Source of the DNA: a virus
Lineage: Duplodnaviria; Caudoviricetes
Direction: 5' to 3' (one strand)
DNA length: 64,000 bases
Virus record (IMG/VR): IMGVR_UViG_3300037781_000042
Span: 1-64,000 of that record
Part shown: positions 1 to 64,000 of the stretch, one piece after another
Position numbering within the stretch: position 1 is the stretch's first letter
Layout of the letters: the number at the start of each line of letters is the position of its first letter
Position numbers and translations under genes: made by a program
Notes under the pieces: generated by a model
Database searches by the model: none
Seen by the model: only the letters and a program-made list of their open reading frames with translations
What the model was told of the DNA's origin: nothing

Positions 1-2508
1 GTTTTAGATAGATCTCCTTATAATGATGGTAAGGCTACTCAAGAAATGTGGGAAGCAGTTGATAAACATACAACCAAAGAATTTTTAAAGCTTTTAAATA
101 AATATGAATTTTTAATTAGAGAAGATATTAAAGATGTATTTTCTGAATTTTTTCCTCTTATTGCTTCTGCAAATAAAAAACAATTTATAGAATTTTATAA
201 TGAAGTTAAAGAAAATTGGTTACCTATTAAAGAAACCTATGAGAAATTTGAAGAAAAATCAAATGAATATGTAGAGCTTTTAAAACAAAAAGGAAAAGAA
301 ATAGAAATTCTTTCTGAAGAGTTGGGATGTAATCCTGTTTCTCCAAAAGAAGTTGAAGACGAAGAATTAGAAGACTTTGAAGATGAAGGAGATTTTAGAG
401 GAATTCCTGATCCAGAAAAACCTAATATTACAGATCCTGATTATTGGAGAAGATTTGCAAGTATGGCTACAATTGTCGGTCTTGCTCCGATTCCACAATT
501 TACAGTTAAGAATCAATTTGGAGTAAATTTAAGAGATCCATCGGGTCCAGAAATAAAGTTACCTAAAGGAGGACCTGTATTTGATGATGATGCAATTCCA
601 AGGTTTATGTTTTATCCTATAGGATTTATTATTCCTACTCCAATATCAGCAGATTTTATTTATAGAATTCCTTTACCTACTATATGGACATTTTTAAATG
701 TTACAACCATAAAAAGTCCATTAAATCAATTGACAGAAAAACTTTTGGAATATCAATCGCAATTAGGAGTTTTTCAAACTTATGCGACTACATATACAAA
801 GGATATGGATTTAGAAAGGATATGGCAAAATGTTCCTTTAGGTTTAATGCAACATTTAATAGGGTTGATGGGACTTGGAAACGCAGGGCCTATTCAAATA
901 ATTAAAAATGAAGTCGCAAAAATTTCTTCTAGTTTTATCGATGGATTAAATAATGAAATAAGAGATATTATGAATACTGCAGTTACTGTAGATTCTACTG
1001 ATACGACAAATAGTATTCAACAAGAACACCAAAGATTTACTCGAGAGATGGATTCTCAAATGGGCCAAATAAGAAGTCAAGCACAGGGTTTTTTAGATAG
1101 AAATTTAAGAGGTTTAGAGAATACTATAAATACAGAATTTAAAGATTTTGATTTAACTTCTTATGCAAGGACTGCAGAAAATGTTTTACAGCAAGCGGGA
1201 AATTTTGTTAATCTTGGAGTAGAATTAGTTTCTTCTGTCGGCGGTTGTGTAGGAATAGATTATCCTTTTAATTTCAGTATTGATCCTTCTGGATTATTAG
1301 GAAAATTAAAGAATTATAGTTCTCAATTTTCTTTAGGAGTAAATGGATTAAGTTTTCCTCAGTTTACAATTCCTTTTCTTAGAATGTCAGAATTTTTAAC
1401 TTATTCTTTAAGTAATATTTCGATTGATTTATTTAAAGAATTAAAATCTGGAATTGATGCTACTTTAATATTTCCTAAAATAGGAGAATTATTACAATAT
1501 CTAGAAGATTTTGTAATGTCTTATTTTTATAAAATGATGAGATGGAAATTATGGGATATGAATTTTCCTATTTTAGATTTCTTTAATTTTAAAATTCCTC
1601 CTACTTTAATAGATTCTTTAAGTATGACTTTGTTTGACTTTAATGATCTTATTATGGTTACGTTTCTGGGCATCTCTGGGATCATTCCATATCCATTTGT
1701 AATGTTAATCAACCCTTCTAGAAAAAGCATACCAGGGATAATAGATGAGCAAACTATAGAATTTCTTATAACATTAGATTTTACAGATCCTATAAAAGTA
1801 ATTAAAAAGAATTTTGGAACATATACTTTGCCTTTGAGATTTCATATTGAAGATGTTATAAATTCAGGTTTAGGATTATACTTTGAACCTGGCGGTGGAA
1901 GTATTACTAACTTATGCGATCTTATAAATAAACTAGGTTTTAGTTGGCAAGAAATATTGGGAGATTTAAAATCTTTACTTAATTGGGATATCGTACCTAA
2001 AGATTTATGGAATTCTTTTGAACTTCCAAATCCTAATATGATTTGTAAAATGATAGCAGCAAAAAGTGCGAAAGAAGCTTTTAATATTGCATTATCTGAA
2101 GTAAAATTAGATTCTACTTTAACTCCTCCTACAATACCTAAAGCAGCTGATTTAGTAAAATATGGAGTAACTGATTATGATGGAGCAAAAGATTTTGTCA
2201 TGGATGAATTTAAATCTACGTTCGGAGCAGCTAAATTTCCTACAGTAGACGAATTATTGAATATGAATAGAAGTCATCAACAAACTTTATTATTGAATGA
2301 AATAGGAATAGCTAAAAAGGTAAAATTAGATTTGCTTCCTCAAATAACATTGAATTCTCCATATTTACAAGATGATCTTCCTTCTTGGGAAAGATTACAG
2401 TGGTGGAATATTCCTTTTATTTTGTTCTTGATAGAATTTAATATAGCTGCTAAATTTGGAGCAGTTTTACCTATTCCAGAAGTATCCCCTGTAGCTAGAA
2501 TGCGTTAG
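1..2508 (+). CDS. Large hypothetical protein, 5'-truncated by the window edge
   Basis: The 820-aa ORF from 46 has an open frame back to base 1 (gtt tta gat aga ... gaa atg). No family motif recognised. Confidence 0.75.
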   Translation, partial: VLDRSPYNDGKATQEMWEAVDKHTTKEFLKLLNKYEFLIREDIKDVFSEFFPLIASANKKQFIEFYNEVKENWLPIKETYEKFEEKSNEYVELLKQKGKEIEILSEELGCNPVSPKEVEDEELEDFEDEGDFRGIPDPEKPNITDPDYWRRFASMATIVGLAPIPQFTVKNQFGVNLRDPSGPEIKLPKGGPVFDDDAIPRFMFYPIGFIIPTPISADFIYRIPLPTIWTFLNVTTIKSPLNQLTEKLLEYQSQLGVFQTYATTYTKDMDLERIWQNVPLGLMQHLIGLMGLGNAGPIQIIKNEVAKISSSFIDGLNNEIRDIMNTAVTVDSTDTTNSIQQEHQRFTREMDSQMGQIRSQAQGFLDRNLRGLENTINTEFKDFDLTSYARTAENVLQQAGNFVNLGVELVSSVGGCVGIDYPFNFSIDPSGLLGKLKNYSSQFSLGVNGLSFPQFTIPFLRMSEFLTYSLSNISIDLFKELKSGIDATLIFPKIGELLQYLEDFVMSYFYKMMRWKLWDMNFPILDFFNFKIPPTLIDSLSMTLFDFNDLIMVTFLGISGIIPYPFVMLINPSRKSIPGIIDEQTIEFLITLDFTDPIKVIKKNFGTYTLPLRFHIEDVINSGLGLYFEPGGGSITNLCDLINKLGFSWQEILGDLKSLLNWDIVPKDLWNSFELPNPNMICKMIAAKSAKEAFNIALSEVKLDSTLTPPTIPKAADLVKYGVTDYDGAKDFVMDEFKSTFGAAKFPTVDELLNMNRSHQQTLLLNEIGIAKKVKLDLLPQITLNSPYLQDDLPSWERLQWWNIPFILFLIEFNIAAKFGAVLPIPEVSPVARMR

Positions 2509-2517
2509 AAATAGATG

Positions 2518-2526
2518 AATATATAG
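2518..2526 (+). promoter_or_regulatory. Putative late promoter AATATATAG
   Basis: Exact motif 40 nt before the S1-like gene. The same 9-mer recurs before the structural genes. Confidence 0.65.
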
Positions 2527-2565
2527 ATTTTAAAAATATTATAAATTTTACATAAAGGTAACCTA

Positions 2566-3879
2566 ATGTCTTATGAAGAATTAGACCAAGTAGCAGATTT
2601 AGATTGGACAAAGATGGATTTAACTGCACCATCCGAATTTGAAAAAATGTTAACAGAACATTTAACAAATATAGAAGTATACGATCCTGAAGTGGGATCT
2701 ATATTTGATGTCGATTCACTAGAAGTAGTAAATAATAAATTGTGTGCAATATTATCAAATGATGTTGTAGTTGAAATGAACTTAGCAACAGAGTATCGAT
2801 GTCTGTTGGATAGTATTTTTCAAGAAGGAACTACTTTTAAAAATAGAAAAGAGTTTTTAAAATATGTTTCTAAAAATAAAGAAACAATTAATGAAGCTGT
2901 TAAAAAGCAAAAATTAAAAATTCAAATAACAAAAACTAGAAATGGTATTTTAGAAGGATCTATAAGTGCATGGAACTTTAAGAAGCTTTCTAAAGAATTT
3001 TTAGAACAAATAAGATTAAATAAAATAATTGAATCTTCTAAAAAGAAATTCACTAAGAGCAGAAATCCTATTAAAACTCAAAGTAAAACAGGATATTCTT
3101 ATGATGAAGTAGAAGAAGCAAAACAAAATCAGAGATATTACAAGTGTAAACTTGTTGAAATGAACAAAGGTGGTTTTTTAGGGTATATTTCAGGAGTTCA
3201 AGTGTTTGTTCCTGGATCTTTAGCACATCACCAAAGAATAGAAGATTATGAAAGCTTTGTAGGAAAAACTATCGATGTTATGATAGATTCTTATGTATCA
3301 AATAGAAATATTTTTATTGCTTCTAATAAGAGATATATTGACGCGAAGATACCTACAATAGTAAATGAAATAGATAATAATACAAAACAAACTGGAACTA
3401 TTACAGGAATTACGGATTTCGGTATATTTATTAATTTCAAAGAAATTTTAAATGGATTATTACACATATCCGAAATGACTCAAAATACTATTCATAAATT
3501 AAAGAATAGAGAATTTGAAATTGGAGAAGAAGTAGAATTTTATGTAAAATCTTTCTATCATGATAAAATAGTTTTATCTGAAATGACTTTAGAAGAAGCA
3601 GAATCTGAATGGGAAGAAATAGAAAATGATATAAAAGGAACTGTAGTTTTAGGAAAAGTATTGAAGAAAGTTTCTACAGGATATTTGTTTAAATTAGATA
3701 ATGGTTTAAGAGGACTATTGTATGATATAGAAGCAGATAAATATCCAATGAATATAGTGGAAGGAAATGAATATGAAGTAGAAGTTTGGAAGATGGATTT
3801 CAATTCTTCTAAGATTTTCTTAAAATATCCAGAAATTCAAAATTTACAAGAATTAAGAGATGCATTTATCCCAAAATAA
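2566..3879 (+). CDS. rpsA: Ribosomal protein S1-like protein (three S1/OB domains in the C-terminal half)
   Basis: S1-repeat signatures: KLVEMNKGGFLGYISGVQVFVPGS, GTITGITDFGIFINF..ILNGLLHISEM and GTVVLGKVLKKVSTGYLFKL..GLRGLL. Confidence 0.8.
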   Translation: MSYEELDQVADLDWTKMDLTAPSEFEKMLTEHLTNIEVYDPEVGSIFDVDSLEVVNNKLCAILSNDVVVEMNLATEYRCLLDSIFQEGTTFKNRKEFLKYVSKNKETINEAVKKQKLKIQITKTRNGILEGSISAWNFKKLSKEFLEQIRLNKIIESSKKKFTKSRNPIKTQSKTGYSYDEVEEAKQNQRYYKCKLVEMNKGGFLGYISGVQVFVPGSLAHHQRIEDYESFVGKTIDVMIDSYVSNRNIFIASNKRYIDAKIPTIVNEIDNNTKQTGTITGITDFGIFINFKEILNGLLHISEMTQNTIHKLKNREFEIGEEVEFYVKSFYHDKIVLSEMTLEEAESEWEEIENDIKGTVVLGKVLKKVSTGYLFKLDNGLRGLLYDIEADKYPMNIVEGNEYEVEVWKMDFNSSKIFLKYPEIQNLQELRDAFIPK

Positions 3880-5218
3880 AAAGTTTGAAATATTTCAAAA
3901 AACTAAAGTAGGATTTGAGATTGAATTTTTCTCAGATTTGAAAGATAGAAATATTGCGTCTTTCCTAAAAGATTCCTTAAATAGAAAGGTAGTTTTAGGA
4001 AAGACCAAAACTTCTATTGGGAAAGACAAGATAGGTTATCACACTAAAATTAAAATTGATGAAGAAAAATTTAAATTAGAAAAGGATTTTTCTGGTGGAC
4101 CTATGATGTACGAATTGGTAACATCTCCTTTACCGTATTTTGAAGCAAAAAAGGTTTTAATTTCAGCATTAGATACTATTAAAGAAATAGGTTGGGTAAA
4201 TGATAATTCAGCAATTCAAATAAACATTTCTTTTGATGATCAAGAATGTCAAATAATGTACATTAACATATTAAAGTTTTGTTTGAATTTTTATATGTTA
4301 GAAAAGGAAATATTTAAAGATTTTCCAGTAAGAAAAAATAACATTTATTCTGAATCTATTACTAAAATAATGCCTGACATAAGTTCTTTAACTATGGATC
4401 CTAAAGATCTTAAAGTATCAACTACTAAAGTTAAACTTCCTACAAACTCTAAATATTTTGGAGTTAACTTTCAACACATGATGAAAGATAATTATTTAGA
4501 ATTTAGATATTTAGGCGGAAGAAACTATTTAAAGAAATCTTCTAAAATAGTAGATTATTTAGAAAAGTTTGTTTTATTTTCTTATGATCAGGCCGTAAAT
4601 AGAGAAGTAACAGATAGAGACGAAGAAATGTTTAATCGTGTAATTACTGCTCATTTTGAAAGGATGAAATTTTTTAATGATTTAGAATCTTTTCAAAAAA
4701 GATTTAAAAATATTCATTTATTTGTAGATTTAGAAACAGATCCTTCTTATATTCAACTAAGATTTGAATCTATGAAGCCTTTTTTATATGAACTTATAAT
4801 TAATAATAATCTTAAAGAAGGATATATTAATTTAGATACCGATGTTTCTAAATATCAAATCAAAGATGCTACTATTAAAAAAGGATTAAACCTTCATAAT
4901 ATAGAATTTGTAAACTGTGATTTAGAAGGAGTTTACGAAAATTGTGACTTTTATAATTGTACTATAGAAAATGCATTGATGTTTGATTGTGGATTACATG
5001 GATATTCTGAAGTAAAATATTCTAAATTAATCGATACTTCAAGTAACACAGTAAGTACTTTTGATAATTGTTTCATTAGAAACGATAAACAAAGAATAGG
5101 AGGAATATTTAATAAATGTATTATTGTAGGATCAGAAGATCTTTTACTTTATGATTCTGTATTAGATAATGAAACTTTATTCGTAGATAGAGAATACGGT
5201 TCTAAAAAGAAAAAATAA
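3860..5218 (+). CDS. Putative amidoligase (COOH-NH2 ligase, Amidoligase_2-like) with a C-terminal beta-helix-like repeat region
   Basis: Motifs GFEIEF, YELVTSPL, SAIQINIS, KYFGVNF and LEFRYLGG. The C-terminus has short periodic repeats (FVNCDL, FYNCTI, FDNCFI, FNKCII). Confidence 0.6.
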   Translation: MHLSQNKKFEIFQKTKVGFEIEFFSDLKDRNIASFLKDSLNRKVVLGKTKTSIGKDKIGYHTKIKIDEEKFKLEKDFSGGPMMYELVTSPLPYFEAKKVLISALDTIKEIGWVNDNSAIQINISFDDQECQIMYINILKFCLNFYMLEKEIFKDFPVRKNNIYSESITKIMPDISSLTMDPKDLKVSTTKVKLPTNSKYFGVNFQHMMKDNYLEFRYLGGRNYLKKSSKIVDYLEKFVLFSYDQAVNREVTDRDEEMFNRVITAHFERMKFFNDLESFQKRFKNIHLFVDLETDPSYIQLRFESMKPFLYELIINNNLKEGYINLDTDVSKYQIKDATIKKGLNLHNIEFVNCDLEGVYENCDFYNCTIENALMFDCGLHGYSEVKYSKLIDTSSNTVSTFDNCFIRNDKQRIGGIFNKCIIVGSEDLLLYDSVLDNETLFVDREYGSKKKK

Positions 5219-5232
5219 GACGTTTTTATTTT

Positions 5233-5241
5233 AATATATAG
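5233..5241 (+). promoter_or_regulatory. Putative late promoter AATATATAG
   Basis: Exact motif upstream of the tail tube gene. Confidence 0.65.
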
Positions 5242-5302
5242 ATTATAATCGGAGATTGAATAATCTTCTTAACTTAATTTGAAAAATACTATTTAATTTA
5301 AC

Positions 5303-5887
5303 ATGGCAAAAAGACAACATTTTACTAATTCAAAGGTCGGGGTATCTAATTTAGAACCTTTGTATGACAATCTATTTGAAGTAGTAATTACACCACCTGA
5401 TATTATTGCAAATAATCCTGAATGGAGTGGAGTAGGAAGAGAGTTATTACTAGAAAACATAACTGCTATTAGAGGTTTAGACGTAGATAAATTACCTAAT
5501 ATAGTTACTCAAAACTTTAAAGGAAGTCAAAGAAATTTCATAGCAAATAATCCAGATGATACTACAGTAACAGTTTCAATTGATTGGGAATTGAACTTAA
5601 ATGAAGCAAATCAAAACTTTGTTTATAATGCTTTACGGTCATGGTCTGATTTACTTTATGATCCACTTACTGCTGCTAGATCTTTAAAGGCAGAATACGT
5701 ATCTCCTGCTGGTTTATCAGTTACTAATTTCCATAGAAAAGAAGTAGTAAATAGAAAAATAGAAATTAAAAATATTTTCGTTGCAGAACCTATTCCAGCA
5801 TTTGATAAAAATTATGGAACTGGTGATCTAGAAACATTAACTATTAGCTTTATTGGAGATTACTTTAATAACGCTTATAACAAATAA
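5303..5887 (+). CDS. gp19: Tail tube protein (T4 gp19-like)
   Basis: 194 aa with EPLYDNLFEV, QNFKGSQRNF and ALRSWSDLLYDPLT, resembling the gp19 tube family. Lies between a late motif and a terminator. Confidence 0.7.
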   Translation: MAKRQHFTNSKVGVSNLEPLYDNLFEVVITPPDIIANNPEWSGVGRELLLENITAIRGLDVDKLPNIVTQNFKGSQRNFIANNPDDTTVTVSIDWELNLNEANQNFVYNALRSWSDLLYDPLTAARSLKAEYVSPAGLSVTNFHRKEVVNRKIEIKNIFVAEPIPAFDKNYGTGDLETLTISFIGDYFNNAYNK

Positions 5888-5911
5888 TTTTAATTAAAAA
5901 TCGTGTACCCT

Positions 5912-5948
5912 AAATCCTGTTTGAAATTTTTTCATTCAGGATTTTTTT
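5912..5948 (+). terminator. Rho-independent terminator
   Basis: aaatcctg..tgaaa / ttca..cagggattt stem followed by a T run, just after the tail tube gene. Confidence 0.65.
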
Positions 5949-6018
5949 ATGTCAAAAATTTTTATTAGTTTACAAATACTTTAATATAAGGATAATATTT
6001 ATAGTAGTATTACCTATT

Positions 6019-6058
6019 GAGGTCTTACTTTTTTAGATGTTTAGTAAGACCTCTTTTT
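6019..6058 (+). terminator. Rho-independent terminator / hairpin
   Basis: Perfect 11-bp stem gaggtcttact / agtaagacctc followed by ttttt. Confidence 0.6.
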
Positions 6059-6065
6059 ATTTTAT

Positions 6066-6094
6066 AAAACTTTTTTACTTTTATTAAGTATTAT
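6066..6094 (+). promoter_or_regulatory. Putative middle promoter AAAACT-N17-TATTAT
   Basis: Matches the recurring AAAACT-N17-TATAAT class, with one mismatch in the -10 box. Confidence 0.5.
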
Positions 6095-6106
6095 AAAATA
6101 AAAACT

Positions 6107-6931
6107 ATGATAAAATTTGAAAATTTTGCAGAAGCTTTAGAATCAATCCTTTCTAATTTAGTAGATGAACCAGAATATTCTACTTCACCTAGAGGACAAC
6201 AAACCAATGAAATAATTAATTATTCTTTTAAATTAGAAAATCCAAAATCTTGTATTTTTGAAAATGAATATCATTCTTCTAATTTAAATTACATAGCAGG
6301 AGAACTTGTTTGGTATTTTAGAAAACAAAATGATTTAGAATTTATTTCAAAATATTCATCTTTTTGGAATCATATTGCAAATGAGGACGGTACTTGTAAT
6401 TCAGCTTATGGACATTTAATTTTTAATGGACAATATCAATGGGCCCTTTCTTGTTTAGAAAAAGATATTAATTCTAGACAAGCAATAATTCATTTTAATA
6501 ACGAATCTCACCAATATGAAGGAAATAAAGATTTCGTTTGTACGATGTATTGTAATCTTTTTATAAGAGATAATAAACTTCATTTATCTACTCAAATGAG
6601 ATCAAATGATGTTATCTTTGGTTTAATTAATGACGTAGCATTTTTTACTACTTTACAACAACAAGCTCTCTTACATTTACAAAAAACTTATCCTAATTTA
6701 GAACTTGGATATTATTATCATTATGCAAATTCTTTACATTTATACGAAAAACATTTTGATAAAGTTTCTAAAATGCTTACTTCAAAATTTATTCCGAAAG
6801 AACTTCCCGAAGTAAAAAGAGAACTCATTACTAGAGATGGAGAAATTTCTCATTCTTTAATGAAAATAGAAGAAGAAAGCATTTCTAATTTCACAGACGA
6901 GTTCTATAAATTCTTAAGAACAAATATATAG
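6107..6931 (+). CDS. gp42: Thymidylate-synthase-fold enzyme, dCMP hydroxymethylase type (T4 gp42-like)
   Basis: SRQAII, catalytic CTMY and MRSNDVIFGLINDVAFF. The ThyA N177-equivalent position is Asp, as in T4 gp42 (RSNDVVFGFRNDYAW). Also HYANSLHLYEKHF. Confidence 0.75.
   Translation: MIKFENFAEALESILSNLVDEPEYSTSPRGQQTNEIINYSFKLENPKSCIFENEYHSSNLNYIAGELVWYFRKQNDLEFISKYSSFWNHIANEDGTCNSAYGHLIFNGQYQWALSCLEKDINSRQAIIHFNNESHQYEGNKDFVCTMYCNLFIRDNKLHLSTQMRSNDVIFGLINDVAFFTTLQQQALLHLQKTYPNLELGYYYHYANSLHLYEKHFDKVSKMLTSKFIPKELPEVKRELITRDGEISHSLMKIEEESISNFTDEFYKFLRTNI
6923..6931 (+). promoter_or_regulatory. Putative late promoter AATATATAG
   Basis: Exact motif overlapping the stop codon of the preceding gene, 24 nt before ORF 6955. 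Confidence 0.6.
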
Positions 6932-6954
6932 AATATAATTTTTTATATTACTGA

Positions 6955-7329
6955 ATGTACAAATTATTTGAAGAATATTTTGGTGATTTAAACGAATCGG
7001 AATCCTTTGACGATTATCCTAAAGCAGCAACAGAAAATGCTAAAAAAGCATTAAAATGGAGAGATGAATATGGAAGAGATGTTGTAAAAGGAGGAACTAA
7101 AGTAGGATGGGCTAGAGCAAATCAATTAGCTAAAAGAGAATCTTTATCTAGAGATGTAGTTTCTAGAATGGCACAATTCAATAGACATAGAAAAAATTCT
7201 AAAATAGCAGATAAATATAAAGGCGAGCCGTGGAAGGATAACGGATATTTAAGTTGGCTTTTGTGGGGCGGAGATGCCGGAGTCGACTGGGCCATTCGTA
7301 AAATGGAACAACTTAGAAAAAATAAATAA
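6955..7329 (+). CDS. Small phage head-associated domain protein with an N-terminal capsid-targeting-like peptide
   Basis: YPKAATENAKKALKW..GGTKVGWARANQLA..LS...V.RM..F.RH...GYLSWLLWGGDAG resembles a domain seen in phage head-morphogenesis proteins. N-terminus is KLFEEYFGDLNE. Confidence 0.55.
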   Translation: MYKLFEEYFGDLNESESFDDYPKAATENAKKALKWRDEYGRDVVKGGTKVGWARANQLAKRESLSRDVVSRMAQFNRHRKNSKIADKYKGEPWKDNGYLSWLLWGGDAGVDWAIRKMEQLRKNK

Positions 7330-7336
7330 TTAAAAA

Positions 7337-7885
7337 GTGAAAAAAATAGTAGAATCATATAGAGCATATCATCTTATTAAAGAAAATAATGATGAACTTT
7401 TAGCAAAAGAAAAAGTTAAACTTACAGAATTAGAATCAAAAGAAAATCAATTAAAAAAAGAAATATCTTCTCATGAAATTGATTTAGAAGAAACTATAGA
7501 AAAGATGAAAGAAATAGATTCTGAAATTAAAGAGATTGAAGAAGAAATTAATAAAGTCAAATCTAAATCTAGTCAAGCCTGGAATGAAGTAACAAATGCT
7601 CATAGAAAAGCTAAATCAGAAGGGAGAAATCTAACACACGGGGAAATGAGTTCTATATTATTTGACTATGGAATCAAAGGAGCAGAAAAATCTGCTTTTT
7701 ATAGTGCAAAAGGTAGAATGAATGGATTAATTAAAAAGCAAGATAAATGGAGTGAACTAAATGCTCATAAATATGAATTAGAACAATCTATCGGTACAGC
7801 TAAATTAAATCTTTCTAAAACACAAAATTCTATAAAGACTACAAAAACGAATATTCAAAAATATTCTCAAACCCAAATGTTTTAA
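7337..7885 (+). CDS. Coiled-coil hypothetical protein
   Basis: 182 aa, GTG start, with long E/K heptad stretches. Confidence 0.7.
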   Translation: MKKIVESYRAYHLIKENNDELLAKEKVKLTELESKENQLKKEISSHEIDLEETIEKMKEIDSEIKEIEEEINKVKSKSSQAWNEVTNAHRKAKSEGRNLTHGEMSSILFDYGIKGAEKSAFYSAKGRMNGLIKKQDKWSELNAHKYELEQSIGTAKLNLSKTQNSIKTTKTNIQKYSQTQMF

Positions 7886-7911
7886 AAGATAATAACGTTT
7901 TCATTTTTAAC

Positions 7912-7946
7912 AATCTCTACTAATTAATTTTAGTAGAGATTTTTTT
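7912..7946 (+). terminator. Rho-independent terminator
   Basis: aatctctacta / tagtagagatt 11-bp stem followed by a T run. Confidence 0.7.
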
Positions 7947-7972
7947 ATTTAAAAAATTTTTCTTATATTACA
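7941..7972 (+). promoter_or_regulatory. Putative early promoter (TTTTTTATTTAAAAAATTTTTCTTATATTACA)
   Basis: A 32-nt identical copy lies at 22850-22881 and a near copy at about 28275-28307. Each heads a cluster of non-structural genes. Confidence 0.55.
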
Positions 7973-8006
7973 TCATGTTCAATTAACACTTATAGGAAAA
8001 AGTAAA

Positions 8007-8696
8007 ATGGGTTATACAACAGATTTCGTAGGATCGTTTAAAACTGATAAACCAGTCGATGAAAATATATTTAAATTGGTTAATGGATTAGCAGGAACGA
8101 GAAGAATGAAAAGAGAAGGTCTTCCAAAAGAATATGGAGTAGAAGGAGAGTTCTATTTTGAAGATGATGGAGATTATGGACAATCGACCAATCCTAAAAA
8201 TGGAAAAATTGTAAATTACAATCAACCTCCAAGTATTCAACCGAGTTTATGGTTACAGTGGATGTTTGAAAAAGACATGCAAACTATAGTTTGGGATCAA
8301 GGAGAAAAATTTTATTCTTATGTAAATTGGTTAGAATATTTAATTAATAGAATATTAAAGCCTTCTGGTTATGTAGTGAACGGGAAATGCGAATATCAAG
8401 GAGAAGATCGGTCTGATAGAGGAGAAATTGTTGTTGAGAATAATGTAATTTATTTGGATGGACATAAAGCCCCTGAAAAAGATTACCCTCAATATGATAT
8501 TTTAAATGCTTTTGGTTTAAAACCTTCAAAAACTTACTATAAAGATCCTCGAAAGGAAATTACTCTTTCTGAAGAAGAAGCAAAAAAGATATTAGTATCT
8601 AAGGTAGACCAAATAGAATCGGATTACTTAGAAGAAATATTAACCTATTTTATTTTTGATGACATAACTTATAAAATTATAAGAGAAAAAGGATAA
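8007..8696 (+). CDS. Conserved phage hypothetical protein
   Basis: 229 aa with GYTTDFVGSF, QPSLWLQW and WDQGEKFYSYVNWLEYLI. SD-like AGGA upstream. Confidence 0.75.
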   Translation: MGYTTDFVGSFKTDKPVDENIFKLVNGLAGTRRMKREGLPKEYGVEGEFYFEDDGDYGQSTNPKNGKIVNYNQPPSIQPSLWLQWMFEKDMQTIVWDQGEKFYSYVNWLEYLINRILKPSGYVVNGKCEYQGEDRSDRGEIVVENNVIYLDGHKAPEKDYPQYDILNAFGLKPSKTYYKDPRKEITLSEEEAKKILVSKVDQIESDYLEEILTYFIFDDITYKIIREKG

Positions 8697-9982
8697 TGAA
8701 AGATATTTTAAAAGATTGTCCCGAAAAAGAAACTCTATTACATTTAGGAACTCTTGCTGAAGAAAATGGATTTGAAATTTATTTAGCGGGAGGATTCGTA
8801 AGAGATTCTTTATTAGGAATAGAAAGTAAAGATTACGATATTGGTGTTGTAGGAGATGCTTTGGAATTTACTAAAATTCTTGAAAAAGAATTAAAAGTAA
8901 GAGCAACTATATTTAAAAGATTTGGAACTTCTGTTATTTCTTATAAAGGAAATCAATATGAATTTGTAGGAACTAGAAAAGAAGAGTATGTAAAAGAATC
9001 TAGAAATCCTATAGTTAGTATTGGAACAATGGAAGATGATATTAATAGAAGAGATTTTACTATTAATAGTATGATTTATAAATTAAATCCAAATGTAAAA
9101 GATAGACTTATTGATTTACATAATGGTCAAGAAGATTTAAAATATCAATTTATTAGATGTGTAGGAGATCCTGAAGTAGTTTATTCCGATGATCCTTTGA
9201 GAATGTTAAGAGCTATTAGATTTTCAGTAAAATTAAATTTTGCAATTGAAGAAGATACTTATGATGCTATTAAAAAGTTATCGTCTAGAATAGAAATAAT
9301 TTCAACTGAAAGAATAGTAGTTGAATTTATGAAAATGTTAAAATCAGATTATCCTGTGTACGCTATTCAAATGCTAGAAGAATCTAACTTATTAAAATAT
9401 ATTCTTCCTGAAATAAGAGAAAATTTAGATGAAAGCCTTAAAGTTTTAGAATGGGTTAGTTTTAAATCTAAAGATGAATATTTAAGATTAATATCTTTAT
9501 TAACTGTTATTGATAAAAGAAAGATTTTGGATATTTATAAAAGATTAAAATTTTCTAAAAGAGAAAGATTTAGAGCAGTAGATCTTTTAAATATGTTAAG
9601 TGCTTTTTCATCTTCTAAAAGACCTCCATTAAATATTTGTAGAGAACTTTTAATTAACAATAATTCTAGAAAAATAAAAGATTTAATTAAGCTTTTAAAA
9701 GTAGTATGTTTATTAAAAACAAATCCGTTAAAGAAACATTTAGAAATGATTCATTATTTAATAGATGAAAATGACTCTGGAAAATTTTATAATGTACATG
9801 AAAATATTTCAGGAGATTTCATAATGAATAGATTTAATGTTGAAACTGGACCAGAAATTGGTAAAATAAAAAAACATATTATAGAACAAATAATATCTGA
9901 TAATTTAGGAACTTCAAAAGAAGATATTGAAAAGTATATTGATGACAATATAGAAAAAATTAAAACTTTACCTATTAAATAG
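8696..9982 (+). CDS. cca: Class II tRNA nucleotidyltransferase (CCA-adding enzyme)
   Basis: GGFVRDSLLG..DYDI, RKEEY flexible loop, DDINRRDFTINS and DDPLRMLRAIRF. It has KRFGT rather than the poly(A)-polymerase signature. Confidence 0.85.
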   Translation: MKDILKDCPEKETLLHLGTLAEENGFEIYLAGGFVRDSLLGIESKDYDIGVVGDALEFTKILEKELKVRATIFKRFGTSVISYKGNQYEFVGTRKEEYVKESRNPIVSIGTMEDDINRRDFTINSMIYKLNPNVKDRLIDLHNGQEDLKYQFIRCVGDPEVVYSDDPLRMLRAIRFSVKLNFAIEEDTYDAIKKLSSRIEIISTERIVVEFMKMLKSDYPVYAIQMLEESNLLKYILPEIRENLDESLKVLEWVSFKSKDEYLRLISLLTVIDKRKILDIYKRLKFSKRERFRAVDLLNMLSAFSSSKRPPLNICRELLINNNSRKIKDLIKLLKVVCLLKTNPLKKHLEMIHYLIDENDSGKFYNVHENISGDFIMNRFNVETGPEIGKIKKHIIEQIISDNLGTSKEDIEKYIDDNIEKIKTLPIK

Positions 9983-9990
9983 GATATAAT
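9962..9990 (+). promoter_or_regulatory. Putative middle promoter AAAACT-N17-TATAAT
   Basis: Exact hexamers with a 17-nt spacer, overlapping the end of cca. Confidence 0.55.
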
Positions 9991-9995
9991 TAAAT

Positions 9996-10433
9996 ATGTT
10001 AATTAGTAAAGATTTATATAAAAAGATATTCATTAAGAAAATAAAGAATATTCAAGAAGTTGAAAGTATTATTTCTAAAATGAATGAATTCGGAATTTTA
10101 TTAGATCATGATTTAACAAGTTCTGACAGTGTTATTAAACTTTTAGTATTAATATCAGGAACTTCTGAAGTTAAAAATTTAGAAGATTTAATATATTGGT
10201 GGATCTTTGAAGATGTAGAAAAGAATCTCTATGATAGTAATACTGGTGAAGTAATCTATAATTTAACAGAACTTGAAGATTTTGCAAATTATGTAGTAGA
10301 AAATTTATTTGATAATAGAGTAAAGGTATCAGAAGAATACGAAAGAAATATAGAACATTTATTCTTTTATAAATGTTCTGGTGAAGTTGTCGATTTTTTA
10401 AATGATATTTTTATTAATGGAGATAAAATCTAA
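9996..10433 (+). CDS. Hypothetical protein
   Basis: 145-aa ORF immediately followed by the RNA ligase ATG. Confidence 0.7.
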   Translation: MLISKDLYKKIFIKKIKNIQEVESIISKMNEFGILLDHDLTSSDSVIKLLVLISGTSEVKNLEDLIYWWIFEDVEKNLYDSNTGEVIYNLTELEDFANYVVENLFDNRVKVSEEYERNIEHLFFYKCSGEVVDFLNDIFINGDKI

Positions 10434-11435
10434 ATGGAAAGAAAATTAGCTTCAGTTAGAACAATTAAAAATAAAGAACCTATTGAAGGTGCTGATAGAA
10501 TAGAATTAGTACATGTAGATGGATGGAAATGTGTTTCTAAAAAAGATGAATTTGAAATAGGAGATAAATGTATCTATTTTGAAATTGATTCTTTTCTACC
10601 TATAGAAGATCAATTTGAATTTCTTAGAAAGTCTTGCTATAAAAATAACTCTGTAGTAGGAGAAGGATTTAGAATAAAAACAATTCGGCTTCGGGGACAA
10701 ATCTCTCAGGGGCTTGTAATTCCAATTCCGGATGAATATAAAGAACTTGAAGAAGATACCGATTTAACTGAAGAATTAGGTGTTAAGAAATATGAACTTC
10801 CTGAAAGGTTTGGTGTTACTGATCGTAAAGGGAATTTTCCAATTGAAATCCCGAAGACTGATGAAAATAGAATTCAAAACTTAAAATCTAATAGAAATAA
10901 TTGGATGAAAGAAGAAGTAGAATATATCATCACAGAAAAATGTGAGGGTAGTTCAATGACAGTCTTTTTAAATAATGATCAGTATGGAGTATGTTCTAGA
11001 AATATGTTGTTAAATGAAGATGGTGAAGGCATATTTTCTAGAGTTGCTAGAGAATTAAATTTAAAAGAATGTTTGATTAATTATGGACATAATATTGCAA
11101 TTCAAGGTGAATTGATAGGACCTGGAGTCCAAGGAAATTATTACGATCTTAAAAAACACGAATTTAGGGTATTTAATATTTTTGATATAGATACTAGATT
11201 ATATTTGAGATGGGATGATGTTGAAAAGATATGTGAAGATTACAATTTACAAACAGTCCCTGTACTTGAGAAAAGAGTTTTAGTTATTGATGGAATGCAA
11301 GAAGAGATTCTAAAATATGCAGATGGTAATAGCATGCTTGTAAATAAGCCTAGAGAAGGCGTAGTATTTAAAACTCACGACAATTCTATTTCTTTTAAAG
11401 CTATAAATAATGAATATTTATTAAATGGAAAATAG
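10434..11435 (+). CDS. RNA ligase, DRB0094-like (Rnl2-type with N-terminal OB domain)
   Basis: MERKLASV..I..IEGADRIE...VDGWKCV..K.EF..GD.CIYFEID, RLRGQISQGL, adenylation motif TEKCEGSS, IQGELIGPGVQGN, REGVVFK and SFKAINNEYLL. Confidence 0.85.
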   Translation: MERKLASVRTIKNKEPIEGADRIELVHVDGWKCVSKKDEFEIGDKCIYFEIDSFLPIEDQFEFLRKSCYKNNSVVGEGFRIKTIRLRGQISQGLVIPIPDEYKELEEDTDLTEELGVKKYELPERFGVTDRKGNFPIEIPKTDENRIQNLKSNRNNWMKEEVEYIITEKCEGSSMTVFLNNDQYGVCSRNMLLNEDGEGIFSRVARELNLKECLINYGHNIAIQGELIGPGVQGNYYDLKKHEFRVFNIFDIDTRLYLRWDDVEKICEDYNLQTVPVLEKRVLVIDGMQEEILKYADGNSMLVNKPREGVVFKTHDNSISFKAINNEYLLNGK

Positions 11436-11985
11436 TGTAGAAATATGGACAGATGGTTCATGTCCTATGAATAGAGGTTCTAATCCTGGTGGATGGGCCT
11501 CTATTTTAGTTATTCCTGAGTCGAGATGGGAAACTATTGAAGAAAATCTAAGTATAAATTATAATAAAGAAGACAAAAAAACTTATAAATGTCTTGAAAT
11601 TTCTGGAAATGATGATACTACAACTTCTAATAGAATGGAGTTAACAGCAGTAATTGAAGGAATTAAGAAAGCTTTAGAATTAGGTTTTGAAGAAATTTTA
11701 GTTTTTAGTGATTCGGAATATACTGTAAAATCTGCAATGGTTTGGTCATTAAAATGGGCAAAAAATAAATGGCATAAAAAAATTAAAAATAAAGATCTTA
11801 TGAAAGAACTTTATACTTTATGTTCAGAAAATAATGTTAAAGTTGAATGGGTAAAAGCAAGAGATGGAAATTTTTTTAACGAAAGAGCAGATGAGTTAGC
11901 AAGAGAAGAAGCTGCTAAATTAAATGAAGAACCTGAAGAGGAAAATGAATGGATAAAAATAGATATGAACAATACTTTTATTTAA
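11425..11985 (+). CDS. rnhA: Ribonuclease HI
   Basis: DEDD set: WTDGSC, NRMELTAVI, SDSEY and NERADELA. WVKAR replaces the usual WVKAH. Confidence 0.85.
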   Translation: MENSVEIWTDGSCPMNRGSNPGGWASILVIPESRWETIEENLSINYNKEDKKTYKCLEISGNDDTTTSNRMELTAVIEGIKKALELGFEEILVFSDSEYTVKSAMVWSLKWAKNKWHKKIKNKDLMKELYTLCSENNVKVEWVKARDGNFFNERADELAREEAAKLNEEPEEENEWIKIDMNNTFI

Positions 11986-12395
11986 AGACCCATGAAGATT
12001 TGGTAAAATTTGTAAAAATGTGTCTTCAGTATAATATGAAAATAGAACCCATAGAAGATGGACGTTCTTTTGAAGAGTATTATTTACAGAAACATCAAGA
12101 TCACGATGGTAACTATCCAATGGATTATAATCGTACTAGTACAGAAGAACATTTTAATAAATATGGATGGAGAGACGCGTTAGAAATGTATTGGAATCCT
12201 GACATTCAAATTTGGGAATCTAAATATAAGAGAATGTTTTTTGCGTCAGATATAAGCAATCAAAGTTTCAGTGTTATGAACTCTGCTTCAAAAATTACTA
12301 ACGAAAAATTATTGTCTACAGAAGAAGGAAGTTTAATACCTAAAGAAATAGATTTCGATAAATATCTTGAACAGTTTAATAAAGAAGAAGTATGA
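11949..12395 (+). CDS. Hypothetical protein
   Basis: 148-aa ORF overlapping both neighbours. Confidence 0.65.
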   Translation: MDKNRYEQYFYLKTHEDLVKFVKMCLQYNMKIEPIEDGRSFEEYYLQKHQDHDGNYPMDYNRTSTEEHFNKYGWRDALEMYWNPDIQIWESKYKRMFFASDISNQSFSVMNSASKITNEKLLSTEEGSLIPKEIDFDKYLEQFNKEEV

Positions 12396-12796
12396 ACTTA
12401 AAAGAATTTAAACAAGCATTTTTTGGATCAGATGCTCAATATGAAGCATTGACTGATAAAGATAAAAATGCAAATAGATTTATGATAAATAGAATGATAG
12501 CAACACGTTATCCTTTAATTTCTAATTTTGTAAATTCTATAGGAACAGATGGAGCCGTTGTTGTAGATACTCTTAGAAAGTTTTGTAAAGAACGAGGCAT
12601 TTCTAATTTACCTTATGTTCCTACAAAAAAGAATACTGATAAAAAGAAATTTGATTGGTACCCTAAAAACAAGGAAATTTTAAAAAGATATTGTAATCAT
12701 CACCAAATAGCACTTAAAGAATTTGATGAAAGGTTAAAATGGAATCCAATAGAAACAAAAAATGAATTTACAGATTTTGAAAAAATCTTTAAATAG
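12392..12796 (+). CDS. Hypothetical protein, possibly clamp-loader small subunit (gp62-like)
   Basis: RFMINRMIA...ISNFVN weakly resembles the T4 gp62 FMxNR motif. Size fits. Confidence 0.4.
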   Translation: MNLKEFKQAFFGSDAQYEALTDKDKNANRFMINRMIATRYPLISNFVNSIGTDGAVVVDTLRKFCKERGISNLPYVPTKKNTDKKKFDWYPKNKEILKRYCNHHQIALKEFDERLKWNPIETKNEFTDFEKIFK

Positions 12797-12842
12797 AAAT
12801 TTTGTTATATAGATTATCTATGAACAAAAAATATGAAAATAA

Positions 12843-14414
12843 TTGAAAGTAAGACTTACAGCAGATAAAAATTTAATTTACGTTGAACAAGCAACTGAAT
12901 TCGAGTTGCGCCAACTTAGATTATCTTTTAATGTTAGAATTAGAAATCATTGGAATCATCCTAAAGTAAAAGCAAAAATTTGGGATGGTTATTTTAATTT
13001 TTTCAAAAAGGATAAGTATATTCCAGTCGGTCTATGGAAAAAACTATTAGACATTTGCGACAAATACAATATTACAATTAATAAGAATTTTGTAAATGAT
13101 ATTCGAGATTCTTCTATTAAAAAAGAAGATATAGAAGAATATTTTAAAGTGTTCTTTGATGGAAATAAATATCAGCCTAGAAAATATCAAAACGAAGCTG
13201 TTTATATGTTTTCTAAATATAAAAGAATAGTTGCTGAAATGGCAACTTCCGCCGGGAAAACTTTAATAATTTATATGGTCTTTCAATATATCAATCATTT
13301 AATGAAGCTCAGAGATGAAGAAAACTTTAAGATGTTGATTATAGTACCTAATATTCAATTAGTGACTCAGACGTTTCAGGATTGGCTAGATTATGATGCA
13401 GGTAAAGATTCATTTAGAGCTTTAATGGTATCAGGGGAAACTGATCATAAAGATAGAAGCTTAGATGAATATGATGTAGTAATTGGAACGTTTCAATCTT
13501 TATCTAAAAAGCCTAAAGATTGGTTTTCTGTTTTTGAATGTGTTTTTGTAGATGAATCACAAAGCGCTGGAGCCGTTTCTTTAAAGAATATTTTAACTAA
13601 GTGTGATAGAGCAGAATATAAATTAGGAATTTCAGGAACTACTAAAATAAAAGGAGATGATGCAGAATCTTTCGGGATTCAAGAACATCTTGGTCCTTTA
13701 CTTTATAAAATAAGTCCTGATCATTTAATTAAAAATGATTTTGCTACTCCTGTAAATGTAAAAGTATTTAGACTTTCTTATTTAGATAATGAGAATAGAC
13801 AAGGAATAGGAAAACTTGCAAATAGAAAAAGTTTTGATAAAGCTAAGTTATTATCTTTAGAAAAAGATTTAGCAATAGAATCTAAAAAGAGATTAAAATT
13901 TATTTTAAGTCTTTTACAGAAAACAAAAAATAATGCTTTGGTTCTTTTTGGAAGCGTAGAGAAAGGATATGGAAAAAAGATAAAAGATACTTTAAGAGAA
14001 ATGACTTCCGAAAAAGAAGTTTATTATGTAGACGGAGGAACTCCTTCAGAAAATAGAAATGAATATAAAAAGTTGATGGAAGAAGGAGATAATAAAATTT
14101 TAGTCGCTTCTTTTGGAACCTTTGCAACAGGAATTTCTATTAAAAATTTACATTATGTTTTCTTAGTTGAATCATTTAAATCAGAGACTATTATAAAACA
14201 AAGTATTGGTCGTGGTATGAGACAATTAGATGGTAAAGATAAAGTAGTTATAGTTGATATTGTAGATGATTATAGAGTTTTAGAAGAAAGAAACGGAAAA
14301 ACATATTTAAAGAAAGGACAAAAACCCAACTATTTGTATAAACAGGGTGGCGAAAGATTAGACATATATAAATCAGAAGGTTATCCAATTAAAGTTTATA
14401 AGGTATCTTTATGA
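12843..14414 (+). CDS. uvsW: UvsW-like SF2 DNA helicase
   Basis: PRKYQNEAV, ATSAGKTLII, VFVDESQ, GISGT, TFATGISIKNLH and QSIGRGMR. TTG start, with a TATATAG late-motif variant at 12806-12812. Confidence 0.9.
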   Translation: MKVRLTADKNLIYVEQATEFELRQLRLSFNVRIRNHWNHPKVKAKIWDGYFNFFKKDKYIPVGLWKKLLDICDKYNITINKNFVNDIRDSSIKKEDIEEYFKVFFDGNKYQPRKYQNEAVYMFSKYKRIVAEMATSAGKTLIIYMVFQYINHLMKLRDEENFKMLIIVPNIQLVTQTFQDWLDYDAGKDSFRALMVSGETDHKDRSLDEYDVVIGTFQSLSKKPKDWFSVFECVFVDESQSAGAVSLKNILTKCDRAEYKLGISGTTKIKGDDAESFGIQEHLGPLLYKISPDHLIKNDFATPVNVKVFRLSYLDNENRQGIGKLANRKSFDKAKLLSLEKDLAIESKKRLKFILSLLQKTKNNALVLFGSVEKGYGKKIKDTLREMTSEKEVYYVDGGTPSENRNEYKKLMEEGDNKILVASFGTFATGISIKNLHYVFLVESFKSETIIKQSIGRGMRQLDGKDKVVIVDIVDDYRVLEERNGKTYLKKGQKPNYLYKQGGERLDIYKSEGYPIKVYKVSL

Positions 14415-14779
14415 GTGAAAAAATAGAATACTCTATATTCTCTAATAATTTTAAAAATGAAAAAGTTTTTTCATCTGATAAATTAGGAGATATTACATTT
14501 AAATGGAATATAGAAAAAGTATCTCAATTAAAAATTTTAAGATTTCAAATAGATAATCTTACCGAAATTTTTGAAGTTGAATATGATACGATTTTAAACG
14601 AGGCTCATTATAATAATTTAAACGAATATTTTTTAGATGTAATACAAATGCTTGTACATCAAGTAGAATATTTAAAAGAAGGTGAATATTCAGAAGTTAT
14701 AGATGAAGAGGATATTCAATTTTTAAAACATTTCGAAAACAAATATGATATTAAACACACGCAAGGTGATTTCAAATGA
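14411..14779 (+). CDS. Hypothetical protein
   Basis: 122-aa ORF with overlaps to both neighbours. Confidence 0.7.
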   Translation: MSEKIEYSIFSNNFKNEKVFSSDKLGDITFKWNIEKVSQLKILRFQIDNLTEIFEVEYDTILNEAHYNNLNEYFLDVIQMLVHQVEYLKEGEYSEVIDEEDIQFLKHFENKYDIKHTQGDFK

Positions 14780-15453
14780 TAACAAATGATCAAGCCATAA
14801 ATATTTGGGGACAAATATCTGGTAAAAGTTATGAATATCTATCTGGTAAATTTAAGGGTAGAATAGTAAAAGCAAAAGAATGGGAAATTAGAAGACATGT
14901 TTTATTTATTAAAATGTCTGATGGACAGATGATCAATTATGATCAATTCTATCAAATAGTTCAAGAATCCCAAAAGGTTGCTCAAGAACCTTCAGAATCA
15001 GGAGTATCTCAAAGAGAAATGTATGATTCTGGAGGAGAAACTCCGGTAACAGAAGAACAAACAAATTCTCAAAAAACAAGTCAAAGATTTAATATTCCTG
15101 ATTTAGATCCAAGTGGTTATGTTCCTAAACCTGCTCCTAAACCTGTAAAAGAAATAAATCCTATTCATACTATTTTAGAAAAAGCTCCTAAAATAGAACA
15201 AGAAACTATACCAATTGAAATAAAAATTGATATAGTAAATGATGATGTTTTAAAACTTTTAGAAATAACTTTTCCAGAAGAGGCTTATCGGGAAACTATT
15301 TCGTTTTATAAGGATAAAATAAATATAAATTCAATTAAAGATTCAATAGAATCATCATTAGCAAAATATTTAGTAAATAAGTTTTCTACCGTAGACGAAT
15401 CAGCAGTTACTGAATTTGAAGATGGAATAGAAGGAGTTATAGAGGAAGATTAA
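14776..15453 (+). CDS. Hypothetical protein
   Basis: 225-aa ORF. Confidence 0.7.
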   Translation: MITNDQAINIWGQISGKSYEYLSGKFKGRIVKAKEWEIRRHVLFIKMSDGQMINYDQFYQIVQESQKVAQEPSESGVSQREMYDSGGETPVTEEQTNSQKTSQRFNIPDLDPSGYVPKPAPKPVKEINPIHTILEKAPKIEQETIPIEIKIDIVNDDVLKLLEITFPEEAYRETISFYKDKININSIKDSIESSLAKYLVNKFSTVDESAVTEFEDGIEGVIEED

Positions 15454-15607
15454 ATGAAATTATTTTTAAAAGTACTTGGTTTTTTAGCATCTATAATAGT
15501 TACTTTTGTATTTGTTATCGGTTTTATTTTTTTTTTTTTGGATATTGGCTTTTCTTATAGGAAAAGATTTTGCAATTTACTTATATGATTTAATGTTAAC
15601 AGTATGA
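15454..15607 (+). CDS. Small membrane peptide interrupted or altered by a T13 homopolymer
   Basis: ATG directly follows the previous TAA. As written it gives 44 aa, ending at 15588. With one T fewer it gives 50 aa and ends in an ATGA overlap with ORF 15604. Confidence 0.5.
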
Positions 15608-15846
15608 ACCTAGACGATTTAAATGAATTAGAAGAATACGAAAAAGAAGAAGTAGAAGTAGTTAATAAAATGATTTGGGAAAAAATTGTACTTGCTCCCA
15701 AAAAGAAAAAAGAAAAAAATAAAATTAAAGCTAAGATGTCTTTCGGGAAACCTAGAAAGAAAAATATTAGAGAAGAAGTTTCAGTAAAAGAAATAAAGAA
15801 AAATAGAAATGGATCAAACACAAGAACAGAAGATAGCCTCTTTTGA
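15604..15846 (+). CDS. Small basic hypothetical protein
   Basis: 80-aa K-rich ORF. Confidence 0.55.
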   Translation: MNLDDLNELEEYEKEEVEVVNKMIWEKIVLAPKKKKEKNKIKAKMSFGKPRKKNIREEVSVKEIKKNRNGSNTRTEDSLF

Positions 15847-16291
15847 CGATGTACCTGAAGTTACTCAAGAAAAGAAAGAATCGTTAGAAGAAAAATTTAC
15901 AAAAGAAAGAACTGTATGGAAAAATAAAATAGAAGCATGGTCTAATCTTTTTTCTAATATTGAAAAAATACCAGAACTTCAAGTTCAGCTATTTTCTGCA
16001 CAAGGACAACTTGCTGATTATAAAGCAAAACTTGGAATGTTTTATAGTAAAATGAACAATAAGTTTAGAGAAAAGAAAAGCAATACAATTAAAACAATTT
16101 CTGATAATCCTGTCAGACACACTGCTCCAGAAAAAGCAGCTCTTTTAGAAGGCGCTTTAAAAGATGATTTATTTAAAATGGAACTTATAAGTAGTCATAT
16201 AGATTTTATTGATGCTATTTATGATACTATTAAAAATATGACTTATGGTGTGAAATATAGGGTAGAACTTTCTAATAAGTTAGAAGTTTAA
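15809..16291 (+). CDS. uvsY: UvsY-like recombination mediator
   Basis: All-helical 160-aa protein. C-terminal IDFIDAIYDTIKNMTYGVKYRVEL resembles UvsY, and it lies just downstream of uvsW as in T4-like phages. Confidence 0.5.
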   Translation: MDQTQEQKIASFDDVPEVTQEKKESLEEKFTKERTVWKNKIEAWSNLFSNIEKIPELQVQLFSAQGQLADYKAKLGMFYSKMNNKFREKKSNTIKTISDNPVRHTAPEKAALLEGALKDDLFKMELISSHIDFIDAIYDTIKNMTYGVKYRVELSNKLEV

Positions 16292-16323
16292 AGTTAGTTG
16301 ATTTGTCATATCAACCTCCTCGG

Positions 16324-16361
16324 CTCCGTATCTAAAATTTAATGCAGGTACGGAGTTTTTT
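16324..16361 (+). terminator. Rho-independent terminator
   Basis: ctccgtatct / aggtacggag stem followed by a T run. Confidence 0.65.
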
Positions 16362-16376
16362 ATTTTAAATATGTAG

Positions 16377-16385
16377 AATATATAG
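16377..16385 (+). promoter_or_regulatory. Putative late promoter AATATATAG
   Basis: Exact motif between the terminator and the neck gene. Confidence 0.65.
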
Positions 16386-16408
16386 TTTATAATCTAGATT
16401 TTTTAAAA

Positions 16409-17137
16409 ATGGAAAGAACAGAACTCATACAAGATACTCAACAGTTTCTTACTTCAGGTGGCGGAATACCTACCAAATTAAACGAAAAAGAAATCAACAG
16501 AATAATAGACGATTCTTTAAGATGGTTTTATAAAGAATATGATGAAGCTCTAGAGCCTAAATATTTTGTCGTTCCTCAATCATATTTCGAAACAAGTCAA
16601 TTTAAAACAACAAGAAAGGTGCCACTTCCAGATTGTGTTGTTTGGGTAGCTGAATGCAAAGAAGCTTATAATGTAAGTAGATTTCAATATGGGGATAGAG
16701 ATGTTCCTATTTCAAGAATGATAGCAGCTGATATTTATTTAGGATCTTATGCTTCTGATGATTTAACAAATCGTGTAGCATTTGCTTCTTATTATGATTT
16801 AGCAAAAGCATTTTTAAAAGATTGGACAAGATATGAATATTTAGATAATACAAACGAGTTAGTTATTGAAGGGGGAGAACCTAGAGAAAATTTAGCTTTA
16901 TTAACACATGCTAAAATTGAAGAAACTGCTTTATTTGATGATTATCTTTTTATAGATTATGTACGTGGAAAATGTATGGAAAGTCTTGGGAGAATGATAG
17001 GTTTTTTCCAAATGAATTTAGTAGGAGGAGCAAGTATAAATGCAAATGCTATTGAATCTAGAGGAAAAGAAATGGTTCAAGAAGTAATAGATAAAATAGA
17101 AAAACTACAACCACATAACTATGTACAATTCTGGTAA
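16409..17137 (+). CDS. gp13: Neck protein (T4 gp13-like)
   Basis: RIIDDSLRWFYKEYDEA near the N-terminus and LVGGASINANAIESRGKEMVQEVI at the C-terminus match the gp13 pattern. Confidence 0.7.
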   Translation: MERTELIQDTQQFLTSGGGIPTKLNEKEINRIIDDSLRWFYKEYDEALEPKYFVVPQSYFETSQFKTTRKVPLPDCVVWVAECKEAYNVSRFQYGDRDVPISRMIAADIYLGSYASDDLTNRVAFASYYDLAKAFLKDWTRYEYLDNTNELVIEGGEPRENLALLTHAKIEETALFDDYLFIDYVRGKCMESLGRMIGFFQMNLVGGASINANAIESRGKEMVQEVIDKIEKLQPHNYVQFW

Positions 17138-17138
17138 A

Positions 17139-17786
17139 ATGAATAAAGAATTTAAGACATATAAAGAATTTGTAAATGAATCTAACGGATTTAATTTTGA
17201 TATAAAAAAATTGAGAGATGATACTATAGAAATGTTGGAACAATCTCCTGAAGGTTTTTATGTTGATTACGCAGAAGAATTTTTTCAAACGAACGGAGAT
17301 ATTTGGAACGAGTTGCAAGAAAGTTCTACAGAGGATCCTGAAGAAGTATTTGATTTTATAGTAGATAATCATTTAGAGACTTTACAATATTTCATTGAAG
17401 CTACAATAGAAGAATATCTTTATGATTTAGAAAAATATACCAAAGATTCAAACATTATTATTTATAGAGAAATTTCATGCGACGATAAGTTTTTAGAAGA
17501 ACTAAAAGAAGGAAAGGTTGAAAAACTAGGAATTTATTGGTCTTTTGAAGAGGACGCTGCTGAAGCGCATTGGGCTAAAGCGGGACATAATAGAAAAATT
17601 TTATTTGTTGCTAAAGTAAATGGTAAATATATTGACGAAGAAGGAACTTTAACTTCATGGTTACATCCTTATACAGGAAAGGAAGAAAGAGAATTAAGAA
17701 TTATAGAAGGTTCTCCTGTTTCTTTAATTGAAGTTAAAGAAGGACAAAAGAAAATAGAATTTAAAAATAAGGAATATAGAGCTTAA
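17139..17786 (+). CDS. ADP-ribosyltransferase-like protein (R-S-E type) with a capsid-targeting-like N-terminus
   Basis: IIIYREIS (R), GIYWSF (S) and EERELRI (ExE). The likely start is ATG 17139 (MNKEFKTYKEFVNE), just after the neck gene stop. Confidence 0.55.
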   Translation: MNKEFKTYKEFVNESNGFNFDIKKLRDDTIEMLEQSPEGFYVDYAEEFFQTNGDIWNELQESSTEDPEEVFDFIVDNHLETLQYFIEATIEEYLYDLEKYTKDSNIIIYREISCDDKFLEELKEGKVEKLGIYWSFEEDAAEAHWAKAGHNRKILFVAKVNGKYIDEEGTLTSWLHPYTGKEERELRIIEGSPVSLIEVKEGQKKIEFKNKEYRA

Positions 17787-18692
17787 ATGAAAAAAGAATT
17801 TTTAGGTTACCAAGAATTTATAAATGAAGGTGGAAATGCTTTTAAGAATTTAAAAAGATTTGAATCTGATAAAAAGATGAAAATTTTTGAAAGAGTAACT
17901 GAAATAATGGAGCAAGAATTAAAGTATGATTTATCTGAATACTCTATTGTAGGAAGCTTTAATTCTAAAACAGAAGAGATAGGAGACATTGATATTGCTT
18001 TATATCCTGAAAAATCTTTTAAGTTTTCTACTTTAGATGATACTTATAATAATATAGAAAAACTTTCTAATAAAGTCGGAAATTTAAAGCATTTGAAAAT
18101 AGAAGAAGAAAGAATAAGTAAAACTTTAGGAGTACTTTCATTATCTACTAAAATTGAAAAAAGAAATTTTCAAATAGATTTAATTCCGGTTCCTTCTAAG
18201 AAATGGGGCGAATGGTCGTATCATTCTCCAGATCCTGATAAATCTACTTATAAAGGTCTTTATAGAAATGCTTTATTAGAAGCAATTGCTAAATCATTGC
18301 ATTTTGATTTAGAGTATTATGAACAAAATGAAGAGACTAAATATTTTAAAGAAGGAGAAATTAAATCTTATATGAGATATAGATATTTAAGAAATGCAGG
18401 TCTTTGGAAAGTAAGAGAAAAGAATGAAGGAACACGAGTTTTTAGATATGAAAAGATAAAAGATACTTATACTCCTGTAAGTCATGACCCAGAAAAAGTA
18501 ATAAATATATTATTAGGAAAAAAGAATTTTAAAAAATATATGACATTTGAATCTGTTTTAAATGTTATTTCTAGTAAGTCTTGGAGTAATTATGAATTAC
18601 TTCCTACTATATTAGAAAATTTTAGAATAATTATAGAAGATAGACAAGGAAATGAAATTCCTTCGATAGTTCAAAATTTAATGGAAGAATAA
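17787..18692 (+). CDS. Pol-beta-superfamily nucleotidyltransferase with a capsid-targeting-like N-terminus
   Basis: VGSFNSKTEEIGDIDIAL (hG[GS]..DxD) and a third Asp in FQIDLI. N-terminus is MKKEFLGYQEFINE. Confidence 0.65.
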   Translation: MKKEFLGYQEFINEGGNAFKNLKRFESDKKMKIFERVTEIMEQELKYDLSEYSIVGSFNSKTEEIGDIDIALYPEKSFKFSTLDDTYNNIEKLSNKVGNLKHLKIEEERISKTLGVLSLSTKIEKRNFQIDLIPVPSKKWGEWSYHSPDPDKSTYKGLYRNALLEAIAKSLHFDLEYYEQNEETKYFKEGEIKSYMRYRYLRNAGLWKVREKNEGTRVFRYEKIKDTYTPVSHDPEKVINILLGKKNFKKYMTFESVLNVISSKSWSNYELLPTILENFRIIIEDRQGNEIPSIVQNLMEE

Positions 18693-18693
18693 A

Positions 18694-18822
18694 ATGGAAG
18701 AATCAATAAAAGAAGAATATTGTGAATTGTATACTGAACAAACTGGAAATTCAGTAGACGTAAAGAATTGTGAAAACGATCCTGAATTCATGGAGTGGTT
18801 ATCTGATTACTTATACAGTTAA
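18694..18822 (+). CDS. Small acidic hypothetical protein (42 aa)
   Basis: Not in the ORF track. MEESIKEEYCELY...DYLYS fills the gap exactly, and its TAA overlaps the next ATG. Confidence 0.55.
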   Translation: MEESIKEEYCELYTEQTGNSVDVKNCENDPEFMEWLSDYLYS

Positions 18823-20174
18823 TGGAAAATATACTTAAAGACATACAACAAGGAAATATATTATCTAAAGAAATTTCAGATAATAATATCTTTAATTATC
18901 TATCATCTATTCAAATAGAGAATATAGATCCTACTGTTATGTCTACAGTGTATTCTTATATTACTCCTGAATTATTAGAATCTTTATCAGTAGAATTTGA
19001 TATTGAAATAGAAGATAAAGAAGAAACTGAAAAAATAATAGAAAAACATTTCAAAGAAATAGAAACTATTATAAAAGAAAAAACTAATACAGAAGAAATT
19101 TTTAATTCATCTGAAAAGATAATTAAAATATTAGAAAGACCAGAAGTTTTTAATTTTATAATAGATGAAATATCTAAAAATGAAACGTATTTAAATTCTT
19201 TAGAAGAAAAGTTTTTAAATGAGTCTATTCTAAATTCGTACTTTTCTAATTATCTAACAAATAAAGAAAATTTAGAAGTTTTTAATTATACTACAGAAAC
19301 GTTTAACACTGTCTTAAATGATAAAATAGAAACTATTCATCAAAATACTTTCAATGAAATTAAAAATTTAACAGAAGTAAACAATGAATTTTTCACTACT
19401 GAAATATTTGAAAATCTTACTTTTGAAAATATAGAAAATATAGAAAATATTATAGATAACTCGGCATCTACTTTAATAGAAAATCTAAATACTAAAATAA
19501 TAGAAATAGAAAATTCTAGTAAAGAAATAATTCCTTCTGAAATATCTCAAATATTTAATAACCCGACCTCTATAATAGAATCAATTTCAAATACAATTGA
19601 AACGAGCATCATAGAAGCACCCAGAGAAGCTTTCAGTAATGATATAATAGAACATATATCAAATACAAATAAGACTAACCTGATGCACCAGAACACCTCA
19701 GGTGATATTAAAGAGGTATTTGAATCTTATTTAACTGAAAACAGTATAAATTTAAATAATTTTGAAAGAGTAGAAAATATTTATAGTAATGGAGATAGTA
19801 TTGTAAATGTAGAAGAAAATTATGACAATATAATTAATGTGTTTAATAATGAGTATTTAAATATGTTATCTAGTATTCCTCAAGAAGATTCTTCAGTTAT
19901 AATAGAGAAACATTTACATAATAATGTTACTAATATAGAGAATAGATTTGAGACATTAAAGAATGAAATAGTAGAAATGGTAGAAAAGAAGAAACCTTCT
20001 ACAATTAGTAAATCTGCTTCTAATGAAAGTAAAGCAGATAAAGTTAAATCTAAATCAGATGTAAATGTAGATTTATCTAAAGGTTCTAAAGAGCCCATTG
20101 TAAGACATTTAAGTCCTGCTCCAAGAAAAGTTTCCCCTTTACCTGATTTTCCTTTAATTGGATATAATAAATAA
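18822..20174 (+). CDS. Low-complexity E/N/I-rich hypothetical protein
   Basis: 450-aa ORF, strongly acidic, with a K/S/P-rich tail. Confidence 0.7.
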   Translation: MENILKDIQQGNILSKEISDNNIFNYLSSIQIENIDPTVMSTVYSYITPELLESLSVEFDIEIEDKEETEKIIEKHFKEIETIIKEKTNTEEIFNSSEKIIKILERPEVFNFIIDEISKNETYLNSLEEKFLNESILNSYFSNYLTNKENLEVFNYTTETFNTVLNDKIETIHQNTFNEIKNLTEVNNEFFTTEIFENLTFENIENIENIIDNSASTLIENLNTKIIEIENSSKEIIPSEISQIFNNPTSIIESISNTIETSIIEAPREAFSNDIIEHISNTNKTNLMHQNTSGDIKEVFESYLTENSINLNNFERVENIYSNGDSIVNVEENYDNIINVFNNEYLNMLSSIPQEDSSVIIEKHLHNNVTNIENRFETLKNEIVEMVEKKKPSTISKSASNESKADKVKSKSDVNVDLSKGSKEPIVRHLSPAPRKVSPLPDFPLIGYNK

Positions 20175-20175
20175 G

Positions 20176-22128
20176 TTATCCAAATATAGATCCTTTATTT
20201 AATTGTTTATTGATTTTATCTTCTAGTTTATTTGGATTTGCAAAAGGATCTAAAGATTTAGAAATTTCATCTTCAAAATCATAAATTTCATCTTCTTTAT
20301 AATTTGTTTTTTCTTCTATAAGTTCAAATATTAATTTAACTTCATCGTCCGAATAAGTGTCTACTATTTCAGCAGCAAATTCATCAAAAATATCTGATTT
20401 CATTCCCGGAATTAATCCTACAACAGTCATTGCTAAATCGTCATGTCCTGTTTGAGAAGAATAAGAACCTTTTTTATTTAAAGCAAAAGTTTTAAATTCA
20501 TTTACGGTTTCTTCTTCTGTTAATTCAACTACATTAAGTCTAATTAAATCTTTAGAATCTTTACAATAATTAACTTTGTTTCTAGTCATTTTTATTCCGG
20601 GCTTAGGTCTTCGTGCATCTTGAGTATGTCTAGTTTTTATGCACAAATCAGAAAAGAATTCTTCATCATCTTCTAAACATTTATAGAAATAATCTCCATT
20701 ATAATTTGTTTCGTAGTTTATTAACGTTTCATCTTCTCCAAATAATCTAACTAATTCCATTGTTATTCTAGCGATGTCAGATATTTTTTGAGTATTTGAT
20801 CTAAAGACTCCTACTTGAACAAGCTTAATAAAATCAGTATCTTTCTTAGGTCTTTTTATTTTTCTCATTTCTTCTTCTGTCATAGTAGAAATTTCGAAAA
20901 TGTTAATGATACTATAATCTTGTCCTATTCCTTCTGCTAGATCTATTCCTAACACAAATCTTTGTTCTTCAAATATAGGATAACCATCTTTATCAAATTC
21001 TCCATTCATTAATCTTTCATAATGTTCCGGGTGCCATTTTAAATTATCATAAAACAAGTCTTCTACATCTTCAAATGAATCAATTACAAAATGTTCAAAT
21101 TTAACAGAATTATCGTTTAACCTTTTTATTGTATTCTTATCTAAAAGAATAGTATTTTCAGTTGTAAATTGACAACCGAATTCCTGATTAAATAAAGCTT
21201 CATTTCCTTCTAAATTTTCTATTTGTTCTCTTTTCCATTTCTCGTCTCTTCCTTTTACTTCATACCAATATGTTACCATATTAACAAAACTGTTTTTTCC
21301 TTGAAGAGATCTATTATAAATTTCATAAAATAAATTGAATCCATTAGGAGTAGAAGTAATAATACATTTTGAATTATTTAAAGAAGATAGTGTAGGATAA
21401 ATAGATTTCCAAAATGAACGTGCAATATTATTAGGAACGTGAGCAAACTCATCTGCATAAAGAAAATCAATAGAAAAACCGATACCTGCATCAGCTGTTG
21501 TGGCAGATGACATTATTTTACAATCATTATCAAAAATCATAGAAGAATCATTACTTTTGAATACTCCAGGTTTTAAAAACATTGGAAGCTTTACATAAAT
21601 GACCTTTATTTTTTCTACTATTTCTTTTACTGTTTTATCTTTATTTGCTAAAAGAAGAACGTTTTTTTCTACATTAAAACAACAATAATGTAAAATTTGA
21701 ATTGCTGTCATTACACTTTTTCCAATTTGTCTACTAGCCATATAGACAGCAAATCTATTGTCACTCGTAAGTTTTAGATACTTTTTTTGATAATCTCTTA
21801 ATTTAAAATGAGTATACTTTCCATCTTCTGTTTTAATTTGACAATACTTTTGAGCGAAATATAAAATATCTTTTTGACATTTTTTAAATTCTTTTAATTC
21901 TTCTTCAGAATATTCATAAACGAGCTCTGCCTTTTTATATCCTATCTTCTTTTCAAAATATGGAAATCCCATATCATAGTCTAGACCCTTACTTAATGCT
22001 TCTGTAGCTTCCGCTACTTTAATTGAATTCCATACTTTACCTTCATCTAATTCTTTATTTTTAGTTTCTTTAATTAAATTAGAAATTATATTTGAATTAA
22101 ATGATTTTATTTTATTTCGTATTCCCAT
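20176..22128 (-). CDS. gp17: Terminase large subunit (T4 gp17-like)
   Basis: FKLRDYQ, ASRQIGKS (Walker A), LYADEFAH (Walker B), ITSTPNGFNLFY, GIDLAEGIGQDYS and GHDDLAM. Confidence 0.93.
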   Translation of the reverse strand: MGIRNKIKSFNSNIISNLIKETKNKELDEGKVWNSIKVAEATEALSKGLDYDMGFPYFEKKIGYKKAELVYEYSEEELKEFKKCQKDILYFAQKYCQIKTEDGKYTHFKLRDYQKKYLKLTSDNRFAVYMASRQIGKSVMTAIQILHYCCFNVEKNVLLLANKDKTVKEIVEKIKVIYVKLPMFLKPGVFKSNDSSMIFDNDCKIMSSATTADAGIGFSIDFLYADEFAHVPNNIARSFWKSIYPTLSSLNNSKCIITSTPNGFNLFYEIYNRSLQGKNSFVNMVTYWYEVKGRDEKWKREQIENLEGNEALFNQEFGCQFTTENTILLDKNTIKRLNDNSVKFEHFVIDSFEDVEDLFYDNLKWHPEHYERLMNGEFDKDGYPIFEEQRFVLGIDLAEGIGQDYSIINIFEISTMTEEEMRKIKRPKKDTDFIKLVQVGVFRSNTQKISDIARITMELVRLFGEDETLINYETNYNGDYFYKCLEDDEEFFSDLCIKTRHTQDARRPKPGIKMTRNKVNYCKDSKDLIRLNVVELTEEETVNEFKTFALNKKGSYSSQTGHDDLAMTVVGLIPGMKSDIFDEFAAEIVDTYSDDEVKLIFELIEEKTNYKEDEIYDFEDEISKSLDPFANPNKLEDKINKQLNKGSIFG

Positions 22129-22130
22129 AT

Positions 22131-22760
22131 TTATTCTTCTTCGTCATTTTCTATCTTAGATTCCTCTATTTCATTATCAAGCACTTCGAATTCAGCTTCT
22201 TCATGTTCTTCTAAATTTTCTATTAATGATTTAGATCCTCTATGAATATTTCCAGAACTTTCTGTAGTTCCTTCCGTAAGTTCATCTACTCCTACTGTTT
22301 GAAGTTTAGAAACTATTTCAGAATAGTTCTTTGAAAACACTTCATATTCCTCATCTATGATTTGTAAATATTGTTTGTTATATTTCATGACCTCCATATT
22401 CTGATTCTGAAGATCTTTTAATGCACGTAACATTCTATCGTTAATTACTCCAGCATCTATTTCTTCTAATGCCTTAACAATAAGATAATCAGAAACTTTT
22501 AATTGAAATATAGAATTTGTTAAATTTTCATAATCTGATTTGATCTTTTGAATAGTCCATTTATTATTAATCATTTCAGGAGTTAAATAAAAATTAACTA
22601 ACTGCTTTAAATGTCTTTTTGCTTCATTCTGAGACTGTTTTTTAATTTTATTAAAATCTGTTGCGGTTCTAGGAGGTCTTGCTTCCGCCTCGTCAGGAAC
22701 TATAGCTTCCGTAGAATCTATTAAATTTTCTAAATCTTCTATTGATAAATTTTCACTCAT
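22131..22760 (-). CDS. Probable terminase small subunit
   Basis: 209-aa helical acidic protein directly upstream of terL on the same strand. An AATATATAA late-motif variant lies at 22801-22809 on the minus strand. Confidence 0.5.
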   Translation of the reverse strand: MSENLSIEDLENLIDSTEAIVPDEAEARPPRTATDFNKIKKQSQNEAKRHLKQLVNFYLTPEMINNKWTIQKIKSDYENLTNSIFQLKVSDYLIVKALEEIDAGVINDRMLRALKDLQNQNMEVMKYNKQYLQIIDEEYEVFSKNYSEIVSKLQTVGVDELTEGTTESSGNIHRGSKSLIENLEEHEEAEFEVLDNEIEESKIENDEEE

Positions 22761-22849
22761 TTAGTAACTCGTTTAATGTGTACAATTATACTATTTAAAG
22801 TTATATATTGACGTTTTTTGATAAAAAATTTATTTTTTAAAAATTTTTA

Positions 22850-22881
22850 TTTTTTATTTAAAAAATTTTTCTTATATTACA
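22850..22881 (+). promoter_or_regulatory. Putative early promoter
   Basis: Identical to 7941-7972. Heads the 22.9-28.3 kb cluster of small ORFs. Confidence 0.55.
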
Positions 22882-22912
22882 ACATATTTAATTAACATTT
22901 TACGGAGAAGTT

Positions 22913-23371
22913 ATGAAACGGTTAATAATTTTATTTATTTTTTTGAGTACTTTAGTATTGTATTCAAATGCTGGAAAAAATTTAATTTACACTGGACCTC
23001 ATACATTATCAAAAAACATAATCTATGATTATGATGGAGAGTATTTAAGAGATTCTAGAAGTAATAAAGAAGTAATTGTTTATAATTATGATGGAAGATA
23101 TGTTCGAAAAGGAAATAATAAGAACTTCCAAACTGTTGCAAATTTTGATGGTCAATATGTTTATAGAAAAAATAGTAATTTTAAAAAGGATATTCTATTT
23201 ACATGGGACGGGAAACATATTTATAAAGGAGAAGGAACTTTAAAGAAAAATATACTTTATACTTTTGATGGAGTTCATCTATATAAAGGAGGTAGTACTT
23301 TTAAAAGAGATATTTTACTTACAGTAAAAGGACATGTTCCAATTGTTTTATTAATAGTTTTAATAGGATAG
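22913..23371 (+). CDS. Exported protein with five ~22-aa [YFW]DG repeats
   Basis: Signal-peptide-like N-terminus MKRLIILFIFLSTLVLYSNA. Repeats such as NILYTFDGVHLYKG. Confidence 0.7.
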   Translation: MKRLIILFIFLSTLVLYSNAGKNLIYTGPHTLSKNIIYDYDGEYLRDSRSNKEVIVYNYDGRYVRKGNNKNFQTVANFDGQYVYRKNSNFKKDILFTWDGKHIYKGEGTLKKNILYTFDGVHLYKGGSTFKRDILLTVKGHVPIVLLIVLIG

Positions 23372-23375
23372 AAAA

Positions 23376-23753
23376 ATGAAATATTTATTAATTTTATTAA
23401 TAACTTTTGTAAATGTCTATAGTCAAAAATCTTTTGATGTTAATTTAGCATTGTGTCAAGATAATGATATTTTTAAAATAAGATATTCAGATTTAAATGA
23501 AGATGCAATTTTTGATAAACTAGTCATCTATGATTGTGGAAATATTTATGTAGAAGACCTAGATACTTATCAAACAGAAGGTGGACCTGATATTGAAATC
23601 TATAAAAAGTCAGAATTTGATATAAGATTATTGAATTATAATGATGTCAAAGAAGATGCTTATTTTAGAGTCTATGTAGTTTATGAAGGTAAAGATATAG
23701 GATATTGGGACCATATTATGGGAAGTTATAAATTAATTTGGAAAGACCAATGA
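23376..23753 (+). CDS. Exported hypothetical protein
   Basis: Signal-peptide-like N-terminus MKYLLILLITFVNVYSQ. Confidence 0.7.
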   Translation: MKYLLILLITFVNVYSQKSFDVNLALCQDNDIFKIRYSDLNEDAIFDKLVIYDCGNIYVEDLDTYQTEGGPDIEIYKKSEFDIRLLNYNDVKEDAYFRVYVVYEGKDIGYWDHIMGSYKLIWKDQ

Positions 23754-24493
23754 GATTTTATGATAATGATTTAAATATTTTTAAAAAGAGACCTATTATG
23801 ATTCACGGTGTACCAGAAGAAATGACAAATAAAATAGAGGATGTTTTAAAATTTGTTATTGATCCTGTTTACAAATCTGGAAATTTTTACTGTTTTTCTA
23901 AGAAATTAACTTCGGAATTGTTTACTTATTTTTCTAATTCTGTTTCATTAGATGATATGAAGAAATTATTGTATCTTTTTGAAAAAGAAAATGGATGTTT
24001 TATAAGTGATGAATTGTATATTTTTTATACAATAGCGGATAAAAAAAGTTCTATTTTATATTGCAATCCTAGAAATACTGGCGGTATGGACATATTAGGA
24101 TATGTAGAAATTGAATTTAAAGAAAAAACATTTGATTATAATATTATCATAGAAAATTTTGAAGACGAGGAAACTTCAGAAGATTTGTGTTTTGCGTATA
24201 TGATACAAACATTAATGAAAATAATATTTAAAAATTACGTAGATATTGAAACTGTAACAATAAAAAAAAGTAATCCTAGAGAGAAACTAAATTCTATAAA
24301 ATATGTTAACAAATCAAAATATCCTATAACAATAATTGATTCTACTTGGTATAGAAATATAGTATGCGGTCCTTTTGGGGTTAAAGGACATTTTAGATTA
24401 CAAGCATACGGTTCAGGAAGAAAATTAAGAAAATTGATGTGGATAAAACCTTTTATAAAAGAAGGATATTCCAGAAAAGCTAAAAAAAATTAA
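23738..24493 (+). CDS. Conserved phage hypothetical protein
   Basis: C-terminal VKGHFRLQAYGSG...WIKPFIK motif, common among phage hypotheticals. Confidence 0.7.
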   Translation: MERPMRFYDNDLNIFKKRPIMIHGVPEEMTNKIEDVLKFVIDPVYKSGNFYCFSKKLTSELFTYFSNSVSLDDMKKLLYLFEKENGCFISDELYIFYTIADKKSSILYCNPRNTGGMDILGYVEIEFKEKTFDYNIIIENFEDEETSEDLCFAYMIQTLMKIIFKNYVDIETVTIKKSNPREKLNSIKYVNKSKYPITIIDSTWYRNIVCGPFGVKGHFRLQAYGSGRKLRKLMWIKPFIKEGYSRKAKKN

Positions 24494-24516
24494 ATTAAGT
24501 ACAAAGGAGAATAAAA

Positions 24517-24780
24517 ATGGAAAAAGTATACATGGTTTGTGATTATACAGACGATAAAGCAAAATCTATTGATGGCGCTTTAAATATTGGAATTGAATAT
24601 ATGGGAAATTGTGGTGGAAGAATTCTTAGAGAAGATGGAACAGAAATTGGAAGACATCACTCTTCTTCTTTTGGGTGGTTAAGAAAAGACTTAAAAAGCA
24701 AGCTTGATGATCTTACTAAATATGAAATTATTGATCTCATCGGACAAGAAGTTCCAAAAAAATTTAAAAAAGAACAATGA
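24517..24780 (+). CDS. Hypothetical protein
   Basis: 87 aa with a strong SD (AAAGGAG). Confidence 0.75.
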   Translation: MEKVYMVCDYTDDKAKSIDGALNIGIEYMGNCGGRILREDGTEIGRHHSSSFGWLRKDLKSKLDDLTKYEIIDLIGQEVPKKFKKEQ

Positions 24781-25346
24781 GCGGAATAGAAGCAACCTTA
24801 GAACAAAAAGAGCAATTAAAAAATGTTTTAAGAGGAAGAGTAAATAAACCAATGATGAGACGTTTAATAAGTAGAAATTCTGATGTGCCTTTAAAAGATT
24901 TAAGATTAAATCCTTTTACTAAAGATGTTGAAATTACAGATGCTGCTTGTAAACATATTCATCTTGAAATAATGTTATTAGAAAAAGAATATTTAAAAGA
25001 TTCTAATTTAGAAATATTAGAAGATTCTGAATTGTTAAAAGAAGGAGATAAGTTAATTTATTTCTATAAAGGAGAATTTACTAATTATAAATATTTGTCT
25101 AGTATTGATGACGGAGAATATCATGTATTACTTAATGAAGATATTTATCCACCTAGAACATCAGAAATAATAAGTGAAAATAATTTATTTAATTATGAAT
25201 GGTATAAAGTTAAGGAAGGAAAATCTATTTCTCAGAAATTTTATTATCAACGGATGTTAGACTATTGGGAAAATAAAGCGAAAAAAGAGATAAATTATTA
25301 TAGAGAAGAACTTGAAAATTATGTTAAATTCAATAAAGGAAAATAA
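24777..25346 (+). CDS. Hypothetical protein
   Basis: 189 aa with an ATGA overlap. Confidence 0.7.
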   Translation: MSGIEATLEQKEQLKNVLRGRVNKPMMRRLISRNSDVPLKDLRLNPFTKDVEITDAACKHIHLEIMLLEKEYLKDSNLEILEDSELLKEGDKLIYFYKGEFTNYKYLSSIDDGEYHVLLNEDIYPPRTSEIISENNLFNYEWYKVKEGKSISQKFYYQRMLDYWENKAKKEINYYREELENYVKFNKGK

Positions 25347-25349
25347 ATC

Positions 25350-25859
25350 ATGATAGTTAAAAAATATACAGTTTACGAAATTTATGAACATTCGCAAAAT
25401 ACTAAATTTTTAACAGGACCTGATAATTTTATTCCTGTAGAAAATTTTAACACTAAAGAAGAGGCCGAAGAACATTTATTTAAAATGGAAACAGAAAAAA
25501 ATACAAGATATATTATTTGGGAAACATATCATTCAGTTGAAAATCCTATTAAAACAGATCCTTATTTAAGTAAAATTATAAATCATTTCAATCAAGAAGA
25601 ATTTGATTTATTTGGGTATACAAACTTTAGTGTCTACAAAGAGGATTATGAAGATGAACCTTGTTATTACATTATATCTGAATATAGACCTAAAAATATG
25701 AATAATATGTCACATTCTATGTATTATAAGTTTCAGGAAGAAGATAATATTTATGTAAAAATTTATGATAGTTATGAGGAGATGGCCTTTCAGGAACTAG
25801 AAGAATCTGACGAAACTGCTAAATTTATAGGAAAATTTCAAAGAACAGAAGAACGTTAA
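25350..25859 (+). CDS. Hypothetical protein
   Basis: 169 aa. The N-terminal ~60 aa resemble ORF 26428. Confidence 0.7.
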   Translation: MIVKKYTVYEIYEHSQNTKFLTGPDNFIPVENFNTKEEAEEHLFKMETEKNTRYIIWETYHSVENPIKTDPYLSKIINHFNQEEFDLFGYTNFSVYKEDYEDEPCYYIISEYRPKNMNNMSHSMYYKFQEEDNIYVKIYDSYEEMAFQELEESDETAKFIGKFQRTEER

Positions 25860-25879
25860 TAAATTAAAGGAGAATAAAA

Positions 25880-26425
25880 ATGGGAACTCGTCATTTAATT
25901 AGAGTTTTTGATGAAAACGAAGAATTAAAAATATCTCAATACGGACAATGGGATGGTTATCCTGAAGGACAAGGATATGGGATATTAGAATTTCTTCAAA
26001 AAGAAGGAAATTTAGAAAATTTAAAAAGCAATCTTCCTAAATGTAGATTTTTTGATGTAGAGAATAATGAAGAAGATAAAAAATTTATAGACGAATACGA
26101 AAAAAATGCACCTGCATGGTCAAACGAACCTGATAAGAGAACAGAAGAACAAAAAATATGGTGGAGCACATACATGCACCGAGATTTAGGTTGTGATATT
26201 TTAACAAATATTGCAGATTCTAAAGATGAAGAAATCTTACTTCAAAAAGAAGAAATGGAAGAAGATGATATTTGGATAGAATATTGGTATGATATTAACT
26301 TAAAAGAAAATACACTTAGAGTAAATGATCTAATTTCTTTTGATATTAATAATTTACCAAAAAAAGAAAATTTTAAAAATTCTATCTATAAAGCCAAATA
26401 TGGTGATGAGTGGGAGGATGAATAA
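25880..26425 (+). CDS. Conserved phage hypothetical protein
   Basis: MGTRHLI...QYGQWDGYPEGQG motif. Strong SD (AAAGGAG). Confidence 0.75.
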   Translation: MGTRHLIRVFDENEELKISQYGQWDGYPEGQGYGILEFLQKEGNLENLKSNLPKCRFFDVENNEEDKKFIDEYEKNAPAWSNEPDKRTEEQKIWWSTYMHRDLGCDILTNIADSKDEEILLQKEEMEEDDIWIEYWYDINLKENTLRVNDLISFDINNLPKKENFKNSIYKAKYGDEWEDE

Positions 26426-26427
26426 AG

Positions 26428-26601
26428 ATGATAATTGAAAAATATAAAGTATGTGTATTTGGAGTAGCAGGTAAAAAAGATGAACCTTTACATTGTGAAG
26501 TTGAAACATTTAATACAGAACCGGATGCAATCGAATGGATTTCAGAAGAAGGAATTCCGGGAATAATGTATCACATCATTAAAACATACACGAGAAAATG
26601 A
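26428..26601 (+). CDS. Small hypothetical protein (57 aa)
   Basis: Not in the ORF track. MIIEKYKVCVF...HIIKTYTRK, ending in an ATGA overlap with ORF 26598. Confidence 0.6.
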   Translation: MIIEKYKVCVFGVAGKKDEPLHCEVETFNTEPDAIEWISEEGIPGIMYHIIKTYTRK

Positions 26602-26921
26602 AAATAACAAACGAAAAAATAACTTTATGCGGGTCAAGTAGGTTTAAAGAAGAATTTGAAAAAGTAAATAGAGAATTAACTTTACAAGGAAATGTAGTTT
26701 ATTCTTTAGCAATTTTTGGACATTCTGATCCTATTCAACAACTAACAGAAGAGCAAAAGATTCTTTTAGATGCTGTACATTTTAAAAAGATAGATAATTC
26801 TGAATCTGTTTTTGTAATTAATGTAAATGGTTATATTGGAGAAAGTACTCGAAATGAAATAGAATATGCACAAAAAACAAACAAGAAAATTTATTATTAT
26901 GAAGAACTAAAAGGAGAATAA
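26598..26921 (+). CDS. DUF4406 / nucleoside 2-deoxyribosyltransferase-like fold protein
   Basis: ITLCGSSRF, KKIDNSESVFVIN..GYIGESTRNEIEYA. Confidence 0.55.
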   Translation: MKITNEKITLCGSSRFKEEFEKVNRELTLQGNVVYSLAIFGHSDPIQQLTEEQKILLDAVHFKKIDNSESVFVINVNGYIGESTRNEIEYAQKTNKKIYYYEELKGE

Positions 26922-26922
26922 C

Positions 26923-27627
26923 ATGTCACATTATGCACATGGTATAATTATACCAAAAAATATATTTGAAGAAGGAGAACCTGCAATAAATTTGTATATT
27001 AATAGCAAAATGGAAAAGTATGATGAAAGTATAGTAGTTGATCCTTATATACAAAAGTATAAATCATCAGCAAAAGAAATGCTTGAAAAGGAAATAAAAG
27101 AATTTGAAGAAATTGTTGCTGATCCAAGATTTAAAGAAAGAAGAGAAGAAAATCAGAAATTGTGTAAAAATGAATTAGAACTTTTACGAAAGATGACACC
27201 CGAAGAATTTTGGGGAAGAGAAACTGAATATGACGATAATTTTGATGAAGAAGGAAATGTTTTAACTACTTATAATCCTAATTCTAAATGGGACTGGTAT
27301 AGAATAGGTGGAAGATGGGATGGAAAATTAGTAGATAATTATCAATCTTCTCAAAATGGTTTTAATTTCGGAGACCAACATACTACAATTTCTAATAATT
27401 CTCAAACAATCAAAGAATATAAAGAAAGATTGAAAAAGAATCCCGAAACCTATGGTATGTTTTCTTATATTGATTTAGAAGGAAATTGGTTAGAAAAGGG
27501 AGAGATGTTGATGTTTGGAATAGTTGCTGATGAAAAAGAAGAAAAATCTTATGAAGAAGAAGTTTTAAATTTTATAGAAAAACAAAATGAAGAAAATTAT
27601 ATTATTAATTTAGATTGTCACATTTAA
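26923..27627 (+). CDS. Conserved phage hypothetical protein
   Basis: YNPNSKWDWYRIGGRWDG and C-terminal DCHI motifs. Confidence 0.75.
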   Translation: MSHYAHGIIIPKNIFEEGEPAINLYINSKMEKYDESIVVDPYIQKYKSSAKEMLEKEIKEFEEIVADPRFKERREENQKLCKNELELLRKMTPEEFWGRETEYDDNFDEEGNVLTTYNPNSKWDWYRIGGRWDGKLVDNYQSSQNGFNFGDQHTTISNNSQTIKEYKERLKKNPETYGMFSYIDLEGNWLEKGEMLMFGIVADEKEEKSYEEEVLNFIEKQNEENYIINLDCHI

Positions 27628-27650
27628 AAACTTATTAGAGAATAACTAAA

Positions 27651-27974
27651 ATGAAATATATTTTTTTAATGCTATCTTTTTTATTTCTATCGTGTACTGA
27701 ATATACACATGAAAATATAATTGAAGTAACATATACAAATAATAAGGTCGATACTTTATTTCATGTTTTAAAAACAAATTCTTCTGATAATTTAGAATAT
27801 GAAATAGCAGAAGATCCTACTAATAAAAAATTAAGTTTAAAATATGGAAGTAGTTGTAGTGCAACATATATTACAAATATTAAAGATTATGAAGTTTTAG
27901 AAACATTTGTTTTTAAAACTGAAAATTTTGATCAATATTCAGAAGATGAATTCATAGAAAAATACGAGAAATGA
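27651..27974 (+). CDS. Putative lipoprotein
   Basis: MKYIFLMLSFLFLS-C lipobox-like signal. Confidence 0.6.
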   Translation: MKYIFLMLSFLFLSCTEYTHENIIEVTYTNNKVDTLFHVLKTNSSDNLEYEIAEDPTNKKLSLKYGSSCSATYITNIKDYEVLETFVFKTENFDQYSEDEFIEKYEK

Positions 27975-27975
27975 T

Positions 27976-28275
27976 ATGAATAAAAGACACTATAAAATAA
28001 TTTGGATAATAGCGGTTGCATTTGTATTTACGGTAATATCTTCTATTTTATATAAATGTAATAGAACAATTATTCATGAAAATAAAATTGAGATTATTCA
28101 TTCTGATAATACTATAGATACTGTTAATCATAAAACGACTTCATACTCGGAAGATTTTTTAGAATTTCAAATAATATACACCGATCTTTCTTATAAAGTA
28201 GGAGCTAGATACCCTATTATAGCTAGGAAAGTCAAACGTTTTAACATTTTAGAAACAAATATCTATGAAAAATAA
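27976..28275 (+). CDS. Membrane-anchored protein, paralog of 27651
   Basis: N-terminal TM segment. HENKIEIIHSDNTIDTVNH resembles HENIIEVTYTNNKVDTLFH in 27651. Confidence 0.6.
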   Translation: MNKRHYKIIWIIAVAFVFTVISSILYKCNRTIIHENKIEIIHSDNTIDTVNHKTTSYSEDFLEFQIIYTDLSYKVGARYPIIARKVKRFNILETNIYEK

Positions 28276-28307
28276 TTTTTTATTTTAAAAATTTTTATTA
28301 TATTACA
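28275..28307 (+). promoter_or_regulatory. Putative early promoter (variant)
   Basis: ttttttattttaaaaatttttattatattaca followed by TTCAATTAAC, like the 7941 copy. Confidence 0.5.
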
Positions 28308-28337
28308 AAGTATTCAATTAACTAAAGGATAATAAAA

Positions 28338-28628
28338 ATGTATAAAGAAAATAAAACAATAGAAGATATAAATTCAAATGCTGTAGTAGAAGCAAAAAAA
28401 AGAAAGGACAAATGGATATTTAATATTCTAGGATTAAAAGCAAATGTTGCGGAACCAGCAATAAATGTAAATTGGGACAGCCTTCCTACAAAATTTATAG
28501 AAAAGAATGGAAAAATCTATAAATTAAAAGAATTTGATTCTAAAAAAGATGCTATTACTGTTGGAATAGAATATCATAAATTTTTAAAAGAAGTTTTTAG
28601 TAAACCTAGAATTTCTAAAATGGTATAG
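28338..28628 (+). CDS. Hypothetical protein
   Basis: 96 aa with SD AAAGGA. Confidence 0.7.
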   Translation: MYKENKTIEDINSNAVVEAKKRKDKWIFNILGLKANVAEPAINVNWDSLPTKFIEKNGKIYKLKEFDSKKDAITVGIEYHKFLKEVFSKPRISKMV

Positions 28629-28630
28629 AT

Positions 28631-29305
28631 ATGGACTTAAAAAGATTTGAAGATATAGAAATAAAAGAATTTGATTGTTCACATGGTGAAAAAGTAGTAA
28701 TTTTTAGATATATTGGAGAAGGAGATCCATATAAAGAACTATCTAACGTTATTCAAACATATACTGAAGACTGTCCAATGCATCAATTTATAGAACAAAC
28801 AGGAGACAATCCTTGGGTGAGAATTTTAGTAACAGAATTAAATAACATTACGTTTGAAAAATATCATAATTTTAAAAAAATTTTTACTGAAGAAAATTTT
28901 TTAATTCATTTAAACTATCCAGAAATTCCTTTAACTTCGGTTTATAAGTATAAAGATGATAAATTTGTAATTGTAGATTGGGTAGATAACAAAGAAGATG
29001 ATATATTAGCAAATGTTGATGATGTTGAATTAGTGTATATTGTTACTAAAGAAAATTTATTAAATTTTATAGAAAATAAATTATCTAAAAAAGAATTTAT
29101 TCAAAGTGCAGTTAATCAAAATTATTTTGAATATTGTTATAAAGAATCTGAAATTATAAATGAATATAAAAGCTTTTCTGAAATACCTTCAGAGTATTTT
29201 CCAGAAAATGAAGTTTTTTATAATATTGAAGATATGGTTTATGATTCAGAAAAGCAAAAAGAAGATTTTTTATCTCTAATAGGATTTAAAGCGGTTGATA
29301 TATGA
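28631..29305 (+). CDS. Hypothetical protein
   Basis: 224-aa ORF. Confidence 0.7.
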   Translation: MDLKRFEDIEIKEFDCSHGEKVVIFRYIGEGDPYKELSNVIQTYTEDCPMHQFIEQTGDNPWVRILVTELNNITFEKYHNFKKIFTEENFLIHLNYPEIPLTSVYKYKDDKFVIVDWVDNKEDDILANVDDVELVYIVTKENLLNFIENKLSKKEFIQSAVNQNYFEYCYKESEIINEYKSFSEIPSEYFPENEVFYNIEDMVYDSEKQKEDFLSLIGFKAVDI

Positions 29306-29332
29306 AGGAAATTTCAAGAAACTTATTCTAAA

Positions 29333-29584
29333 ATGGTATCTTTAGAAGAAAAATTAGATTATATTTTAAATTTTTTAGATAAACTAGAATTCGAGAATTT
29401 AGGCCGAAATAATAATAAATATTTTTTTGGGAAACTGCTTACGTTTTTTATTGATAACAAATATCATTTAAGTGAAATTAAAATTGTTTTAGTTGCTACT
29501 AAATACCTTCCAGAAAATCTTGAATTGGTATTTTATAGAAATAAATTAGTTGATTTTTATAATAAAATAAAAAAGGAAAAATGA
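29333..29584 (+). CDS. Hypothetical protein
   Basis: 83-aa ORF with an ATGA overlap to the next gene. Confidence 0.6.
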   Translation: MVSLEEKLDYILNFLDKLEFENLGRNNNKYFFGKLLTFFIDNKYHLSEIKIVLVATKYLPENLELVFYRNKLVDFYNKIKKEK

Positions 29585-29886
29585 TGAGAAAGAGCAGGAA
29601 GGAAATGTCTAAAAAAGAATTAGAAAAAGTAAGAGCAAAGGAAAGAGAATATTATCAAAAGAATAGAAAAAGAATTTTAGAAAATTCTAGAAAAAGAAGA
29701 TTAGGAAAAGGAATTTTACAAACAAAGGGAACACTAGCTAAATATACTGCAGAAGAGTTAAAAGAAAGACAAAAAGAACAAAAGAAAAAATGGGCAGATA
29801 AAAATAGTAAAAAATATTATAAAGAAAATAGAGAAACTATTTTAAAGAAAGCTAAAGAATATTATCATAAAAGGAAAAGAAAATGA
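29581..29886 (+). CDS. Highly basic K/E/Y-repeat protein
   Basis: REYYQKNRKRI and KKYYKENRETI repeats. No nuclease domain. Confidence 0.6.
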   Translation: MMRKSRKEMSKKELEKVRAKEREYYQKNRKRILENSRKRRLGKGILQTKGTLAKYTAEELKERQKEQKKKWADKNSKKYYKENRETILKKAKEYYHKRKRK

Positions 29887-30545
29887 AACCGTTCAAAGAA
29901 AGACAAAAAGAGTATCAAAAAGAATACTACGAAAAGAATAAAGAAAAGATAAGAAAATATCAAAAAGAATATAGAAAAAACAATAAAGAAAGAACAAAAG
30001 AATACTACGAAAAAAATAAAGAAAAGATAAAAGAATATCAAAAAGAATATAAAAAAAGAAATCCTAATAAAACAAAAGAATATTACGAAAAAAATAAAGA
30101 AAAGATAAACAAAAGACATAAAAAATATTTAAATGATAATAAAGATTCTTGGAATAAATATCAAAACGAATATAAGAAACAGAAGTACAAAGAAATGTCA
30201 TTGGAAGAAAAAAAGAAATTTAATTTTGAAAAATATTCTTATAAAATAAGAAAAAAATTAATGAATAATGTGAACGATATAATTAATAATATTATCCAAG
30301 AAGATTCTTATTCTAATCTTTCTTTTGATTTAAATAGAACAAAAAATGAAAGACTTGAATTAAATATAAATGTTAAAGATTATAATAAATCTTATTCTTA
30401 TACTCAAAGAAAAAAACTATTAGAACAATTGTTTGATACAGCTAAAACAGAAATACACGATAACTATTCAGATAGAATAGAATTGAAGATGTCAAAAGGA
30501 AAAAATAATATAATAATAAATTTAAAGGTTAAAGAAAATAAATGA
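29883..30545 (+). CDS. K/E/Y-repeat protein with a C-terminal domain
   Basis: Repeated KEYYEKNKEKI units. No HNH or GIY-YIG motif. Confidence 0.65.
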   Translation: MKPFKERQKEYQKEYYEKNKEKIRKYQKEYRKNNKERTKEYYEKNKEKIKEYQKEYKKRNPNKTKEYYEKNKEKINKRHKKYLNDNKDSWNKYQNEYKKQKYKEMSLEEKKKFNFEKYSYKIRKKLMNNVNDIINNIIQEDSYSNLSFDLNRTKNERLELNINVKDYNKSYSYTQRKKLLEQLFDTAKTEIHDNYSDRIELKMSKGKNNIIINLKVKENK

Positions 30546-31423
30546 TAGATATTTTAGAACATCACAGAATAAATGAAGAAAATAAAATTGATTGTTTAGA
30601 TCATGGATTTGTTAGACTTGTAGATGTACTTCCTAGAGTAGTTGAAGATGGTGCTGAACCTACAGGCGATTTTGCTATTGTTCAAGCTGCTCGGGTTTCC
30701 TATGGTGCAGGGACTAAAACGGTAAATCAAGACAGAGGGCTTATAAGATATTTAATGAGACATCTTCATACGACGCCATTTGAAATGGCTGTTGTCAAGA
30801 TACATTGTAAAATGCCTATCTTCGTTGCTCGTCAATGGATAAGACATAGAACAGCAAGTGTAAATGAATATTCAGGTAGGTATTCTATAATGTCTCCAGA
30901 TTTTTATGTTCCAGAGCTAGATAGAATTCAAAATCAATCTAAAACAAATAATCAAGGAACTGATTTTGATGGAGATATTTCTTTATCTACTCAAATGATG
31001 ATTCAAAAAAGAATGCAAGAAGAACAACAAACTGCATATTCTAATTATGAAAATTATTTAGAAGCAGATGTAGCAAGAGAACTTTCAAGAAATAATCTTC
31101 CAGTTTCTAATTATACTGAGTGGTACTGGCAAACAAATTTACACAATTTATTTCATTTCCTTGCTCTTAGATTAGATTCTCATGCACAATATGAAATAAG
31201 AGTTTTTGCTGAAGCAATGTACGAATTCATTAAACCTATATTTCCACTTGCTTGTGAGGCTTTTGAAGATTATAGATTAAATGGAGATAAAATTTCTAAT
31301 GAAGAAAAGAACATTATTCATAGATTAATAGGTGATGATGAAGCAATGCTTTCTGATATTTTAGAATCTTCTAACTTATCTAAAAGAGAAATTACTGAAT
31401 TTAAAAATAAGTTTAATATATAA
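30542..31423 (+). CDS. thyX: FAD-dependent thymidylate synthase ThyX
   Basis: IVQAARVSY, HTTPFEMA, ThyX motif RHRTASVNEYSGRYS, ARELSR..LP and HAQYEIR. Confidence 0.95.
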   Translation: MIDILEHHRINEENKIDCLDHGFVRLVDVLPRVVEDGAEPTGDFAIVQAARVSYGAGTKTVNQDRGLIRYLMRHLHTTPFEMAVVKIHCKMPIFVARQWIRHRTASVNEYSGRYSIMSPDFYVPELDRIQNQSKTNNQGTDFDGDISLSTQMMIQKRMQEEQQTAYSNYENYLEADVARELSRNNLPVSNYTEWYWQTNLHNLFHFLALRLDSHAQYEIRVFAEAMYEFIKPIFPLACEAFEDYRLNGDKISNEEKNIIHRLIGDDEAMLSDILESSNLSKREITEFKNKFNI

Positions 31424-31460
31424 ATTGTAAATTTTTTAAATAAAAAATAAATTTAGTATT

Positions 31461-31664
31461 ATGAATGAATATAGAATTAAATTAAAGGATGCTAGAACTA
31501 AAACAGTAAATGCAAATTCTTATAAAATAGAAAATGGATTTTTTATATTTGAATCAAATAATCAAATGGTATTTTCAGTATCTACAGAAAGAGTAAAAGA
31601 TGTAGAGCAAATACAAACAGTAAATGAATCTACATTTAATTCATCAGATATGATCTGTGATTAA
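31461..31664 (+). CDS. Small hypothetical protein
   Basis: 67-aa ORF. Confidence 0.6.
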   Translation: MNEYRIKLKDARTKTVNANSYKIENGFFIFESNNQMVFSVSTERVKDVEQIQTVNESTFNSSDMICD

Positions 31665-31683
31665 ACTTTAAAGGAAAGTTATA

Positions 31684-32607
31684 TTGACTGATTATGAAAT
31701 ATTAGGAGTTAAACCTGGTGCATCTGAAAAGGAATTAAAATCTGCTTGGAGAAAGCTTGCTGCTCAATATCATCCAGATAAAAATAATGGATCAGAAGAG
31801 TCGGAAGAAAAATTTAAGCAGATTAATGAAGCTTATAACAATATAAAATCTGGGAAAACAGTTAAAGAAAATCCTTTTACTTCATATAGATGGAATAAAA
31901 GAAGAACTCAAAGAAGACAATCTGTTAATTTTGAAGAATTTTTTAACGATGATTCTATATTTGAAGATTTTTACAATTTTGGAGGAGAAACAAAAACCGT
32001 AAAACCAGATGTAAAAATTCCTTTGAATTTAGAAATGAAGCTTTTCATAAACATTGAAAATTTCTTTAAACCTTTTACTAAAGAAATAAAATATGTAAAA
32101 AGAGTTCAGTGTCCTAATTGCAAAGGAAAGGGAAATTCTGTAGAAGATTGTAAAACTTGTAATGAAAAAGGTTATCTTTCAAAGGAAGTAACTGAGAAGT
32201 TTAAATTTCCTAAAAATGTTCCAGCAGGAGCTTCAATTAAATTTGAAGGATGCGGAAATGAATTTGAGGGAAAAACAGGATTTTTTAAAATTCAAATACT
32301 TCCAAAAGTTGATGATGATTCTTATTATGTAGAATTAGAAAATAATAAATTTGATATTTATAAATTGTATGAAATAGATATTATGCAATTTGCTTTAGGA
32401 TTTGAATATACTGTAGAAAATTTAGAAAAACAAGAAGTAAAGATTAATATTGATTCTTTAAAGGCTTTAGAAGAAACAAAGCAACATATTATTAAAGAAG
32501 GAGGAATTCCGATAAAAGGAGGAAAGAAATCTGATTTAATAATTAAATTTAAAATTAAAGAATTGGATGAAAAAACTATAAAACATTTAAAGAAATTTAA
32601 AATGTAA
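31684..32607 (+). CDS. dnaJ: DnaJ-family co-chaperone
   Basis: J domain (YEILGV...YHPDKN...FKQINEAY), one zinc site ([16 protein letters not shown]) and a C-terminal substrate-binding region. TTG start. Confidence 0.88.
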
Positions 32608-32655
32608 TTTTATTAATAATGGGGGAAACATTATAAATAACAAGGAACACTGATT

Positions 32656-33030
32656 ATGAAGGTAGATGATATATTTGAGTTAATTACAGATGTAGAAAAA
32701 CCTGGGACGATGATTAAAGATTTTATAAGAAATAATTTTTCTGAACTTTCTTCTGAAGAAAGACAAAAGTTATACAATAAAATTTATTCTAAATGGTATA
32801 GAAACAAAAATAAAGATTATTTTAAAAAGAAAAATAAAGAGTATAGAGAAAAAAATCCTGAGAAAATGCGAAAGTATATGAAAAAATACTATCGTAAAAA
32901 TAAGGAAGAAATAAGAAAAAGAACTATAGAAAATAGAAAAAAACTTTTTGAAAAAGATCCTGCTGCTGAAAAGGCATATAGAGAATATCAAAAGGAATAT
33001 AGAGAAAAACAAAAAGAAAAAAATTCATAA
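32656..33030 (+). CDS. K/E/Y-repeat basic protein
   Basis: KEYREKNPEK and KKYYRKNKEEI repeats. Confidence 0.6.
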   Translation: MKVDDIFELITDVEKPGTMIKDFIRNNFSELSSEERQKLYNKIYSKWYRNKNKDYFKKKNKEYREKNPEKMRKYMKKYYRKNKEEIRKRTIENRKKLFEKDPAAEKAYREYQKEYREKQKEKNS

Positions 33031-33037
33031 TATATAG
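33029..33037 (+). promoter_or_regulatory. Putative late promoter AATATATAG
   Basis: Exact motif 23 nt before ORF 33060. Confidence 0.6.
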
Positions 33038-33059
33038 TTTATATAAAAAAATAAAAAAT

Positions 33060-33326
33060 ATGGTTGAAAATTTTGAACAATACTCAAAGATGAATGAAAC
33101 AGATTCTGAATCTTTGACTAGAAAAATAGAAGCTGACTTGTCTGAAAAGTTTTTTGAATTATCAGAAGGACCAGACGGTAGCGGAGAAAATATAGGAGAA
33201 TGGTTAGCAAATCAAATTGTAAGTCATGTTAAATCTCTTACTTACGGAGAGTACCCAGAAGAAGACGCAAGAGAATTTTTAGAAGATGTTAAAAGAGGAT
33301 GGAAAAAATCTGATTTTACAATATAA
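33060..33326 (+). CDS. Small acidic protein with a capsid-targeting-like N-terminus
   Basis: MVENFEQYSKMNE, downstream of the late motif. Confidence 0.6.
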   Translation: MVENFEQYSKMNETDSESLTRKIEADLSEKFFELSEGPDGSGENIGEWLANQIVSHVKSLTYGEYPEEDAREFLEDVKRGWKKSDFTI

Positions 33327-33347
33327 AAAAAGATATAAAAAAAAGAT

Positions 33348-33773
33348 ATGAAAAACCAAATTAAACAAGTTAAAGATTTTCGTGGTTTTATAAACGAAAG
33401 AATTTCTAATGTTACTTCAGATTATTATAATCCTGATACTAATAAAAATTATTATGATGAAGAAGATACTGATAATCGTCCATTAACAGTAGAAAATTTT
33501 AAAACTACTTTTACAGGAGAAGGAGATTATTTATATTATAGTACTGAAAAAGGTTTTATTGCATGTGATGTAGAACCTGAAGGATATACATCTCCTGAAA
33601 ATACAGAAAATTATACTGGAGTAAGTTATTTTAAAGGAAATAAAGAAGTAGAAGAATGTATTAAAGAAAAATATGATTTAAAAGTTTCAGATATTCAATA
33701 TGTTGACATAGAATATGCTAAAAATCATTTTTCGGAAAACGAAGAAATAATGAACATATTAAATAGATTTTAA
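33348..33773 (+). CDS. Acidic protein with a capsid-targeting-like N-terminus
   Basis: MKNQIKQVKDFRGFINE. Confidence 0.65.
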   Translation: MKNQIKQVKDFRGFINERISNVTSDYYNPDTNKNYYDEEDTDNRPLTVENFKTTFTGEGDYLYYSTEKGFIACDVEPEGYTSPENTENYTGVSYFKGNKEVEECIKEKYDLKVSDIQYVDIEYAKNHFSENEEIMNILNRF

Positions 33774-33796
33774 TTTTCAGAAAATTAAATAAAAAG

Positions 33797-33825
33797 TAAA
33801 CTTTTAAAGTTTTAAAGGATATAAT
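33797..33825 (+). promoter_or_regulatory. Putative middle promoter TAAACT-N17-TATAAT
   Basis: Hexamers with a 17-nt spacer upstream of primase. Confidence 0.55.
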
Positions 33826-33856
33826 TAATAAAAATTATATCCTTTTTTATTTTTAT

Positions 33857-34903
33857 ATGGCAGATTTAAAACAAATAATAGAAGAAGCATTACAAAAAAG
33901 ATTTGCAAATGAAAGATCTAAACAAAGAGTAGTAGTTGCTTCAGATAGATTAAATTTTGCATGTCCTTATTGTGGAGATTCTACTAAAAGTTCCTCAAAG
34001 AAAAGAGGAAATCTTTATTTAGAGAGCGCTTCCTATAAATGTTACAATTGTGGTCATTACTCTTCTCAGAAAAGATTTTTAAAATCTTTAGTAGAGATGG
34101 ATCTTTATTTTGAGAAGATACCTGAAAATCTTTTAGTAAATTCTAATTATGATGGTATTGCAGGATCCTTTAATCCTGCTACAATTTCTACTTTATCTAA
34201 TGACTTAGAAGAAATGGTAGAAAAATATTCTTTAACTAGAGAAAAGTTTAAAAGGTTATTTAGTTTAGTTGAAGTACAAGGAACTAAGATAGAAAAATAT
34301 TTAAATTCTAGATGTATTTTCAATTATGATAATTTCTTATATGATGAATTAAATCATAAATTATTCATTTTAAATAGAGATGCAAATTCTGATAGAATTA
34401 TAGCATATCAAATTAGAAATTTTAATAATCCTAATTTTAAATATTTAACATATAAATTAGAAACTATGTATAAGGAGTGCAGAAAGGAAATTCCTGATGA
34501 AGAAGACTTTCAGACATTAAATACTATATCAAAGTATTTTAATATTCTTAATATTAATATTAGGATGCCTATTACATATTTTGAAGGTCCTATAGATGCA
34601 TACTTTTATAAAAATGCTGTCTCTTTAACTTCTATAGAAACAAAACCAATTATAGAAACAAAAAGTACTCAATACTTATTTGATTGTGATAAAAGAGGAA
34701 ATGAAGAATCTAGAAAACTTTTAAAAGAAAAGAAAAAAGTTTTTATGTGGAGAAAGTTTTTAAAGGATATAAAAATGGAATATCCAAATCCTTACTCAAA
34801 AGTAGATTTCAATGATGTTATTATTCATTGTGCTCATAATAAATTACATCCAAATTTTGATAAATATTTTACAGACAACTCATTAGACATGATCAATATA
34901 TGA
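33857..34903 (+). CDS. gp61: DNA primase (T4 gp61-like)
   Basis: Zn finger NFACPYCGDS..KKRG...YKCYNCG and TOPRIM motifs EGPIDA and FDCD. Confidence 0.85.
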   Translation: MADLKQIIEEALQKRFANERSKQRVVVASDRLNFACPYCGDSTKSSSKKRGNLYLESASYKCYNCGHYSSQKRFLKSLVEMDLYFEKIPENLLVNSNYDGIAGSFNPATISTLSNDLEEMVEKYSLTREKFKRLFSLVEVQGTKIEKYLNSRCIFNYDNFLYDELNHKLFILNRDANSDRIIAYQIRNFNNPNFKYLTYKLETMYKECRKEIPDEEDFQTLNTISKYFNILNINIRMPITYFEGPIDAYFYKNAVSLTSIETKPIIETKSTQYLFDCDKRGNEESRKLLKEKKKVFMWRKFLKDIKMEYPNPYSKVDFNDVIIHCAHNKLHPNFDKYFTDNSLDMINI

Positions 34904-35592
34904 AAAATAATATAGGAATTTTAATTCCAACATACAAAAGAGATAAACAAATAATTAAAAGGGCTATTTCATCTGCAATTAGTCAAAGAAATTTCATTGA
35001 TTTAAATGAATATATTTTAAATATTTTTATTTGTTCTGATACTGAAAAGAAAGAAGAGCACGTAGAAGAAGCAATTAAAGAATGTTATCAGAATTCTTTT
35101 GATAATAAATTTATTTATTCTGATGATGATAAATTTACAATGGATTCGCAGATAATTACTTATTATGAAACTTTAGGTTATCATTCAAATAATTATGCAA
35201 ACGATCCAAGAAATAAATTAATTCAAATGGCATCTAAAAATAATATGGACTATGTAGTATTTTTAGATGATGATAATATACTTTTCCCAGAATACATAGA
35301 TGAATCTTTAAAAGTACTTTTAGAAGAAGATGTAGATTTTACTATTTCTCAAATACTTCATTTAGGACCTGTTAATAAAGAATTATTAGGAGAACCTCCA
35401 TTAATATTGACAGGAGAACAAGTAAAACTTCAACATATAGATACACTTCAATTTTTCTTAAAAATGCATGTTATGGAAGAACATGGATGGAATAAAGAAG
35501 AAGGATATTTAGCAGATGGATATACATTTGAATCAATAGGAGAAAAATATAAATACGCTTATACTAATAAGCTTTTAGCAATTCACATATAA
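34900..35592 (+). CDS. GT-A fold glycosyltransferase (GT2-like)
   Basis: ILIPTYKR, PRN, DYVVFLDDDN, IDTLQF and ADG. ATGA-coupled to primase. Confidence 0.8.
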   Translation: MKNNIGILIPTYKRDKQIIKRAISSAISQRNFIDLNEYILNIFICSDTEKKEEHVEEAIKECYQNSFDNKFIYSDDDKFTMDSQIITYYETLGYHSNNYANDPRNKLIQMASKNNMDYVVFLDDDNILFPEYIDESLKVLLEEDVDFTISQILHLGPVNKELLGEPPLILTGEQVKLQHIDTLQFFLKMHVMEEHGWNKEEGYLADGYTFESIGEKYKYAYTNKLLAIHI

Positions 35593-35603
35593 AGGAGACT
35601 ACA

Positions 35604-35987
35604 ATGTCTGAGATACAAAACATATTAATAGATTTACCAGAACAAATTAAAAATTCTGAATTGGAATTACTTGATTTAAATGATAAATTATCTAGTACTA
35701 AAAAGGAATTAGAATCAATAGAATCAAGTTTAATGCATTCTATATTAAATGAAATGGATGAAAAAGGAAAACCTGTTTATTCTAATGCAGAAAAAAGAAA
35801 TACAGAGCTTGCAAAAAGAAGTGCTGAATATCCAGATACTCTTGATTTAAAAAGTAGTATTGATAAATTAGAAAGACAATCTAAAGAACTTCAAATAGAA
35901 ATTAAATTTTTAAGAGATAAACAAGCAAATTATAGAGCTATAGCAGCTTTTTCAAATGAAACTTTAGTTGGTGCTTTAAATAGTTAA
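35604..35987 (+). CDS. Coiled-coil hypothetical protein
   Basis: 127 aa with SD AAGGAG. Confidence 0.7.
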   Translation: MSEIQNILIDLPEQIKNSELELLDLNDKLSSTKKELESIESSLMHSILNEMDEKGKPVYSNAEKRNTELAKRSAEYPDTLDLKSSIDKLERQSKELQIEIKFLRDKQANYRAIAAFSNETLVGALNS

Positions 35988-36014
35988 AACTATATTAATT
36001 TTTTGAAGTATAAT
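35986..36014 (+). promoter_or_regulatory. Putative middle promoter AAAACT-N17-TATAAT
   Basis: Exact hexamers with a 17-nt spacer. Flanks (AAGTATAATTAATAT) are nearly identical to the 51544 copy. Confidence 0.6.
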
Positions 36015-36050
36015 TAATATAAAGATTGTTAAATAATCAAGGAAAAACAA

Positions 36051-36623
36051 ATGAAGTTAATAATAGTTGAAGGTCCGGATAGAGTTGGTAAAAATACGTT
36101 AGTTTCAAATATAACAGATCGGTTAGATGATTATTTTTCAGTTCATTTTATCGGTCCTCCTGACGTTCCTGATCCTTTAGAGTATCAATTTACAATTCCT
36201 TTTAAATACAAAGCACAGAAAACTTCTTCTATTTTAGAACAAGAATTATCAGAAACTGTAGTTTGGAATAGATCTCACTTAGGAGAATACGTATATGGAC
36301 AAATTTATAGAAATGAAAATCCAGAAGATATTATGAAAAGAATATGGGAATTTGAAAAAGGACTTTTTTCTACCATAGGAAATGAAAATATTTATGGAAT
36401 TAATTTGTACGCAGATCCTGAATATTTAATAGGAATAGACGACGGAGAATCTTTTACAACAGATTTAGAAAAGAAGAAAATTGAAATAAATTATTTTAAA
36501 GAAGCTTTTGATAAATCCTTATTAAGAAATAAAATGGAAATTAACATTCAAGTAGATAATGGAAATTTAAAAACTCCTCAAACTATTTATGAAGAAGTAA
36601 CGACAAGATTTAATAAAATATAA
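36051..36623 (+). CDS. Deoxynucleoside monophosphate (thymidylate-like) kinase
   Basis: IIVEGPDRVGKNT P-loop and WNRSHLGEYVYG (DR-motif equivalent). Confidence 0.75.
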   Translation: MKLIIVEGPDRVGKNTLVSNITDRLDDYFSVHFIGPPDVPDPLEYQFTIPFKYKAQKTSSILEQELSETVVWNRSHLGEYVYGQIYRNENPEDIMKRIWEFEKGLFSTIGNENIYGINLYADPEYLIGIDDGESFTTDLEKKKIEINYFKEAFDKSLLRNKMEINIQVDNGNLKTPQTIYEEVTTRFNKI

Positions 36624-36650
36624 TTTTTGGGTTATGTTTTATATAGAGAA

Positions 36651-36685
36651 GCACCTATTATCCCCTTTGTAAATAGGAGCTTTTT
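36651..36685 (+). terminator. Rho-independent terminator
   Basis: gcacctatt / aataggagc stem followed by ttttt. Confidence 0.5.
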
Positions 36686-36689
36686 CTTT

Positions 36690-36698
36690 AATATATAG
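36690..36698 (+). promoter_or_regulatory. Putative late promoter AATATATAG
   Basis: Exact motif before clpP. Confidence 0.6.
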
Positions 36699-36731
36699 AA
36701 AGTAATCATTCATTCAAACATAGGAAAAAAC

Positions 36732-37334
36732 TTGAATAAATTATCAAATCCTTTAATTATTACTAAATCTCAGTCCGGAGAAAAAGCTTACGATTTACAT
36801 TCATTATTGTTTAAAGAAAGAAAAATAATGATTAATTCTGATATAGATGAAGATGTATCTCAATCAATAGTATCTCAATTATTACATTTAGATGAAGAAG
36901 ATTCAAATGAAGAAATTATTCTTTTTATAAATTCTCCTGGTGGAAGTGTTACTGACGGTTTAGCAATTTATGATACTATTCAATTTATAGATGCTCCAGT
37001 TACTACAGTATGTGTAGGTCTTGCTGCTTCAATGGCCCAAGTTTTATTATGCGCAGGAGAACCTGGAAGAAGATTTTCTTTTCCTAATTCTAGAATAATG
37101 ATGCATCAGCCTTCAGGTGGAACTTGGGGACAAGGATCGGATATAGAAATTTATCATAATGAGATGGTAAAAATAAAGGATCTACTTTATGGAATAATTC
37201 AAAAACATACTGGAAAATCTTATGAAGAAATTAAAAAACACGCAGATAGAGATTATTGGATGTCTCCTAAAGAAGCTAAAAAATATAATCTAATAGATAA
37301 AATTATTAAATCTAAAAAAGATTTATTTAGCTAA
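36732..37334 (+). CDS. clpP: ClpP protease proteolytic subunit
   Basis: INSPGGSVTDGLAIYDT, AASMA (Ser), MMHQP (His) and DRDYWMS (Asp). TTG start. Confidence 0.93.
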   Translation: MNKLSNPLIITKSQSGEKAYDLHSLLFKERKIMINSDIDEDVSQSIVSQLLHLDEEDSNEEIILFINSPGGSVTDGLAIYDTIQFIDAPVTTVCVGLAASMAQVLLCAGEPGRRFSFPNSRIMMHQPSGGTWGQGSDIEIYHNEMVKIKDLLYGIIQKHTGKSYEEIKKHADRDYWMSPKEAKKYNLIDKIIKSKKDLFS

Positions 37335-38696
37335 TTCTTCTTCTAGAACATAATAAAGAGTTTCATTTATATTTTCTTCATTTAGAAAATAATCATTATC
37401 AATAGATTTGATAGTATCGATTAAGAAACTTGAAAAGTTTGCTGTTTCTCTCAGGCCTACTAAATAAAGTAGGGCATTAGGAATACTTTCTTTTTCTTTT
37501 ATTATCATGATAGTAGAATCAAAATTCCAATCTATTTTACTATTAAAAAATCCTTCTAAATAATTTACTGTCATTTTAAATATTTCAGAATTTTTTAATT
37601 GTTGATTTAACATCCATAAATTTCTTAATATCATTTGGACAGTATCTGAATCTTGAAATGCTAATAGTTCATGCAGATGTGTTATAGTATGATCAGGAAA
37701 AAGTTCTTTAACATTTTCAGAAAGTCTTACACTGTCAACCCATTCTATCTCAAGGTCTTCATATAATCCTTCTCCATACACTTCATAATTTTCGATATAT
37801 TCTAGTATTTCATTCATAGGTATATTATCAATAGAATCATCTAAATCATGATAATTTAAAAATGATTCAAATACATTGCCTCTAGGTTTAACTATTAAAT
37901 AACCATCTTGAAATATTAAAGTACTATTTGCAGCGTATAAGAAATTATCAAGGACTGAATCATTATTAATAATTCTTTCTTTAAGTATTTTCCCTATAAC
38001 TTTTCTAGCATTTGTAAATGGAATGTCGGTAAGTTCTACTTCACTATCATATTCATTCATAAATTGGCCAGATTCAAAGTGTAACTGATATTTGTCTTCA
38101 GGATTTTCCTTGCTTATAAAAATATAAAGTGGTCCATCTTCTGTATATTCATTAAACATTGAATCATCATCTTTAGCAGCAGTACACCATCTAGTTCCTT
38201 TTCCATAATAACAGGCAGCATTATGAGTTTCTGGAACTATGACTAAAAATTCATCATCTTCATAGATAAGTTTAGCCTCATCATTTTTAATTTCTTTTTC
38301 TATGTCTCTATTTGATTTAGTTTCTGAGTCATCAAATTTAAGTACTTCTTTTGTTAATTCAGGAAGAGATTTATAATCAAAGATATTCGAAGAAAGACCT
38401 TTTTCTTTAAGTACTTTCATTCTACTTAATTTATCGAAAGATTTTAATATTTCATTAAATTTGTAAAGGTCTTCTTTTTTAACGAGTTTTTCGCTTTTCT
38501 TTCTAAGGTTTAACATCCATTTAGAATATTTTCCTATTTTTCTAACTTCTCCTTTATCATCTAAAAGAGTAGTTGGATCAGTTTTGACTATTGATAAAAA
38601 GGTTTCTTTATCAATTGAATTGTAATATTTATCATGAATTTCTAACGGAGTAGCTAATTCAAATAAAAAATCTTTAAATGGAAGAAATGTTTTCAT
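37323..38696 (-). CDS. Conserved phage protein (PcfJ-like core) with a capsid-targeting-like N-terminus
   Basis: PETHNAACYYGKGTRWCTAA..FNEY..DGPLYIFI..KYQLHF motif. N-terminus is MKTFLPFKDFLFE. Confidence 0.6.
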   Translation of the reverse strand: MKTFLPFKDFLFELATPLEIHDKYYNSIDKETFLSIVKTDPTTLLDDKGEVRKIGKYSKWMLNLRKKSEKLVKKEDLYKFNEILKSFDKLSRMKVLKEKGLSSNIFDYKSLPELTKEVLKFDDSETKSNRDIEKEIKNDEAKLIYEDDEFLVIVPETHNAACYYGKGTRWCTAAKDDDSMFNEYTEDGPLYIFISKENPEDKYQLHFESGQFMNEYDSEVELTDIPFTNARKVIGKILKERIINNDSVLDNFLYAANSTLIFQDGYLIVKPRGNVFESFLNYHDLDDSIDNIPMNEILEYIENYEVYGEGLYEDLEIEWVDSVRLSENVKELFPDHTITHLHELLAFQDSDTVQMILRNLWMLNQQLKNSEIFKMTVNYLEGFFNSKIDWNFDSTIMIIKEKESIPNALLYLVGLRETANFSSFLIDTIKSIDNDYFLNEENINETLYYVLEEELAK

Positions 38697-38856
38697 TAAT
38701 CTACTTTTTCTATTTTACATTTTGTACTTAAATATCCTCTATAATCTAAACAGTATTTTCTGTTTTTATTAAATTCTTTTTTAATCATTTCATAACCGGT
38801 ATCTCCATCTGGTATTTCAATGACTCTATTTCTTTTATCCATTGTAGGTTTCATAA

Positions 38857-39513
38857 TTAACTAAAGTATTTATCATATAAAGAAGAAAGACCATCACTCG
38901 CATATTTATAAACCATTCCAAATAAAGAAAGTTTTTCTCCATCTATTTCAAAGTTTTCTCCACAAATAACTCCATTTACAGCTTCATGAACCATTTTAGG
39001 ATTTAATATTTGATCTTGAATATTGTGGTAAATTCCAGAAGATAAAAAAGAAGTTGATACTGGAAGACCTAAAAATTTTAAAATTTTGATAAAGATTTTA
39101 TCGCTTAACCAATATTTCATAGATCCTGCAATTCCTGCAGAAAATGCACTACAAAAATCTGCTTCTTTATCATCATCTAATATATCTGTTCCTAATTGTT
39201 CAATTGCATGAACTATTCCATAAGTGAACATATACCAAAAGATGCTTCCTTTTACCATTCCTAATTGTTTAGCAATCGGTGAAATGATTCCAGCAGAAAC
39301 TTCTATTAATAAAGTTCTATTGAAATTAATAGAACTTAAAAAACCTGTAAATTCATATAATTCTTTATCTGTAGTAGCAAGTTCTGTAGATTTAATTAAC
39401 TCGTAATTTTCTTTTCCGCCAGCTCTTTCTATTAACAATTCTTCTGTTATAAATAAAGTTTCGGGAATTGTATTTAAAGGAGTATTAAATTCTGAATATT
39501 GAGTAATTGACAT
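38857..39513 (-). CDS. Hypothetical protein with hydrophobic helices
   Basis: 218 aa, preceded by a minus-strand late motif at 39539-39547. Confidence 0.7.
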   Translation of the reverse strand: MSITQYSEFNTPLNTIPETLFITEELLIERAGGKENYELIKSTELATTDKELYEFTGFLSSINFNRTLLIEVSAGIISPIAKQLGMVKGSIFWYMFTYGIVHAIEQLGTDILDDDKEADFCSAFSAGIAGSMKYWLSDKIFIKILKFLGLPVSTSFLSSGIYHNIQDQILNPKMVHEAVNGVICGENFEIDGEKLSLFGMVYKYASDGLSSLYDKYFS

Positions 39514-39538
39514 TTTTTTATCTAAAATTTTCTATAAA

Positions 39539-39563
39539 CTATATATTTCTGCAAAATATATAG
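39539..39563. promoter_or_regulatory. Back-to-back divergent late promoters
   Basis: CTATATATT at 39539-39547 (minus-strand AATATATAG) and AATATATAG at 39555-39563. Confidence 0.65.
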
Positions 39564-39588
39564 ACTATATTGTATAAAGTAGAATTAC

Positions 39589-42500
39589 GTGAGTAACCAA
39601 AAGAAATATTATTCAGATATAAATCTTCTTAAAAATTATTTAAGAAATGTTAAAATAGATTCAAAAGATAATCCCCAAACTTCAGATGTAGAAGTAAATG
39701 AAGTATTTTTTAAAGATGGAGATGCTTCTAATTTGTGGACTTATAATGGATCAGAAATTGTTAAAATAGGATCTCAAGCAACTGTAAATTCATTTACAAT
39801 TGACGAAGATCTAGATTTAAACGATTTTAAAATAATTAATGTGGCAGAACCAGAAGATCCAAATGATGTAGTTACTTTACAGTATTTCCAAGATTATATT
39901 AATTCTACAGATGCTTTTGATTTAGCAAATTCTACAATAACATATACAGATTCTATTGCTTTAGATTCTGATATTAATCATCTTGATAATATGATGTTAA
40001 TAGATGCTGCTATTGTAGCTTCTATTGAAGCACCTACAAAATTAGAAAATTCTACTTTTTCTGTAAGTGCTGAAACATTTGAAGCAAAGCTTCCTTCAGG
40101 ATTAAATGCCAGTTGGTATACCGAAGATTCTGCCGGAGATACAATAGAAAATTATGTCACAGTTCCAAACATTTCTTTAGATGTAAGTTTTCTTTCTGGA
40201 GTATATTCAGATTCCAATACTTATGGAAACGTTTCTGTTGTATTAGACGGTTCTTTAAATGCCACAATATTAGATGTTGCAACTTTAGAAGATAATAATT
40301 ATTCTTCTGGAAGATTAGATGCAAATGTTCAATTATTATCTAATGATGAATATTCTGAATATTGGAATGAATTATCTACTAAATCTAATTTAACTATAAA
40401 AGATGAAGGTGTAATTAAGTTTCAATTAATCTCAAGTAAAACTGGGGATGGACCAATACAAAAATTGTATTATGATGATGAAACTTCTATCCCATCTTTT
40501 TCAGCTGCTTTAACAGCTACTCCAGATACTGAAGTTTATAAATATTTATCTAATGTTTCTTATTATAAAGTAGGAACTACTATAGATTATGGATATACAG
40601 CAGCTTCTGGTATTTATAATAAATCTTATCATCCTACAGAAGTTTCTAAAGTTTATATTAATTCAAAATCTTTTGATGATATAATTCATAATCCAGTAGG
40701 AACTCCAGCATATAATGATACTTTAGTAGTTTCTGATACTGCGACAATTGATGTAGTAGATACTACAACAGGGTTATTGAAAGGAACCGTTTATGCTAAA
40801 TTACAGAAACCTGATGGCCAAGAAGCAGTAGATTTTGTAGAACTTTCTAAAGGAATAAATACGTATGGAGATGAGGCTACAAATTTAGAAGAATACTTCT
40901 TAGATGAAAGTTATAGATTAGAGCTTGGAGGAGAAGTAGCATGGGATTCTGAAACTTCATTTGATGATGCAGATGGAGGACCAGACGCTCAAGTAAAAAA
41001 TGGATATTTACTATATCCTATAGCAGCAGATTATGGAAATAGTCCTACTGGAAATAAAGAATATAATAGAAGATTTTATCCTGGTGTTCCTGTAAATTCA
41101 GCATATTTAAAATTTGAAGGAATTAATATTACTGATATTTCTCCTTATGGAACAGGATCTTTAAATGTATTAATAGAATTAACTGATCAATCAGTATTTT
41201 ATGATTTAGGAAAATCTACTGGAGGAGGAGATGGTTCTTCAAGAGCAGATTCTATTCCAGGACAAGAACAGATATTAAAAGATAATATTGTTAATTTTAC
41301 TTTACTTACTAATTCTACGGGATTAGAATCTACTGAATCGTATAAATTAATTGTTATCTTTAGAGATAATTCTCATACCCTAACTTCTATAATCCATTAC
41401 GATACTTTCTTTGATGTAAGTTCAGATGAAGATAATGAATTTGGTATTAGAGGACCTCAAGGTAACCAAGGAGCTGCCGGAGCAGATGGGAGTTCCGGAC
41501 CACAAGGAAATGACGCAAATTTAACGGGTGCTACAGGTGCACAAGGTGTACAAGGGAATCAAGGATGGCAAGGTGAGATTGGATTTCAAGGCAACCAAGG
41601 CAACCAAGGCAACCAAGGATTTCAAGGTAACCAAGGATTTCAAGGTAATCAAGGATGGCAAGGTGAAATAGGTCCGACTGGTGTACAAGGTACCCAAGGT
41701 AACCAAGGATGGCAAGGTAACCAAGGTTTAAAAGGTAACCAAGGAGATTTTGGTCCTACTGGCATACAAGGAAACCAGGGTAACCAAGGATGGCAAGGTT
41801 CAATTGGATTCCAAGGTAACCAAGGATGGCAGGGTGAAATAGGTCCTACTGGCGTACAAGGAAACCAGGGTAACCAAGGATGGCAAGGTTCAATTGGATT
41901 CCAAGGTAACCAAGGATGGCAGGGTGAAATAGGTCCTACTGGTGTACAAGGAAACCAAGGAAACCAGGGTAACCAAGGATGGCAAGGAAACCAGGGTAAT
42001 CAAGGTTTAAAAGGAGATACCGGTGACCAAGGTGTACAAGGTAACCAAGGTAACCAAGGATGGCAAGGTTTAAGAGGATTTCAAGGTAATCAAGGATGGC
42101 AAGGTGAAATAGGTCCGACTGGCGATCAAGGAAACCAAGGTAACCAAGGATGGCAAGGTTTAAAAGGAGATACTGGTGATCAAGGAAACCAAGGTAATCA
42201 AGGTTGGCAAGGTAATCAAGGTTTAAGAGGATTTCAAGGTTTAAAAGGAGATACGGGAGATACCGGCAACCAAGGGTTCCAAGGTAACCAAGGATGGCAA
42301 GGTTTAAAAGGAGATACTGGTGATCAAGGGTTCCAAGGAAATACTGGTGATCAGGGCGATCAGGGACCACAAGGTAACCAAGGTAACCAGGGTAACCAAG
42401 GATGGCAAGGTTTAAAAGGAGATACTGGTGATCAAGGTGTACAAGGTAACCAAGGAAATCAGGGTTTAAAAGGAGATACTGGAGATCAAGGGTTCCAGGG

Positions 42501-43419
42501 TAACCAAGGATGGCAAGGTTTAAAAGGAGATACTGGTGATCAAGGGTTCCAGGGTAACCAAGGATGGCAAGGTTTAAAAGGAGATACTGGAGATCAAGGT
42601 GTACAAGGTAATGTAGGTTCAAATGGTGCTGACGGTAATCAGGGTAACCAAGGATGGCAAGGTAATGTAGGTTCAAATGGTGCTGACGGTAATCAGGGTA
42701 ATCAGGGTAATCAGGGTTTAAAAGGAGATACTGGAGATCAAGGGTTCCAAGGAAATACTGGTGATCAGGGCGATCAGGGACCACAAGGTAACCAGGGTAA
42801 CCAGGGTAACCAAGGATACCAGGGAAATCAAGGTATAAGAGGTTTCCAAGGGTTTCAAGGAAACGTAGGCTCAAATGGTGCTAATGGTAATCAGGGTAAC
42901 CAAGGGTTCCAGGGTAACCAAGGATGGCAAGGTTTAAAAGGAGATACTGGAGATCAAGGGTTCCAAGGTAATGTAGGTTCAAATGGTGCTGACGGTAATC
43001 AGGGTAACCAAGGAAACCAGGGTAATGCTGGTACTATAGGGGTTGATGGCAATCAAGGTAATCAGGGTAACCAAGGAAACCAGGGTAATGCTGGTACTAT
43101 AGGGGTTGATGGTAACCAGGGTAACCAAGGATGGCAAGGAAATGAAGGTACATTTGGAGGAACATTAACATCTGATATAACTCCTAATTTAGATAATACT
43201 CATGATTTAGGGTCTGCTAGTTTTAGAATGGCATCTGTCTATACAAACGATTTGTTTACTGGTGATATTCATTTCTTAAATAAATGGAGAGCAATTGAGT
43301 ATGTAAATAATGATCCTGAACAATTAATAGATGGTTTAATATTCGTAGATGCTAATAATATAGAAATATTTAGAATAGGTCAAGATGGAATATATTTTAA
43401 AGGAAATAAAATAAATTAA
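39589..43419 (+). CDS. Collagen-like virion fibre protein
   Basis: 1276 aa, GTG start. About 190 G-X-Y triplets (GNQ/GWQ/GFQ/GDT) between a large N-terminal region and a short C-terminal domain (ITPNLDNTHDLGSASFR). Confidence 0.85.
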   Translation: MSNQKKYYSDINLLKNYLRNVKIDSKDNPQTSDVEVNEVFFKDGDASNLWTYNGSEIVKIGSQATVNSFTIDEDLDLNDFKIINVAEPEDPNDVVTLQYFQDYINSTDAFDLANSTITYTDSIALDSDINHLDNMMLIDAAIVASIEAPTKLENSTFSVSAETFEAKLPSGLNASWYTEDSAGDTIENYVTVPNISLDVSFLSGVYSDSNTYGNVSVVLDGSLNATILDVATLEDNNYSSGRLDANVQLLSNDEYSEYWNELSTKSNLTIKDEGVIKFQLISSKTGDGPIQKLYYDDETSIPSFSAALTATPDTEVYKYLSNVSYYKVGTTIDYGYTAASGIYNKSYHPTEVSKVYINSKSFDDIIHNPVGTPAYNDTLVVSDTATIDVVDTTTGLLKGTVYAKLQKPDGQEAVDFVELSKGINTYGDEATNLEEYFLDESYRLELGGEVAWDSETSFDDADGGPDAQVKNGYLLYPIAADYGNSPTGNKEYNRRFYPGVPVNSAYLKFEGINITDISPYGTGSLNVLIELTDQSVFYDLGKSTGGGDGSSRADSIPGQEQILKDNIVNFTLLTNSTGLESTESYKLIVIFRDNSHTLTSIIHYDTFFDVSSDEDNEFGIRGPQGNQGAAGADGSSGPQGNDANLTGATGAQGVQGNQGWQGEIGFQGNQGNQGNQGFQGNQGFQGNQGWQGEIGPTGVQGTQGNQGWQGNQGLKGNQGDFGPTGIQGNQGNQGWQGSIGFQGNQGWQGEIGPTGVQGNQGNQGWQGSIGFQGNQGWQGEIGPTGVQGNQGNQGNQGWQGNQGNQGLKGDTGDQGVQGNQGNQGWQGLRGFQGNQGWQGEIGPTGDQGNQGNQGWQGLKGDTGDQGNQGNQGWQGNQGLRGFQGLKGDTGDTGNQGFQGNQGWQGLKGDTGDQGFQGNTGDQGDQGPQGNQGNQGNQGWQGLKGDTGDQGVQGNQGNQGLKGDTGDQGFQGNQGWQGLKGDTGDQGFQGNQGWQGLKGDTGDQGVQGNVGSNGADGNQGNQGWQGNVGSNGADGNQGNQGNQGLKGDTGDQGFQGNTGDQGDQGPQGNQGNQGNQGYQGNQGIRGFQGFQGNVGSNGANGNQGNQGFQGNQGWQGLKGDTGDQGFQGNVGSNGADGNQGNQGNQGNAGTIGVDGNQGNQGNQGNQGNAGTIGVDGNQGNQGWQGNEGTFGGTLTSDITPNLDNTHDLGSASFRMASVYTNDLFTGDIHFLNKWRAIEYVNNDPEQLIDGLIFVDANNIEIFRIGQDGIYFKGNKIN
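41443..43152 (+). repeat. Coding tandem repeat (collagen G-X-Y block 1)
   Basis: Degenerate 9-nt units such as ggtaaccaa, ggatggcaa and ggtttaaaa. Confidence 0.9.
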
Positions 43420-43420
43420 A

Positions 43421-44938
43421 ATGGGAATTTATTTACCAGAAGAATCTAAACCTTCTAATCCTAGTGCAGGAAATGTAAGGTTGTATAATAAAAACAATGA
43501 ACTCTATTTGGTAGAATCGGATGGAAGTGAAAGTGCTGTATCTTTATCAACAAGTTCTGATGTTGTTTATACGATAAGTGATAAAACTGCTAATTATACA
43601 GTATTAGATGCAGAAGCAGACGGAGAAACAATTTTTACTAATAGAGGAACTTCTTCTGATTTAACTTTTACTTTACCTACAGCAACTATTAATAAAAAAG
43701 TATTAATAATAAACATTACTTCTGATTATTTAGTAACAGTAGAAGCAGCAGTAGGAGATCAGATAGGTAGTCGTTCTGAACCTTTTAGTAAAGTTTTTTT
43801 AAAGAATGGAAATTATAATGTAGCTTCTTTTCTTGCTATTAATTCTACTACATGGTTAGTAGAATTTTATACTAGTATATTAAATGTTAAAGTAAACGAA
43901 GTAGCAGCGCCTTGGGATGCTAGTTATTCTTTACTTAGTTCTGGTGAAGCATGGTCATGGGGGCAAGGACAATATGGAACGTTGGGTAATGATACAACAA
44001 CTTCAGAATCTACTCCAACTCAAGTCTGTGGTGGTCATACGTTTTGTAAAATATCAGGTGGACAATATCATGCTGTAGCCTTAAAATCCAATGGTGAAGC
44101 ATGGTCATGGGGGTATGGAAACTGGGGTATTTTAGGTGATGATAGTACTACGAGTGTAAGAGTTCCAGCTCAAGTTTGTGGTGGTCATACGTTCTGTCAT
44201 ATTTCTTTAGGTGCTTATTCATCTAGTGCTATTGATAATAATGGACAGGCTTGGTGTTGGGGTAGAAATGATTATGGTAAAATAGGAGATAATAGCGTTT
44301 CTAGTAGACGTACTCCAGTCCAAGTCTGTGGTGGTCACACTTTCTGCCACATAAACGTTTCTAGTTATCATACGGCAGCAATAGATCATTTAGGACAGGC
44401 TTGGTGCTGGGGATATAACAATGACGGACAGTTAGGAAATAATTCAACTACAAGCACTAGGACACCCGTTCAAGTTTGTGGAGGTCATACTTTCTGTAAG
44501 ATAATTACAGGTTGGTTTCATACAATAGCAATAGATAATTTAGGACAGGCTTGGTCATGGGGAGACGGTGGCTTTGGTGTATTGGGAGATAACACTGCTA
44601 CAAACAAATCAACTCCAATACAAGTATGTGGAGGTCATACTTTCTGTGAAATTTCAGGAGGTGTATACCACGCTATTGCAATAGACAATAATGGAGATAC
44701 TTGGACATGGGGGAGAAATAATCAAGGACAAATAGGAGATAATTCAACTACAGATAGAAGTACTCCTGTGCAAGTCTGTGGTGGTCATACGTTCTGTAAG
44801 ATAACTGGGGGTTTTTATCATTCTTTAGCAATAGATAATAATAGTATGGTATGGTCATGGGGAAGAAATAACTATGGACAATTAGGAACAGGTACTTCAA
44901 TAGACAGTAGATCTACTCCTGTTCAAGTTGTATATTAA
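43421..44938 (+). CDS. RCC1-repeat beta-propeller protein 1 (probable fibre tip / receptor binding)
   Basis: 50-aa repeats AW.WG.N..GQLG.....STPVQVCGGHTFC.I. Six CGGHTFC motifs at an exact 150-nt period (44021-44771). Confidence 0.88.
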   Translation: MGIYLPEESKPSNPSAGNVRLYNKNNELYLVESDGSESAVSLSTSSDVVYTISDKTANYTVLDAEADGETIFTNRGTSSDLTFTLPTATINKKVLIINITSDYLVTVEAAVGDQIGSRSEPFSKVFLKNGNYNVASFLAINSTTWLVEFYTSILNVKVNEVAAPWDASYSLLSSGEAWSWGQGQYGTLGNDTTTSESTPTQVCGGHTFCKISGGQYHAVALKSNGEAWSWGYGNWGILGDDSTTSVRVPAQVCGGHTFCHISLGAYSSSAIDNNGQAWCWGRNDYGKIGDNSVSSRRTPVQVCGGHTFCHINVSSYHTAAIDHLGQAWCWGYNNDGQLGNNSTTSTRTPVQVCGGHTFCKIITGWFHTIAIDNLGQAWSWGDGGFGVLGDNTATNKSTPIQVCGGHTFCEISGGVYHAIAIDNNGDTWTWGRNNQGQIGDNSTTDRSTPVQVCGGHTFCKITGGFYHSLAIDNNSMVWSWGRNNYGQLGTGTSIDSRSTPVQVVY

Positions 44939-44946
44939 AAAATATT

Positions 44947-46443
44947 ATGATACGTTTAAAAAAAGATGAAGCAGATAATACACAAGTAGCCAATAATTTA
45001 ATTATTAATAATTCTAAAATAATTGATGAAAATGGTGCTACTTCTAACTTCGTAGGTTTTCGTGAAACTGTTGAATTTTCAACTGATTTAGTGTTGACTA
45101 CATCTCAATGTAAATCTAAATTATACAATTACACAGGTTCTACAGCTATAAATATTACTTTGCCAAAGATATCAGAAACTGGATTAAATTTAGAAATATT
45201 CACGGGAGATTCACAGTTATTTGTAGAAACTAATATAGCAGATAATATTTCAAATGGTTCTTCTACTGGTCAATTAATTTTATTAGAATCTAATTCTCTT
45301 TATAGTTTAGTTAGTTTAACTACACTTCAATGGTTTATGGATAAAAAAACTTCTGAGTTTGCTTTGGTGTTTGATGAAGATATTAGTTTCGATGATGTTA
45401 TTGTTTCTAATAGATCAGATGATTTTCATGTTATTTTAGACACCAACGGTCAAGCATGGGCTTGGGGCAATAATAGTTTCGGTAAACTCGGGAATAACGA
45501 TACGAATAGGATGGAAAAACCCGTTCAAGTCTGTGGTGGTCATACGTTCTGTAAGGTAGTGGTTGGAGATGATCATGTTTTAGCATTAGATCATTTAGGT
45601 GCAATGTGGGCTTGGGGGAGAGGAAATTATGGAAGTTTGGGAAATAATTCAACTGCAAGTTCTAGGACTCCCATTCAAGTCTGTGGTGGTCACACTTTCT
45701 GCGAAATTTCAGCTGGACAATATCATTCTCTCGCTATTGATAATAATGGACAGGCTTGGTGTTGGGGTTTTGCTCAATATGGTAGATTAGGAGACAATAC
45801 TACAACAAATAAATCTACTCCCGTCCAAGTCTGTGGTGGTCACACGTTCTGTAAAATATCAGGAGGGGAGTGGCATTCTGCCGCTATTGATAATAACGGA
45901 CAGGCATGGGGATGGGGATATAACGCTTTTGGTAATTTAGGAGATAATACAAATGTTAGTAAACTTACTCCCGTTCAAGTCTGCGGAGGCCACACGTTCT
46001 GTAAATTAACAACAGGTTTTGATTTTACTATGGCGTTAAAATCAAATGGTGAAGCCTGGGGATGGGGTGATGCGGGATATGGTGTTTTAGGAATACAATC
46101 TTATTTGGATAGATCGACCCCTGTCCAAGTCTGCGGAGGCCACACGTTCTGTGAAATATTTTCTGGGCAGTATCATAACTTTGCAAAAGATGCAGATGGA
46201 ACGACATGGGCTTGGGGAGAAGGAAATGGATTTAAATTAGGTACTAATTATGATAGTAATATACTTACTCCTGTAGAAGTTTGTTATTCTTATTCACGAT
46301 ATATATCGAACAGATATGCAACTCTAGGAATTGATGATAATAATAAAATATGGTCATGGGGACAAAATCATAATGGAGTATTAGGTATTAATAGTGATGA
46401 TGTTTCATTTGAAAGAAGTTCTCCAGGAAGATTACAGTTATAA
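44947..46443 (+). CDS. RCC1-repeat beta-propeller protein 2
   Basis: Five CGGHTFC repeats at a 150-nt period (45526-46126). Confidence 0.88.
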   Translation: MIRLKKDEADNTQVANNLIINNSKIIDENGATSNFVGFRETVEFSTDLVLTTSQCKSKLYNYTGSTAINITLPKISETGLNLEIFTGDSQLFVETNIADNISNGSSTGQLILLESNSLYSLVSLTTLQWFMDKKTSEFALVFDEDISFDDVIVSNRSDDFHVILDTNGQAWAWGNNSFGKLGNNDTNRMEKPVQVCGGHTFCKVVVGDDHVLALDHLGAMWAWGRGNYGSLGNNSTASSRTPIQVCGGHTFCEISAGQYHSLAIDNNGQAWCWGFAQYGRLGDNTTTNKSTPVQVCGGHTFCKISGGEWHSAAIDNNGQAWGWGYNAFGNLGDNTNVSKLTPVQVCGGHTFCKLTTGFDFTMALKSNGEAWGWGDAGYGVLGIQSYLDRSTPVQVCGGHTFCEIFSGQYHNFAKDADGTTWAWGEGNGFKLGTNYDSNILTPVEVCYSYSRYISNRYATLGIDDNNKIWSWGQNHNGVLGINSDDVSFERSSPGRLQL

Positions 46444-46445
46444 TT

Positions 46446-47912
46446 ATGATAGATTTAAAAACAAAAACATATTCGGCAGAAGCAAATTACAATACAATAA
46501 ATTGGGATGGTAGTGATTTATTGTTTAATGGCGTAGTAGTTGGAAACGGAGATGAAATAAATGTAACTTTAGAATCTACCGATCAAGTAATGTCTTCGGT
46601 ATCTGGTTATTTGGAGTATAAAGGACAATCTTCTACTGACTCAATTAAAATAACTTTAAATTTAAGCAACGGAGAAATTATTAATTTATTTAATGATTCT
46701 ACAAATACTCTTACTGTTGTTATCGATTCTGATTCTACACCACCTTATAAAATACTGCTTGGTAGCTATGATCTTGTTAGAGTTATATTCATAAATGATA
46801 TTTTTTTATTAATATCTAATACAGATGCTTTAGAAAGTTTATGGGAATTTAATGAAGTTACTTGTACAATAACAAATACTGCGGCTCTTGATAGTAACGG
46901 ACAAGCATGGGCATGGGGTCAAGCAAGTTTTGGTCAATTAGGAAATGATAATTCAGTAGGAGAAACTTTTACTCCTGTACAAGTCTGTGGTGGTCATACG
47001 TTCTGTAAGATAACTAGTTCTCAGTATACTATTTATGCTTTAAAATCAAATGGTGAGGTATGGTCATGGGGAAGATCTACTAATGGTGTTCTTGGTAATA
47101 ATACTTCATTTCCTGATGTATCTACTCCTGTGCAAGTCTGTGGTGGTCATACGTTCTGTAAGATAAATTCAACGGATAGTCATGTTTTAGCAATAGATCA
47201 TTTAGGTGCAATGTGGGCTTGGGGAAGAAATATTTATGGAGAATTTGGTGATAACACAACTTCAAATAAATCTACACCAGTCCAAGTCTGTGGTAGTCAT
47301 ACGTTCTGTCATGTTGCAGCAGGGCAATATTTTTCAGTTGCTATAGATCATTTAGGTGCAATGTGGGCTTGGGGGAATAATTCTTATGGTCAATTGGGAG
47401 ATAATACAACAACTAGTAAACGTACACCAGTTCAAGTCTGCGGAGGCCACACGTTCTGTCATGTTGCAGCTGGTGATGAACATACAGTAGCAATAGATCA
47501 TTTAGGACAGGCTTGGTGTTGGGGTAGAGGATCTGTTGGTCGCTTAGGAGACAACACAACTTCAAATAAATCTACACCAGTCCAAGTCTGTGGTGGTCAC
47601 ACGTTCTGTCATGTTGCAGTAGGAAATGATCACTCTTTAGCAATAGATAATAATGGACAGGCATGGTCATGGGGTGAATCTGGAAATCATCAACTTGGAT
47701 ATGGATCTAATACTGATAAATGTACCCCTATGCAAGTTTGTGGAGGCCACACGTTTTGTAAAATAGAAGGAGGTTCTTCTCATTCTGTTGGTATTGATGA
47801 AAAGAATAAAATTTGGGCATGGGGTAGAAATTTTGATAGTCAGATAGGAAATAATGAAACTGATAATTTTGTATGTTTTCCTGAAAGTGTTGTAATAAAT
47901 AATCTTTCTTAA
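46446..47912 (+). CDS. RCC1-repeat beta-propeller protein 3
   Basis: Six CG[GS]HTFC repeats (46980-47733). Confidence 0.88.
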   Translation: MIDLKTKTYSAEANYNTINWDGSDLLFNGVVVGNGDEINVTLESTDQVMSSVSGYLEYKGQSSTDSIKITLNLSNGEIINLFNDSTNTLTVVIDSDSTPPYKILLGSYDLVRVIFINDIFLLISNTDALESLWEFNEVTCTITNTAALDSNGQAWAWGQASFGQLGNDNSVGETFTPVQVCGGHTFCKITSSQYTIYALKSNGEVWSWGRSTNGVLGNNTSFPDVSTPVQVCGGHTFCKINSTDSHVLAIDHLGAMWAWGRNIYGEFGDNTTSNKSTPVQVCGSHTFCHVAAGQYFSVAIDHLGAMWAWGNNSYGQLGDNTTTSKRTPVQVCGGHTFCHVAAGDEHTVAIDHLGQAWCWGRGSVGRLGDNTTSNKSTPVQVCGGHTFCHVAVGNDHSLAIDNNGQAWSWGESGNHQLGYGSNTDKCTPMQVCGGHTFCKIEGGSSHSVGIDEKNKIWAWGRNFDSQIGNNETDNFVCFPESVVINNLS

Positions 47913-47930
47913 CAATATTGGAATTTCAAA

Positions 47931-48578
47931 TTGGAAATTAAAAATACTACTTTAATATTAATAGATTGTGTAGATATAGATAGAGCAATAGATTCTATGA
48001 ATATCACTAAAAATTATTGTGATTTTGATGATGTTAAACTATTATCCTCAATAGACACAAATCATCCTGATTTTATAGAAATACCTCATATAGATTCTAT
48101 ACCTGAATATAGTAAGTTTGTTCTTAGAGATTTAACTAATTATGTAGATACAGACTATGTTTTAATTACTCAGTGGGATGGATTTATCTTAAATCCAGAA
48201 GCTTGGAATGATGAATTTTTTAAATATGACTATATTGGAGCTCCTTGGAATTTAAGAAATTGGGTAGTCGGAAACGGTGGTTTTTCTTTAAGATCTAAAA
48301 AATTGATTGATTTAACATCAGATATATACAATAAGTTCAATGTTCACGCAGTGAAGCATCCAGAAGATTTTATAATCTGTGGATATTTTAGAGATTTTTT
48401 AGAACGTTTTTATGATATAAAATTTCCTACTGTAGAGTTTGCTGATACTTTTTCAGTTGAAGATAGAGGTAAATGGACAGGACAATTTGGATTTCATAGT
48501 TTTGAAAAGTTAGACATTTTTAAAGATGGGTGGATTCCTCCTGATATTGAATATAAAACAGAATTATTTGTCAAATAA
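47931..48578 (+). CDS. DUF5672-like putative glycosyltransferase
   Basis: LITQWDGFI, YDYIGAPW, VGNGGFSLRSK, PED and FGFH. TTG start. Confidence 0.7.
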   Translation: MEIKNTTLILIDCVDIDRAIDSMNITKNYCDFDDVKLLSSIDTNHPDFIEIPHIDSIPEYSKFVLRDLTNYVDTDYVLITQWDGFILNPEAWNDEFFKYDYIGAPWNLRNWVVGNGGFSLRSKKLIDLTSDIYNKFNVHAVKHPEDFIICGYFRDFLERFYDIKFPTVEFADTFSVEDRGKWTGQFGFHSFEKLDIFKDGWIPPDIEYKTELFVK

Positions 48579-48592
48579 AGAGAGAATTATCA

Positions 48593-50242
48593 ATGAAAGA
48601 TAATTGCGTATTATTGGTCAACCGACCAGAAAATCCTGTAATAAATCCTATAGTAAGTGAAAATATAAAAAAATATGCAGATAAGATAAACGCAGATTTT
48701 GTTTATAGTCAATCTCCATTAGGATCATCTCAGCTTTATCATTATTTAAAAGATTATAAAAGAGTAATTTGTTTAAATGGAAATATTATAATTAGAGATG
48801 ATTGTCCTAATTTATTTGATATAGTACCTAAAAAGAAAATAGGTTTATTAAATGATAGTTTTTTTAGAAATGTAGCTTTGGATTTTTCAGAAGCTAAAAG
48901 AAATTATCCTGATATGGCTAAGAGTGTTCGTAAATGGGAAGGAAAATATTATAATACAAATGTAATTGTAGCTTCAAGAAAAGATAGAAATTTATTCAAG
49001 AGTCCACATTTTGTAGCAGAAACAGGATTACCCCCAGAACACCAACTTTTAAATCTACGTATAATTTTAGAAAAGAAAAAAGTATTTGAATTAGAATCTA
49101 AATTTAATAGAGCACACTACATGGATAAGACTAAAGGTAACGATAGATTATCTGCTTATATTATAAATTATGAAGGCGCTCCTATAAATCAATTATATCC
49201 TATTTTAGTCGGTGATTTACGTAAATGGGATAATGAAACAGATTATTCTAAATTTGATAAAAGAGAAGTGATAATTGAAGTGTCTGCTGGAATGGGCGAC
49301 CAAATATGTACTGAACCTGTAATTCGTTATATTAAAGATACTGAATTTAAAAATGATAATATTACGGTATTGACACATCATCCAAGATTGTTTAGACATA
49401 TAGAAGGTGTTAAAGTTTTAGATTATAACGAATTTAATGGAGTAGACACAAATCCTTTACAGTTAAAATCTTGTCCTAGTGATCAAGACAGTCCCCATAA
49501 GCTAAGTCATATTTATTTTCATCCTACTGATTTTTCTTCAATGTCTATTATCAAAAAGACAATTCCAAATATTCATAAAACTATTAAATTAGAAGCTACT
49601 TTAGAGGGAGTGTCTGAAATTATGGATATTGTAGGAGATCCAGAAATATTAGAAAATATGATATTAATTCACCCTGGTAAGTGGTGGGAATCTAAAACTT
49701 TTCCAGAAGAATGGTGGCAGGAAATAATAGACGGTTTAGATAAAGAAGGATTTACTGTAGGGTTAATAGGAAAAACACTTTCAGGTAAACAAGGTTTTGT
49801 TGATGTTGAATGTCCTGAGAATGGTATTGATTTTAGAGATTTGACTACTTTAGATGGAATGTTAACTCTTATAGAAAAATGTCCTGTTCTATTGACTAAT
49901 GATTCTTCCCCTATTCATATTGGCGGAGCATTTGATAATTGGATAGTAACCTTAGCTACAGCAAAATTAGATGACCATATACTTCCATACAGAAAAGGAA
50001 CTCAATATTATAAAACAGTTAATCTTTGTAAAGGATTATTAATAGATGAACTTAATTTATCTTGGTTAGATGAAAAACCTGATACGATTGCAGATATTCC
50101 AAAGGGTAAGAAAATTGAAGATTATTTACCAGAACCTTCTGATGTCATTAAAGTACTTAAAGCTATAAATGATAAAAAAGTAGATGATTATTGGAGACTA
50201 ACACAAGATACGTTTGATATATACAGTATAATAGAAGAGTAA
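48593..50242 (+). CDS. Two-domain glycosyltransferase (GT-A/GT8-like N-terminus plus GT9 heptosyltransferase-like C-terminus)
   Basis: N-terminus has IIIRDDCPNLF, YNTNVIV and EHQLLN. C-terminus has GMGDQI, LIHPG, DFRDLTTL..MLTLIEKC and LTNDSSPIHIGGAF. Confidence 0.75.
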   Translation: MKDNCVLLVNRPENPVINPIVSENIKKYADKINADFVYSQSPLGSSQLYHYLKDYKRVICLNGNIIIRDDCPNLFDIVPKKKIGLLNDSFFRNVALDFSEAKRNYPDMAKSVRKWEGKYYNTNVIVASRKDRNLFKSPHFVAETGLPPEHQLLNLRIILEKKKVFELESKFNRAHYMDKTKGNDRLSAYIINYEGAPINQLYPILVGDLRKWDNETDYSKFDKREVIIEVSAGMGDQICTEPVIRYIKDTEFKNDNITVLTHHPRLFRHIEGVKVLDYNEFNGVDTNPLQLKSCPSDQDSPHKLSHIYFHPTDFSSMSIIKKTIPNIHKTIKLEATLEGVSEIMDIVGDPEILENMILIHPGKWWESKTFPEEWWQEIIDGLDKEGFTVGLIGKTLSGKQGFVDVECPENGIDFRDLTTLDGMLTLIEKCPVLLTNDSSPIHIGGAFDNWIVTLATAKLDDHILPYRKGTQYYKTVNLCKGLLIDELNLSWLDEKPDTIADIPKGKKIEDYLPEPSDVIKVLKAINDKKVDDYWRLTQDTFDIYSIIEE

Positions 50243-50244
50243 AT

Positions 50245-51075
50245 ATGTCAGAAGCAGCTTTAAATACATATATTAGTGATTTAATCACAGCAGGAACCAT
50301 TGAAGATGGTTACTTAACAGGACTATTGTCTAATGGAAATGGGAGAGCTACGTTTTCTTTTTTAAGATTTAATACAATTTACGAAGAAAATGTACTTATA
50401 AAATCTACAGTAGATGGTTATAAGTATTATAAAATAGCCAAAGAACCTGTTCTTCCTGGAGTAGAATCAGTTGAATTAGGAGATCTTTATCAAAAAATAG
50501 AAGCTTTAGAAGAGAAGTTAAATAATGTAAATTTAATACTTTCAGAAGGTTTACCTAAAGATGAAACATATAAAGATTCTTATAAAGTAGATAAAACTGA
50601 TGTAATAATAGATGCTTGGAAAGATTATATTAGATTAAATCCTGACATTGTTCATCCTGACATTGTAGATGGCTTAGAAAATTACAATACACCAGATGGT
50701 GATTTAAATCAAACTCAGATTGATAATAAGGATAAAGTTAAAAAATGGGTTAAAAAATTAAAAGCACGTAATAGGATAGAAGTTGAAGTTGGAGATATTT
50801 ATGATCTTCATGCAGATTTATCTAAACGTGTTGCTATTATCGAAAGATTAGCAATGAGACATTTCTTAGATTATATTAGTGAATATACAATGATTCAAGC
50901 ATATAAAGATGCTTATAGTGCAATTACAAAACCTCAAATACAAGCAGTAGATGCGGGAACTATTTTAGATAGATCTGATCTATTAGATACATCAGAAATG
51001 ATAACTGAATTAAGTACACGTAGAGGAAAAATAAAAGATATAATTAAGGAGGAGATGATCGATCCTGAAGATTAA
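50245..51075 (+). CDS. Hypothetical protein (fibre-operon associated)
   Basis: 276-aa ORF in a tight operon. Confidence 0.7.
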   Translation: MSEAALNTYISDLITAGTIEDGYLTGLLSNGNGRATFSFLRFNTIYEENVLIKSTVDGYKYYKIAKEPVLPGVESVELGDLYQKIEALEEKLNNVNLILSEGLPKDETYKDSYKVDKTDVIIDAWKDYIRLNPDIVHPDIVDGLENYNTPDGDLNQTQIDNKDKVKKWVKKLKARNRIEVEVGDIYDLHADLSKRVAIIERLAMRHFLDYISEYTMIQAYKDAYSAITKPQIQAVDAGTILDRSDLLDTSEMITELSTRRGKIKDIIKEEMIDPED

Positions 51076-51080
51076 GTAAA

Positions 51081-51545
51081 ATGAATTATTCAGAAAAAAT
51101 AAAAATTGCTTTTTACAGAGGTCGATATTCAAAAAACATTGTAAGTAAACTAATTGCGTGGTTTACTTTTTCTATGTACAGTCATGTAGAAATTATTATA
51201 GATGAATTTTCATATAGTTCTAGAACAAGCACAAAAGGAGTTTCTAAGCAAATAGTAGATTATGCAGTAGAACCCGAACTTTGGGATATATTTACTGTTG
51301 AAGTTTCTGAAGAAACAGTAAGAGAGATAATTCAATTTTTTAATTCTACGGATAGATCTAAATATGACTGGATCGGAATATTTTTCTATCATTTACTTCC
51401 TATAGAAATAGAAGATCCTAAAAAATGGTATTGTAGTGAATGGGTTGCACGAGCTCTTAAATTTCAATACCCTACATTATTTAAAAAAATACAATGTACT
51501 CCTGGTAAATTATTTCAAAAGGTTCAAAAAATACAACATAATTAA
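51081..51545 (+). CDS. Permuted papain-like (YiiX/YebB, NlpC/P60-type) amidase/peptidase
   Basis: YSHVEI (His) precedes YDWIGI and WYCSEWVARAL (Cys), the permuted order. Confidence 0.7.
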   Translation: MNYSEKIKIAFYRGRYSKNIVSKLIAWFTFSMYSHVEIIIDEFSYSSRTSTKGVSKQIVDYAVEPELWDIFTVEVSEETVREIIQFFNSTDRSKYDWIGIFFYHLLPIEIEDPKKWYCSEWVARALKFQYPTLFKKIQCTPGKLFQKVQKIQHN

Positions 51546-51572
51546 AACTATTTAAAATTTTCTAAGTATAAT
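51544..51572 (+). promoter_or_regulatory. Putative middle promoter AAAACT-N17-TATAAT
   Basis: Exact hexamers with a 17-nt spacer upstream of the SPFH gene. Confidence 0.6.
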
Positions 51573-51607
51573 TAATATTAGTAATTTTTTATATTAAGGA
51601 GTTTTAT

Positions 51608-52939
51608 ATGTTAATGTTTATTGGTATTTTAATAATTTTGGTAGGAATTGCATCCTTTGTACTTCCTCTTTTCCTAGATTTGGGTCCAAATAGTTTTTTG
51701 GTAAAAATGAAAACCAAAGTAAAATTGATTATTTTTGCTGTAGGTATTCTTTTTATGTTCTTTTCTAAATCTTTGATGTATTCTGTTCCAGGACATCAAT
51801 ATTTTGTAGTTGATCCCTTTGGAAATAAAAGTGCAATTATGAGTGAAGGTTATAAATTTATATTTCCTTTTTCATCCATTTCTGAATGGACAAAATATAT
51901 TGATATTAAAGTAGTATCGGAAAAAGATGTTAAAAGAAATAAAATAGATCTTTCTTTGATTGAAGGTGTTATGGATCCAACAGGAATTCGTTTCATTGAT
52001 CAAGTAACTGGAGATGTTTATATTTCAACTAGATTTAAATTGCCTTCTACTGAAAAAGATTTTATTGACATTGCTATAAAATATAGATCCGAAAGAAATC
52101 TTATTGACAATACTTTAATCCCTACAATTAGAGAAAATATTGTTAATACTGGATATATGTTTGCTGCACAGGATTATATTTCAGGAGAGTCTCAAAAATT
52201 TAGATCTACATTAGATGAACAGCTTAAATATGGTACTTACGCAGTAAATAAAATAGAAACAAGAGATACTGTTTATAGTGAATCTGATAAAGAAAAATCT
52301 AGAGAAATAAAAGAAATTCAAACTAAATATACTGTTGAAAAACAATTAGGAAAAGATGGGAGACCTATTAGAATTCCACATGAATTGACAGAAAACAATA
52401 TTACTGTTTCTCAAGTAATTGTAGACGCTGTAGATTTAAATAAAACGTTTAAGAAAAGATTAGAAGCACAAAGAGATGAATCGGCTAAACGTCAATTAGA
52501 ACAACAAAAAATTGAAACTGCAAAAGCTGCTCAATCTAGAATTATAGCAGAAGGCGAAAGAGATAAAGCTGCCGAAAGAGTAAATCAAGAAAAAGAACAA
52601 GTTAAAGCTTTGATTGCAATTGAAACACAATTGAAACAAGAAGAGACAAAAAGACAACTTGCTGAAATTGCTCTTAAAACCCAACAATTAGATGCGAAAA
52701 GAGTAATTGTAGATGCTGAAGCCCAAGCAAGAAAAAATAGATTATTAGTTCAAGCAGGTTTAACACCACAAGAAAGAGCAGAATGGAACTATAAAACTTC
52801 TGTAGAAGTTGCTAAACAAATGAAAGATTTAAAACTTCCAACTGTTATGGCTAATGGAGGCGGAGAAGGTTCTTCAAGTTTAGAAGGATTATTAAAAGTT
52901 GTTCTTGGGAAAGAATTACAAGAGAAAATGAAAAAATAA
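51608..52939 (+). CDS. SPFH / band-7 membrane protein
   Basis: Two N-terminal TM helices, a band-7-like domain (IRFIDQ, VIVDAVD), the coiled coil KKRLEAQRDESAKRQLEQQ, and AE-rich flotillin-like repeats. Confidence 0.8.
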   Translation: MLMFIGILIILVGIASFVLPLFLDLGPNSFLVKMKTKVKLIIFAVGILFMFFSKSLMYSVPGHQYFVVDPFGNKSAIMSEGYKFIFPFSSISEWTKYIDIKVVSEKDVKRNKIDLSLIEGVMDPTGIRFIDQVTGDVYISTRFKLPSTEKDFIDIAIKYRSERNLIDNTLIPTIRENIVNTGYMFAAQDYISGESQKFRSTLDEQLKYGTYAVNKIETRDTVYSESDKEKSREIKEIQTKYTVEKQLGKDGRPIRIPHELTENNITVSQVIVDAVDLNKTFKKRLEAQRDESAKRQLEQQKIETAKAAQSRIIAEGERDKAAERVNQEKEQVKALIAIETQLKQEETKRQLAEIALKTQQLDAKRVIVDAEAQARKNRLLVQAGLTPQERAEWNYKTSVEVAKQMKDLKLPTVMANGGGEGSSSLEGLLKVVLGKELQEKMKK

Positions 52940-52977
52940 ATTTGGCTCGTCACCGACTCTCTATTTTTTTTAGAGAT

Positions 52978-53010
52978 AAAGGCTATCTATTAATTTAGGT
53001 AGCCTTTTTT
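52978..53010 (+). terminator. Rho-independent terminator
   Basis: aaaggctatcta / taggtagccttt stem followed by a T run. Confidence 0.7.
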
Positions 53011-53054
53011 ATTGTCAAAAATATATAATTTTAGAATAACCCATTAAAAGTATT

Positions 53055-53231
53055 ATGAAAGCTTTATATTTAATTTTAGCAACACTTTTGTTATTTAGTT
53101 GTAATAACCCTCAAGGAAAAATTGTAATGTCACCAGAAGAATTTGGTGTAGGTGGCTTTATTTTATTAGGCTGCGCAATTGCCGTTTTTCCAGTAACTAT
53201 TTACTTAATGAAAAGAAAAAAGAAAAAGTAA
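53055..53231 (+). CDS. Small lipoprotein with a C-terminal transmembrane helix (58 aa)
   Basis: Not in the ORF track. MKALYLILATLLLFS-CNN...GGFILLGCAIAVFPVTIYLMKRKKKK. Confidence 0.6.
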   Translation: MKALYLILATLLLFSCNNPQGKIVMSPEEFGVGGFILLGCAIAVFPVTIYLMKRKKKK

Positions 53232-53251
53232 AACCTTAAGAAATCTCTTAA

Positions 53252-53260
53252 AATATATAG
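53252..53260 (+). promoter_or_regulatory. Putative late promoter AATATATAG
   Basis: Exact motif before the second collagen fibre gene. Confidence 0.65.
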
Positions 53261-53284
53261 AGTATATCTTGAAATTACTCTATA

Positions 53285-56200
53285 ATGGCAATTTTTAATA
53301 AAGCAGATCAGCTTTATAAGCATCTATTAAATAAAAAATTAACTTCTTCTAATAAAGATTATTATGAAGAGGTTACTGATTCTCGAATAGGGAATATTGC
53401 TGCTCAATATATTTGGGCAGATAATATTTCTGAAACTCCTCCTGTTTCTACAACAGCAACAATTCAAGTTTATACAGATAAAATTCTAAAAGAAGATCCT
53501 ACTGTAGATGATTCTAGAGTATGGAGTGCTGTTACAGATCATTCTATCGATCATGATTTTTCTGCTCGTTCAGATGGATCAAATCCTAGATTAGCTAATT
53601 GGATTCCTCCTCAATTTGGAGAAGATTATAGAATAGTAATTAAAGATTCATTAGGAAATGAACTTTCAAGATATACTGATTGGCTATTTGATTACGAAAC
53701 AGGTACATTAGTTTTTGCAGATACTCCTCCAGTAAATAGACCTTTTTCTGTTACAGGATATAGATACATAGGAAATTTAGGTATTACTTCTGCTACAGGA
53801 TTTACTGGCGCTCAAGGTGCTCAGGGACCACAAGGAAATCAAGGTAATCAAGGATGGCAAGGGATTCCTGGTTCTGCTACAGCAACAGGTGCTCAAGGAA
53901 ATCAAGGAAACCAGGGAGATTTTGGACCACAGGGATGGCAAGGTAACCAAGGTAACCAAGGAAACCAGGGTAACCAAGGATGGCAAGGTAATGCAGGTAC
54001 TATAGGTGCTGATGGGGTGCAAGGAAACCAGGGTAACCAAGGATGGCAAGGATTTGGTGGGGTTCCTGGTCCTACAGGTGCTCAAGGATGGCAGGGTAAT
54101 CAGGGTAACCAGGGTTGGCAAGGTTCTAAAGGAGATCAAGGTATTAGAGGTTTTCAAGGTAACCAAGGTAACCAAGGATGGCAAGGAAACCAAGGTAACC
54201 AGGGTTGGCAAGGGATTCCTGGTTCTGCTACAGCAACAGGTGCTCAAGGTAATGAAGGTCCTCAAGGTGGAATAGGTCCTCAAGGTAATCAAGGTAATCA
54301 AGGATGGCAGGGTAATCAAGGTAATCAGGGTTGGCAAGGTTCTGGTGTACAAGGCAATCAAGGTAATCAAGGTAATCAAGGATGGCAGGGTTCTGGCGTT
54401 CAAGGATCTCAAGGCAATCAAGGATGGCAGGGTAATCAAGGTAATCAAGGATGGCAAGGTTCTGGTGTACAAGGCAATCAAGGATGGCAAGGATTTAAAG
54501 GAGATAAAGGTAATCAAGGAAATAAAGGTAACCAAGGAGATTTTGGTCCTACTGGTGTACAAGGTAACCAGGGTAACCAAGGATGGCAAGGTTCTATCGG
54601 ATTTCAAGGCAACCAAGGATGGCAAGGTGAAAAAGGAGACACTGGAGATACTGGAGATCAAGGTGTGCAAGGTAACCAGGGTAACCAAGGATGGCAAGGT
54701 TCTGGTGTACAAGGATCTCAGGGTTTAAAAGGTAATCAAGGTAATCAAGGATGGCAAGGTTCTAAAGGAGATATTGGTTTACAGGGTTGGCAAGGTTCTA
54801 AAGGAGATACTGGAGATACTGGAGATCAAGGTGTACAAGGTAACCAGGGTAACCAGGGTAGAAGAGGATTCCAAGGTTTAGTTGGGAATCAGGGTAATCA
54901 AGGATGGCAAGGTAATCAAGGATGGCAAGGTGAAATAGGTCCGACTGGTTCTACGGGGGTACAAGGTAACCAGGGTAACCAGGGTAACCAAGGTTTAAAA
55001 GGAAACCAGGGTAACCAAGGATGGCAAGGTGAAATAGGTCCAACGGGTCCAACTGGAGATCAAGGTGTACAAGGGAATAAAGGGAATCAAGGGAATCAAG
55101 GTAGAAGAGGATTTCAAGGTTTAGTTGGGAATCAGGGTAACCAAGGATGGCAGGGTAATCAAGGTAACCAAGGTAACCAGGGTTGGCAAGGTTTAAAAGG
55201 AGATACTGGTGTACAAGGTAATCAAGGTAACCAAGGATGGCAAGGTTTTAAAGGAGATACTGGTGTACAAGGTACCCAAGGTAATCAAGGATGGCAAGGT
55301 GAAATAGGTCCGACTGGTTCTACGGGGGTACAAGGGTCTCAAGGTTTAAGAGGATATCAGGGTAACCAAGGATGGCAAGGTAATGCAGGAACAGATGGTA
55401 ACCAAGGTAACCAAGGAAATCAAGGTAACCAGGGTAATCAAGGATGGCAAGGTTTAATTGGTTTACAGGGTGTACAAGGAAATCAGGGTAACCAAGGTAA
55501 CCAAGGTAATGTTGGATTCCAAGGTAATCAAGGTAATCAAGGAAACCAAGGTAATCAAGGACCTTTAACTTTAGCAGGAGACAATTGGGCATATAACACT
55601 AAAACTATTTATGGTTATGGAGCACCATGTACTTATGAACCGCCATTATTAAAATTTGAAGGTTCGTTAGTAGGAGCTGAAGTTTCTTTAAAGGATGAAC
55701 ATTTTGTAGATACTGATGTTACTTTATCAGGCTCGTTGACTAAAAAACATTTTTATTACGATTTAAATTTTAAATGGAACGGAGATTCTGATAATCATTC
55801 AAACGCTTCAGATGTAGATGAAATTTACATCGGAGTATATTTTTACAACAATGATGATTCTGTATATGAATTAGTAGATTCTTATAGAGCTTCAGCAGAT
55901 GAAAATTTAGATTATTCTTTACAAACTAGAGCAGCTTTTTATCCTACAGATGATACAAAAACTTCTAGATTTAAGATAATTCTTTCTACTAGTTCAACAT
56001 TTACTACAACAAGTACTATTACACCAAATGCGAATTTAGATAAGTTTTTATTTGAATTTAATGTGTATGAAGTTGCTATTGGATCATATAGAGGATTTTC
56101 TAGTGGAGGACCTGGATTCCAAAAATATCAAGCAATTGTTGCTTCTGGTATAAATGTTCCTGAGTCAAACACTGGAGATACTTATGTTGACATGTCAGAC

Positions 56201-58813
56201 TGTTCTATTTATAAAAAAGGAAATACTTGTAAAGAAAATTCTAATGGATTTTTACTTTATAATGATAGTACTTCTACTGATGTAGAACAATATTATAGAG
56301 GATTCCAATCTTCTATTGAATTGAATACAGGAAGTTTAAAAAATGTTATAGATGGAAATACTTTAGATTATAGTCAATCTGATGATGGTTTAGATTATAC
56401 AAATAATATAATTTTAACAGAAACTTTAAGTATTGTAAACCATAAAGAAACTTCTGAAAATGATTTATTTTTATACGGGTACAATTTATTTGAAAAATTT
56501 GATGATCCTACAAATTCTGATTATCAAACAATATTAGAAAATTTAAGAGATTCTAATAATGAATTATACGTTTATTTAGATTTCTTATTATATGAAGATA
56601 CAGATAGAGTTGGAAATACTTTAACTATAGATACTCAAGAAGGGTCTAAGATTCCGCATGAACCTCTTACAGAAGATTTTGATTATGGAGTATGGTTAGT
56701 AGATAAAGATTCATATCAATTTAAAAATATGAAAAAATGGAATCGTATAGATTTAAATTCATATTTAACAGCCGAAACTTTATCAAGTACAAGTAAGACA
56801 TATAAAATTTATAATGGATCTACTAGTTATTCTACAAATACTGTTACAGATTGTTATAAAGTAACTTCTGTAATGTTGAAATATAATGCATTTACGGATG
56901 GAGGAGAACCTTTAGGAGTAGATGGTTATTGGGATGTAGTAGAAATTAATAAAGAATTAAAAGATATAAATATTTCAGCAGATTCTTATTATCCTATTAA
57001 ACCTACTAGAGATGTTCTTATAGATTCTGTATCTGCTACAGAAGAAGAATTAAATAAATTGTATACTTGGGGGTCTCCTGGAGTGTCTTTAGATACTTCT
57101 ACATTTACTGTAGAATGGGATTTCTCTAAAGATTTTATTGGATCTAATTATAACGAATTTATTTATAAAGCTAAATATTATAATTGGTCAAATTCTTCTT
57201 TTGATGAATTTACTACAGGAGGCGGATGGTCAGGTACAATAAATCGAGAAATGTATAATCCTAATACAGAATCTTGGGTAGATGTAAGTTCTGATGAATT
57301 TGATATTGATACCAATAAAGTAGATTGTGACACTGATACCTATACAAAATTAAGATATACGTGTTCAAATGGTAATGGTGCAGGAACTATTACTTTAAAT
57401 ACAATGGCCGTTGTAGTAGATTTAGGATGTATGGCAGACTGTTGTTGGGAAAAAATTGGAACACAGGATTGTGGAAGTTGTGGATGCAATGACTCCACAG
57501 ATTGTGATGAGGTTACTACAGTAGATTACGCTGGATATTTAGATGATACTTATTATAATACTCATCCTAAACCGCTTTCATTAAAATCTGTGTCTTGTGA
57601 AGATGCTCCATCTTGTTTTGAAGTTCCTTTCAGCTTTGTTGAAAATACATATTCATCTGATATTAATTATCACAACAGTGTTAGAAATTCTAAATATGGA
57701 TGGGACAAATATGATAATGACCAGATAGTAGAAATAGGATATAATGATGGATTAGGTGATTTTTGGATAACATATAAACTTAAAAAAGGGGTAACTATAT
57801 GTACTGATGGTCTTCATACAAAAACTATAGATTATGGAGATACTGTTTATACTTACGTTTCAGAAGATGGAACAACTTGGTATGATTGGGCAACCCCATC
57901 AAATAGAACTGATTTTGAAGATTGTAATGAAAAGAAAGTAAGATACATTAAGATAGAATCTGAAGGTACTTTTGATTTAGAATACATTTATTTAAATGCT
58001 AAAAATTGTGGTGATGGGTGTTGTTATTCTTCAGCTAGACCAGATAATTATCATTATGAAGATACTTACAGTGCAGTTCAAGTTTATTATATTGGGGATT
58101 CCGTAAACTATAATGATAACATTTATATTAATCAATCAGATGAACCTTTAATCGGTGTTACTCCGGGAACAGGAGATTGGTCTTATTTTGCAAATTCAGA
58201 TCCTACAGGACTAGTTGGGCCTCAAGGTAACCAAGGAGTAAATGGTTCTAATGGTAACCAGGGTAACCAAGGGAATCAGGGTTCTGGAGGAGATACTGGT
58301 AATCAAGGTAACCAAGGTAACCAGGGATTGGTTGGTGCATCTGGTGGAGGATGGGATGAAGAGGAAATAGTCACTTCTCAAGAAACTTTTACAACAGCAA
58401 CGTTAAGTACATCATCTGCGTTAGATATATCTTCCGGTTTACCTGCATCTGGAGTAGGCGAAACTTTATATGAGATAGAATTTAAATTGGCATTAGATGT
58501 TCAAGGCGCTTTAACCGGATATAAAATTGAAATAGAAGGAACACAAAATCATAATAGCGATATAACTTATTTATGTTCTGAAGGAGGTTCATTGTCAGGT
58601 AATTATGTTATCAATAGTATGACGTCTGATATATTTACAGCTACTGTACCTAACTTTACAGGAAAGTTCTTTGTTGAAGGTTCAGGTGTAATAGAAACTG
58701 CTGCTTTAGCATCTGATGTTAGAGTTCAAATAGCATGTGACGATGATACAGGTCCAAATCAAATTCAATTGAATAATGGAAGTTATTTAAGATTAAAGAA
58801 TATTTCACCTTAA
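53285..58813 (+). CDS. Giant collagen-like virion fibre protein
   Basis: 1842 aa. About 195 G-X-Y triplets (53798-55564), a long beta-rich Cys-containing region, and a short second collagen block (58208-58345). Confidence 0.85.
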   Translation: MAIFNKADQLYKHLLNKKLTSSNKDYYEEVTDSRIGNIAAQYIWADNISETPPVSTTATIQVYTDKILKEDPTVDDSRVWSAVTDHSIDHDFSARSDGSNPRLANWIPPQFGEDYRIVIKDSLGNELSRYTDWLFDYETGTLVFADTPPVNRPFSVTGYRYIGNLGITSATGFTGAQGAQGPQGNQGNQGWQGIPGSATATGAQGNQGNQGDFGPQGWQGNQGNQGNQGNQGWQGNAGTIGADGVQGNQGNQGWQGFGGVPGPTGAQGWQGNQGNQGWQGSKGDQGIRGFQGNQGNQGWQGNQGNQGWQGIPGSATATGAQGNEGPQGGIGPQGNQGNQGWQGNQGNQGWQGSGVQGNQGNQGNQGWQGSGVQGSQGNQGWQGNQGNQGWQGSGVQGNQGWQGFKGDKGNQGNKGNQGDFGPTGVQGNQGNQGWQGSIGFQGNQGWQGEKGDTGDTGDQGVQGNQGNQGWQGSGVQGSQGLKGNQGNQGWQGSKGDIGLQGWQGSKGDTGDTGDQGVQGNQGNQGRRGFQGLVGNQGNQGWQGNQGWQGEIGPTGSTGVQGNQGNQGNQGLKGNQGNQGWQGEIGPTGPTGDQGVQGNKGNQGNQGRRGFQGLVGNQGNQGWQGNQGNQGNQGWQGLKGDTGVQGNQGNQGWQGFKGDTGVQGTQGNQGWQGEIGPTGSTGVQGSQGLRGYQGNQGWQGNAGTDGNQGNQGNQGNQGNQGWQGLIGLQGVQGNQGNQGNQGNVGFQGNQGNQGNQGNQGPLTLAGDNWAYNTKTIYGYGAPCTYEPPLLKFEGSLVGAEVSLKDEHFVDTDVTLSGSLTKKHFYYDLNFKWNGDSDNHSNASDVDEIYIGVYFYNNDDSVYELVDSYRASADENLDYSLQTRAAFYPTDDTKTSRFKIILSTSSTFTTTSTITPNANLDKFLFEFNVYEVAIGSYRGFSSGGPGFQKYQAIVASGINVPESNTGDTYVDMSDCSIYKKGNTCKENSNGFLLYNDSTSTDVEQYYRGFQSSIELNTGSLKNVIDGNTLDYSQSDDGLDYTNNIILTETLSIVNHKETSENDLFLYGYNLFEKFDDPTNSDYQTILENLRDSNNELYVYLDFLLYEDTDRVGNTLTIDTQEGSKIPHEPLTEDFDYGVWLVDKDSYQFKNMKKWNRIDLNSYLTAETLSSTSKTYKIYNGSTSYSTNTVTDCYKVTSVMLKYNAFTDGGEPLGVDGYWDVVEINKELKDINISADSYYPIKPTRDVLIDSVSATEEELNKLYTWGSPGVSLDTSTFTVEWDFSKDFIGSNYNEFIYKAKYYNWSNSSFDEFTTGGGWSGTINREMYNPNTESWVDVSSDEFDIDTNKVDCDTDTYTKLRYTCSNGNGAGTITLNTMAVVVDLGCMADCCWEKIGTQDCGSCGCNDSTDCDEVTTVDYAGYLDDTYYNTHPKPLSLKSVSCEDAPSCFEVPFSFVENTYSSDINYHNSVRNSKYGWDKYDNDQIVEIGYNDGLGDFWITYKLKKGVTICTDGLHTKTIDYGDTVYTYVSEDGTTWYDWATPSNRTDFEDCNEKKVRYIKIESEGTFDLEYIYLNAKNCGDGCCYSSARPDNYHYEDTYSAVQVYYIGDSVNYNDNIYINQSDEPLIGVTPGTGDWSYFANSDPTGLVGPQGNQGVNGSNGNQGNQGNQGSGGDTGNQGNQGNQGLVGASGGGWDEEEIVTSQETFTTATLSTSSALDISSGLPASGVGETLYEIEFKLALDVQGALTGYKIEIEGTQNHNSDITYLCSEGGSLSGNYVINSMTSDIFTATVPNFTGKFFVEGSGVIETAALASDVRVQIACDDDTGPNQIQLNNGSYLRLKNISP
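53798..55564 (+). repeat. Coding tandem repeat (collagen G-X-Y block 2)
   Basis: ggtaaccaa / ggatggcaa units. Confidence 0.9.
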
Positions 58814-58836
58814 AATTATAGACTAAACTAAATTTT

Positions 58837-58845
58837 AATATATAG
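58837..58845 (+). promoter_or_regulatory. Putative late promoter AATATATAG
   Basis: Exact motif before the protease gene. Confidence 0.65.
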
Positions 58846-58894
58846 ATTATATTTTAAAATAAAAAATCTTCATTGAAGATTAGTAAAAAAAGAA

Positions 58895-60862
58895 ATGAAA
58901 AAACCACTATTAATATTACAAAAACACGATTTTCTTATTGAAAGTACGGAGTACAATCAACAAGAAGGTACGATGATTTTAGAAGGTACTTTTGCAGTAT
59001 TTGATAAAGTAAATAATAATTCTAGAATTTATGAAGCGGCTGCTTATTTACCTCATTTGAAGTATTTGCAGGAAAAAGCAAAAAGAAGAAAATTGTATGG
59101 TGAAATAGATCATCCTGATAGATTTGATGTTGCTTTATCTAAAGCATCTCACTTAGTTGAATCTATTTGGCACGATCCTAAAACTAATACAATTAAAGGA
59201 AGAGTTAAATTATTAAAAACTAAATATGGCGATCATATTAAAGGAATTATAGAGTCTGGAGGAGTAGTAAGTATTTCATCTAGATCTGCTGGTTCTGTAA
59301 ATGAAAGTACTAGAAAAGTTGATATTAAAAGAATATTTACTTATGATTTTGTTGGTGAAGGAGGTTTTGGAAACAGTGCTGAATTAAGTTTAGTAAATGA
59401 AAGCTTTAATGTAGAAGATCCGAACGTATCTATTTACGAAGTATCTGATGAATTTATTGCTAATACTAAGGAGCCAGAAATTAAAAGTTTTATAAATGAA
59501 ATGTTAGTTGAATTAAACCCAGAAGAACAAGGGGTTTTAAATGAAACTAAATATATAGATAAAGATTCAAATAAACAAAAACAAAATACAATGAAAGAAA
59601 ATTTCGTAACCAAAGAACAGATGAAAGGTTACTCTGAAATGGTTAAAGAAAATTTTGATAATCTAAAAAATAAAGTTAACGAATTATCTAAAGGAACAAC
59701 TGATAAAGCTCTTTTAGAAAATTATAATGAAGTTAAAGCTGAAATTTCTAAGATTATTGAATATTCTGAGCATATAGCAGAGAACTTTAATAATAACGAA
59801 ACTACAGTAGAAAAGTTAAAATCTTTTGTTAATTATTTAGCAGAAAATTTAAATAAAGTAATTAATTATTCTGATTACTTATCTTCTACTATAGGAAAAG
59901 ATATTCAATCGTTAAGAGAAGAAAACGAAAAAATAATCCAGTATTCTAATTACATTGCTGAAAATGTTGAAAATAACATTAAATATTCAGAGTATTTAGC
60001 AGAAGGATTAAATGATGTTGTAGATCATAACGATTATATTGCTGAGAATGTAAATAAAAACAGACAATATTCTGAATATCTAGCTGAACACATTAATAAT
60101 AATATTGAGTATTCTGAATACGTTGCTGAAAATGTAAACAAAGCAATTCAGTATTCTGAATATTTAGCAGAAAATGTAAATAAAAATATTGAGTATTCTG
60201 AGTATGTTGCTGAGAATGTAAACAAAGCAATTGAATATTCAAATTATATTTCAGAAAATTTAGATAAATCTATTCAGTATTCTGAATATATTGCAGAGAA
60301 CGCACTACCTTCTTTACCAAATAAAGAAGTAAATGAATCTCTATCTGAAAAAATGACTTCTTTCTTAACATCAGTTGAAAAACAAAAAACTGAAATTAAC
60401 AAGAAAAAGCATTTAACATCTTTCTTGACTGAAGCTAATCAGGAAAAATTTGAAAAATTACCTGAAACTGATAAACAAAAAGTTTTAGTTGCTGTATTAG
60501 AAAATCAATGTCAAAATGAAGAAGATGTTTTAAAGGTTTGGGAACAAATTTTAACTACTCCTGAGAGAGCTAGATTAAAATTCATTTTCGAACACATGCC
60601 GGCAAGCGTAAAAGCTGGATGGGATAACTTAGATGAAGCTAAACAACATAAGCTTTTAGAGAAATCTAAATTCTTTGATTTGAGCAGCTCTATTAAAGTT
60701 AAGGATTTTTGGATGAAATCAGGATTGATTCAAAAAGAATCTCCATTAGATAAAATTAATGAGAGTCTTTCACAATCATCTTTATATTCACCATCTAATG
60801 ATTCTAAAGATACGACAAAGAAATTAGGATATTCGATCGATAGATTTAAAGATTTATTGTAA
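58895..60862 (+). CDS. gp21: Prohead protease (T4 gp21-like) fused to a scaffold/core domain (gp22-like)
   Basis: N-terminus has LEGTF....VNNNSRIY, YGEIDHPD, ASHLV, GRVKLL.T..G and SISSRSAGSV. The C-terminal helical region has 14-aa YSEY[LVI]AE repeats. Lies directly upstream of the MCP. Confidence 0.85.
   Translation: MKKPLLILQKHDFLIESTEYNQQEGTMILEGTFAVFDKVNNNSRIYEAAAYLPHLKYLQEKAKRRKLYGEIDHPDRFDVALSKASHLVESIWHDPKTNTIKGRVKLLKTKYGDHIKGIIESGGVVSISSRSAGSVNESTRKVDIKRIFTYDFVGEGGFGNSAELSLVNESFNVEDPNVSIYEVSDEFIANTKEPEIKSFINEMLVELNPEEQGVLNETKYIDKDSNKQKQNTMKENFVTKEQMKGYSEMVKENFDNLKNKVNELSKGTTDKALLENYNEVKAEISKIIEYSEHIAENFNNNETTVEKLKSFVNYLAENLNKVINYSDYLSSTIGKDIQSLREENEKIIQYSNYIAENVENNIKYSEYLAEGLNDVVDHNDYIAENVNKNRQYSEYLAEHINNNIEYSEYVAENVNKAIQYSEYLAENVNKNIEYSEYVAENVNKAIEYSNYISENLDKSIQYSEYIAENALPSLPNKEVNESLSEKMTSFLTSVEKQKTEINKKKHLTSFLTEANQEKFEKLPETDKQKVLVAVLENQCQNEEDVLKVWEQILTTPERARLKFIFEHMPASVKAGWDNLDEAKQHKLLEKSKFFDLSSSIKVKDFWMKSGLIQKESPLDKINESLSQSSLYSPSNDSKDTTKKLGYSIDRFKDLL
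59550..59558 (+). promoter_or_regulatory. Internal late promoter for a scaffold-only product
   Basis: Exact AATATATAG inside the protease gene, 33 nt before the in-frame ATG 59591, which has an A-rich leader. Confidence 0.55.
59939..60316 (+). repeat. Nine tandem 42-nt (14-aa) coding repeats in the scaffold
   Basis: For example EYSEYVAENVNKAI and QYSEYLAENVNKNI. Confidence 0.85.
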
Positions 60863-60870
60863 GAAATTCT

Positions 60871-60879
60871 AATATATAG
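60871..60879 (+). promoter_or_regulatory. Putative late promoter AATATATAG
   Basis: Exact motif before the major capsid gene. Confidence 0.7.
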
Positions 60880-60918
60880 ATTATAATTTTTAAATAAAAA
60901 CAAATAAAAGAAAATAAA

Positions 60919-62691
60919 ATGAGAGATTATGGAATAGAACTTTCTCCACTATTAGAGAAAGAAGTTTTCGACCAATGGGCTCCAGTACTTAAGGAGACTG
61001 ATATGGTTAACGAAAACGTAGACGCGGAAAGATTGTCTTTGATGACAAAGATTGCGCACAATCAAGCATTAGCTATGAACGAGGCTGATGGCGGATTACC
61101 AAATAATGCAAATTTAGTTGGTATGGGCAACCCTTCTTTTGGTACTACTTTAGGTGGTCAAAATTCATTTGTAACTGGTGATACTGGTTCTGGTGATAAA
61201 TGGGGTTCTCCTTTCGCTATTGCAATGCAAGTAGCTGCTAAGACTGTTGGTTTTGACATTGTAAATACTATCCCGATTTCACAATCTGCTGGTATGATTC
61301 ATTATGTTGATTACTTATATGCAGACGGTAAATTAGATGGTGTTGGAACTGAAGCTCCTACATTATTCAAAATTAATGTAACAGATTTTAGTTCTTTCAG
61401 TGCTGCTGAAGGAGATAAATTCTTTGGTACTTCAACTGGTACAACAGCAATTGCTGCTACTGGTGATGCTACTGGTAATGCTGCTTATTTAGAGTATGTT
61501 GGTCCTTCAAGAAAAACTGGTTACCCAATTTTTAAATTGATTTCAACGGGTACTTTTGAAAATGATGACTATACTAAAACTGATACTTTAACATTAGCTC
61601 AAATTTTTGATGGTGATGCTGGTATGGTTGCTGCAGCTAACGAAGATGAAGGAACAAACAGTTTAACTGTTTCAACTCCTAAAGCTGTTACTGCTTCTGC
61701 TGAATATGTAGTTGCAATGGAAGATAACGTTTATGGTTATGCTAACGGTGCTGGAGGCCAAGCAGGTGTTCAGTATTCAGGCAACTGGATGGACGGTCTT
61801 AACTTAAATGAAGCTGCAAGAAGAGGCGAAGGTGAGTCTGATGACTATAAAGACATGGGAATGAGAGTAACTTCTAAGTATATTGAATGTGGTACTTTCA
61901 AAGTATCTATCTCAGTTACTCAGGAGCAATTACAAGATATGAAGAGAAACTTTGGTTACGACATCGTATCTAAAGCTCAAAACGCTCTTGTAAACGAAAC
62001 TTCTCAATCAATTAACAGAAATATCATTTCTAGAGCTTTTGCTTTAGGTTGGACTAACCACTTGAACAGTAATGTTGCTGAAGGTGTTAACTTTAACTTA
62101 GCATTAGATCCAACTTATACAACTGCTAACGTAAATGCAACGTATAAGAAAAATGATAACACTAATGGTTCATTAGTAATTCCTGTATTTGGTACTTACT
62201 CTTCAGCTTCAGCATCAGCTGAAACTCAAGATTCTAACATCAAGAGAATTGTTAACAGAATAATCCAAGTTTCTAACTTCATTGCTCACAGAGGTAGATT
62301 AGGTGGAGCTACTGGTATTGTAACTAATGGTCAAGTTGCTGCGGCACTTCAATCAGTTGCTAATTATTCAGCTGCATCTTTTGATAATAAACTTGGTACT
62401 CCAGGTTCATTATACCCTGCAGGTTCAATCTTAGGAATGACTATTTATGTTGATCCTAATATGAAATGGAATGACAACAGAGTTTGTGTATTCAGAAAAG
62501 GTACTAATGATGATCCAGGACTTAAGTTTTTACCATATGTCCTTGCTGAGAGCGTTTCAGTTATTAACCCTAATACTGCTGCTCCAAGATTGTTTGTAAT
62601 GTCAAGATATGCATTAACTGAGTATGGTCAACATCCAGAAATGCAATATGTAACATTCTATATCAAAGCAGGTACTAACGGTTTAGGTTAA
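60919..62691 (+). CDS. gp23: Major capsid protein (T4 gp23-like)
   Basis: QWAPVL, MNE/A probable maturation site, TIPISQSAGMI, SVTQEQLQDMKRNFGYD, EINR-like SINRNII, GMTIYVDP and GLKFLPYV..SRYAL. Confidence 0.9.
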   Translation: MRDYGIELSPLLEKEVFDQWAPVLKETDMVNENVDAERLSLMTKIAHNQALAMNEADGGLPNNANLVGMGNPSFGTTLGGQNSFVTGDTGSGDKWGSPFAIAMQVAAKTVGFDIVNTIPISQSAGMIHYVDYLYADGKLDGVGTEAPTLFKINVTDFSSFSAAEGDKFFGTSTGTTAIAATGDATGNAAYLEYVGPSRKTGYPIFKLISTGTFENDDYTKTDTLTLAQIFDGDAGMVAAANEDEGTNSLTVSTPKAVTASAEYVVAMEDNVYGYANGAGGQAGVQYSGNWMDGLNLNEAARRGEGESDDYKDMGMRVTSKYIECGTFKVSISVTQEQLQDMKRNFGYDIVSKAQNALVNETSQSINRNIISRAFALGWTNHLNSNVAEGVNFNLALDPTYTTANVNATYKKNDNTNGSLVIPVFGTYSSASASAETQDSNIKRIVNRIIQVSNFIAHRGRLGGATGIVTNGQVAAALQSVANYSAASFDNKLGTPGSLYPAGSILGMTIYVDPNMKWNDNRVCVFRKGTNDDPGLKFLPYVLAESVSVINPNTAAPRLFVMSRYALTEYGQHPEMQYVTFYIKAGTNGLG

Positions 62692-62724
62692 TCCTAAATC
62701 TACTGTAAAGTAGATATAAAATAT

Positions 62725-62761
62725 AAATCCTCTAGTAGTTAATTCTGCTAGAGGATTTTTT
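62725..62761 (+). terminator. Rho-independent terminator after the MCP gene
   Basis: aaatcctctagtag / ctgctagaggattt stem followed by a T run. Confidence 0.75.
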
Positions 62762-62935
62762 ATTTGTATTGAGGTGTCTGGGTGATCCCAGAGGTGTTTA
62801 TATAATAAGGTATAGTTACATATAGTTTTAATATTCAAACACTACTGGAGGTGAACCTGTGATAAGAGCATAATAAAACCCACTATAATTAAATAGCAGG
62901 TTTTATTGAGTTACGATAGAACTAATCGAAAATTA

Positions 62936-64000
62936 TTAAGTTGATATTGATTTTCCTGCTAATTTGTTTTGAATAGTCTTTTTAACTGAACTTTCATTAA
63001 CAACATATATTCTAAAACCTTTAACTCTATTATTTTTATTTTCAGATTTATCCATATCATTAGACATATATTCTGTAAACGGTTCTAGAATTTGATTATC
63101 AGGATTTTTATAAATGTATAGAGTATCACAGTCAGGATTATTTTTATTCCATATTTCTATTATTTCATCAATAGTAGGTGCTTCAATTGCAACACATTCA
63201 AAATTCATTTTTGAAATATTTTCTGAAGAGAAAGTAGATTCTTTTACAAATACTGGATCTAATGAATATTTTCCTTCAGAATTATAATAAAAAGTTTGAA
63301 TCTTATTCTCAATAACTTTTACATTTTTTGCATTTAAACTACGTGCTTGAATATCAGCTATTTGTGTATCAACGTATTGAGAATTTGATTGTTGATTCTT
63401 AGGTAAAACTTTCTCTTTAACTATACGTTCAGGAATACATTTTAAACGAAATCTATCAAAAGCATTATCTAAAATTTTTCCTTCCTGTTTTACATAGTAT
63501 AAAGTATCACAATTAGGATTATTTCTATTCCAGTATTTTACAATATCTTTTCTAGATTTTCCTATATAAGTAGGTGCTTCCAATATATAAGTTGTTTCTG
63601 GACCTTCCCCCTTTCTTATTTTATTGTTTTTAGAATCATAATGAAATTGTTGCATTTGATTTACTTCAACTAAATTTATTGCATTTAATCCTAATTTTTG
63701 AAGAAGTCTAAATTCAGAATAAACATCATTTGTAATATCTTCTTCTAATTCTTCTAATTCTTCTTTAGAATTTAAAATTTTAATTGGTCTATCACCTAAC
63801 CAAATAATTTTTTCTCCTATTAAAGAATTAATTCCTTCATAAAAAACTTGGTCCTCTAATTCTGCATCTTTTATACATTTATCAAACATATAATTTTTAC
63901 AGCATTGATCAAAACTTCTCGATGGATCAGAATTATTGCTTTCATAAAACCAAAATTCAACCCATTTTCCAGAATAGTTTATTTTTTGAATAGTGTATGT
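62936..64000 (-). CDS. Hypothetical protein with an internal domain duplication, 5'-truncated by the window edge
   Basis: The frame stays open from 63889 to 64000. Two copies of EAPT....I..YWN.NNP.CDTLY..K. Confidence 0.7.
   Translation of the reverse strand, partial: TYTIQKINYSGKWVEFWFYESNNSDPSRSFDQCCKNYMFDKCIKDAELEDQVFYEGINSLIGEKIIWLGDRPIKILNSKEELEELEEDITNDVYSEFRLLQKLGLNAINLVEVNQMQQFHYDSKNNKIRKGEGPETTYILEAPTYIGKSRKDIVKYWNRNNPNCDTLYYVKQEGKILDNAFDRFRLKCIPERIVKEKVLPKNQQSNSQYVDTQIADIQARSLNAKNVKVIENKIQTFYYNSEGKYSLDPVFVKESTFSSENISKMNFECVAIEAPTIDEIIEIWNKNNPDCDTLYIYKNPDNQILEPFTEYMSNDMDKSENKNNRVKGFRIYVVNESSVKKTIQNKLAGKSIST

What the first reader, a model, noticed from the sequence alone, without database searches (positions are those of the whole stretch)
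2518..3879. Late-expressed phage ribosomal protein S1, with SD-less leaders on the late structural genes
Seen: an S1-like protein (three S1 domains plus a non-S1 ~190-aa N-terminus) sits behind the late motif. The main structural genes (5303, 16409, 39589, 53285, 58895, 59591, 60919) have A/U-rich leaders with no GGAG. Several early/middle genes have strong SD sites (AAAGGAG at about 24503, 25866 and 26910; AAGGAG before 35604 and 51608). Established: bS1 recruits A/U-rich, SD-poor mRNAs, and S1 homologues have been reported in huge phages. Inference: the phage S1 redirects ribosomes from SD-dependent to A/U-rich late mRNAs, acting as a translational switch.
Basis: partly seen in the sequence, partly recalled or inferred. 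Interest (0 to 1): 0.68.

Follow-up and report, generated by a model that had tools for sequence, protein, structure and literature searches.

The report
Late phage S1 gene, SD-less late leaders
An uncultured 212-kb jumbo phage carries its own four-domain copy of ribosomal protein S1 behind a late-type promoter, and its late genes lack ribosome-binding (Shine-Dalgarno) sites while its early genes have them; phage S1 genes were already known, and the proposed S1-driven translational switch remains untested.

Summary
ORF 2566-3879 (437 aa) is a real bS1 homologue (E 2e-28 to E. coli S1). It sits 39 nt behind AATATATAG, a motif that precedes capsid, protease, adaptor, terminase-operon and fibre genes.

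The N-terminus is not "non-S1". It models as a helix plus a divergent S1-type OB fold with a helical insert, so there are four OB domains.

In my 265 gene calls, SD cores occur in 13% of late-promoter genes (chance is 8%), 57% of early-promoter first genes and 49% of other non-late genes. T4 shows the opposite (78% of late genes).

New points:
- The S1 leader keeps an RAGG element in all six related loci, against 1 of 30 other late-promoter genes.
- S1 is paired with an amidoligase-like gene in nine of nine close loci.

Against a dedicated switch:
- Three more distant S1-bearing phage contigs have no SD anywhere.
- Both leader classes are about 80% A+U.
- The host is unknown and 30S binding is unshown.

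Phage S1 and its link to SD-poor genomes were published in 2020 (PMC7162821); late-expressed phage bS21 in 2022.

Another note of this scan, on an overlapping window of the same genome, flagged the same SD split.

My reading: a late-made S1 that supports SD-independent initiation. The class shift is probably specific to this lineage.

The parts
46..2508 (+). 3' part of a large conserved gene upstream of S1. It is cut by the start of the record. Relatives are 1224-1263 aa and carry a late-type motif upstream.
   Evidence: ORF list. Synteny in L003, L005, L006 and L107. No Pfam or PHROG family.
2518..2526 (+). Late-type promoter motif AATATATAG, 39 nt before the S1 start.
   Evidence: 16/18 exact copies lie upstream of called starts. 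The motif precedes MCP, prohead proteases, head-tail adaptor, the terminase operon and tail fibres. It is kept upstream of S1 in L005, L006 and L108. A related (G/A)ATATATA motif precedes S1 in G006-G008.
2555..2559 (+). SD-like AAGGT in the S1 leader, 11 nt before the ATG.
   Evidence: RAGG at -9 to -12 in 6/6 related S1 loci, against 1/30 other late-promoter genes of this genome.
2566..3879 (+). Phage bS1 homologue, 437 aa (P0001).
2629..2664 (+). Residues 22-33: a helix placed like the N-terminal uS2-docking helix of cellular bS1.
   Evidence: AF2 helix. hhalign pairs it with the cellular N-terminal helix, but not significantly (E 0.088).
2683..2970 (+). Residues 40-135: a divergent S1-type OB fold (D1-like) with a helical insert at residues 73-115.
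   Evidence: Z 6.8 to M. smegmatis bS1 residues 18-120.
3139..3324 (+). Residues 192-253: S1 domain matching bS1 domain 2.
   Evidence: Aligns with E. coli S1 residues 115-180. OB strands in the model.
3388..3579 (+). Residues 275-338: canonical S1 RNA-binding domain (FGIF...GLLHISE).
   Evidence: Pfam S1 E 2e-12. Aligns with E. coli domains 3-5.
3643..3825 (+). Residues 360-420: third canonical S1 domain.
3860..5218 (+). Amidoligase_2-like gene (452 aa). It overlaps the end of S1 by 20 nt and is co-inherited with S1.
   Evidence: Pfam PF12224 at 27.2 bits (cut-off 22), matched by 6 of 9 homologues. Next to or near S1 in 9/9 close loci and absent from the three S1-less relatives.

Best explanation
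The ORF encodes a phage copy of ribosomal protein bS1 reduced to four OB domains: a D1-like docking domain with a helical insert, then three canonical S1 domains. In E. coli, domains 1-3 already carry 30S binding, mRNA docking and RNA melting (PMC3858243).

The gene is transcribed from the phage's late-type promoter, together with a translationally coupled amidoligase-like gene.

The most likely mechanism is as follows. The protein occupies, or competes for, the bS1 site on host 30S subunits. There it raises SD-independent initiation on the phage's SD-less late messages at the time when virion proteins are needed in bulk.

In this lineage early and middle genes use SD sites and late-promoter genes do not. 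Accumulation of S1 would therefore shift capacity toward late messages. S1's own SD-like element would let it be made before that shift.

Shown: homology, domain layout, promoter linkage, the SD split and the gene pairing.

Inferred: 30S binding, any selectivity, timing, and the role of the amidoligase.

More distant S1-bearing phage contigs have no SD genes at all. I therefore read the class shift as a lineage-specific consequence of a general S1 function, not the reason the gene exists.
For: bS1 homology and fold. D1-like N-terminus.

A conserved family of 20 full-length relatives, with 54% mean column identity, including the N-terminal domain.

Late-motif linkage, conserved across relatives. 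The motif precedes virion and packaging genes.

SD cores by class:
- late-first genes 13%
- late-internal genes 27%
- non-late genes 49%
- early-promoter first cistrons with equally short leaders 57% (p 0.0036 against late-first)

The same split appears in related contigs: 1/17 late-motif genes against 18/53 others, my count.

T4 run through the same pipeline has SD on 14/18 late-promoter genes.

The S1 leader keeps RAGG in 6/6 loci, against 1/30 other late-first genes.

Published background. Huge phages with rpS1 rarely have SD sites (PMC7162821). Phage bS21 is expressed late and was proposed to favour late transcripts (PMC9723584). bS1 is thought to matter most where SD sites are absent (PMC7797042).
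Against: - There is no experimental or transcript evidence.
- Sequence support for the docking helix and D1 is weak (hhalign E 0.088; fold Z 6.8).
- S1-bearing contigs G006-G008 have 0-1% SD genes. S1-less relatives PTm1, MA9V-1 and PAU translate entirely SD-less genomes. S1 is therefore neither necessary for SD-less late genes in this phage group nor tied to an SD split.
- Leader A+U content barely differs between the classes, so classical S1 affinity would not tell them apart.
- The host is unknown, so it is unclear whether its ribosomes read SD sites or need extra S1.
- S1 is made from the same promoter class as the messages it is supposed to help.
Confidence: 0.4

Rival explanations
1. General supplement or replacement of host S1, with no class selectivity. 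The phage adds S1 late, when translation demand peaks or when host S1 is limiting, inactivated or targeted by a defence. The SD split has an unrelated cause.
For: S1 occurs in related phages whose genes are all SD-less and in Lak and other huge phages (PMC7162821). Both leader classes are about 80% A+U. bS1 binds weakly and is easily under-represented on ribosomes (PMC7797042).
Against: It does not explain why S1's own leader alone keeps an SD-like element in this clade. It also does not explain why late leaders sit at chance level for SD in a phage whose other genes select for SD.
Confidence: 0.3
2. The SD split is independent of S1. It reflects class-specific regulation or history. For example, SD sites on early genes could serve shut-off or coupling, while late leaders keep the SD-less state of the Bacteroidota-phage ancestors because the host initiates well on A-rich leaders.
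For: The nearest cultured relatives are SD-less throughout and show A enrichment at -11 to -14 and at -3. MCP relatives infect Prevotella, Chryseobacterium and Tenacibaculum.
Against: Leaders evolve fast. In this genome SD cores are enriched 4- to 5-fold on non-late genes, so the host apparently rewards SD sites, yet the most highly expressed class has none. The conserved RAGG on the S1 leader fits a link.
Confidence: 0.2
3. An off-ribosome role. The protein acts as an RNA chaperone, mRNA protector or nuclease cofactor, as host S1 activates T4 RegB to cut GGAG in early SD sites. Alternatively it is the substrate or partner of the adjacent amidoligase-like enzyme.
For: The T4 precedent for S1-dependent cleavage of early SD sites (PMC9409239). 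GGAG-type SD sites are concentrated on non-late genes. S1 and the amidoligase-like gene are tightly linked.
Against: No RegB family member was found in the genome, and the same search finds RegB in T4 at E 1e-69. The protein keeps the D1-D2 region, which in bS1 serves ribosome docking. Late timing does not fit an early shut-off factor.
Confidence: 0.1

Closest known systems
Bacterial ribosomal protein bS1 (E. coli RpsA, six S1 domains; four-domain forms in some lineages)
   Same: Tandem S1/OB domains. The best sequence and fold matches are bS1 itself. The order is helix, D1, D2, then RNA-binding domains. The F..F..H RNA-binding pattern is present in the third domain.
   Different: It has only four domains and is 437 aa long. 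D1 is highly divergent and carries a 40-residue helical insert. A long helix and a disordered linker lie between D1 and D2. It is encoded by a phage behind a late-type promoter. No close cellular relative was found.
rpS1 genes of huge phages (Al-Shayeb et al. 2020, PMC7162821), including Lak phages of Prevotella
   Same: A phage-borne multi-S1-domain protein in a Lak/PAU-like jumbo phage lineage. It is associated with genes that lack SD sites.
   Different: About 30% identity, over domains 2-4 only. This phage does have SD sites, on its non-late genes, so the SD-poor state is class-specific rather than genome-wide. The conserved SD-like element on the S1 leader and the pairing with an amidoligase-like gene were not described in the parts of that paper I searched.
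Phage-encoded bS21 expressed in late-stage replication (Chen et al. 2022, PMC9723584)
   Same: A phage copy of an initiation-related small-subunit protein, co-located and co-expressed with structural genes. It was proposed to favour late phage transcripts, in phages of freshwater Bacteroidetes.
   Different: A different protein and a different ribosomal site. No bS21 gene was found here. There is no transcript evidence for this phage.
T4 RegB with host S1: inactivation of early mRNAs at GGAG in their SD sites (PMC9409239)
   Same: A T4-like phage in which SD content differs by temporal class and S1 is involved in class-specific control.
   Different: No RegB homologue (positive control). Here S1 is phage-encoded and linked to the late promoter. 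T4 late genes do carry SD sites.

Membership tests
Ribosomal protein bS1 | Several tandem S1-type OB domains | tested here: met
   Three canonical S1 domains by sequence, plus a fourth, divergent OB domain in the AF2 models.
Ribosomal protein bS1 | Closer to bS1 than to other S1-domain proteins (PNPase, RNase R, NusA, Tex) | tested here: met
   bS1 chains score E 2e-28 to 1e-18. PNPase and RNase R score E 1e-3 or weaker. Foldseek ranks 1-4 are ribosome-bound bS1.
Ribosomal protein bS1 | N-terminal helix plus D1 that dock on uS2 | tested here: inconclusive
   The fold of residues 26-149 best matches M. smegmatis bS1 residues 18-120 (Z 6.8, rmsd 4.3, 101 aligned). Foldseek E values are only 4e-3 or weaker. 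hhalign to cellular N-termini gives E 0.088.
Ribosomal protein bS1 | Physical association with the 30S subunit | not testable with these tools
   This needs sedimentation, pull-down or cryo-EM with the unknown host's ribosomes.
Ribosomal protein bS1 | RNA-binding residues of the S1 motif in the central domains | tested here: met
   Residues 281-303 (ITDFGIFINF...NGLLHISEM) align with the matching E. coli S1 segments in domains 3 to 5. They are invariant across the 20-member family.
Late-expressed phage ribosomal proteins (bS21 type, PMC9723584) | Gene placed with, and controlled like, virion structural genes | tested here: met
   The late-type motif lies 39 nt upstream. The same motif precedes MCP, proteases, adaptor, the terminase operon and fibres. 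It is conserved in relatives.
Late-expressed phage ribosomal proteins (bS21 type, PMC9723584) | Transcripts detected together with structural genes | not testable with these tools
T4 RegB/S1 early-mRNA inactivation | A RegB endoribonuclease gene | tested here: not met
   PF10715 gives no match in the 211.6-kb record. The same search finds T4 regB at E 1e-69. The record is estimated to be 82% complete.
Amidoligase_2 (PF12224), for the coupled downstream gene | Match to the family model above its curated cut-off | tested here: met
   27.2 bits against a cut-off of 22, over residues 14-174. 6 of 9 homologues match, best E 3.7e-7. No solved relative was found by sequence.

The most novel reading that the evidence does not exclude
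The phage runs a self-contained initiation system. Late messages are written without SD sites and are translated efficiently only once the phage's own S1 has re-equipped host 30S subunits. The co-inherited amidoligase-like enzyme may act on S1 or on the ribosome. The S1 message alone keeps an SD-like element, so host ribosomes can start the loop. This would make late translation gated by a phage ribosomal protein in a host that otherwise reads SD sites.
Probability: 0.15. Interest if true: 0.8.

Novelty: new variant of a known kind. Interest (0 to 1): 0.55.

Why it matters
Phage-encoded ribosomal proteins are known from sequence, but what they do is largely untested. This genome is a clean natural test case. 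Two promoter classes have opposite SD usage within one phage, and a phage S1 sits in the SD-less class. The S1 leader is an exception to its class, and the gene has a conserved enzyme partner.

If S1 does bias initiation toward SD-less messages, it would show a virus changing ribosome specificity in time. It would also supply parts for orthogonal translation. If it does not, the SD split still needs an explanation.

Tried and rejected
1. Complex prediction of the N-terminal 165 residues with F. johnsoniae uS2 (RS2_FLAJ1) gave no verdict (score 0.10, mark 0.32). It is not used either way.

3. Host assignment failed.
- No close cellular S1 was found. The top genome-contig hits are short contigs in MAGs, or RNase R.
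- Cluster members carry no taxon names.
- The record has no tRNA genes.

4. An xFDW motif occurs before the N-terminal helix of Bacteroidota bS1. It is also found in many short, phage-like S1 proteins. Only P0001-P0004 of this family keep a degenerate DLDW, so the lead to a Bacteroidota host is weak.

5. Virion packaging of S1: the phage's T4-like head tag reads MNKEFKTYKEFLNES. The S1 N-terminus (MSYEELDQ...) lacks it and varies among relatives, so this was rejected.

6. Short leader as the cause of SD loss: rejected. Early-promoter first cistrons have leaders of similar length, and 57% carry SD cores.

7. A Bacteroidia-style A pattern at -11 to -14 is clear in PTm1, MA9V-1 and PAU. It cannot be resolved in the 31 late leaders here, because their A baseline is about 55%.

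8. PHROGs has no family for S1 or for the amidoligase-like protein.

9. No bS21 gene was found.

10. S1 and amidoligase co-occurrence beyond the close clade is partial. Both genes are in LR756500, LR756502, LR756504 and LR745206, and they are close together only in LR756500. Lak phages have S1 but no detectable amidoligase. LR756501 and LR756503 have the amidoligase but no S1 hit.

Full report
**What is there**

The window is the first 64 kb of a 211,581-bp virus record with 27% G+C. CheckV rates it 82% complete. ORF 2566-3879 (+, 437 aa, P0001) starts 39 nt after AATATATAG at 2518.

- phmmer against PDB gives E. coli bS1 at E 2e-28. Three stretches align query residues 199-392 with domains 2 to 5.
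- Pfam S1 matches residues 276-330 at E 2e-12. PHROGs has no family for it.
- An AF2 model built on 20 full-length relatives (pLDDT 81.5) shows a helix at 22-33 and a six-stranded OB-like domain at 46-132. That domain is interrupted by helices at 73-115.
- A long helix (133-162) and a disordered linker follow, and then three OB domains at 192-253, 275-338 and 360-420.
- Foldseek ranks ribosome-bound bS1 first, at E 1.6e-20.

**The N-terminus**

- Folded alone, every Foldseek row is an S1-fold protein, though the E values are only 4e-3 or weaker.
- An exhaustive structural scan puts M. smegmatis bS1 residues 18-120 first. That region is the ribosome-bound N-terminal domain (Z 6.8, 101 residues aligned, model residues 26-149).
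- hhalign pairs residues 21-55 with the helix and first strands of cellular bS1, but without significance (E 0.088).

I read the protein as helix-D1-D2-D3-D4. The docking part is plausible but not proven. In E. coli, domains 1-3 retain 30S binding, mRNA docking and melting (PMC3858243), so a four-domain protein could be functional.

**The phage and its relatives**

The capsid protein is closest to the following:
- an uncultured huge phage (LR756500) and the Lak phages of Prevotella, at 36-37% identity
- phage PAU, at 32%
- jumbo phages of Chryseobacterium and Tenacibaculum, at 29-32%

The S1 protein has 19 full-length metagenomic relatives at 37-69% identity by BLASTP. It has no close cellular relative.

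In every related contig I fetched, the gene order is: large protein, S1, then a roughly 450-aa protein.

**The late motif**

- 16 of 18 exact AATATATAG copies lie within 100 nt upstream of a called start. So do 12 of the 13 AATATATAA copies and all of the AATATATAC and AATATATAT copies.
- In the window the motif precedes the major capsid protein, two head-maturation protease genes, a head-tail adaptor, two tail-fibre genes and the operon that holds the large terminase.
- It is kept upstream of S1 in L005, L006 and L108. In L003 and L107 it sits one small gene further up.
- In three more distant S1-bearing IMG/VR contigs, S1 again follows a (G/A)ATATATA motif.

Late timing is inferred from this association, not measured.

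**The SD split**

I called 265 genes with a start rule that ignores ribosome sites. An SD 4-mer core (GGAG, GAGG or AGGA at -18..-4) occurs as follows:

| Gene class | With SD core | Share |
|---|---|---|
| Late-promoter genes | 4/31 | 13% |
| Genes downstream of them in the same run | 26/95 | 27% |
| Remaining (non-late) genes | 68/139 | 49% |
| Random positions | | 8% |

- Late-first against all other genes gives p 0.003, and late-internal against non-late gives p 0.001.
- G peaks at -11 to -9 in the SD genes, which is the normal spacing.
- Leader length is not the cause. A second, highly conserved promoter module (TTTTTCTTATATTA, 14 gene-proximal copies) gives first cistrons with leaders of similar length. 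Of these, 8/14 carry an SD core, against 4/31 for late-first genes (p 0.0036).
- T4 run through the same pipeline has SD cores on 14/18 late-promoter genes, so the pattern is not a T4-like default.
- Related contigs show the same split: 1/17 late-motif genes against 18/53 others, my count.

**Two additions**

First, S1 is the exception in its class. Its leader has RAGG(T) at -9 to -12 in all six related loci, which represent about four independent lineages. Only 1 of the 30 other late-promoter genes here has it. In the SD-less S1-bearing contigs the S1 leader has none.

Second, the downstream 452-aa gene overlaps S1 by 20 nt.
- It matches Pfam Amidoligase_2 above the cut-off.
- It lies next to or near S1 in nine of nine close loci, and it is absent from PTm1, MA9V-1 and PAU.
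- Further out the link is partial.

**What weakens the switch reading**

- PTm1, MA9V-1 and PAU have no S1. Their SD cores are at 1-5%, at or below background. They show the Bacteroidia-style A enrichment at -11 to -14 and at -3.
- S1-bearing contigs G006-G008 are also at 0-1%.
- In this phage group, therefore, SD-less genes are the rule with or without S1. What is unusual here is the SD on early and middle genes.
- Leader A+U content is 84% for late-first genes and 78% for non-late genes. Classical S1 affinity for A/U-rich RNA would not separate the classes.
- The host is unknown.
- No RegB (control) and no bS21 were found.

**Comparison with what is known**

- Al-Shayeb et al. 2020 reported rpS1 in huge phages. 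They noted that such phages rarely have identifiable SD sites and proposed a role in initiation (PMC7162821).
- Mizuno et al. 2019 showed that viral bS21 and bL12 enter E. coli ribosomes (PMC6375957).
- Chen et al. 2022 showed late expression of phage bS21 and proposed selective translation of late transcripts (PMC9723584).
- In Bacteroidia the anti-SD is sequestered, and bS1 is suspected to matter more (PMC7797042).

The gene is therefore a new family within a known kind. New, as far as I could find, are three things: the promoter-class-specific SD usage, the conserved SD-like element on the S1 leader, and the amidoligase partner. Another first-reader note of this scan, on an overlapping window of the same genome, had flagged the SD split.

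**Verdict**

The best reading (0.4) is a late-made S1 that supports SD-independent initiation of late messages. The class shift would be a lineage-specific consequence of that function.

Noticed in passing
window 3860-5218: An Amidoligase_2-like gene overlaps the S1 stop by 20 nt. It lies next to or near S1 in nine of nine close loci and is absent from three S1-less relatives. Its C-terminal 200 residues are Cys-rich and match no family.
   Followed up: partly
window 7950-8000, 22860-22910, 28290-28335, and about ten more sites in the genome (e.g. 69560-69610, 88905-88960, 119180-119230): A highly conserved module of about 50 nt (TTTTTTATTTAAAAAATTTTTCTTATATTACA..ATTCAATTAACA) lies 30-37 nt before non-late genes. 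It is probably the early promoter plus a shared 5' leader. I saw no clear -35 hexamer.
   Followed up: partly
genome 123433-123789, minus strand (outside the window): ARAGORN finds a phage tmRNA gene with the tag DETQYASLAA. It finds no tRNA genes in the whole record.
   Followed up: no
L096-L106 (Sphingomonas phage PAU, whole genome): PAU has SD cores on only 5% of genes. It shows the Bacteroidia-style A enrichment at -11 to -13 and at -3, like the Tenacibaculum and Chryseobacterium phages. That is odd for a phage listed on an alphaproteobacterial host.
   Followed up: no
P0097-P0119, L116, L117; P0023-P0084 (short S1-like proteins): An xFDW(D)A motif lies before the N-terminal helix in Bacteroidota bS1 (Cyclobacteriaceae and Cytophagales MAGs). 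It is absent from the spirochaete and acidobacterial bS1 examined. It also occurs in many 370-430-aa S1 proteins that look phage-borne, which suggests these descend from Bacteroidota bS1.
   Followed up: partly
window 51608 vs 51776: My gene caller chose ATG 51776. ATG 51608 has TTAAGGAG 8 nt upstream and is the likelier start, so my SD counts are slightly conservative.
   Followed up: yes
window 1-2508: The record begins inside the large gene upstream of S1. That gene is 1224-1263 aa in relatives, so the record is cut there.
   Followed up: partly

Follow-up and report, generated by a model that had tools for sequence, protein, structure and literature searches.

This locus raises the question of whether the phage that carries it makes a modified cytosine nucleotide for its own DNA. 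The window (the whole stretch of DNA analysed, 64,000 nt) belongs to a 211,581-bp contig of an uncultured 212-kb jumbo phage from a pond, with completeness estimated at ~82%. An earlier note had proposed a dispersed cytosine hypermodification pathway. Our analysis suggests that this phage, like T4, synthesizes 5-hydroxymethyl-dCMP ahead of replication, and that 5-hydroxymethylcytosine (5hmC) most likely replaces cytosine in its DNA; we assign this reading of the sequence a probability of about 0.6. Replacement of cytosine by 5hmC is a known anti-restriction strategy, and such DNA, if the reading is true, would resist most type II restriction enzymes.

The plus-strand gene at 6107-6931 encodes a 274-aa protein of thymidylate synthase (TS) fold, predicted to be a T4-type dCMP hydroxymethylase (5hm-dCMP synthase). 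It matched Pfam Thymidylat_synt (PF00303, E 2.5e-20) and was the single TS-fold gene in the whole contig. Its best PDB relatives were CMP hydroxymethylase MilA (1e-19) and T4 dCMP hydroxymethylase (1.4e-19); E. coli ThyA gave only about 1e-8. Identity to T4 gp42 was 30% (E 4e-22). In the alignments, MRSNDVIFGLIND of this protein paired with T4 MRSNDVVFGFRND and E. coli QRSCDVFLGLPFN; thus, its final Asp is equivalent to ThyA N177, as the earlier note had stated. This column, which concerns cytosine specificity, reads GLIND here, GFRND in T4, and LPFN in E. coli. The catalytic Cys (ThyA C146 / T4 C148) was present, KDFVCT being aligned with T4 SDFMCT. The ThyA L143 position was acidic, with Asp three residues before the Cys (C-3) as in T4 D-F-M-C; the L143 column moves by one gap between alignments, and the D-x-x-C reading is direct. 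Ser167 and Arg126, residues associated with a deoxyribose substrate, were also present (MRSND, NSRQ), whereas MilA has the Ala and Lys associated with ribose (PMC5175136). The full signature (Cys, C-3 Asp, D169, N177D, E58, W80, Y94, R166, H207, Y209) was shared by this protein and 13 relatives. Marker-residue rules have been published for the products that TS homologues form on dCMP (PMC13326640), and known enzymes obeyed them in our alignments: RB69 gp48 (5-hydroxy) has D169N, and Xp12 (5-methyl) has Asn at C-3. Every published marker residue was present here, which supports the assignment to the dCMP-hydroxymethylase type that the earlier note had made.

A kinase gene lies 29 kb away, at 36051-36623 (+). 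Its product is a thymidylate-kinase (TMK)-like nucleotide kinase with a TMK-type P-loop, a match to phrog_761 (8e-12), and Foldseek matches to TMK, dCK, and YorR (3kb2). Comparison with RB69 gp45 by hhalign gave a probability of 95% (E 2e-8, 122 columns). With T4 gp1 only the P-loop was shared (hhalign 26 N-terminal columns, probability 60%; blastp E 0.13). Kinase and hydroxymethylase homologues were observed side by side in RsoM2USA, a cultured phage, and in 11 of the 15 related viral loci, unlike the separated arrangement of this genome, where the putative pathway genes are dispersed over the contig at 6 kb, 36 kb, and possibly 166 kb. Neither the kinase nor either of the two glycosyltransferases described below had a homologue in G001, the closest relative, which counts against the reading. 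The linkage in related loci supports the kinase as a probable partner of the hydroxymethylase, in agreement with its place in the proposed pathway, and we predict it to be an hm-dCMP kinase, a functional stand-in for T4 gp1.

As the earlier note had suggested, dTMP supply is covered by a separate enzyme. The gene at 30542-31423 (+) encodes a flavin-dependent thymidylate synthase, ThyX (Thy1 domain PF02511, E 4e-53; RHRxxS motif as RHRTAS), in single copy, and the gene block ThyX-x-DnaJ-x-primase-GT2 is kept in relatives L036 and L037. In the pathway that we propose, the TS-fold enzyme would transfer the methylene of CH2-THF to C5 of dCMP, and water would then hydrate it. The kinase would convert hm-dCMP to the diphosphate in place of the absent T4 gp1, host NDP kinase would yield hm-dCTP, and the T4-like phage replisome would incorporate it, while ThyX would make dTMP independently. 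Because ThyX and the hydroxymethylase would both release THF rather than DHF, no DHFR would be required.

The depletion of restriction sites provided evidence at the level of the genome. The two most depleted palindromes were CATATG (1 vs 48 expected; o/e 0.02) and GATATC (6 vs 66; 0.09). Other palindromes with two G/C positions had o/e values of 0.6-1.5, and GGATCC (0.44) and GAATTC (0.60) were also somewhat depleted. NdeI and EcoRV are the sole enzymes with C-containing palindromic hexamer sites that fully cut 5hmC-containing T4gt DNA (PMC7653180 Table S1). The same pattern was observed in G001, the closest large relative (Mann-Whitney p 0.0014), and in 77 kb of T4, GATATC being the most depleted palindromic hexamer in this genome and in T4 alike; it was absent from relative G005 (GAATTC 0.18). 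No DNA methyltransferase family that could otherwise explain the pattern was found in the contig. Depletion of 5hmC-cleavable sites thus fits 5hmC DNA, in an argument that is post hoc, is based on commercial enzymes, and has no known unmodified phage in its comparison set. A host with NdeI-like and EcoRV-like systems would deplete the same sites on unmodified DNA.

The earlier note had also assigned the three putative pathway genes to one promoter class, which was broadly correct. Exact AAACT-N17-TATAAT copies were found upstream of the primase-GT2 pair (33798-33825, +) and of the kinase (35987-36014, +), whereas the promoter-like sequence 13 nt upstream of the hydroxymethylase gene (6066-6094, +) is AAAACT-N17-TATTAT, with one mismatch. 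The exact motif occurs 4 times in the window vs 0.53 expected. The helicase homologue and no fewer than 8 further genes have an exact copy in front of them as well; this is a general promoter class and is not specific to the pathway. The primase (33857-34903, +; T4 gp61-like; phrog_47 2e-17; blastp T4 gp61 4e-8) is translationally coupled to a small GT-A (GT2) glycosyltransferase (34900-35592, +) whose start overlaps the primase stop (ATGA), exactly as described in that note. The GT2 protein is a candidate DNA glycosyltransferase. It has a PF00535 match (E 4e-8), invariant R14, DDD123-125, and D206, and an AF2 model with GT-A fold (pLDDT 87); the top Foldseek matches were RmlT, TarP, AvpGT, TarS, and SpsA.

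Several other explanations were weighed against this reading. The TS-fold enzyme might yield another C5-modified dCMP: the 5-methyl-dCMP of Xp12, or the 5-hydroxy-dCMP of RB69 and DLP3. N177D sets the substrate only, and TS mutants of the L229/N177D type methylate dCMP. The C-3 rule is no more than a correlation (PMC13326640), and most type II enzymes are blocked by 5mC as well (PMC7653180 Table S3). However, C-3 is Asp here as in T4, whereas Xp12 has Asn there and a DHFR two genes from its TS gene; no DHFR was found in the present contig. The earlier note had named 5-hydroxycytosine beside 5hmC, and that half of the claim is disfavoured because Asp169 is retained: this position is Asp here and in 13/13 relatives, vs Asn in RB69 gp48 in the same alignment and in all tested 5-hydroxy-dCMP synthases (PMC13326640). 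W80 and G173 are likewise kept, vs Ala and Val in RB69. Homologues with the same signature adjoin T4 beta-glucosyltransferase homologues in Enterococcus phage VPE25 and Ralstonia phage RsoM2USA, and beta-glucosyltransferases require a hydroxyl acceptor. These comparisons make a different C5 product very improbable. Somewhat less improbable, though still unlikely, is that cytosine is replaced partly or not at all: hm-dCTP may just compete with dCTP, or the enzyme may serve nucleotide pools, and the palindrome depletion may reflect host restriction systems alone. Neither Pfam nor profiles derived from T4 and relatives detected a dCTPase, dUTPase, or dCMP deaminase in the contig; thus, complete dCTP exclusion is unexplained. 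MazG, MazG-like, dUTPase, and gp56-profile matches were absent from the ~82%-complete contig, alc, denA, cd, and frd homologues were not found in it, and the search elsewhere in the genome that the earlier note had advised for dCTPase and NDP-sugar genes recovered neither. G005 has the module, yet many C-containing sites are strongly depleted in it. On the other hand, the part of the genome that the contig does not cover may encode a dCTPase, and G005 does combine a gp56-like dCTPase (8e-21) with a hydroxymethylase and a TMK-like kinase, without gp1. Strong depletion is limited to 5hmC-insensitive sites in G000 and G001, and the enzyme-kinase pair is conserved widely. Replacement by 5hmC is the reading that we prefer.

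Later glycosylation of the 5hmC by a GT-A enzyme would be plausible, with two candidates. The earlier note had the primase-coupled GT2 glycosylating 5hmC in DNA, with GT-A replacing the T4 GT-B enzymes; we consider this doubtful. Relatives retain its translational coupling to primase and the gene order, at 48-76% identity, and this coupling is the sole tie of the protein to DNA in our data. DNA adenine methyltransferases flank GT2 in L036, and the promoter class of replication genes would drive its transcription. Blastp with T4 a-gt, b-gt, and VPE25 b-gt was negative in the contig, no Glycos_transf_1 was found, and a PF09198 genome search was negative, with no positive control, although the model does detect RsoM2USA gp2. 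The contig thus showed neither GT-B nor T4 alpha/beta-GT homologues; GT-A as such is not a departure, since GT-A DNA glycosyltransferases acting on 5hmC have already been described, with TarP as the top PDB match of validated enzymes (bioRxiv 10.1101/2023.12.21.572611). However, GT2 homologues were found neither near the hydroxymethylase homologues in 15 loci nor anywhere in G001 to G005, and a set of 50,697 phage records contained none. Its fold matches are to generic GT2 enzymes (RmlT, TarS, SpsA), and the protein is acidic (pI 4.8), which is weak evidence. Moreover, EcoRV barely cuts glucosylated T4 DNA (PMC7653180), yet GATATC is strongly depleted; bare 5hmC fits better than glucosylation of the T4 kind. 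A GT2-TPR-GT25 fusion protein, encoded outside the window at 165783-167678 of the contig, appears to be the better-linked candidate, and its action on 5hmC is a tentative possibility, slightly stronger than that of GT2; its two GT-A domains could attach two sugars in turn. Its halves occur as separate homologues (GT2-TPR ~390 aa; GT25 ~250 aa) in hydroxymethylase islands, 2-5 kb from the kinase-hydroxymethylase pair (L009, L012/L013, L015, L016, L017). Those islands also carry an NTP-transferase+APH fusion like DLP3 gp82 and RB69 gp52:53, more glycosyltransferases, and an FkbM methyltransferase, and exact AAAACT-N17-TATAAT, the class common to primase, helicase, and kinase, lies 21 nt upstream of the fusion gene. 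Nevertheless, the TPR domains and a weak similarity of GT2-TPR to SPbeta YolJ, which we take to be the peptide glycosyltransferase SunS, suggest a protein or peptide acceptor. The fusion is also acidic and is encoded among LRR cargo genes in this genome, and the islands seen in relatives may serve glycans on DNA and elsewhere alike.

The 5hmC reading can be placed among known systems. Xanthomonas phage Xp12 (100% 5mC DNA, by dCMP methylation) has a TS homologue with N177D and D169, as here; it differs in its C-3 Asn and in a dCMP deaminase beside the TS gene, followed by DHFR. The GT-A 5hmC enzymes of Pyle et al. (10.1101/2023.12.21.572611) resemble GT2 in fold, R...DDD motif, and PDB matches including TarP, but their systems form 5hmC post-replicatively on DNA, using a C5 methyltransferase and a dioxygenase, neither of which was found here. 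RsoM2USA and VPE25 are both cultured phages. Their clusters (gp10-gp2 in RsoM2USA) are unannotated; both TS homologues have the signature found here, and in RsoM2USA gp10 (TS fold) and gp6 (kinase homologue, 30% identity) are 1 kb apart. They differ in a nearby beta-glucosyltransferase (PF09198 7e-24 in RsoM2USA; annotated b-gt in VPE25) and in carrying dCMP deaminase or dUTPase. The clusters for glycosylated 5-hydroxycytosine of RB69, DLP3, and RL38J1 (Lee et al., NAR 2026, PMC13326640) likewise pair a dCMP-directed TS homologue with a TMK-like "nucleotide kinase", and the structural matches of our kinase are those in Table 1 of that paper; they differ in Asn at D169, in residues 80 and 173, in GT-B glycosyltransferases, and in arabinose or NDP-sugar genes, which this genome lacks. 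T4 (gp42, gp1, gp56, alpha-/beta-glucosyltransferase, td) differs in having gp56, gp1, alpha-GT, beta-GT, cd, alc, denA, and frd, with no homologues in the contig, whereas this phage has a TMK-like kinase, makes dTMP with ThyX instead of ThyA, and has its genes dispersed. T4 shares with this phage the gp42 active-site signature, a separate thymidylate synthase kept for dTMP, and, by blastp, the replication genes gp41, gp43, and gp61.

The explanation that we favour for this phage, with a probability of about 0.6, is a pre-replicative 5hmC pathway of the T4 type that includes a TMK-like kinase and relies on ThyX for dTMP. A total of 276 ORFs was called on the contig for local searches, and ORF 6107-6931 (274 aa) was the only one on the contig with a thymidylate-synthase (TS) fold (PF00303, E 2.5e-20). 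Its best solved relatives were two hydroxymethylases, MilA (1e-19) and T4 dCMP hydroxymethylase (1.4e-19); E. coli ThyA scored ~1e-8. The protein was aligned with E. coli ThyA, T4 gp42, RB69 gp48, the homologue from Enterococcus phage VPE25, Xp12, RsoM2USA gp10 and 13 metagenomic relatives, and residues were numbered as in E. coli ThyA. According to Lee et al. (PMC13326640), replacement of N177 by Asp specifies dCMP as substrate, an Asp or Glu in place of L143 is correlated with a product other than methyl, and replacement of D169 by Asn marks flavin-dependent 5-hydroxy-dCMP synthases. The catalytic Cys, an Asp three residues before it (C-3), Asp169 and Asp177 were present in the 6107-6931 protein and in 13 of 13 relatives; the C-3 context is D-F-V-C here, D-F-M-C in T4 and L-A-P-C in E. 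coli. E58, W80, Y94, R166, H207 and Y209 were also retained in all of them. RB69 gp48 showed D169N, W80A and G173V, and Xp12, whose DNA has 100% 5mC, showed Asn at C-3 (a dCMP deaminase adjoins its TS gene and a DHFR adjoins the deaminase); these two known enzymes fit the rules of PMC13326640. The deoxyribose determinants Ser167 and Arg126, which are Ala and Lys in MilA (PMC5175136), were present as well.

Judged by its marker residues, Asp169, Ser167 and Arg126 included, the predicted enzyme has all the residues that have been published as marks of T4-type 5hm-dCMP synthases and lacks the one that marks the 5-hydroxy type. The earlier note had allowed 5-hydroxy-cytosine as the product; because Asp169 is kept, that option is disfavoured. 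T4 beta-glucosyltransferase homologues adjoin TS homologues of the same signature in VPE25 and in RsoM2USA (PF09198, 7e-24, in the latter). T4 beta-glucosyltransferases require a hydroxyl acceptor. In a tree of hydroxymethylase homologues whose deep branches do not resolve, the 6107-6931 protein grouped with T4-like relatives (loci L005-L007).

The idea of a local cluster around 6107-6931 was rejected. A weak Nmad5 match on 7337-7885 (E 0.0015) is evidently coiled-coil noise, because SMC, Rad50 and tape-measure models match the same protein. An Amidoligase_2 gene at 3860-5218 (+) (452 aa; PF12224, E 4e-6) has homologues with 29-32% identity in the large related genomes G001 and G005, and in neither is it near the hydroxymethylase gene. 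The same part of the window contains an RNA-repair-like run (8696-11985, +) consisting of a CCA-adding/poly(A) polymerase family enzyme (8696-9982, +), an RNA ligase with a PHA02142 OB domain (10434-11435, +) and an RNase H (11425-11985, +).

The gene at 36051-36623 encodes a 190-aa thymidylate-kinase-type (TMK-type) P-loop protein that matches phrog_761. The search for related viral loci gave 15, at 37-48% identity; at 11 of these a homologue of the kinase gene lies immediately upstream of the hydroxymethylase gene, often overlapping it, and in RsoM2USA the two homologues are 1 kb apart. The kinase family profile matched RB69 gp45 (hhalign 95%, E 2e-8), and matched T4 gp1 at the P-loop only. 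The AF2 model of the kinase (pLDDT 85) matched TMK, dCK and YorR, as do the TMK-like kinases from the clusters of RB69, DLP3 and RL38J1. G005 has a gp56-like dCTPase (8e-21), a hydroxymethylase and the kinase but no gp1, suggesting that the kinase does the job of gp1. Gene linkage points to the kinase as the true partner of the predicted hydroxymethylase. Together with the marker residues, the linkage at 11 of 15 loci supports the original proposal of a dCMP-hydroxymethylase-type enzyme with a kinase partner; a separate dTMP supply by ThyX is likewise supported. A ClpP-family protease gene (36732-37334, +; PF00574, E 3e-74) lies directly 3' of the kinase gene.

ThyX is encoded at 30542-31423 (E 4e-53; RHRTAS motif). 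At L037:2919-4895, a locus with 72% GT2 identity, ThyX is split by an intein (Thy1 - Intein_splicing - Thy1, 658 aa). We searched for pool enzymes with the MazG, MazG-like, dUTPase, dCMP deaminase, RNR and DHFR families, with T4 proteins by blastp, and with profiles built from T4 and relatives. No dCTPase, dUTPase, dCMP deaminase, RNR, DHFR, alc or denA was found on the ~82%-complete contig; ~18% of the genome may be absent from it, and extension of the contig ends via relatives found nothing. ORF 33348-33773 matched gp56 only at E 0.36 and had no Pfam or PHROG match. Among the relatives, G001 (the closest large one) has a dCMP deaminase resembling T4 cd, whose gene directly follows that of the hydroxymethylase (G001:C1:66123-66515), and a dUTPase (54629-55072), and G005 has a gp56 homologue (G005:C1:60692-61156). 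ThyX and dCMP hydroxymethylase both regenerate THF; the absence of DHFR therefore fits their pairing.

As a line of evidence separate from the genes, the composition of the genome was examined by comparing palindrome counts with the maximal-order Markov expectation over the whole contig. Among palindromic hexamers that contain C, depletion was greatest for CATATG (1 vs 48 expected) and GATATC (6 vs 66.5 expected); observed/expected ratios were 0.6-1.5 for the remaining 22 palindromes that have two G/C pairs. By our calculation, these two would head 24 random ranks with a chance of 1 in 276. Of the enzymes whose sites are 6-bp palindromes with C, just two, EcoRV and NdeI, cut 5hmC T4gt DNA to completion (Flodman et al., PMC7653180 Table S1); on glucosylated T4 DNA, NdeI cuts and EcoRV cuts only very partially (PMC7653180). 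The four most depleted palindromes of G001 (GATATC, ATTAAT, CATATG and TTTAAA) are all cleavable on 5hmC DNA. Mann-Whitney p values were 0.0014 for G001 and 0.036 for this genome; the palindrome comparison is post hoc and covers this genome, G001, G005 and 77 kb of T4. GATATC was the most depleted palindromic hexamer in the T4 segment, and G005 lacked the pattern. A host having only these two restriction systems would produce the same depletion on unmodified DNA. No DNA methyltransferase family able to explain the depletion otherwise was found in the contig.

If the DNA does carry 5hmC, its glycosylation is plausible, and GT-A enzymes that glycosylate 5hmC in DNA have been described before. 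The earlier note assigned this role to the GT2 gene at 34900-35592, whose start codon overlaps the stop codon of primase (ATGA). The protein has a GT-A fold (pLDDT 87) with RmlT, TarP, AvpGT, TarS and SpsA as top matches. The gene order ThyX-x-DnaJ-x-primase-GT2 recurs at the loci of its few homologues (48-76% identity); the DnaJ between ThyX and primase (31684-32607, +) is full, with J domain and C-terminal domain, and its position is kept in the GT2-relative loci L036 and L037. No GT2 homologue was found near any hydroxymethylase homologue, in G001-G005 or in 50,697 phage records. We consider it rather unlikely that the primase-coupled GT2 glycosylates DNA. A 631-aa GT2-TPR-GT25 fusion, encoded outside the window at contig 165783-167678 (-) (L025:1783-3678), is better linked to the hydroxymethylase: several relatives carry separate homologues of its two halves on the flanks of the kinase-hydroxymethylase pair. 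The fusion gene also has an exact AAAACT-N17-TATAAT copy of the replication-class promoter. Its TPR region and weak similarity to SPbeta YolJ suggest instead that the fusion acts on a protein acceptor. A less likely reading is that GT-A enzymes alone (the GT2 and/or the fusion) decorate the 5hmC, with a mono- or disaccharide so far undescribed on DNA; the pathway would then lack T4-type gp56, gp1 and GT-B enzymes and use the TMK-like kinase as its dedicated hm-dCMP kinase. Glycosyltransferase charge was uninformative as a DNA-binding proxy: the b-gt-like protein of VPE25 is acidic too, and proteins of this genome have a median pI of 5.3.

Other genes in the islands of relatives encode an NTP-transferase+APH fusion resembling DLP3 gp82, additional glycosyltransferases, an FkbM methyltransferase and C5-methylase-like proteins. 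At L009, L012 and other loci, ~10 kb around position 10000 contain the kinase-hydroxymethylase pair, 1-2 C5-DNA-methylase-like genes, NTP-transferase+APH, GT25, GT2-TPR, a DXD sugar-binding GT, Glyco_trans_1_2 proteins, an EEP-family protein, HtrL_YibB, the FkbM methyltransferase and a conserved 144-aa protein without known family (no PDB or Pfam match). The other island families (C5-methylase-like, NTP-transferase+APH, 144-aa, EEP and others) had no homologue in this contig.

The contig (211,581 bp, 27% G+C, linear ends, 82% complete by CheckV estimate), whose first 64 kb form the window, carries T4-like homologues of helicase, primase and DNA polymerase, and the phage is present as assembled contigs in many pond metagenomes. 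Exact AAACT-N17-TATAAT occurred four times in the window (0.53 expected). The promoter class proposed to be shared by the pathway genes was confirmed in part: of the four exact copies, one lies upstream of the primase-GT2 pair and one upstream of the kinase, and TATTAT at the same spacing, one mismatch, precedes the TS-fold gene. A genome-wide scan placed the exact motif ahead of several unrelated genes and of the helicase homologue as well. What it marks is therefore an expression class rather than a pathway, and it was rejected as pathway evidence.

On this reading, the conserved pairing of kinase and hydroxymethylase offers the TMK-like "nucleotide kinases", which are without assignment in recent experimental work, a function that can be tested. 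If the pathway is real, DNA of this phage should resist most restriction enzymes when cloned, sequenced or cut, and depletion confined to sites that 5hmC leaves unprotected could flag cytosine-modified metagenome genomes from sequence. 5hmC DNA itself is a textbook concept. In Ralstonia phage RsoM2USA (locus L062, 1-16000), a cluster of genes annotated hypothetical comprises a hydroxymethylase-type TS-fold protein (gp10), dCMP deaminase (gp8), TMK-like kinase (gp6), TPR protein (gp4) and T4 beta-glucosyltransferase family protein (gp2), from which glucosyl-5hmC would be expected in the DNA of this cultured jumbo phage. If the reading for the present phage and its relatives is right, T4-style pre-replicative 5hmC DNA extends to a group of uncultured freshwater jumbo phages with a partly different gene set, in which there is no recognisable dCTPase, ThyX is present and a TMK-like kinase replaces gp1.

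Follow-up and report, generated by a model that had tools for sequence, protein, structure and literature searches.

A family of probable capsid-targeting leaders of the T4 type in an uncultured phage related to phage PAU

Results

The window analysed here comprises the first 64,000 nt of the 211-kb record of an uncultured phage, a relative of PAU; this record is an estimated 82% complete. Otherwise unrelated proteins of this phage start with similar leaders of 13-20 amino acids, which we call tags, and we refer to the proteins that bear them as cargo. The window features on which the argument relies are listed below, with scores in bits for the two tag profiles, type A and type B.

6924..6931, plus strand: ATATATAG late-promoter-like motif (consensus AATATATAGWYTATA), 24 nt 5' of 6955; other copies in the window start at 2519, 5234, 16378, 33030, 36691, 39546 (minus), 39556, 53253, 58838 and 60872
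6955..7329, plus strand: tagged cargo, 124 aa, type B 13.8 bits; leader MYKLFEEYFGDLNE (6955-6996)
7337..7885, plus strand: tagged cargo, 182 aa, GTG start, coiled-coil-like, type B 18.0 bits; leader MKKIVESYRAYHLIKE (7337-7384)
17139..17786, plus strand: tagged cargo, 215 aa, type A 34.5 bits; leader MNKEFKTYKEFVNE (17139-17180)
17787..18692, plus strand: tagged cargo, 301 aa, type A 25.4 bits; leader MKKEFLGYQEFINE (17787-17828)
33060..33326, plus strand: tagged small acidic cargo, 88 aa, type B 17.2 bits; leader MVENFEQYSKMNE (33060-33098)
33348..33773, plus strand: small acidic gene, probably tagged, 141 aa, type A 12.1 bits; leader MKNQIKQVKDFRGFINE (33348-33398)
37323..38696, minus strand: gene possibly tagged, 457 aa, of a leucine-rich-repeat-associated paralogue family; leader MKTFLPFKDFLFE (38658-38696)
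58895..60862, plus strand: prohead protease-scaffold fusion, 655 aa, Pfam Peptidase_S77 56.3 bits (cut-off 27)
60919..62691, plus strand: gp23-type major capsid protein, 590 aa, Pfam Gp23, E 8e-30

Over the whole 211-kb genome we count 23 genes with a confident tag and about 11 further candidates, together about 23-34 genes or 8-12% of the genome. The tags come in two flavours, type A (MNKEFKTYKEF[IL]NE) and type B (MKKE[NQ]RIVESF..[FY]..[IL]NE), and span the entire genome, so that the first-pass annotation, which saw one pattern spread over 33 kb, under-counted the system. Among the confident tags, two type-B leaders show no recognisable site and the others end in [ILVMF]-[NK]-E. A clear h-N-E site (h, hydrophobic) is missing from the type-B leaders at 138317, 138561, 139472 and 139707.

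Chance is excluded as the origin of the shared N-termini. The tight motif [FYW]xx[FYW]x1-4[ILVMF]NE begins at one of the first 15 residues in 18 cases, versus 7 matches (one of them a mis-called start) in 63,560 internal positions, an enrichment of about 40-fold over protein interiors (Poisson P about 6e-23), and hNE tripeptides peak at residues 10-20 of the proteins. Equal frequency among early genes, which the first-pass annotation had named as the finding that would count against it, is not what we observe: the motif occurs in 0 of 97 presumed early genes and in 18 of 177 others (Fisher P 4.7e-4). Profiles trained solely on tags outside the window, with 5,480 shuffles as the null (best shuffle 13.9 bits for type A, with a 99.9th percentile of 9.5, and 12.3 bits for type B), pick up six window genes, namely 17139, 17787 and 33348 with type A and 7337, 33060 and 6955 with type B.

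All N-termini cited at the outset are present where they had been placed, and seven of the eight leaders end in hydrophobic-x-Glu. The eighth, at 38857..39513 (minus strand, MSITQYSEF...), was rejected as a tagged gene, scoring 0.6 bits with type A and having no hydrophobic-N-E site near its N-terminus. The leader at 7337, previously rated as weak, is a good type-B tag, because its 18.0 bits compare with 12.3 for the best shuffle. We regard two further genes as weakly supported members. The score of 33348 exceeds the 99.9th percentile of the shuffles and falls below their maximum. The start at 38696 (minus) belongs to the 457-aa gene 37323-38696, which both the type-A and the type-B profiles miss; its leader, ending L-F-E, is suggested by paralogue alignment only, in which its first 13 residues extend beyond untagged paralogues, and it resembles the tags MKNFFSFINEA and MKTFTCFINEA of Chryseobacterium phage MA9V-1.

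The ATATATAG motif has 21 genomic copies, 20 of which lie in the non-coding 4% of the genome. All 20 intergenic copies point to a gene start 4-62 nt downstream, except the one at 76878 (minus), near which the gene list used shows no gene start, and the genes preceded include those for the capsid protein, the protease-scaffold and the tail sheath, among others. Every tagged gene had been described as lying downstream of this motif. This holds at the level of operons, because the remaining tagged genes occupy second or third place in such operons (7337 follows 6955, and 33348 follows 33060, each as second gene); directly before the gene, the motif is found only at 6955, 33060 (23 nt 5') and 39513 (minus), although the last was judged untagged. 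The motif is common to tagged operons and to the genes for capsid protein, protease and sheath, and no tagged operon is in the presumed early block.

Two of the window cargos look enzymatic. The 17139 gene starts at the ATG at 17139, directly after the upstream stop, and an 82%-identical orthologue begins MNKEFKTYKEFINES too. In its product the leader is followed by a helical domain and, at aa 104-212, by an ADP-ribosyltransferase-like domain that forms the C-terminal part; the AF2 model has a pLDDT of 87.8. The best structural matches, to ADP-ribosyltransferase (ART) toxins and PARPs, are weak (Z 4-5.9, Foldseek E 0.2 or worse), and a Pfam ART match was not found for this protein. R-S-E ADP-ribosyltransferases are marked by a conserved Arg, a strand containing Ser and an E-x-E motif. 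In this family, R110, Y133-W134 and E183-x-E185 show little or no variation among 46 homologues (the query has S135 after W134), and many homologues bear leaders of their own. The cargo appears to be ADP-ribosyltransferase-like, as is Alt of phage T4. The 17787 protein, with a predicted cut before a conserved GGNAF, has in its AF2 model the fold of a Pol-beta-superfamily nucleotidyltransferase, with Foldseek matches to Pol beta/lambda and OAS. The pLDDT is below 50 for residues 1-15 and about 88 elsewhere, so that in this model the tag forms a disordered stretch apart from the folded part. The 6955 protein would be cut before SESFDDYP, and its core, a phage domain, is highly conserved and very widely distributed, with more than 250 homologues, most with lineage-specific leaders (e.g. 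MKxIKLFEEFINE) and some beginning directly at the core. Many other cargos are leucine-rich-repeat proteins or small proteins, most of the latter acidic (pI 4-5). The predicted cargo thus includes ADP-ribosyltransferase-like, Pol-beta-type nucleotidyltransferase and leucine-rich-repeat proteins, and "a diverse set of effector enzymes", the wording of the first-pass annotation, overstates a set in which no more than two window proteins look enzymatic.

The tag is a detachable module: paralogues and homologues that lack it have their first residues precisely where the tagged copies would be cut. Four tandem paralogues (176447-182882) begin M-S-L-K where tagged copies continue after ..LNE|S. Among 17 homologues of the 17787 nucleotidyltransferase, 15 have diverse leaders ending [ILF]-x-E|GG and two begin M-GG, and across more than 100 homologues of the 6955 family a leader ending h-x-E stands right before the core, or the protein starts at the core. 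Such presence and absence among natural paralogues is only suggestive of the leader being sufficient for targeting.

Similar N-termini might also reflect common descent or a DNA-level element, such as a recent duplication, a cassette spread by recombination or an element for translation initiation, with no selected protein signal. One leucine-rich-repeat paralogue family (144956, 170179, 205420, 148175 and 37323) does supply five tagged genes, and the tag DNA looks alike because of a strong AT codon bias. However, that family is the only one found by all-against-all BLAST of the mature parts, and 20 other motif-bearing proteins are similar in the leader only. Conservation is at the protein level, with synonymous differences present and upstream DNA not conserved; orthologues at 24-70% identity differ in leader sequence and keep the end point, and one family has copies with and without the leader. 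We consider an origin by descent or at the DNA level very improbable.

The protease-scaffold gene adjoins the gp23-type capsid gene. Its gp21-type protease domain is encoded at about 58967-59314, and alignment with T4 gp21 (5JBL) places the His of GEIDHP and the Ser of ISSRS at catalytic positions; we take these to be the catalytic pair that is replaced by Ala in the crystallised protein. The scaffold part contains about ten 14-aa repeats ending Y-S-E-Y-[LIV]-A-E (aa 304-468, nt 59804-60298), as well as several h-N-E sites. The heptad Y-x-E-[FY]-[ILV]-[AN]-E is nearly confined to tags and scaffold repeats: in the form [FYW]x[EDQ][FYW][ILVM][ANS]E it occurs 16 times in 67,670 residues, of which eight are N-terminal tags, six are scaffold repeats and two lie elsewhere. 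For the capsid protein, a propeptide of aa 1-26 (60919-60996) with the cut VLKE|T is predicted, and W20 and E26 of the site W-x3-[LI]-x-E are invariant in an alignment of the four phages that includes PAU, MA9V-1 and Tenacibaculum phage PTm1.

These sites also bear on the alternative that the shared N-terminus is recognised by a modifying enzyme (RiPP-like, e.g. radical-SAM/SPASM), or is some other sorting or secretion signal, and has nothing to do with the capsid. The leaders end in a protease-type site that recurs in the scaffold, and no Radical_SAM or SPASM domain was found in the 211-kb record, where the controls were positive. They are hydrophilic or amphipathic, and in this they differ from the lipoprotein and Sec signals on other genes of this genome, because no hydrophobic core is present. 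A capsid-unrelated role of this kind is therefore hard to credit.

The S77 protease was found in PAU, MA9V-1 and PTm1 too, the last two with the same protease-scaffold fusion as this phage. In PAU, 17 genes begin MK[ST]xxxL[YF]E (..KLNE), with none for the reversed-pattern control, and among the tagged genes are the scaffold gene of PAU and two that carry the annotation 'internal capsid protein'. Leaders of MA9V-1 read MK.F..FINEA. The predicted capsid-protein sites are KLNE|S in PAU, FINE|A in MA9V-1 and QITE|S in PTm1, and the tags of PAU and of MA9V-1 are lineage-specific dialects, each with the ending predicted for the cleavage site in the capsid protein of the same phage. A literature search found no publication on tags in the clade of PAU, MA9V-1, PTm1 and the Lak megaphages, and virion mass spectrometry or N-terminomics for the clade did not turn up in the papers searched; the paper on MA9V-1 contains an SDS gel only.

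Discussion

We propose that the leaders are capsid-targeting propeptides of the T4 type, a reading to which we assign a probability of about 0.8 and which is well supported at the level of sequence. Each of the sequence-level tests applied, those on the S77 protease, the matching sites and the modularity among them, agrees with the modular, T4-like address tag and gp21-type protease that had been suggested at first.

We infer late expression, scaffold docking, cleavage, head retention and ejection into the host. Tagged proteins would be made late in infection, and the amphipathic leader, with its core Y-x-E-F-[ILV]-N-E, would bring each protein into the scaffolding core of the prohead, probably by imitating one 14-residue unit of the scaffold repeat. 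Once the shell has closed, the scaffold-fused gp21-type serine protease would cut after the Glu of [ILVM]-[NA]-E, and the same cuts would dissolve the scaffold, trim the capsid protein and free the leaders. Mature cargo would stay in the head alongside the packaged DNA, ready to be delivered when the next host is infected. More tentatively, the tag may be a true scaffold mimic, a single unit that co-polymerises with the protease-fused polymer, the two flavours encoding stoichiometry or position. Type A would then be carried by large, probably low-copy proteins (enzyme-like or leucine-rich-repeat) and type B by small acidic, probably high-copy ones, all freed by the cuts that dissolve the scaffold.

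The leaders could instead be protease-removed propeptides of proteins bound for another virion compartment, or for assembly or decoration (head fibres, neck, tail). Several type-B genes form clusters that flank the tail sheath gene (134882-138238) on either side, instead of flanking head genes, tagged leucine-rich-repeat genes lie directly 3' of very large unannotated genes that are probably structural, and the relative PTm1 possesses head fibres (PMC7824862). The scaffold of PAU is itself tagged, and therefore a tag alone does not mean 'effector'. On the other hand, gp21-type proteases are described as active inside the prohead (PMC5694885), the tag matches the scaffold repeats and the predicted type of capsid-protein site, and the ART-like and nucleotidyltransferase-like cargos have no obvious structural role. 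We judge such a destination unlikely.

If the more tentative scaffold-mimic reading is correct, lineage-specific tags, each matched to the capsid-protein and scaffold sites of its own phage, could be read as an 'address code', and the whole injected proteome, hence the anti-defence arsenal of the first minute, would become predictable from sequence in uncultured phages.

The closest known case is T4. The sources describe its capsid-targeting sequence MKTYQEFIAE on IPI, IPII and IPIII and in the Alt propeptide, removed by gp21 (Mullaney and Black 1996, cited in PMC5694885; PMC8442874; PMC3012670). KTYKEFINE of this phage and KTYQEFIAE of T4 (PMC8442874) are identical at 7 of 9 positions and both end in [IL]-x-Glu. 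In both phages the short N-terminal leader is the sole part common to diverse cargo, a gp21-type protease accompanies a gp23-type capsid protein, and an ADP-ribosyltransferase-like protein, cf. Alt, is among the cargo. The two differ in that T4 has a handful of tagged genes whereas this phage has some two to three dozen in two flavours, in the preferred site (h-N-E here, h-A-E in T4), in the fusion of the protease here to a scaffold of tag-like 14-aa repeats, and in the small cargos, mostly acidic here while the T4 internal proteins are basic. This phage is moreover a distant relative of T4 known from sequence alone, whose own relatives infect Bacteroidota.

The jumbo phages phiKZ, 201phi2-1 and SPN3US likewise have processed ejection and inner-body proteins (PMC5694885, PMC7411985, PMC10052503), and their gp21-homologous protease cuts after Glu and processes many ejected head proteins. 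Their propeptides, however, mostly exceed 100 residues and have no short portable consensus (PMC5694885), whereas those described here are short and T4-like. The nearest capsid-protein relatives, at 29-37% identity, are Sphingomonas phage PAU, MA9V-1, PTm1 and the Lak megaphages; PAU and MA9V-1 differ from this phage in their tag sequence.

Encapsulin cargo-loading peptides and the loading of Dar proteins in phage P1 are further cases in which a portable peptide or an ordered pathway puts diverse cargo into an HK97-fold shell. Encapsulin peptides sit at the C-terminus, attach to the shell itself and stay uncleaved, and to our knowledge the loading of Dar head proteins is hierarchical and proceeds without a common cleaved tag. 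The kind of mechanism is already known from T4, and what is new is the expanded T4-type tag system; with two to three dozen tagged proteins, it would therefore be a much enlarged case of that mechanism.

Shared N-terminal leaders

All eight N-termini in the window that the first-pass annotation had read as T4-like capsid-targeting tags are present in the sequence. The gene at 17139 starts with an ATG directly behind the upstream stop codon, a start shared by an 82%-identical orthologue, and the minus-strand N-terminus at 38696 is the start of a 457-aa gene (37323-38696). Across the whole record, where 274 genes were called, the motif [FYW]xx[FYW]x1-4[ILVMF]NE starts 18 times within residues 1-15 versus 7 times in 63,560 internal positions, an N-terminal enrichment of about 40-fold (Poisson P ~6e-23), and one of the seven internal matches belongs to a gene with a mis-called start. 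Tripeptides of the form hydrophobic-Asn-Glu (hNE) are most frequent at residues 10-20. The tags come in two flavours:

Type A tag: MNKEFKTYKEF[IL]NE[S], borne chiefly by proteins 200-540 aa long
Type B tag: MKKE[NQ]RIVESF..[FY]..[IL]NE, borne chiefly by small, acidic proteins

The genome-wide tally is 23 confidently tagged genes and about 11 possible ones, meaning that the tags first noticed are only part of a larger, two-flavoured system. To avoid circularity, profiles of both types were trained exclusively on tags outside the window and compared with a background of 5,480 shuffled N-termini. The type A profile finds the window genes 17139 (34.5 bits), 17787 (25.4) and 33348 (12.1), with a shuffle maximum of 13.9, while the type B profile finds 7337 (18.0 bits), 33060 (17.2) and 6955 (13.8), with a shuffle maximum of 12.3. 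The sole support for a tag on 37323-38696 (-) is a paralogue alignment, and 38857-39513 (-), for which a tag has no support of any kind, was dropped from the set.

Simple paralogy or a DNA-level element could in principle explain N-termini of such likeness. However, the mature parts of the tagged proteins are mutually unrelated except for one leucine-rich-repeat family, and homologues of the 17787 and 6955 products show differing leaders that end before the conserved core, leaving either explanation a very slim chance. The DNA-level element was rejected on the non-conserved upstream DNA and the synonymous changes; conservation is at the protein level.

Leaders as probable detachable propeptides

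We consider it likely, with a probability of roughly 0.8, that the leaders are T4-type capsid-targeting propeptides, and we predict from their sequences that the proteins bearing them are packaged, cleaved and injected. Of 17 sequences homologous to the 17787 protein, at 24-70% identity, 15 carry differing leaders that all end in hydrophobic-x-Glu before a conserved GGNA, and the other two begin at M-GG. The AlphaFold model of this protein is disordered at residues 1-15 and confident for the remainder, placing the leader outside the predicted fold. Homologues in the 6955 family number more than 250; of the 120 that were listed, most carry leaders such as MKxIKLFEEFINE, some begin at the core, and in some an additional module separates two such sites. 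Four untagged tandem paralogues (176447-182882) start with M-S-L-K precisely where their tagged relatives go on after ..LNE|S.

This leucine-rich-repeat-associated family occurs in both forms. The untagged form, starting MSLK..., is found as four tandem copies at 176447-182882 (-) of the whole record, and the tagged form, at 148175-149659 (-), 162367-163989 (+) and 152162-153394 (-), is dispersed among late genes. The two would amount to a natural packaged-versus-not-packaged experiment.

It is highly improbable that the leader is instead a recognition signal for a modifying enzyme of the radical-SAM type, as Radical_SAM and SPASM domains are absent from the genome.

Protease, scaffold repeats and capsid protein

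The T4-type propeptide reading draws on the head genes at the end of the window:

58895-60862 (+): protease-scaffold, 655 aa
59804-60298, within the former: scaffold repeats, about 10 copies of 14 aa, ..NVNK.I[EQ]YSEY[LIV]AE
60919-62691 (+): Gp23-type major capsid protein, with the adjoining protease-scaffold gene directly upstream

The N-terminal third of the protease-scaffold is a Peptidase_S77 (T4 gp21-type) prohead protease that can be aligned with 5JBL, a crystal structure of T4 gp21, and keeps the His of GEIDHP and the Ser of ISSRS, at positions which we take to be those of the catalytic residues replaced by Ala in 5JBL. Of the new elements, the repeats of the scaffold are the most interesting; every one of them resembles the T4 capsid targeting sequence (CTS) and has a protease-type site at its end. 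The scaffold is also rich in hNE sites. In the whole proteome the heptad [FYW]x[EDQ][FYW][ILVM][ANS]E occurs 16 times, in eight N-terminal tags, six scaffold repeats and two other places. Because tags and scaffold repeats have this heptad in common, the sequences suggest that one tag may equal one scaffold unit, and the repeats also suggest how the T4 CTS may reach the core. A predicted complex of the repeats (aa 340-475) with the 17139 protein scored 0.00, which is evidence neither way. A predicted site of corresponding type lies at the N-terminus of the capsid protein, where W-x3-[LI]-x-E is invariant and common to the cultured relatives PAU, MA9V-1 and PTm1. The protease-scaffold fusion is similar in PTm1 (564 aa) and MA9V-1 (1347 aa), and the two are separate genes in PAU.

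Late-promoter-like motif

The late-promoter-like motif ATATATAG (extended consensus AATATATAGWYTATA) has 21 genomic copies, 20 of them in the non-coding 4% of the genome, and nearly all of these 20 face a start codon at a distance of 4-62 nt. Among the genes behind the motif are those of the capsid protein, the protease-scaffold and the tail sheath, as well as large virion genes. As first proposed, the tagged window genes lie behind this motif, 6955 and 33060 directly and the others as later genes of such operons. Tags are not equally common on early genes, if these are rightly recognised: the minus-strand block at 62.9-125 kb, presumably early, holds 97 small genes without a tight tag, versus 18 tagged among 177 genes elsewhere (Fisher P 4.7e-4).

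Two pairs of the motif are divergent and head-to-head, at 39539-39563 in the window and at 76871-76897 of the whole record (ctatatat..gcaaaATATATAG). At four other places (76890, 147063, 154459 and 160072 on the minus strand) the motif ends 4 nt before the ATG, a spacing that suggests leaderless or very short-leader late mRNAs. The gene 16409-17137, first in the operon of the two best type A cargos, contains the sequence TKLNE|K (residues 22-26) and no aromatic tag core; its propeptide may be a longer one, or the likeness may be due to chance.

Cargo proteins

17139-17786: tagged, 215 aa; leader, helical domain and C-terminal ADP-ribosyltransferase-like domain (R110, YWS, E183xE185)

In VIA-align this C-terminal domain is best matched by ADP-ribosyltransferase toxins and PARPs, with middling Z-scores of 4-5.9, and a Foldseek search against the PDB gave no significant match. 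Across 46 homologues there is conservation of R110, Y133-W134 and E183-x-E185, and the domain also occurs in giant polyvalent-type multi-domain proteins beside NUDIX, GNAT, 2H-phosphoesterase and ART-PolyVal domains. The product is probably an ADP-ribosyltransferase (ART), reminiscent of T4 Alt. The 17787 product has a Pol-beta-superfamily nucleotidyltransferase fold, and other tagged genes in the genome encode leucine-rich-repeat proteins and a GH19 wall hydrolase; PHROGs and Pfam searches gave no match for most cargos.

Small acidic (pI 4-5) proteins with type B tags are encoded in two clusters, 132745-134759 and 138317-140418, that flank the sheath gene (134882-138238). Four of these type B genes (138317, 138561, 139472 and 139707) start with RIVESF/LYESF and lack a clear hNE cut site. 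The position of type B genes on both sides of the sheath gene, together with the tag on PAU's own scaffold, would fit leaders that are processed on proteins going to a different virion location, which we regard as unlikely next to the capsid-targeting reading.

Relatives and distribution of the tags

The record, of which the window is the first 64 kb, is 211,581 bp long, with a G+C content of 27% and a CheckV completeness estimate of 82%; the large window genes 39589-47912 and 53285-58813 stand at 36-37% G+C (window 40000-48000 and 52000-56000), the rest of the window mostly at 24-28%. The best capsid-protein matches (29-37% identity) are Lak megaphages, Sphingomonas phage PAU, Chryseobacterium phages MA9V-1/2 and Tenacibaculum phage PTm1, placing the phage, as judged from sequence, in a jumbo-phage clade distantly related to T4. 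Those of the listed members that have been isolated have Bacteroidota hosts, except PAU, whose host is recorded as Sphingomonas. With 12 kb as the megablast query, no GenBank phage matched, relatives being seen at the protein level only, and no related locus was found in IMG/VR with the nucleotidyltransferase or the protease-scaffold.

In PAU, 17 genes start with MK[ST]xxxL[YF]E (reversed-pattern control, 0), including the scaffold gp152 and two genes annotated as 'internal capsid protein', and KLNE ends both the tag and the capsid-protein site. MA9V-1 has tags MK.F..FINEA, a capsid-protein site EFINE|A and its 1347-aa protease fusion studded with xNE[SA]. The S77 protease is encoded by PAU, MA9V-1 and PTm1 alike.

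The exact tag dialect is rare in IMG/VR, since two back-translated tag DNA patterns matched a single related contig of 32 kb, with the exact type A tag on a leucine-rich-repeat orthologue and a variant of it on an AAA ATPase. In a related contig, IMGVR_UViG_3300037590_000072 (539-3517), an AAA ATPase of 518 aa, MoxR-like by our own reading of its sequence, starts MNKPVKNYTTFINE; the neighbouring 471-aa product starts MYNYKTKYVQLFE and has, by eye, a zincin-type HEILH motif, and the two could be a tagged ATPase pair. On JGI contig Ga0502754_000007 (8727-11616), five consecutive unrelated genes start with MK+IKLFE[EQ]F[IVK].E, with a weak Pfam match to Acb1 (anti-CBASS nuclease) in one product of 180 aa and a DUF5824 as another; the run looks like an internal-protein-type cargo locus of another uncultured phage. 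As the homologue families of the cargos show, the tagging principle, with lineage-specific dialects, is widespread among uncultured phages. We found no description of such tags in the literature on the PAU/PTm1/MA9V/Lak clade, nor with the strings KLFEEF, LFEEFINE and YKEFINE, whose unspecific result set may miss matches. Virion proteomics of a relative was also sought; the MA9V-1 paper gives an SDS gel only.

Comparison with T4

Proteins injected with phage DNA work before any phage gene is expressed, and those of T4 include the anti-restriction protein IPI* and Alt, an ADP-ribosyltransferase that modifies RNA polymerase. A recognisable, presumably cleavable tag allows a purely computational list of candidate injected proteins for a poorly known jumbo-phage clade, here about 23-34, among them the ART-like protein, the Pol-beta-type nucleotidyltransferase, several proteins with leucine-rich repeats and the GH19 wall hydrolase. 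The internal proteins of T-even phages are likewise a diverse set with the CTS as their sole common part (PMC3012670). The T4 CTS, MKTYQEFIAE, undergoes a single cleavage by the head protease (PMC8442874; PMC5694885), and the tag KTYKEFINE is identical to it at 7 of 9 positions. The small cargos described here are mostly acidic, whereas T4 internal proteins are basic. The predicted mechanism is thus one known from T4, met here in a new phage and in strongly expanded form.
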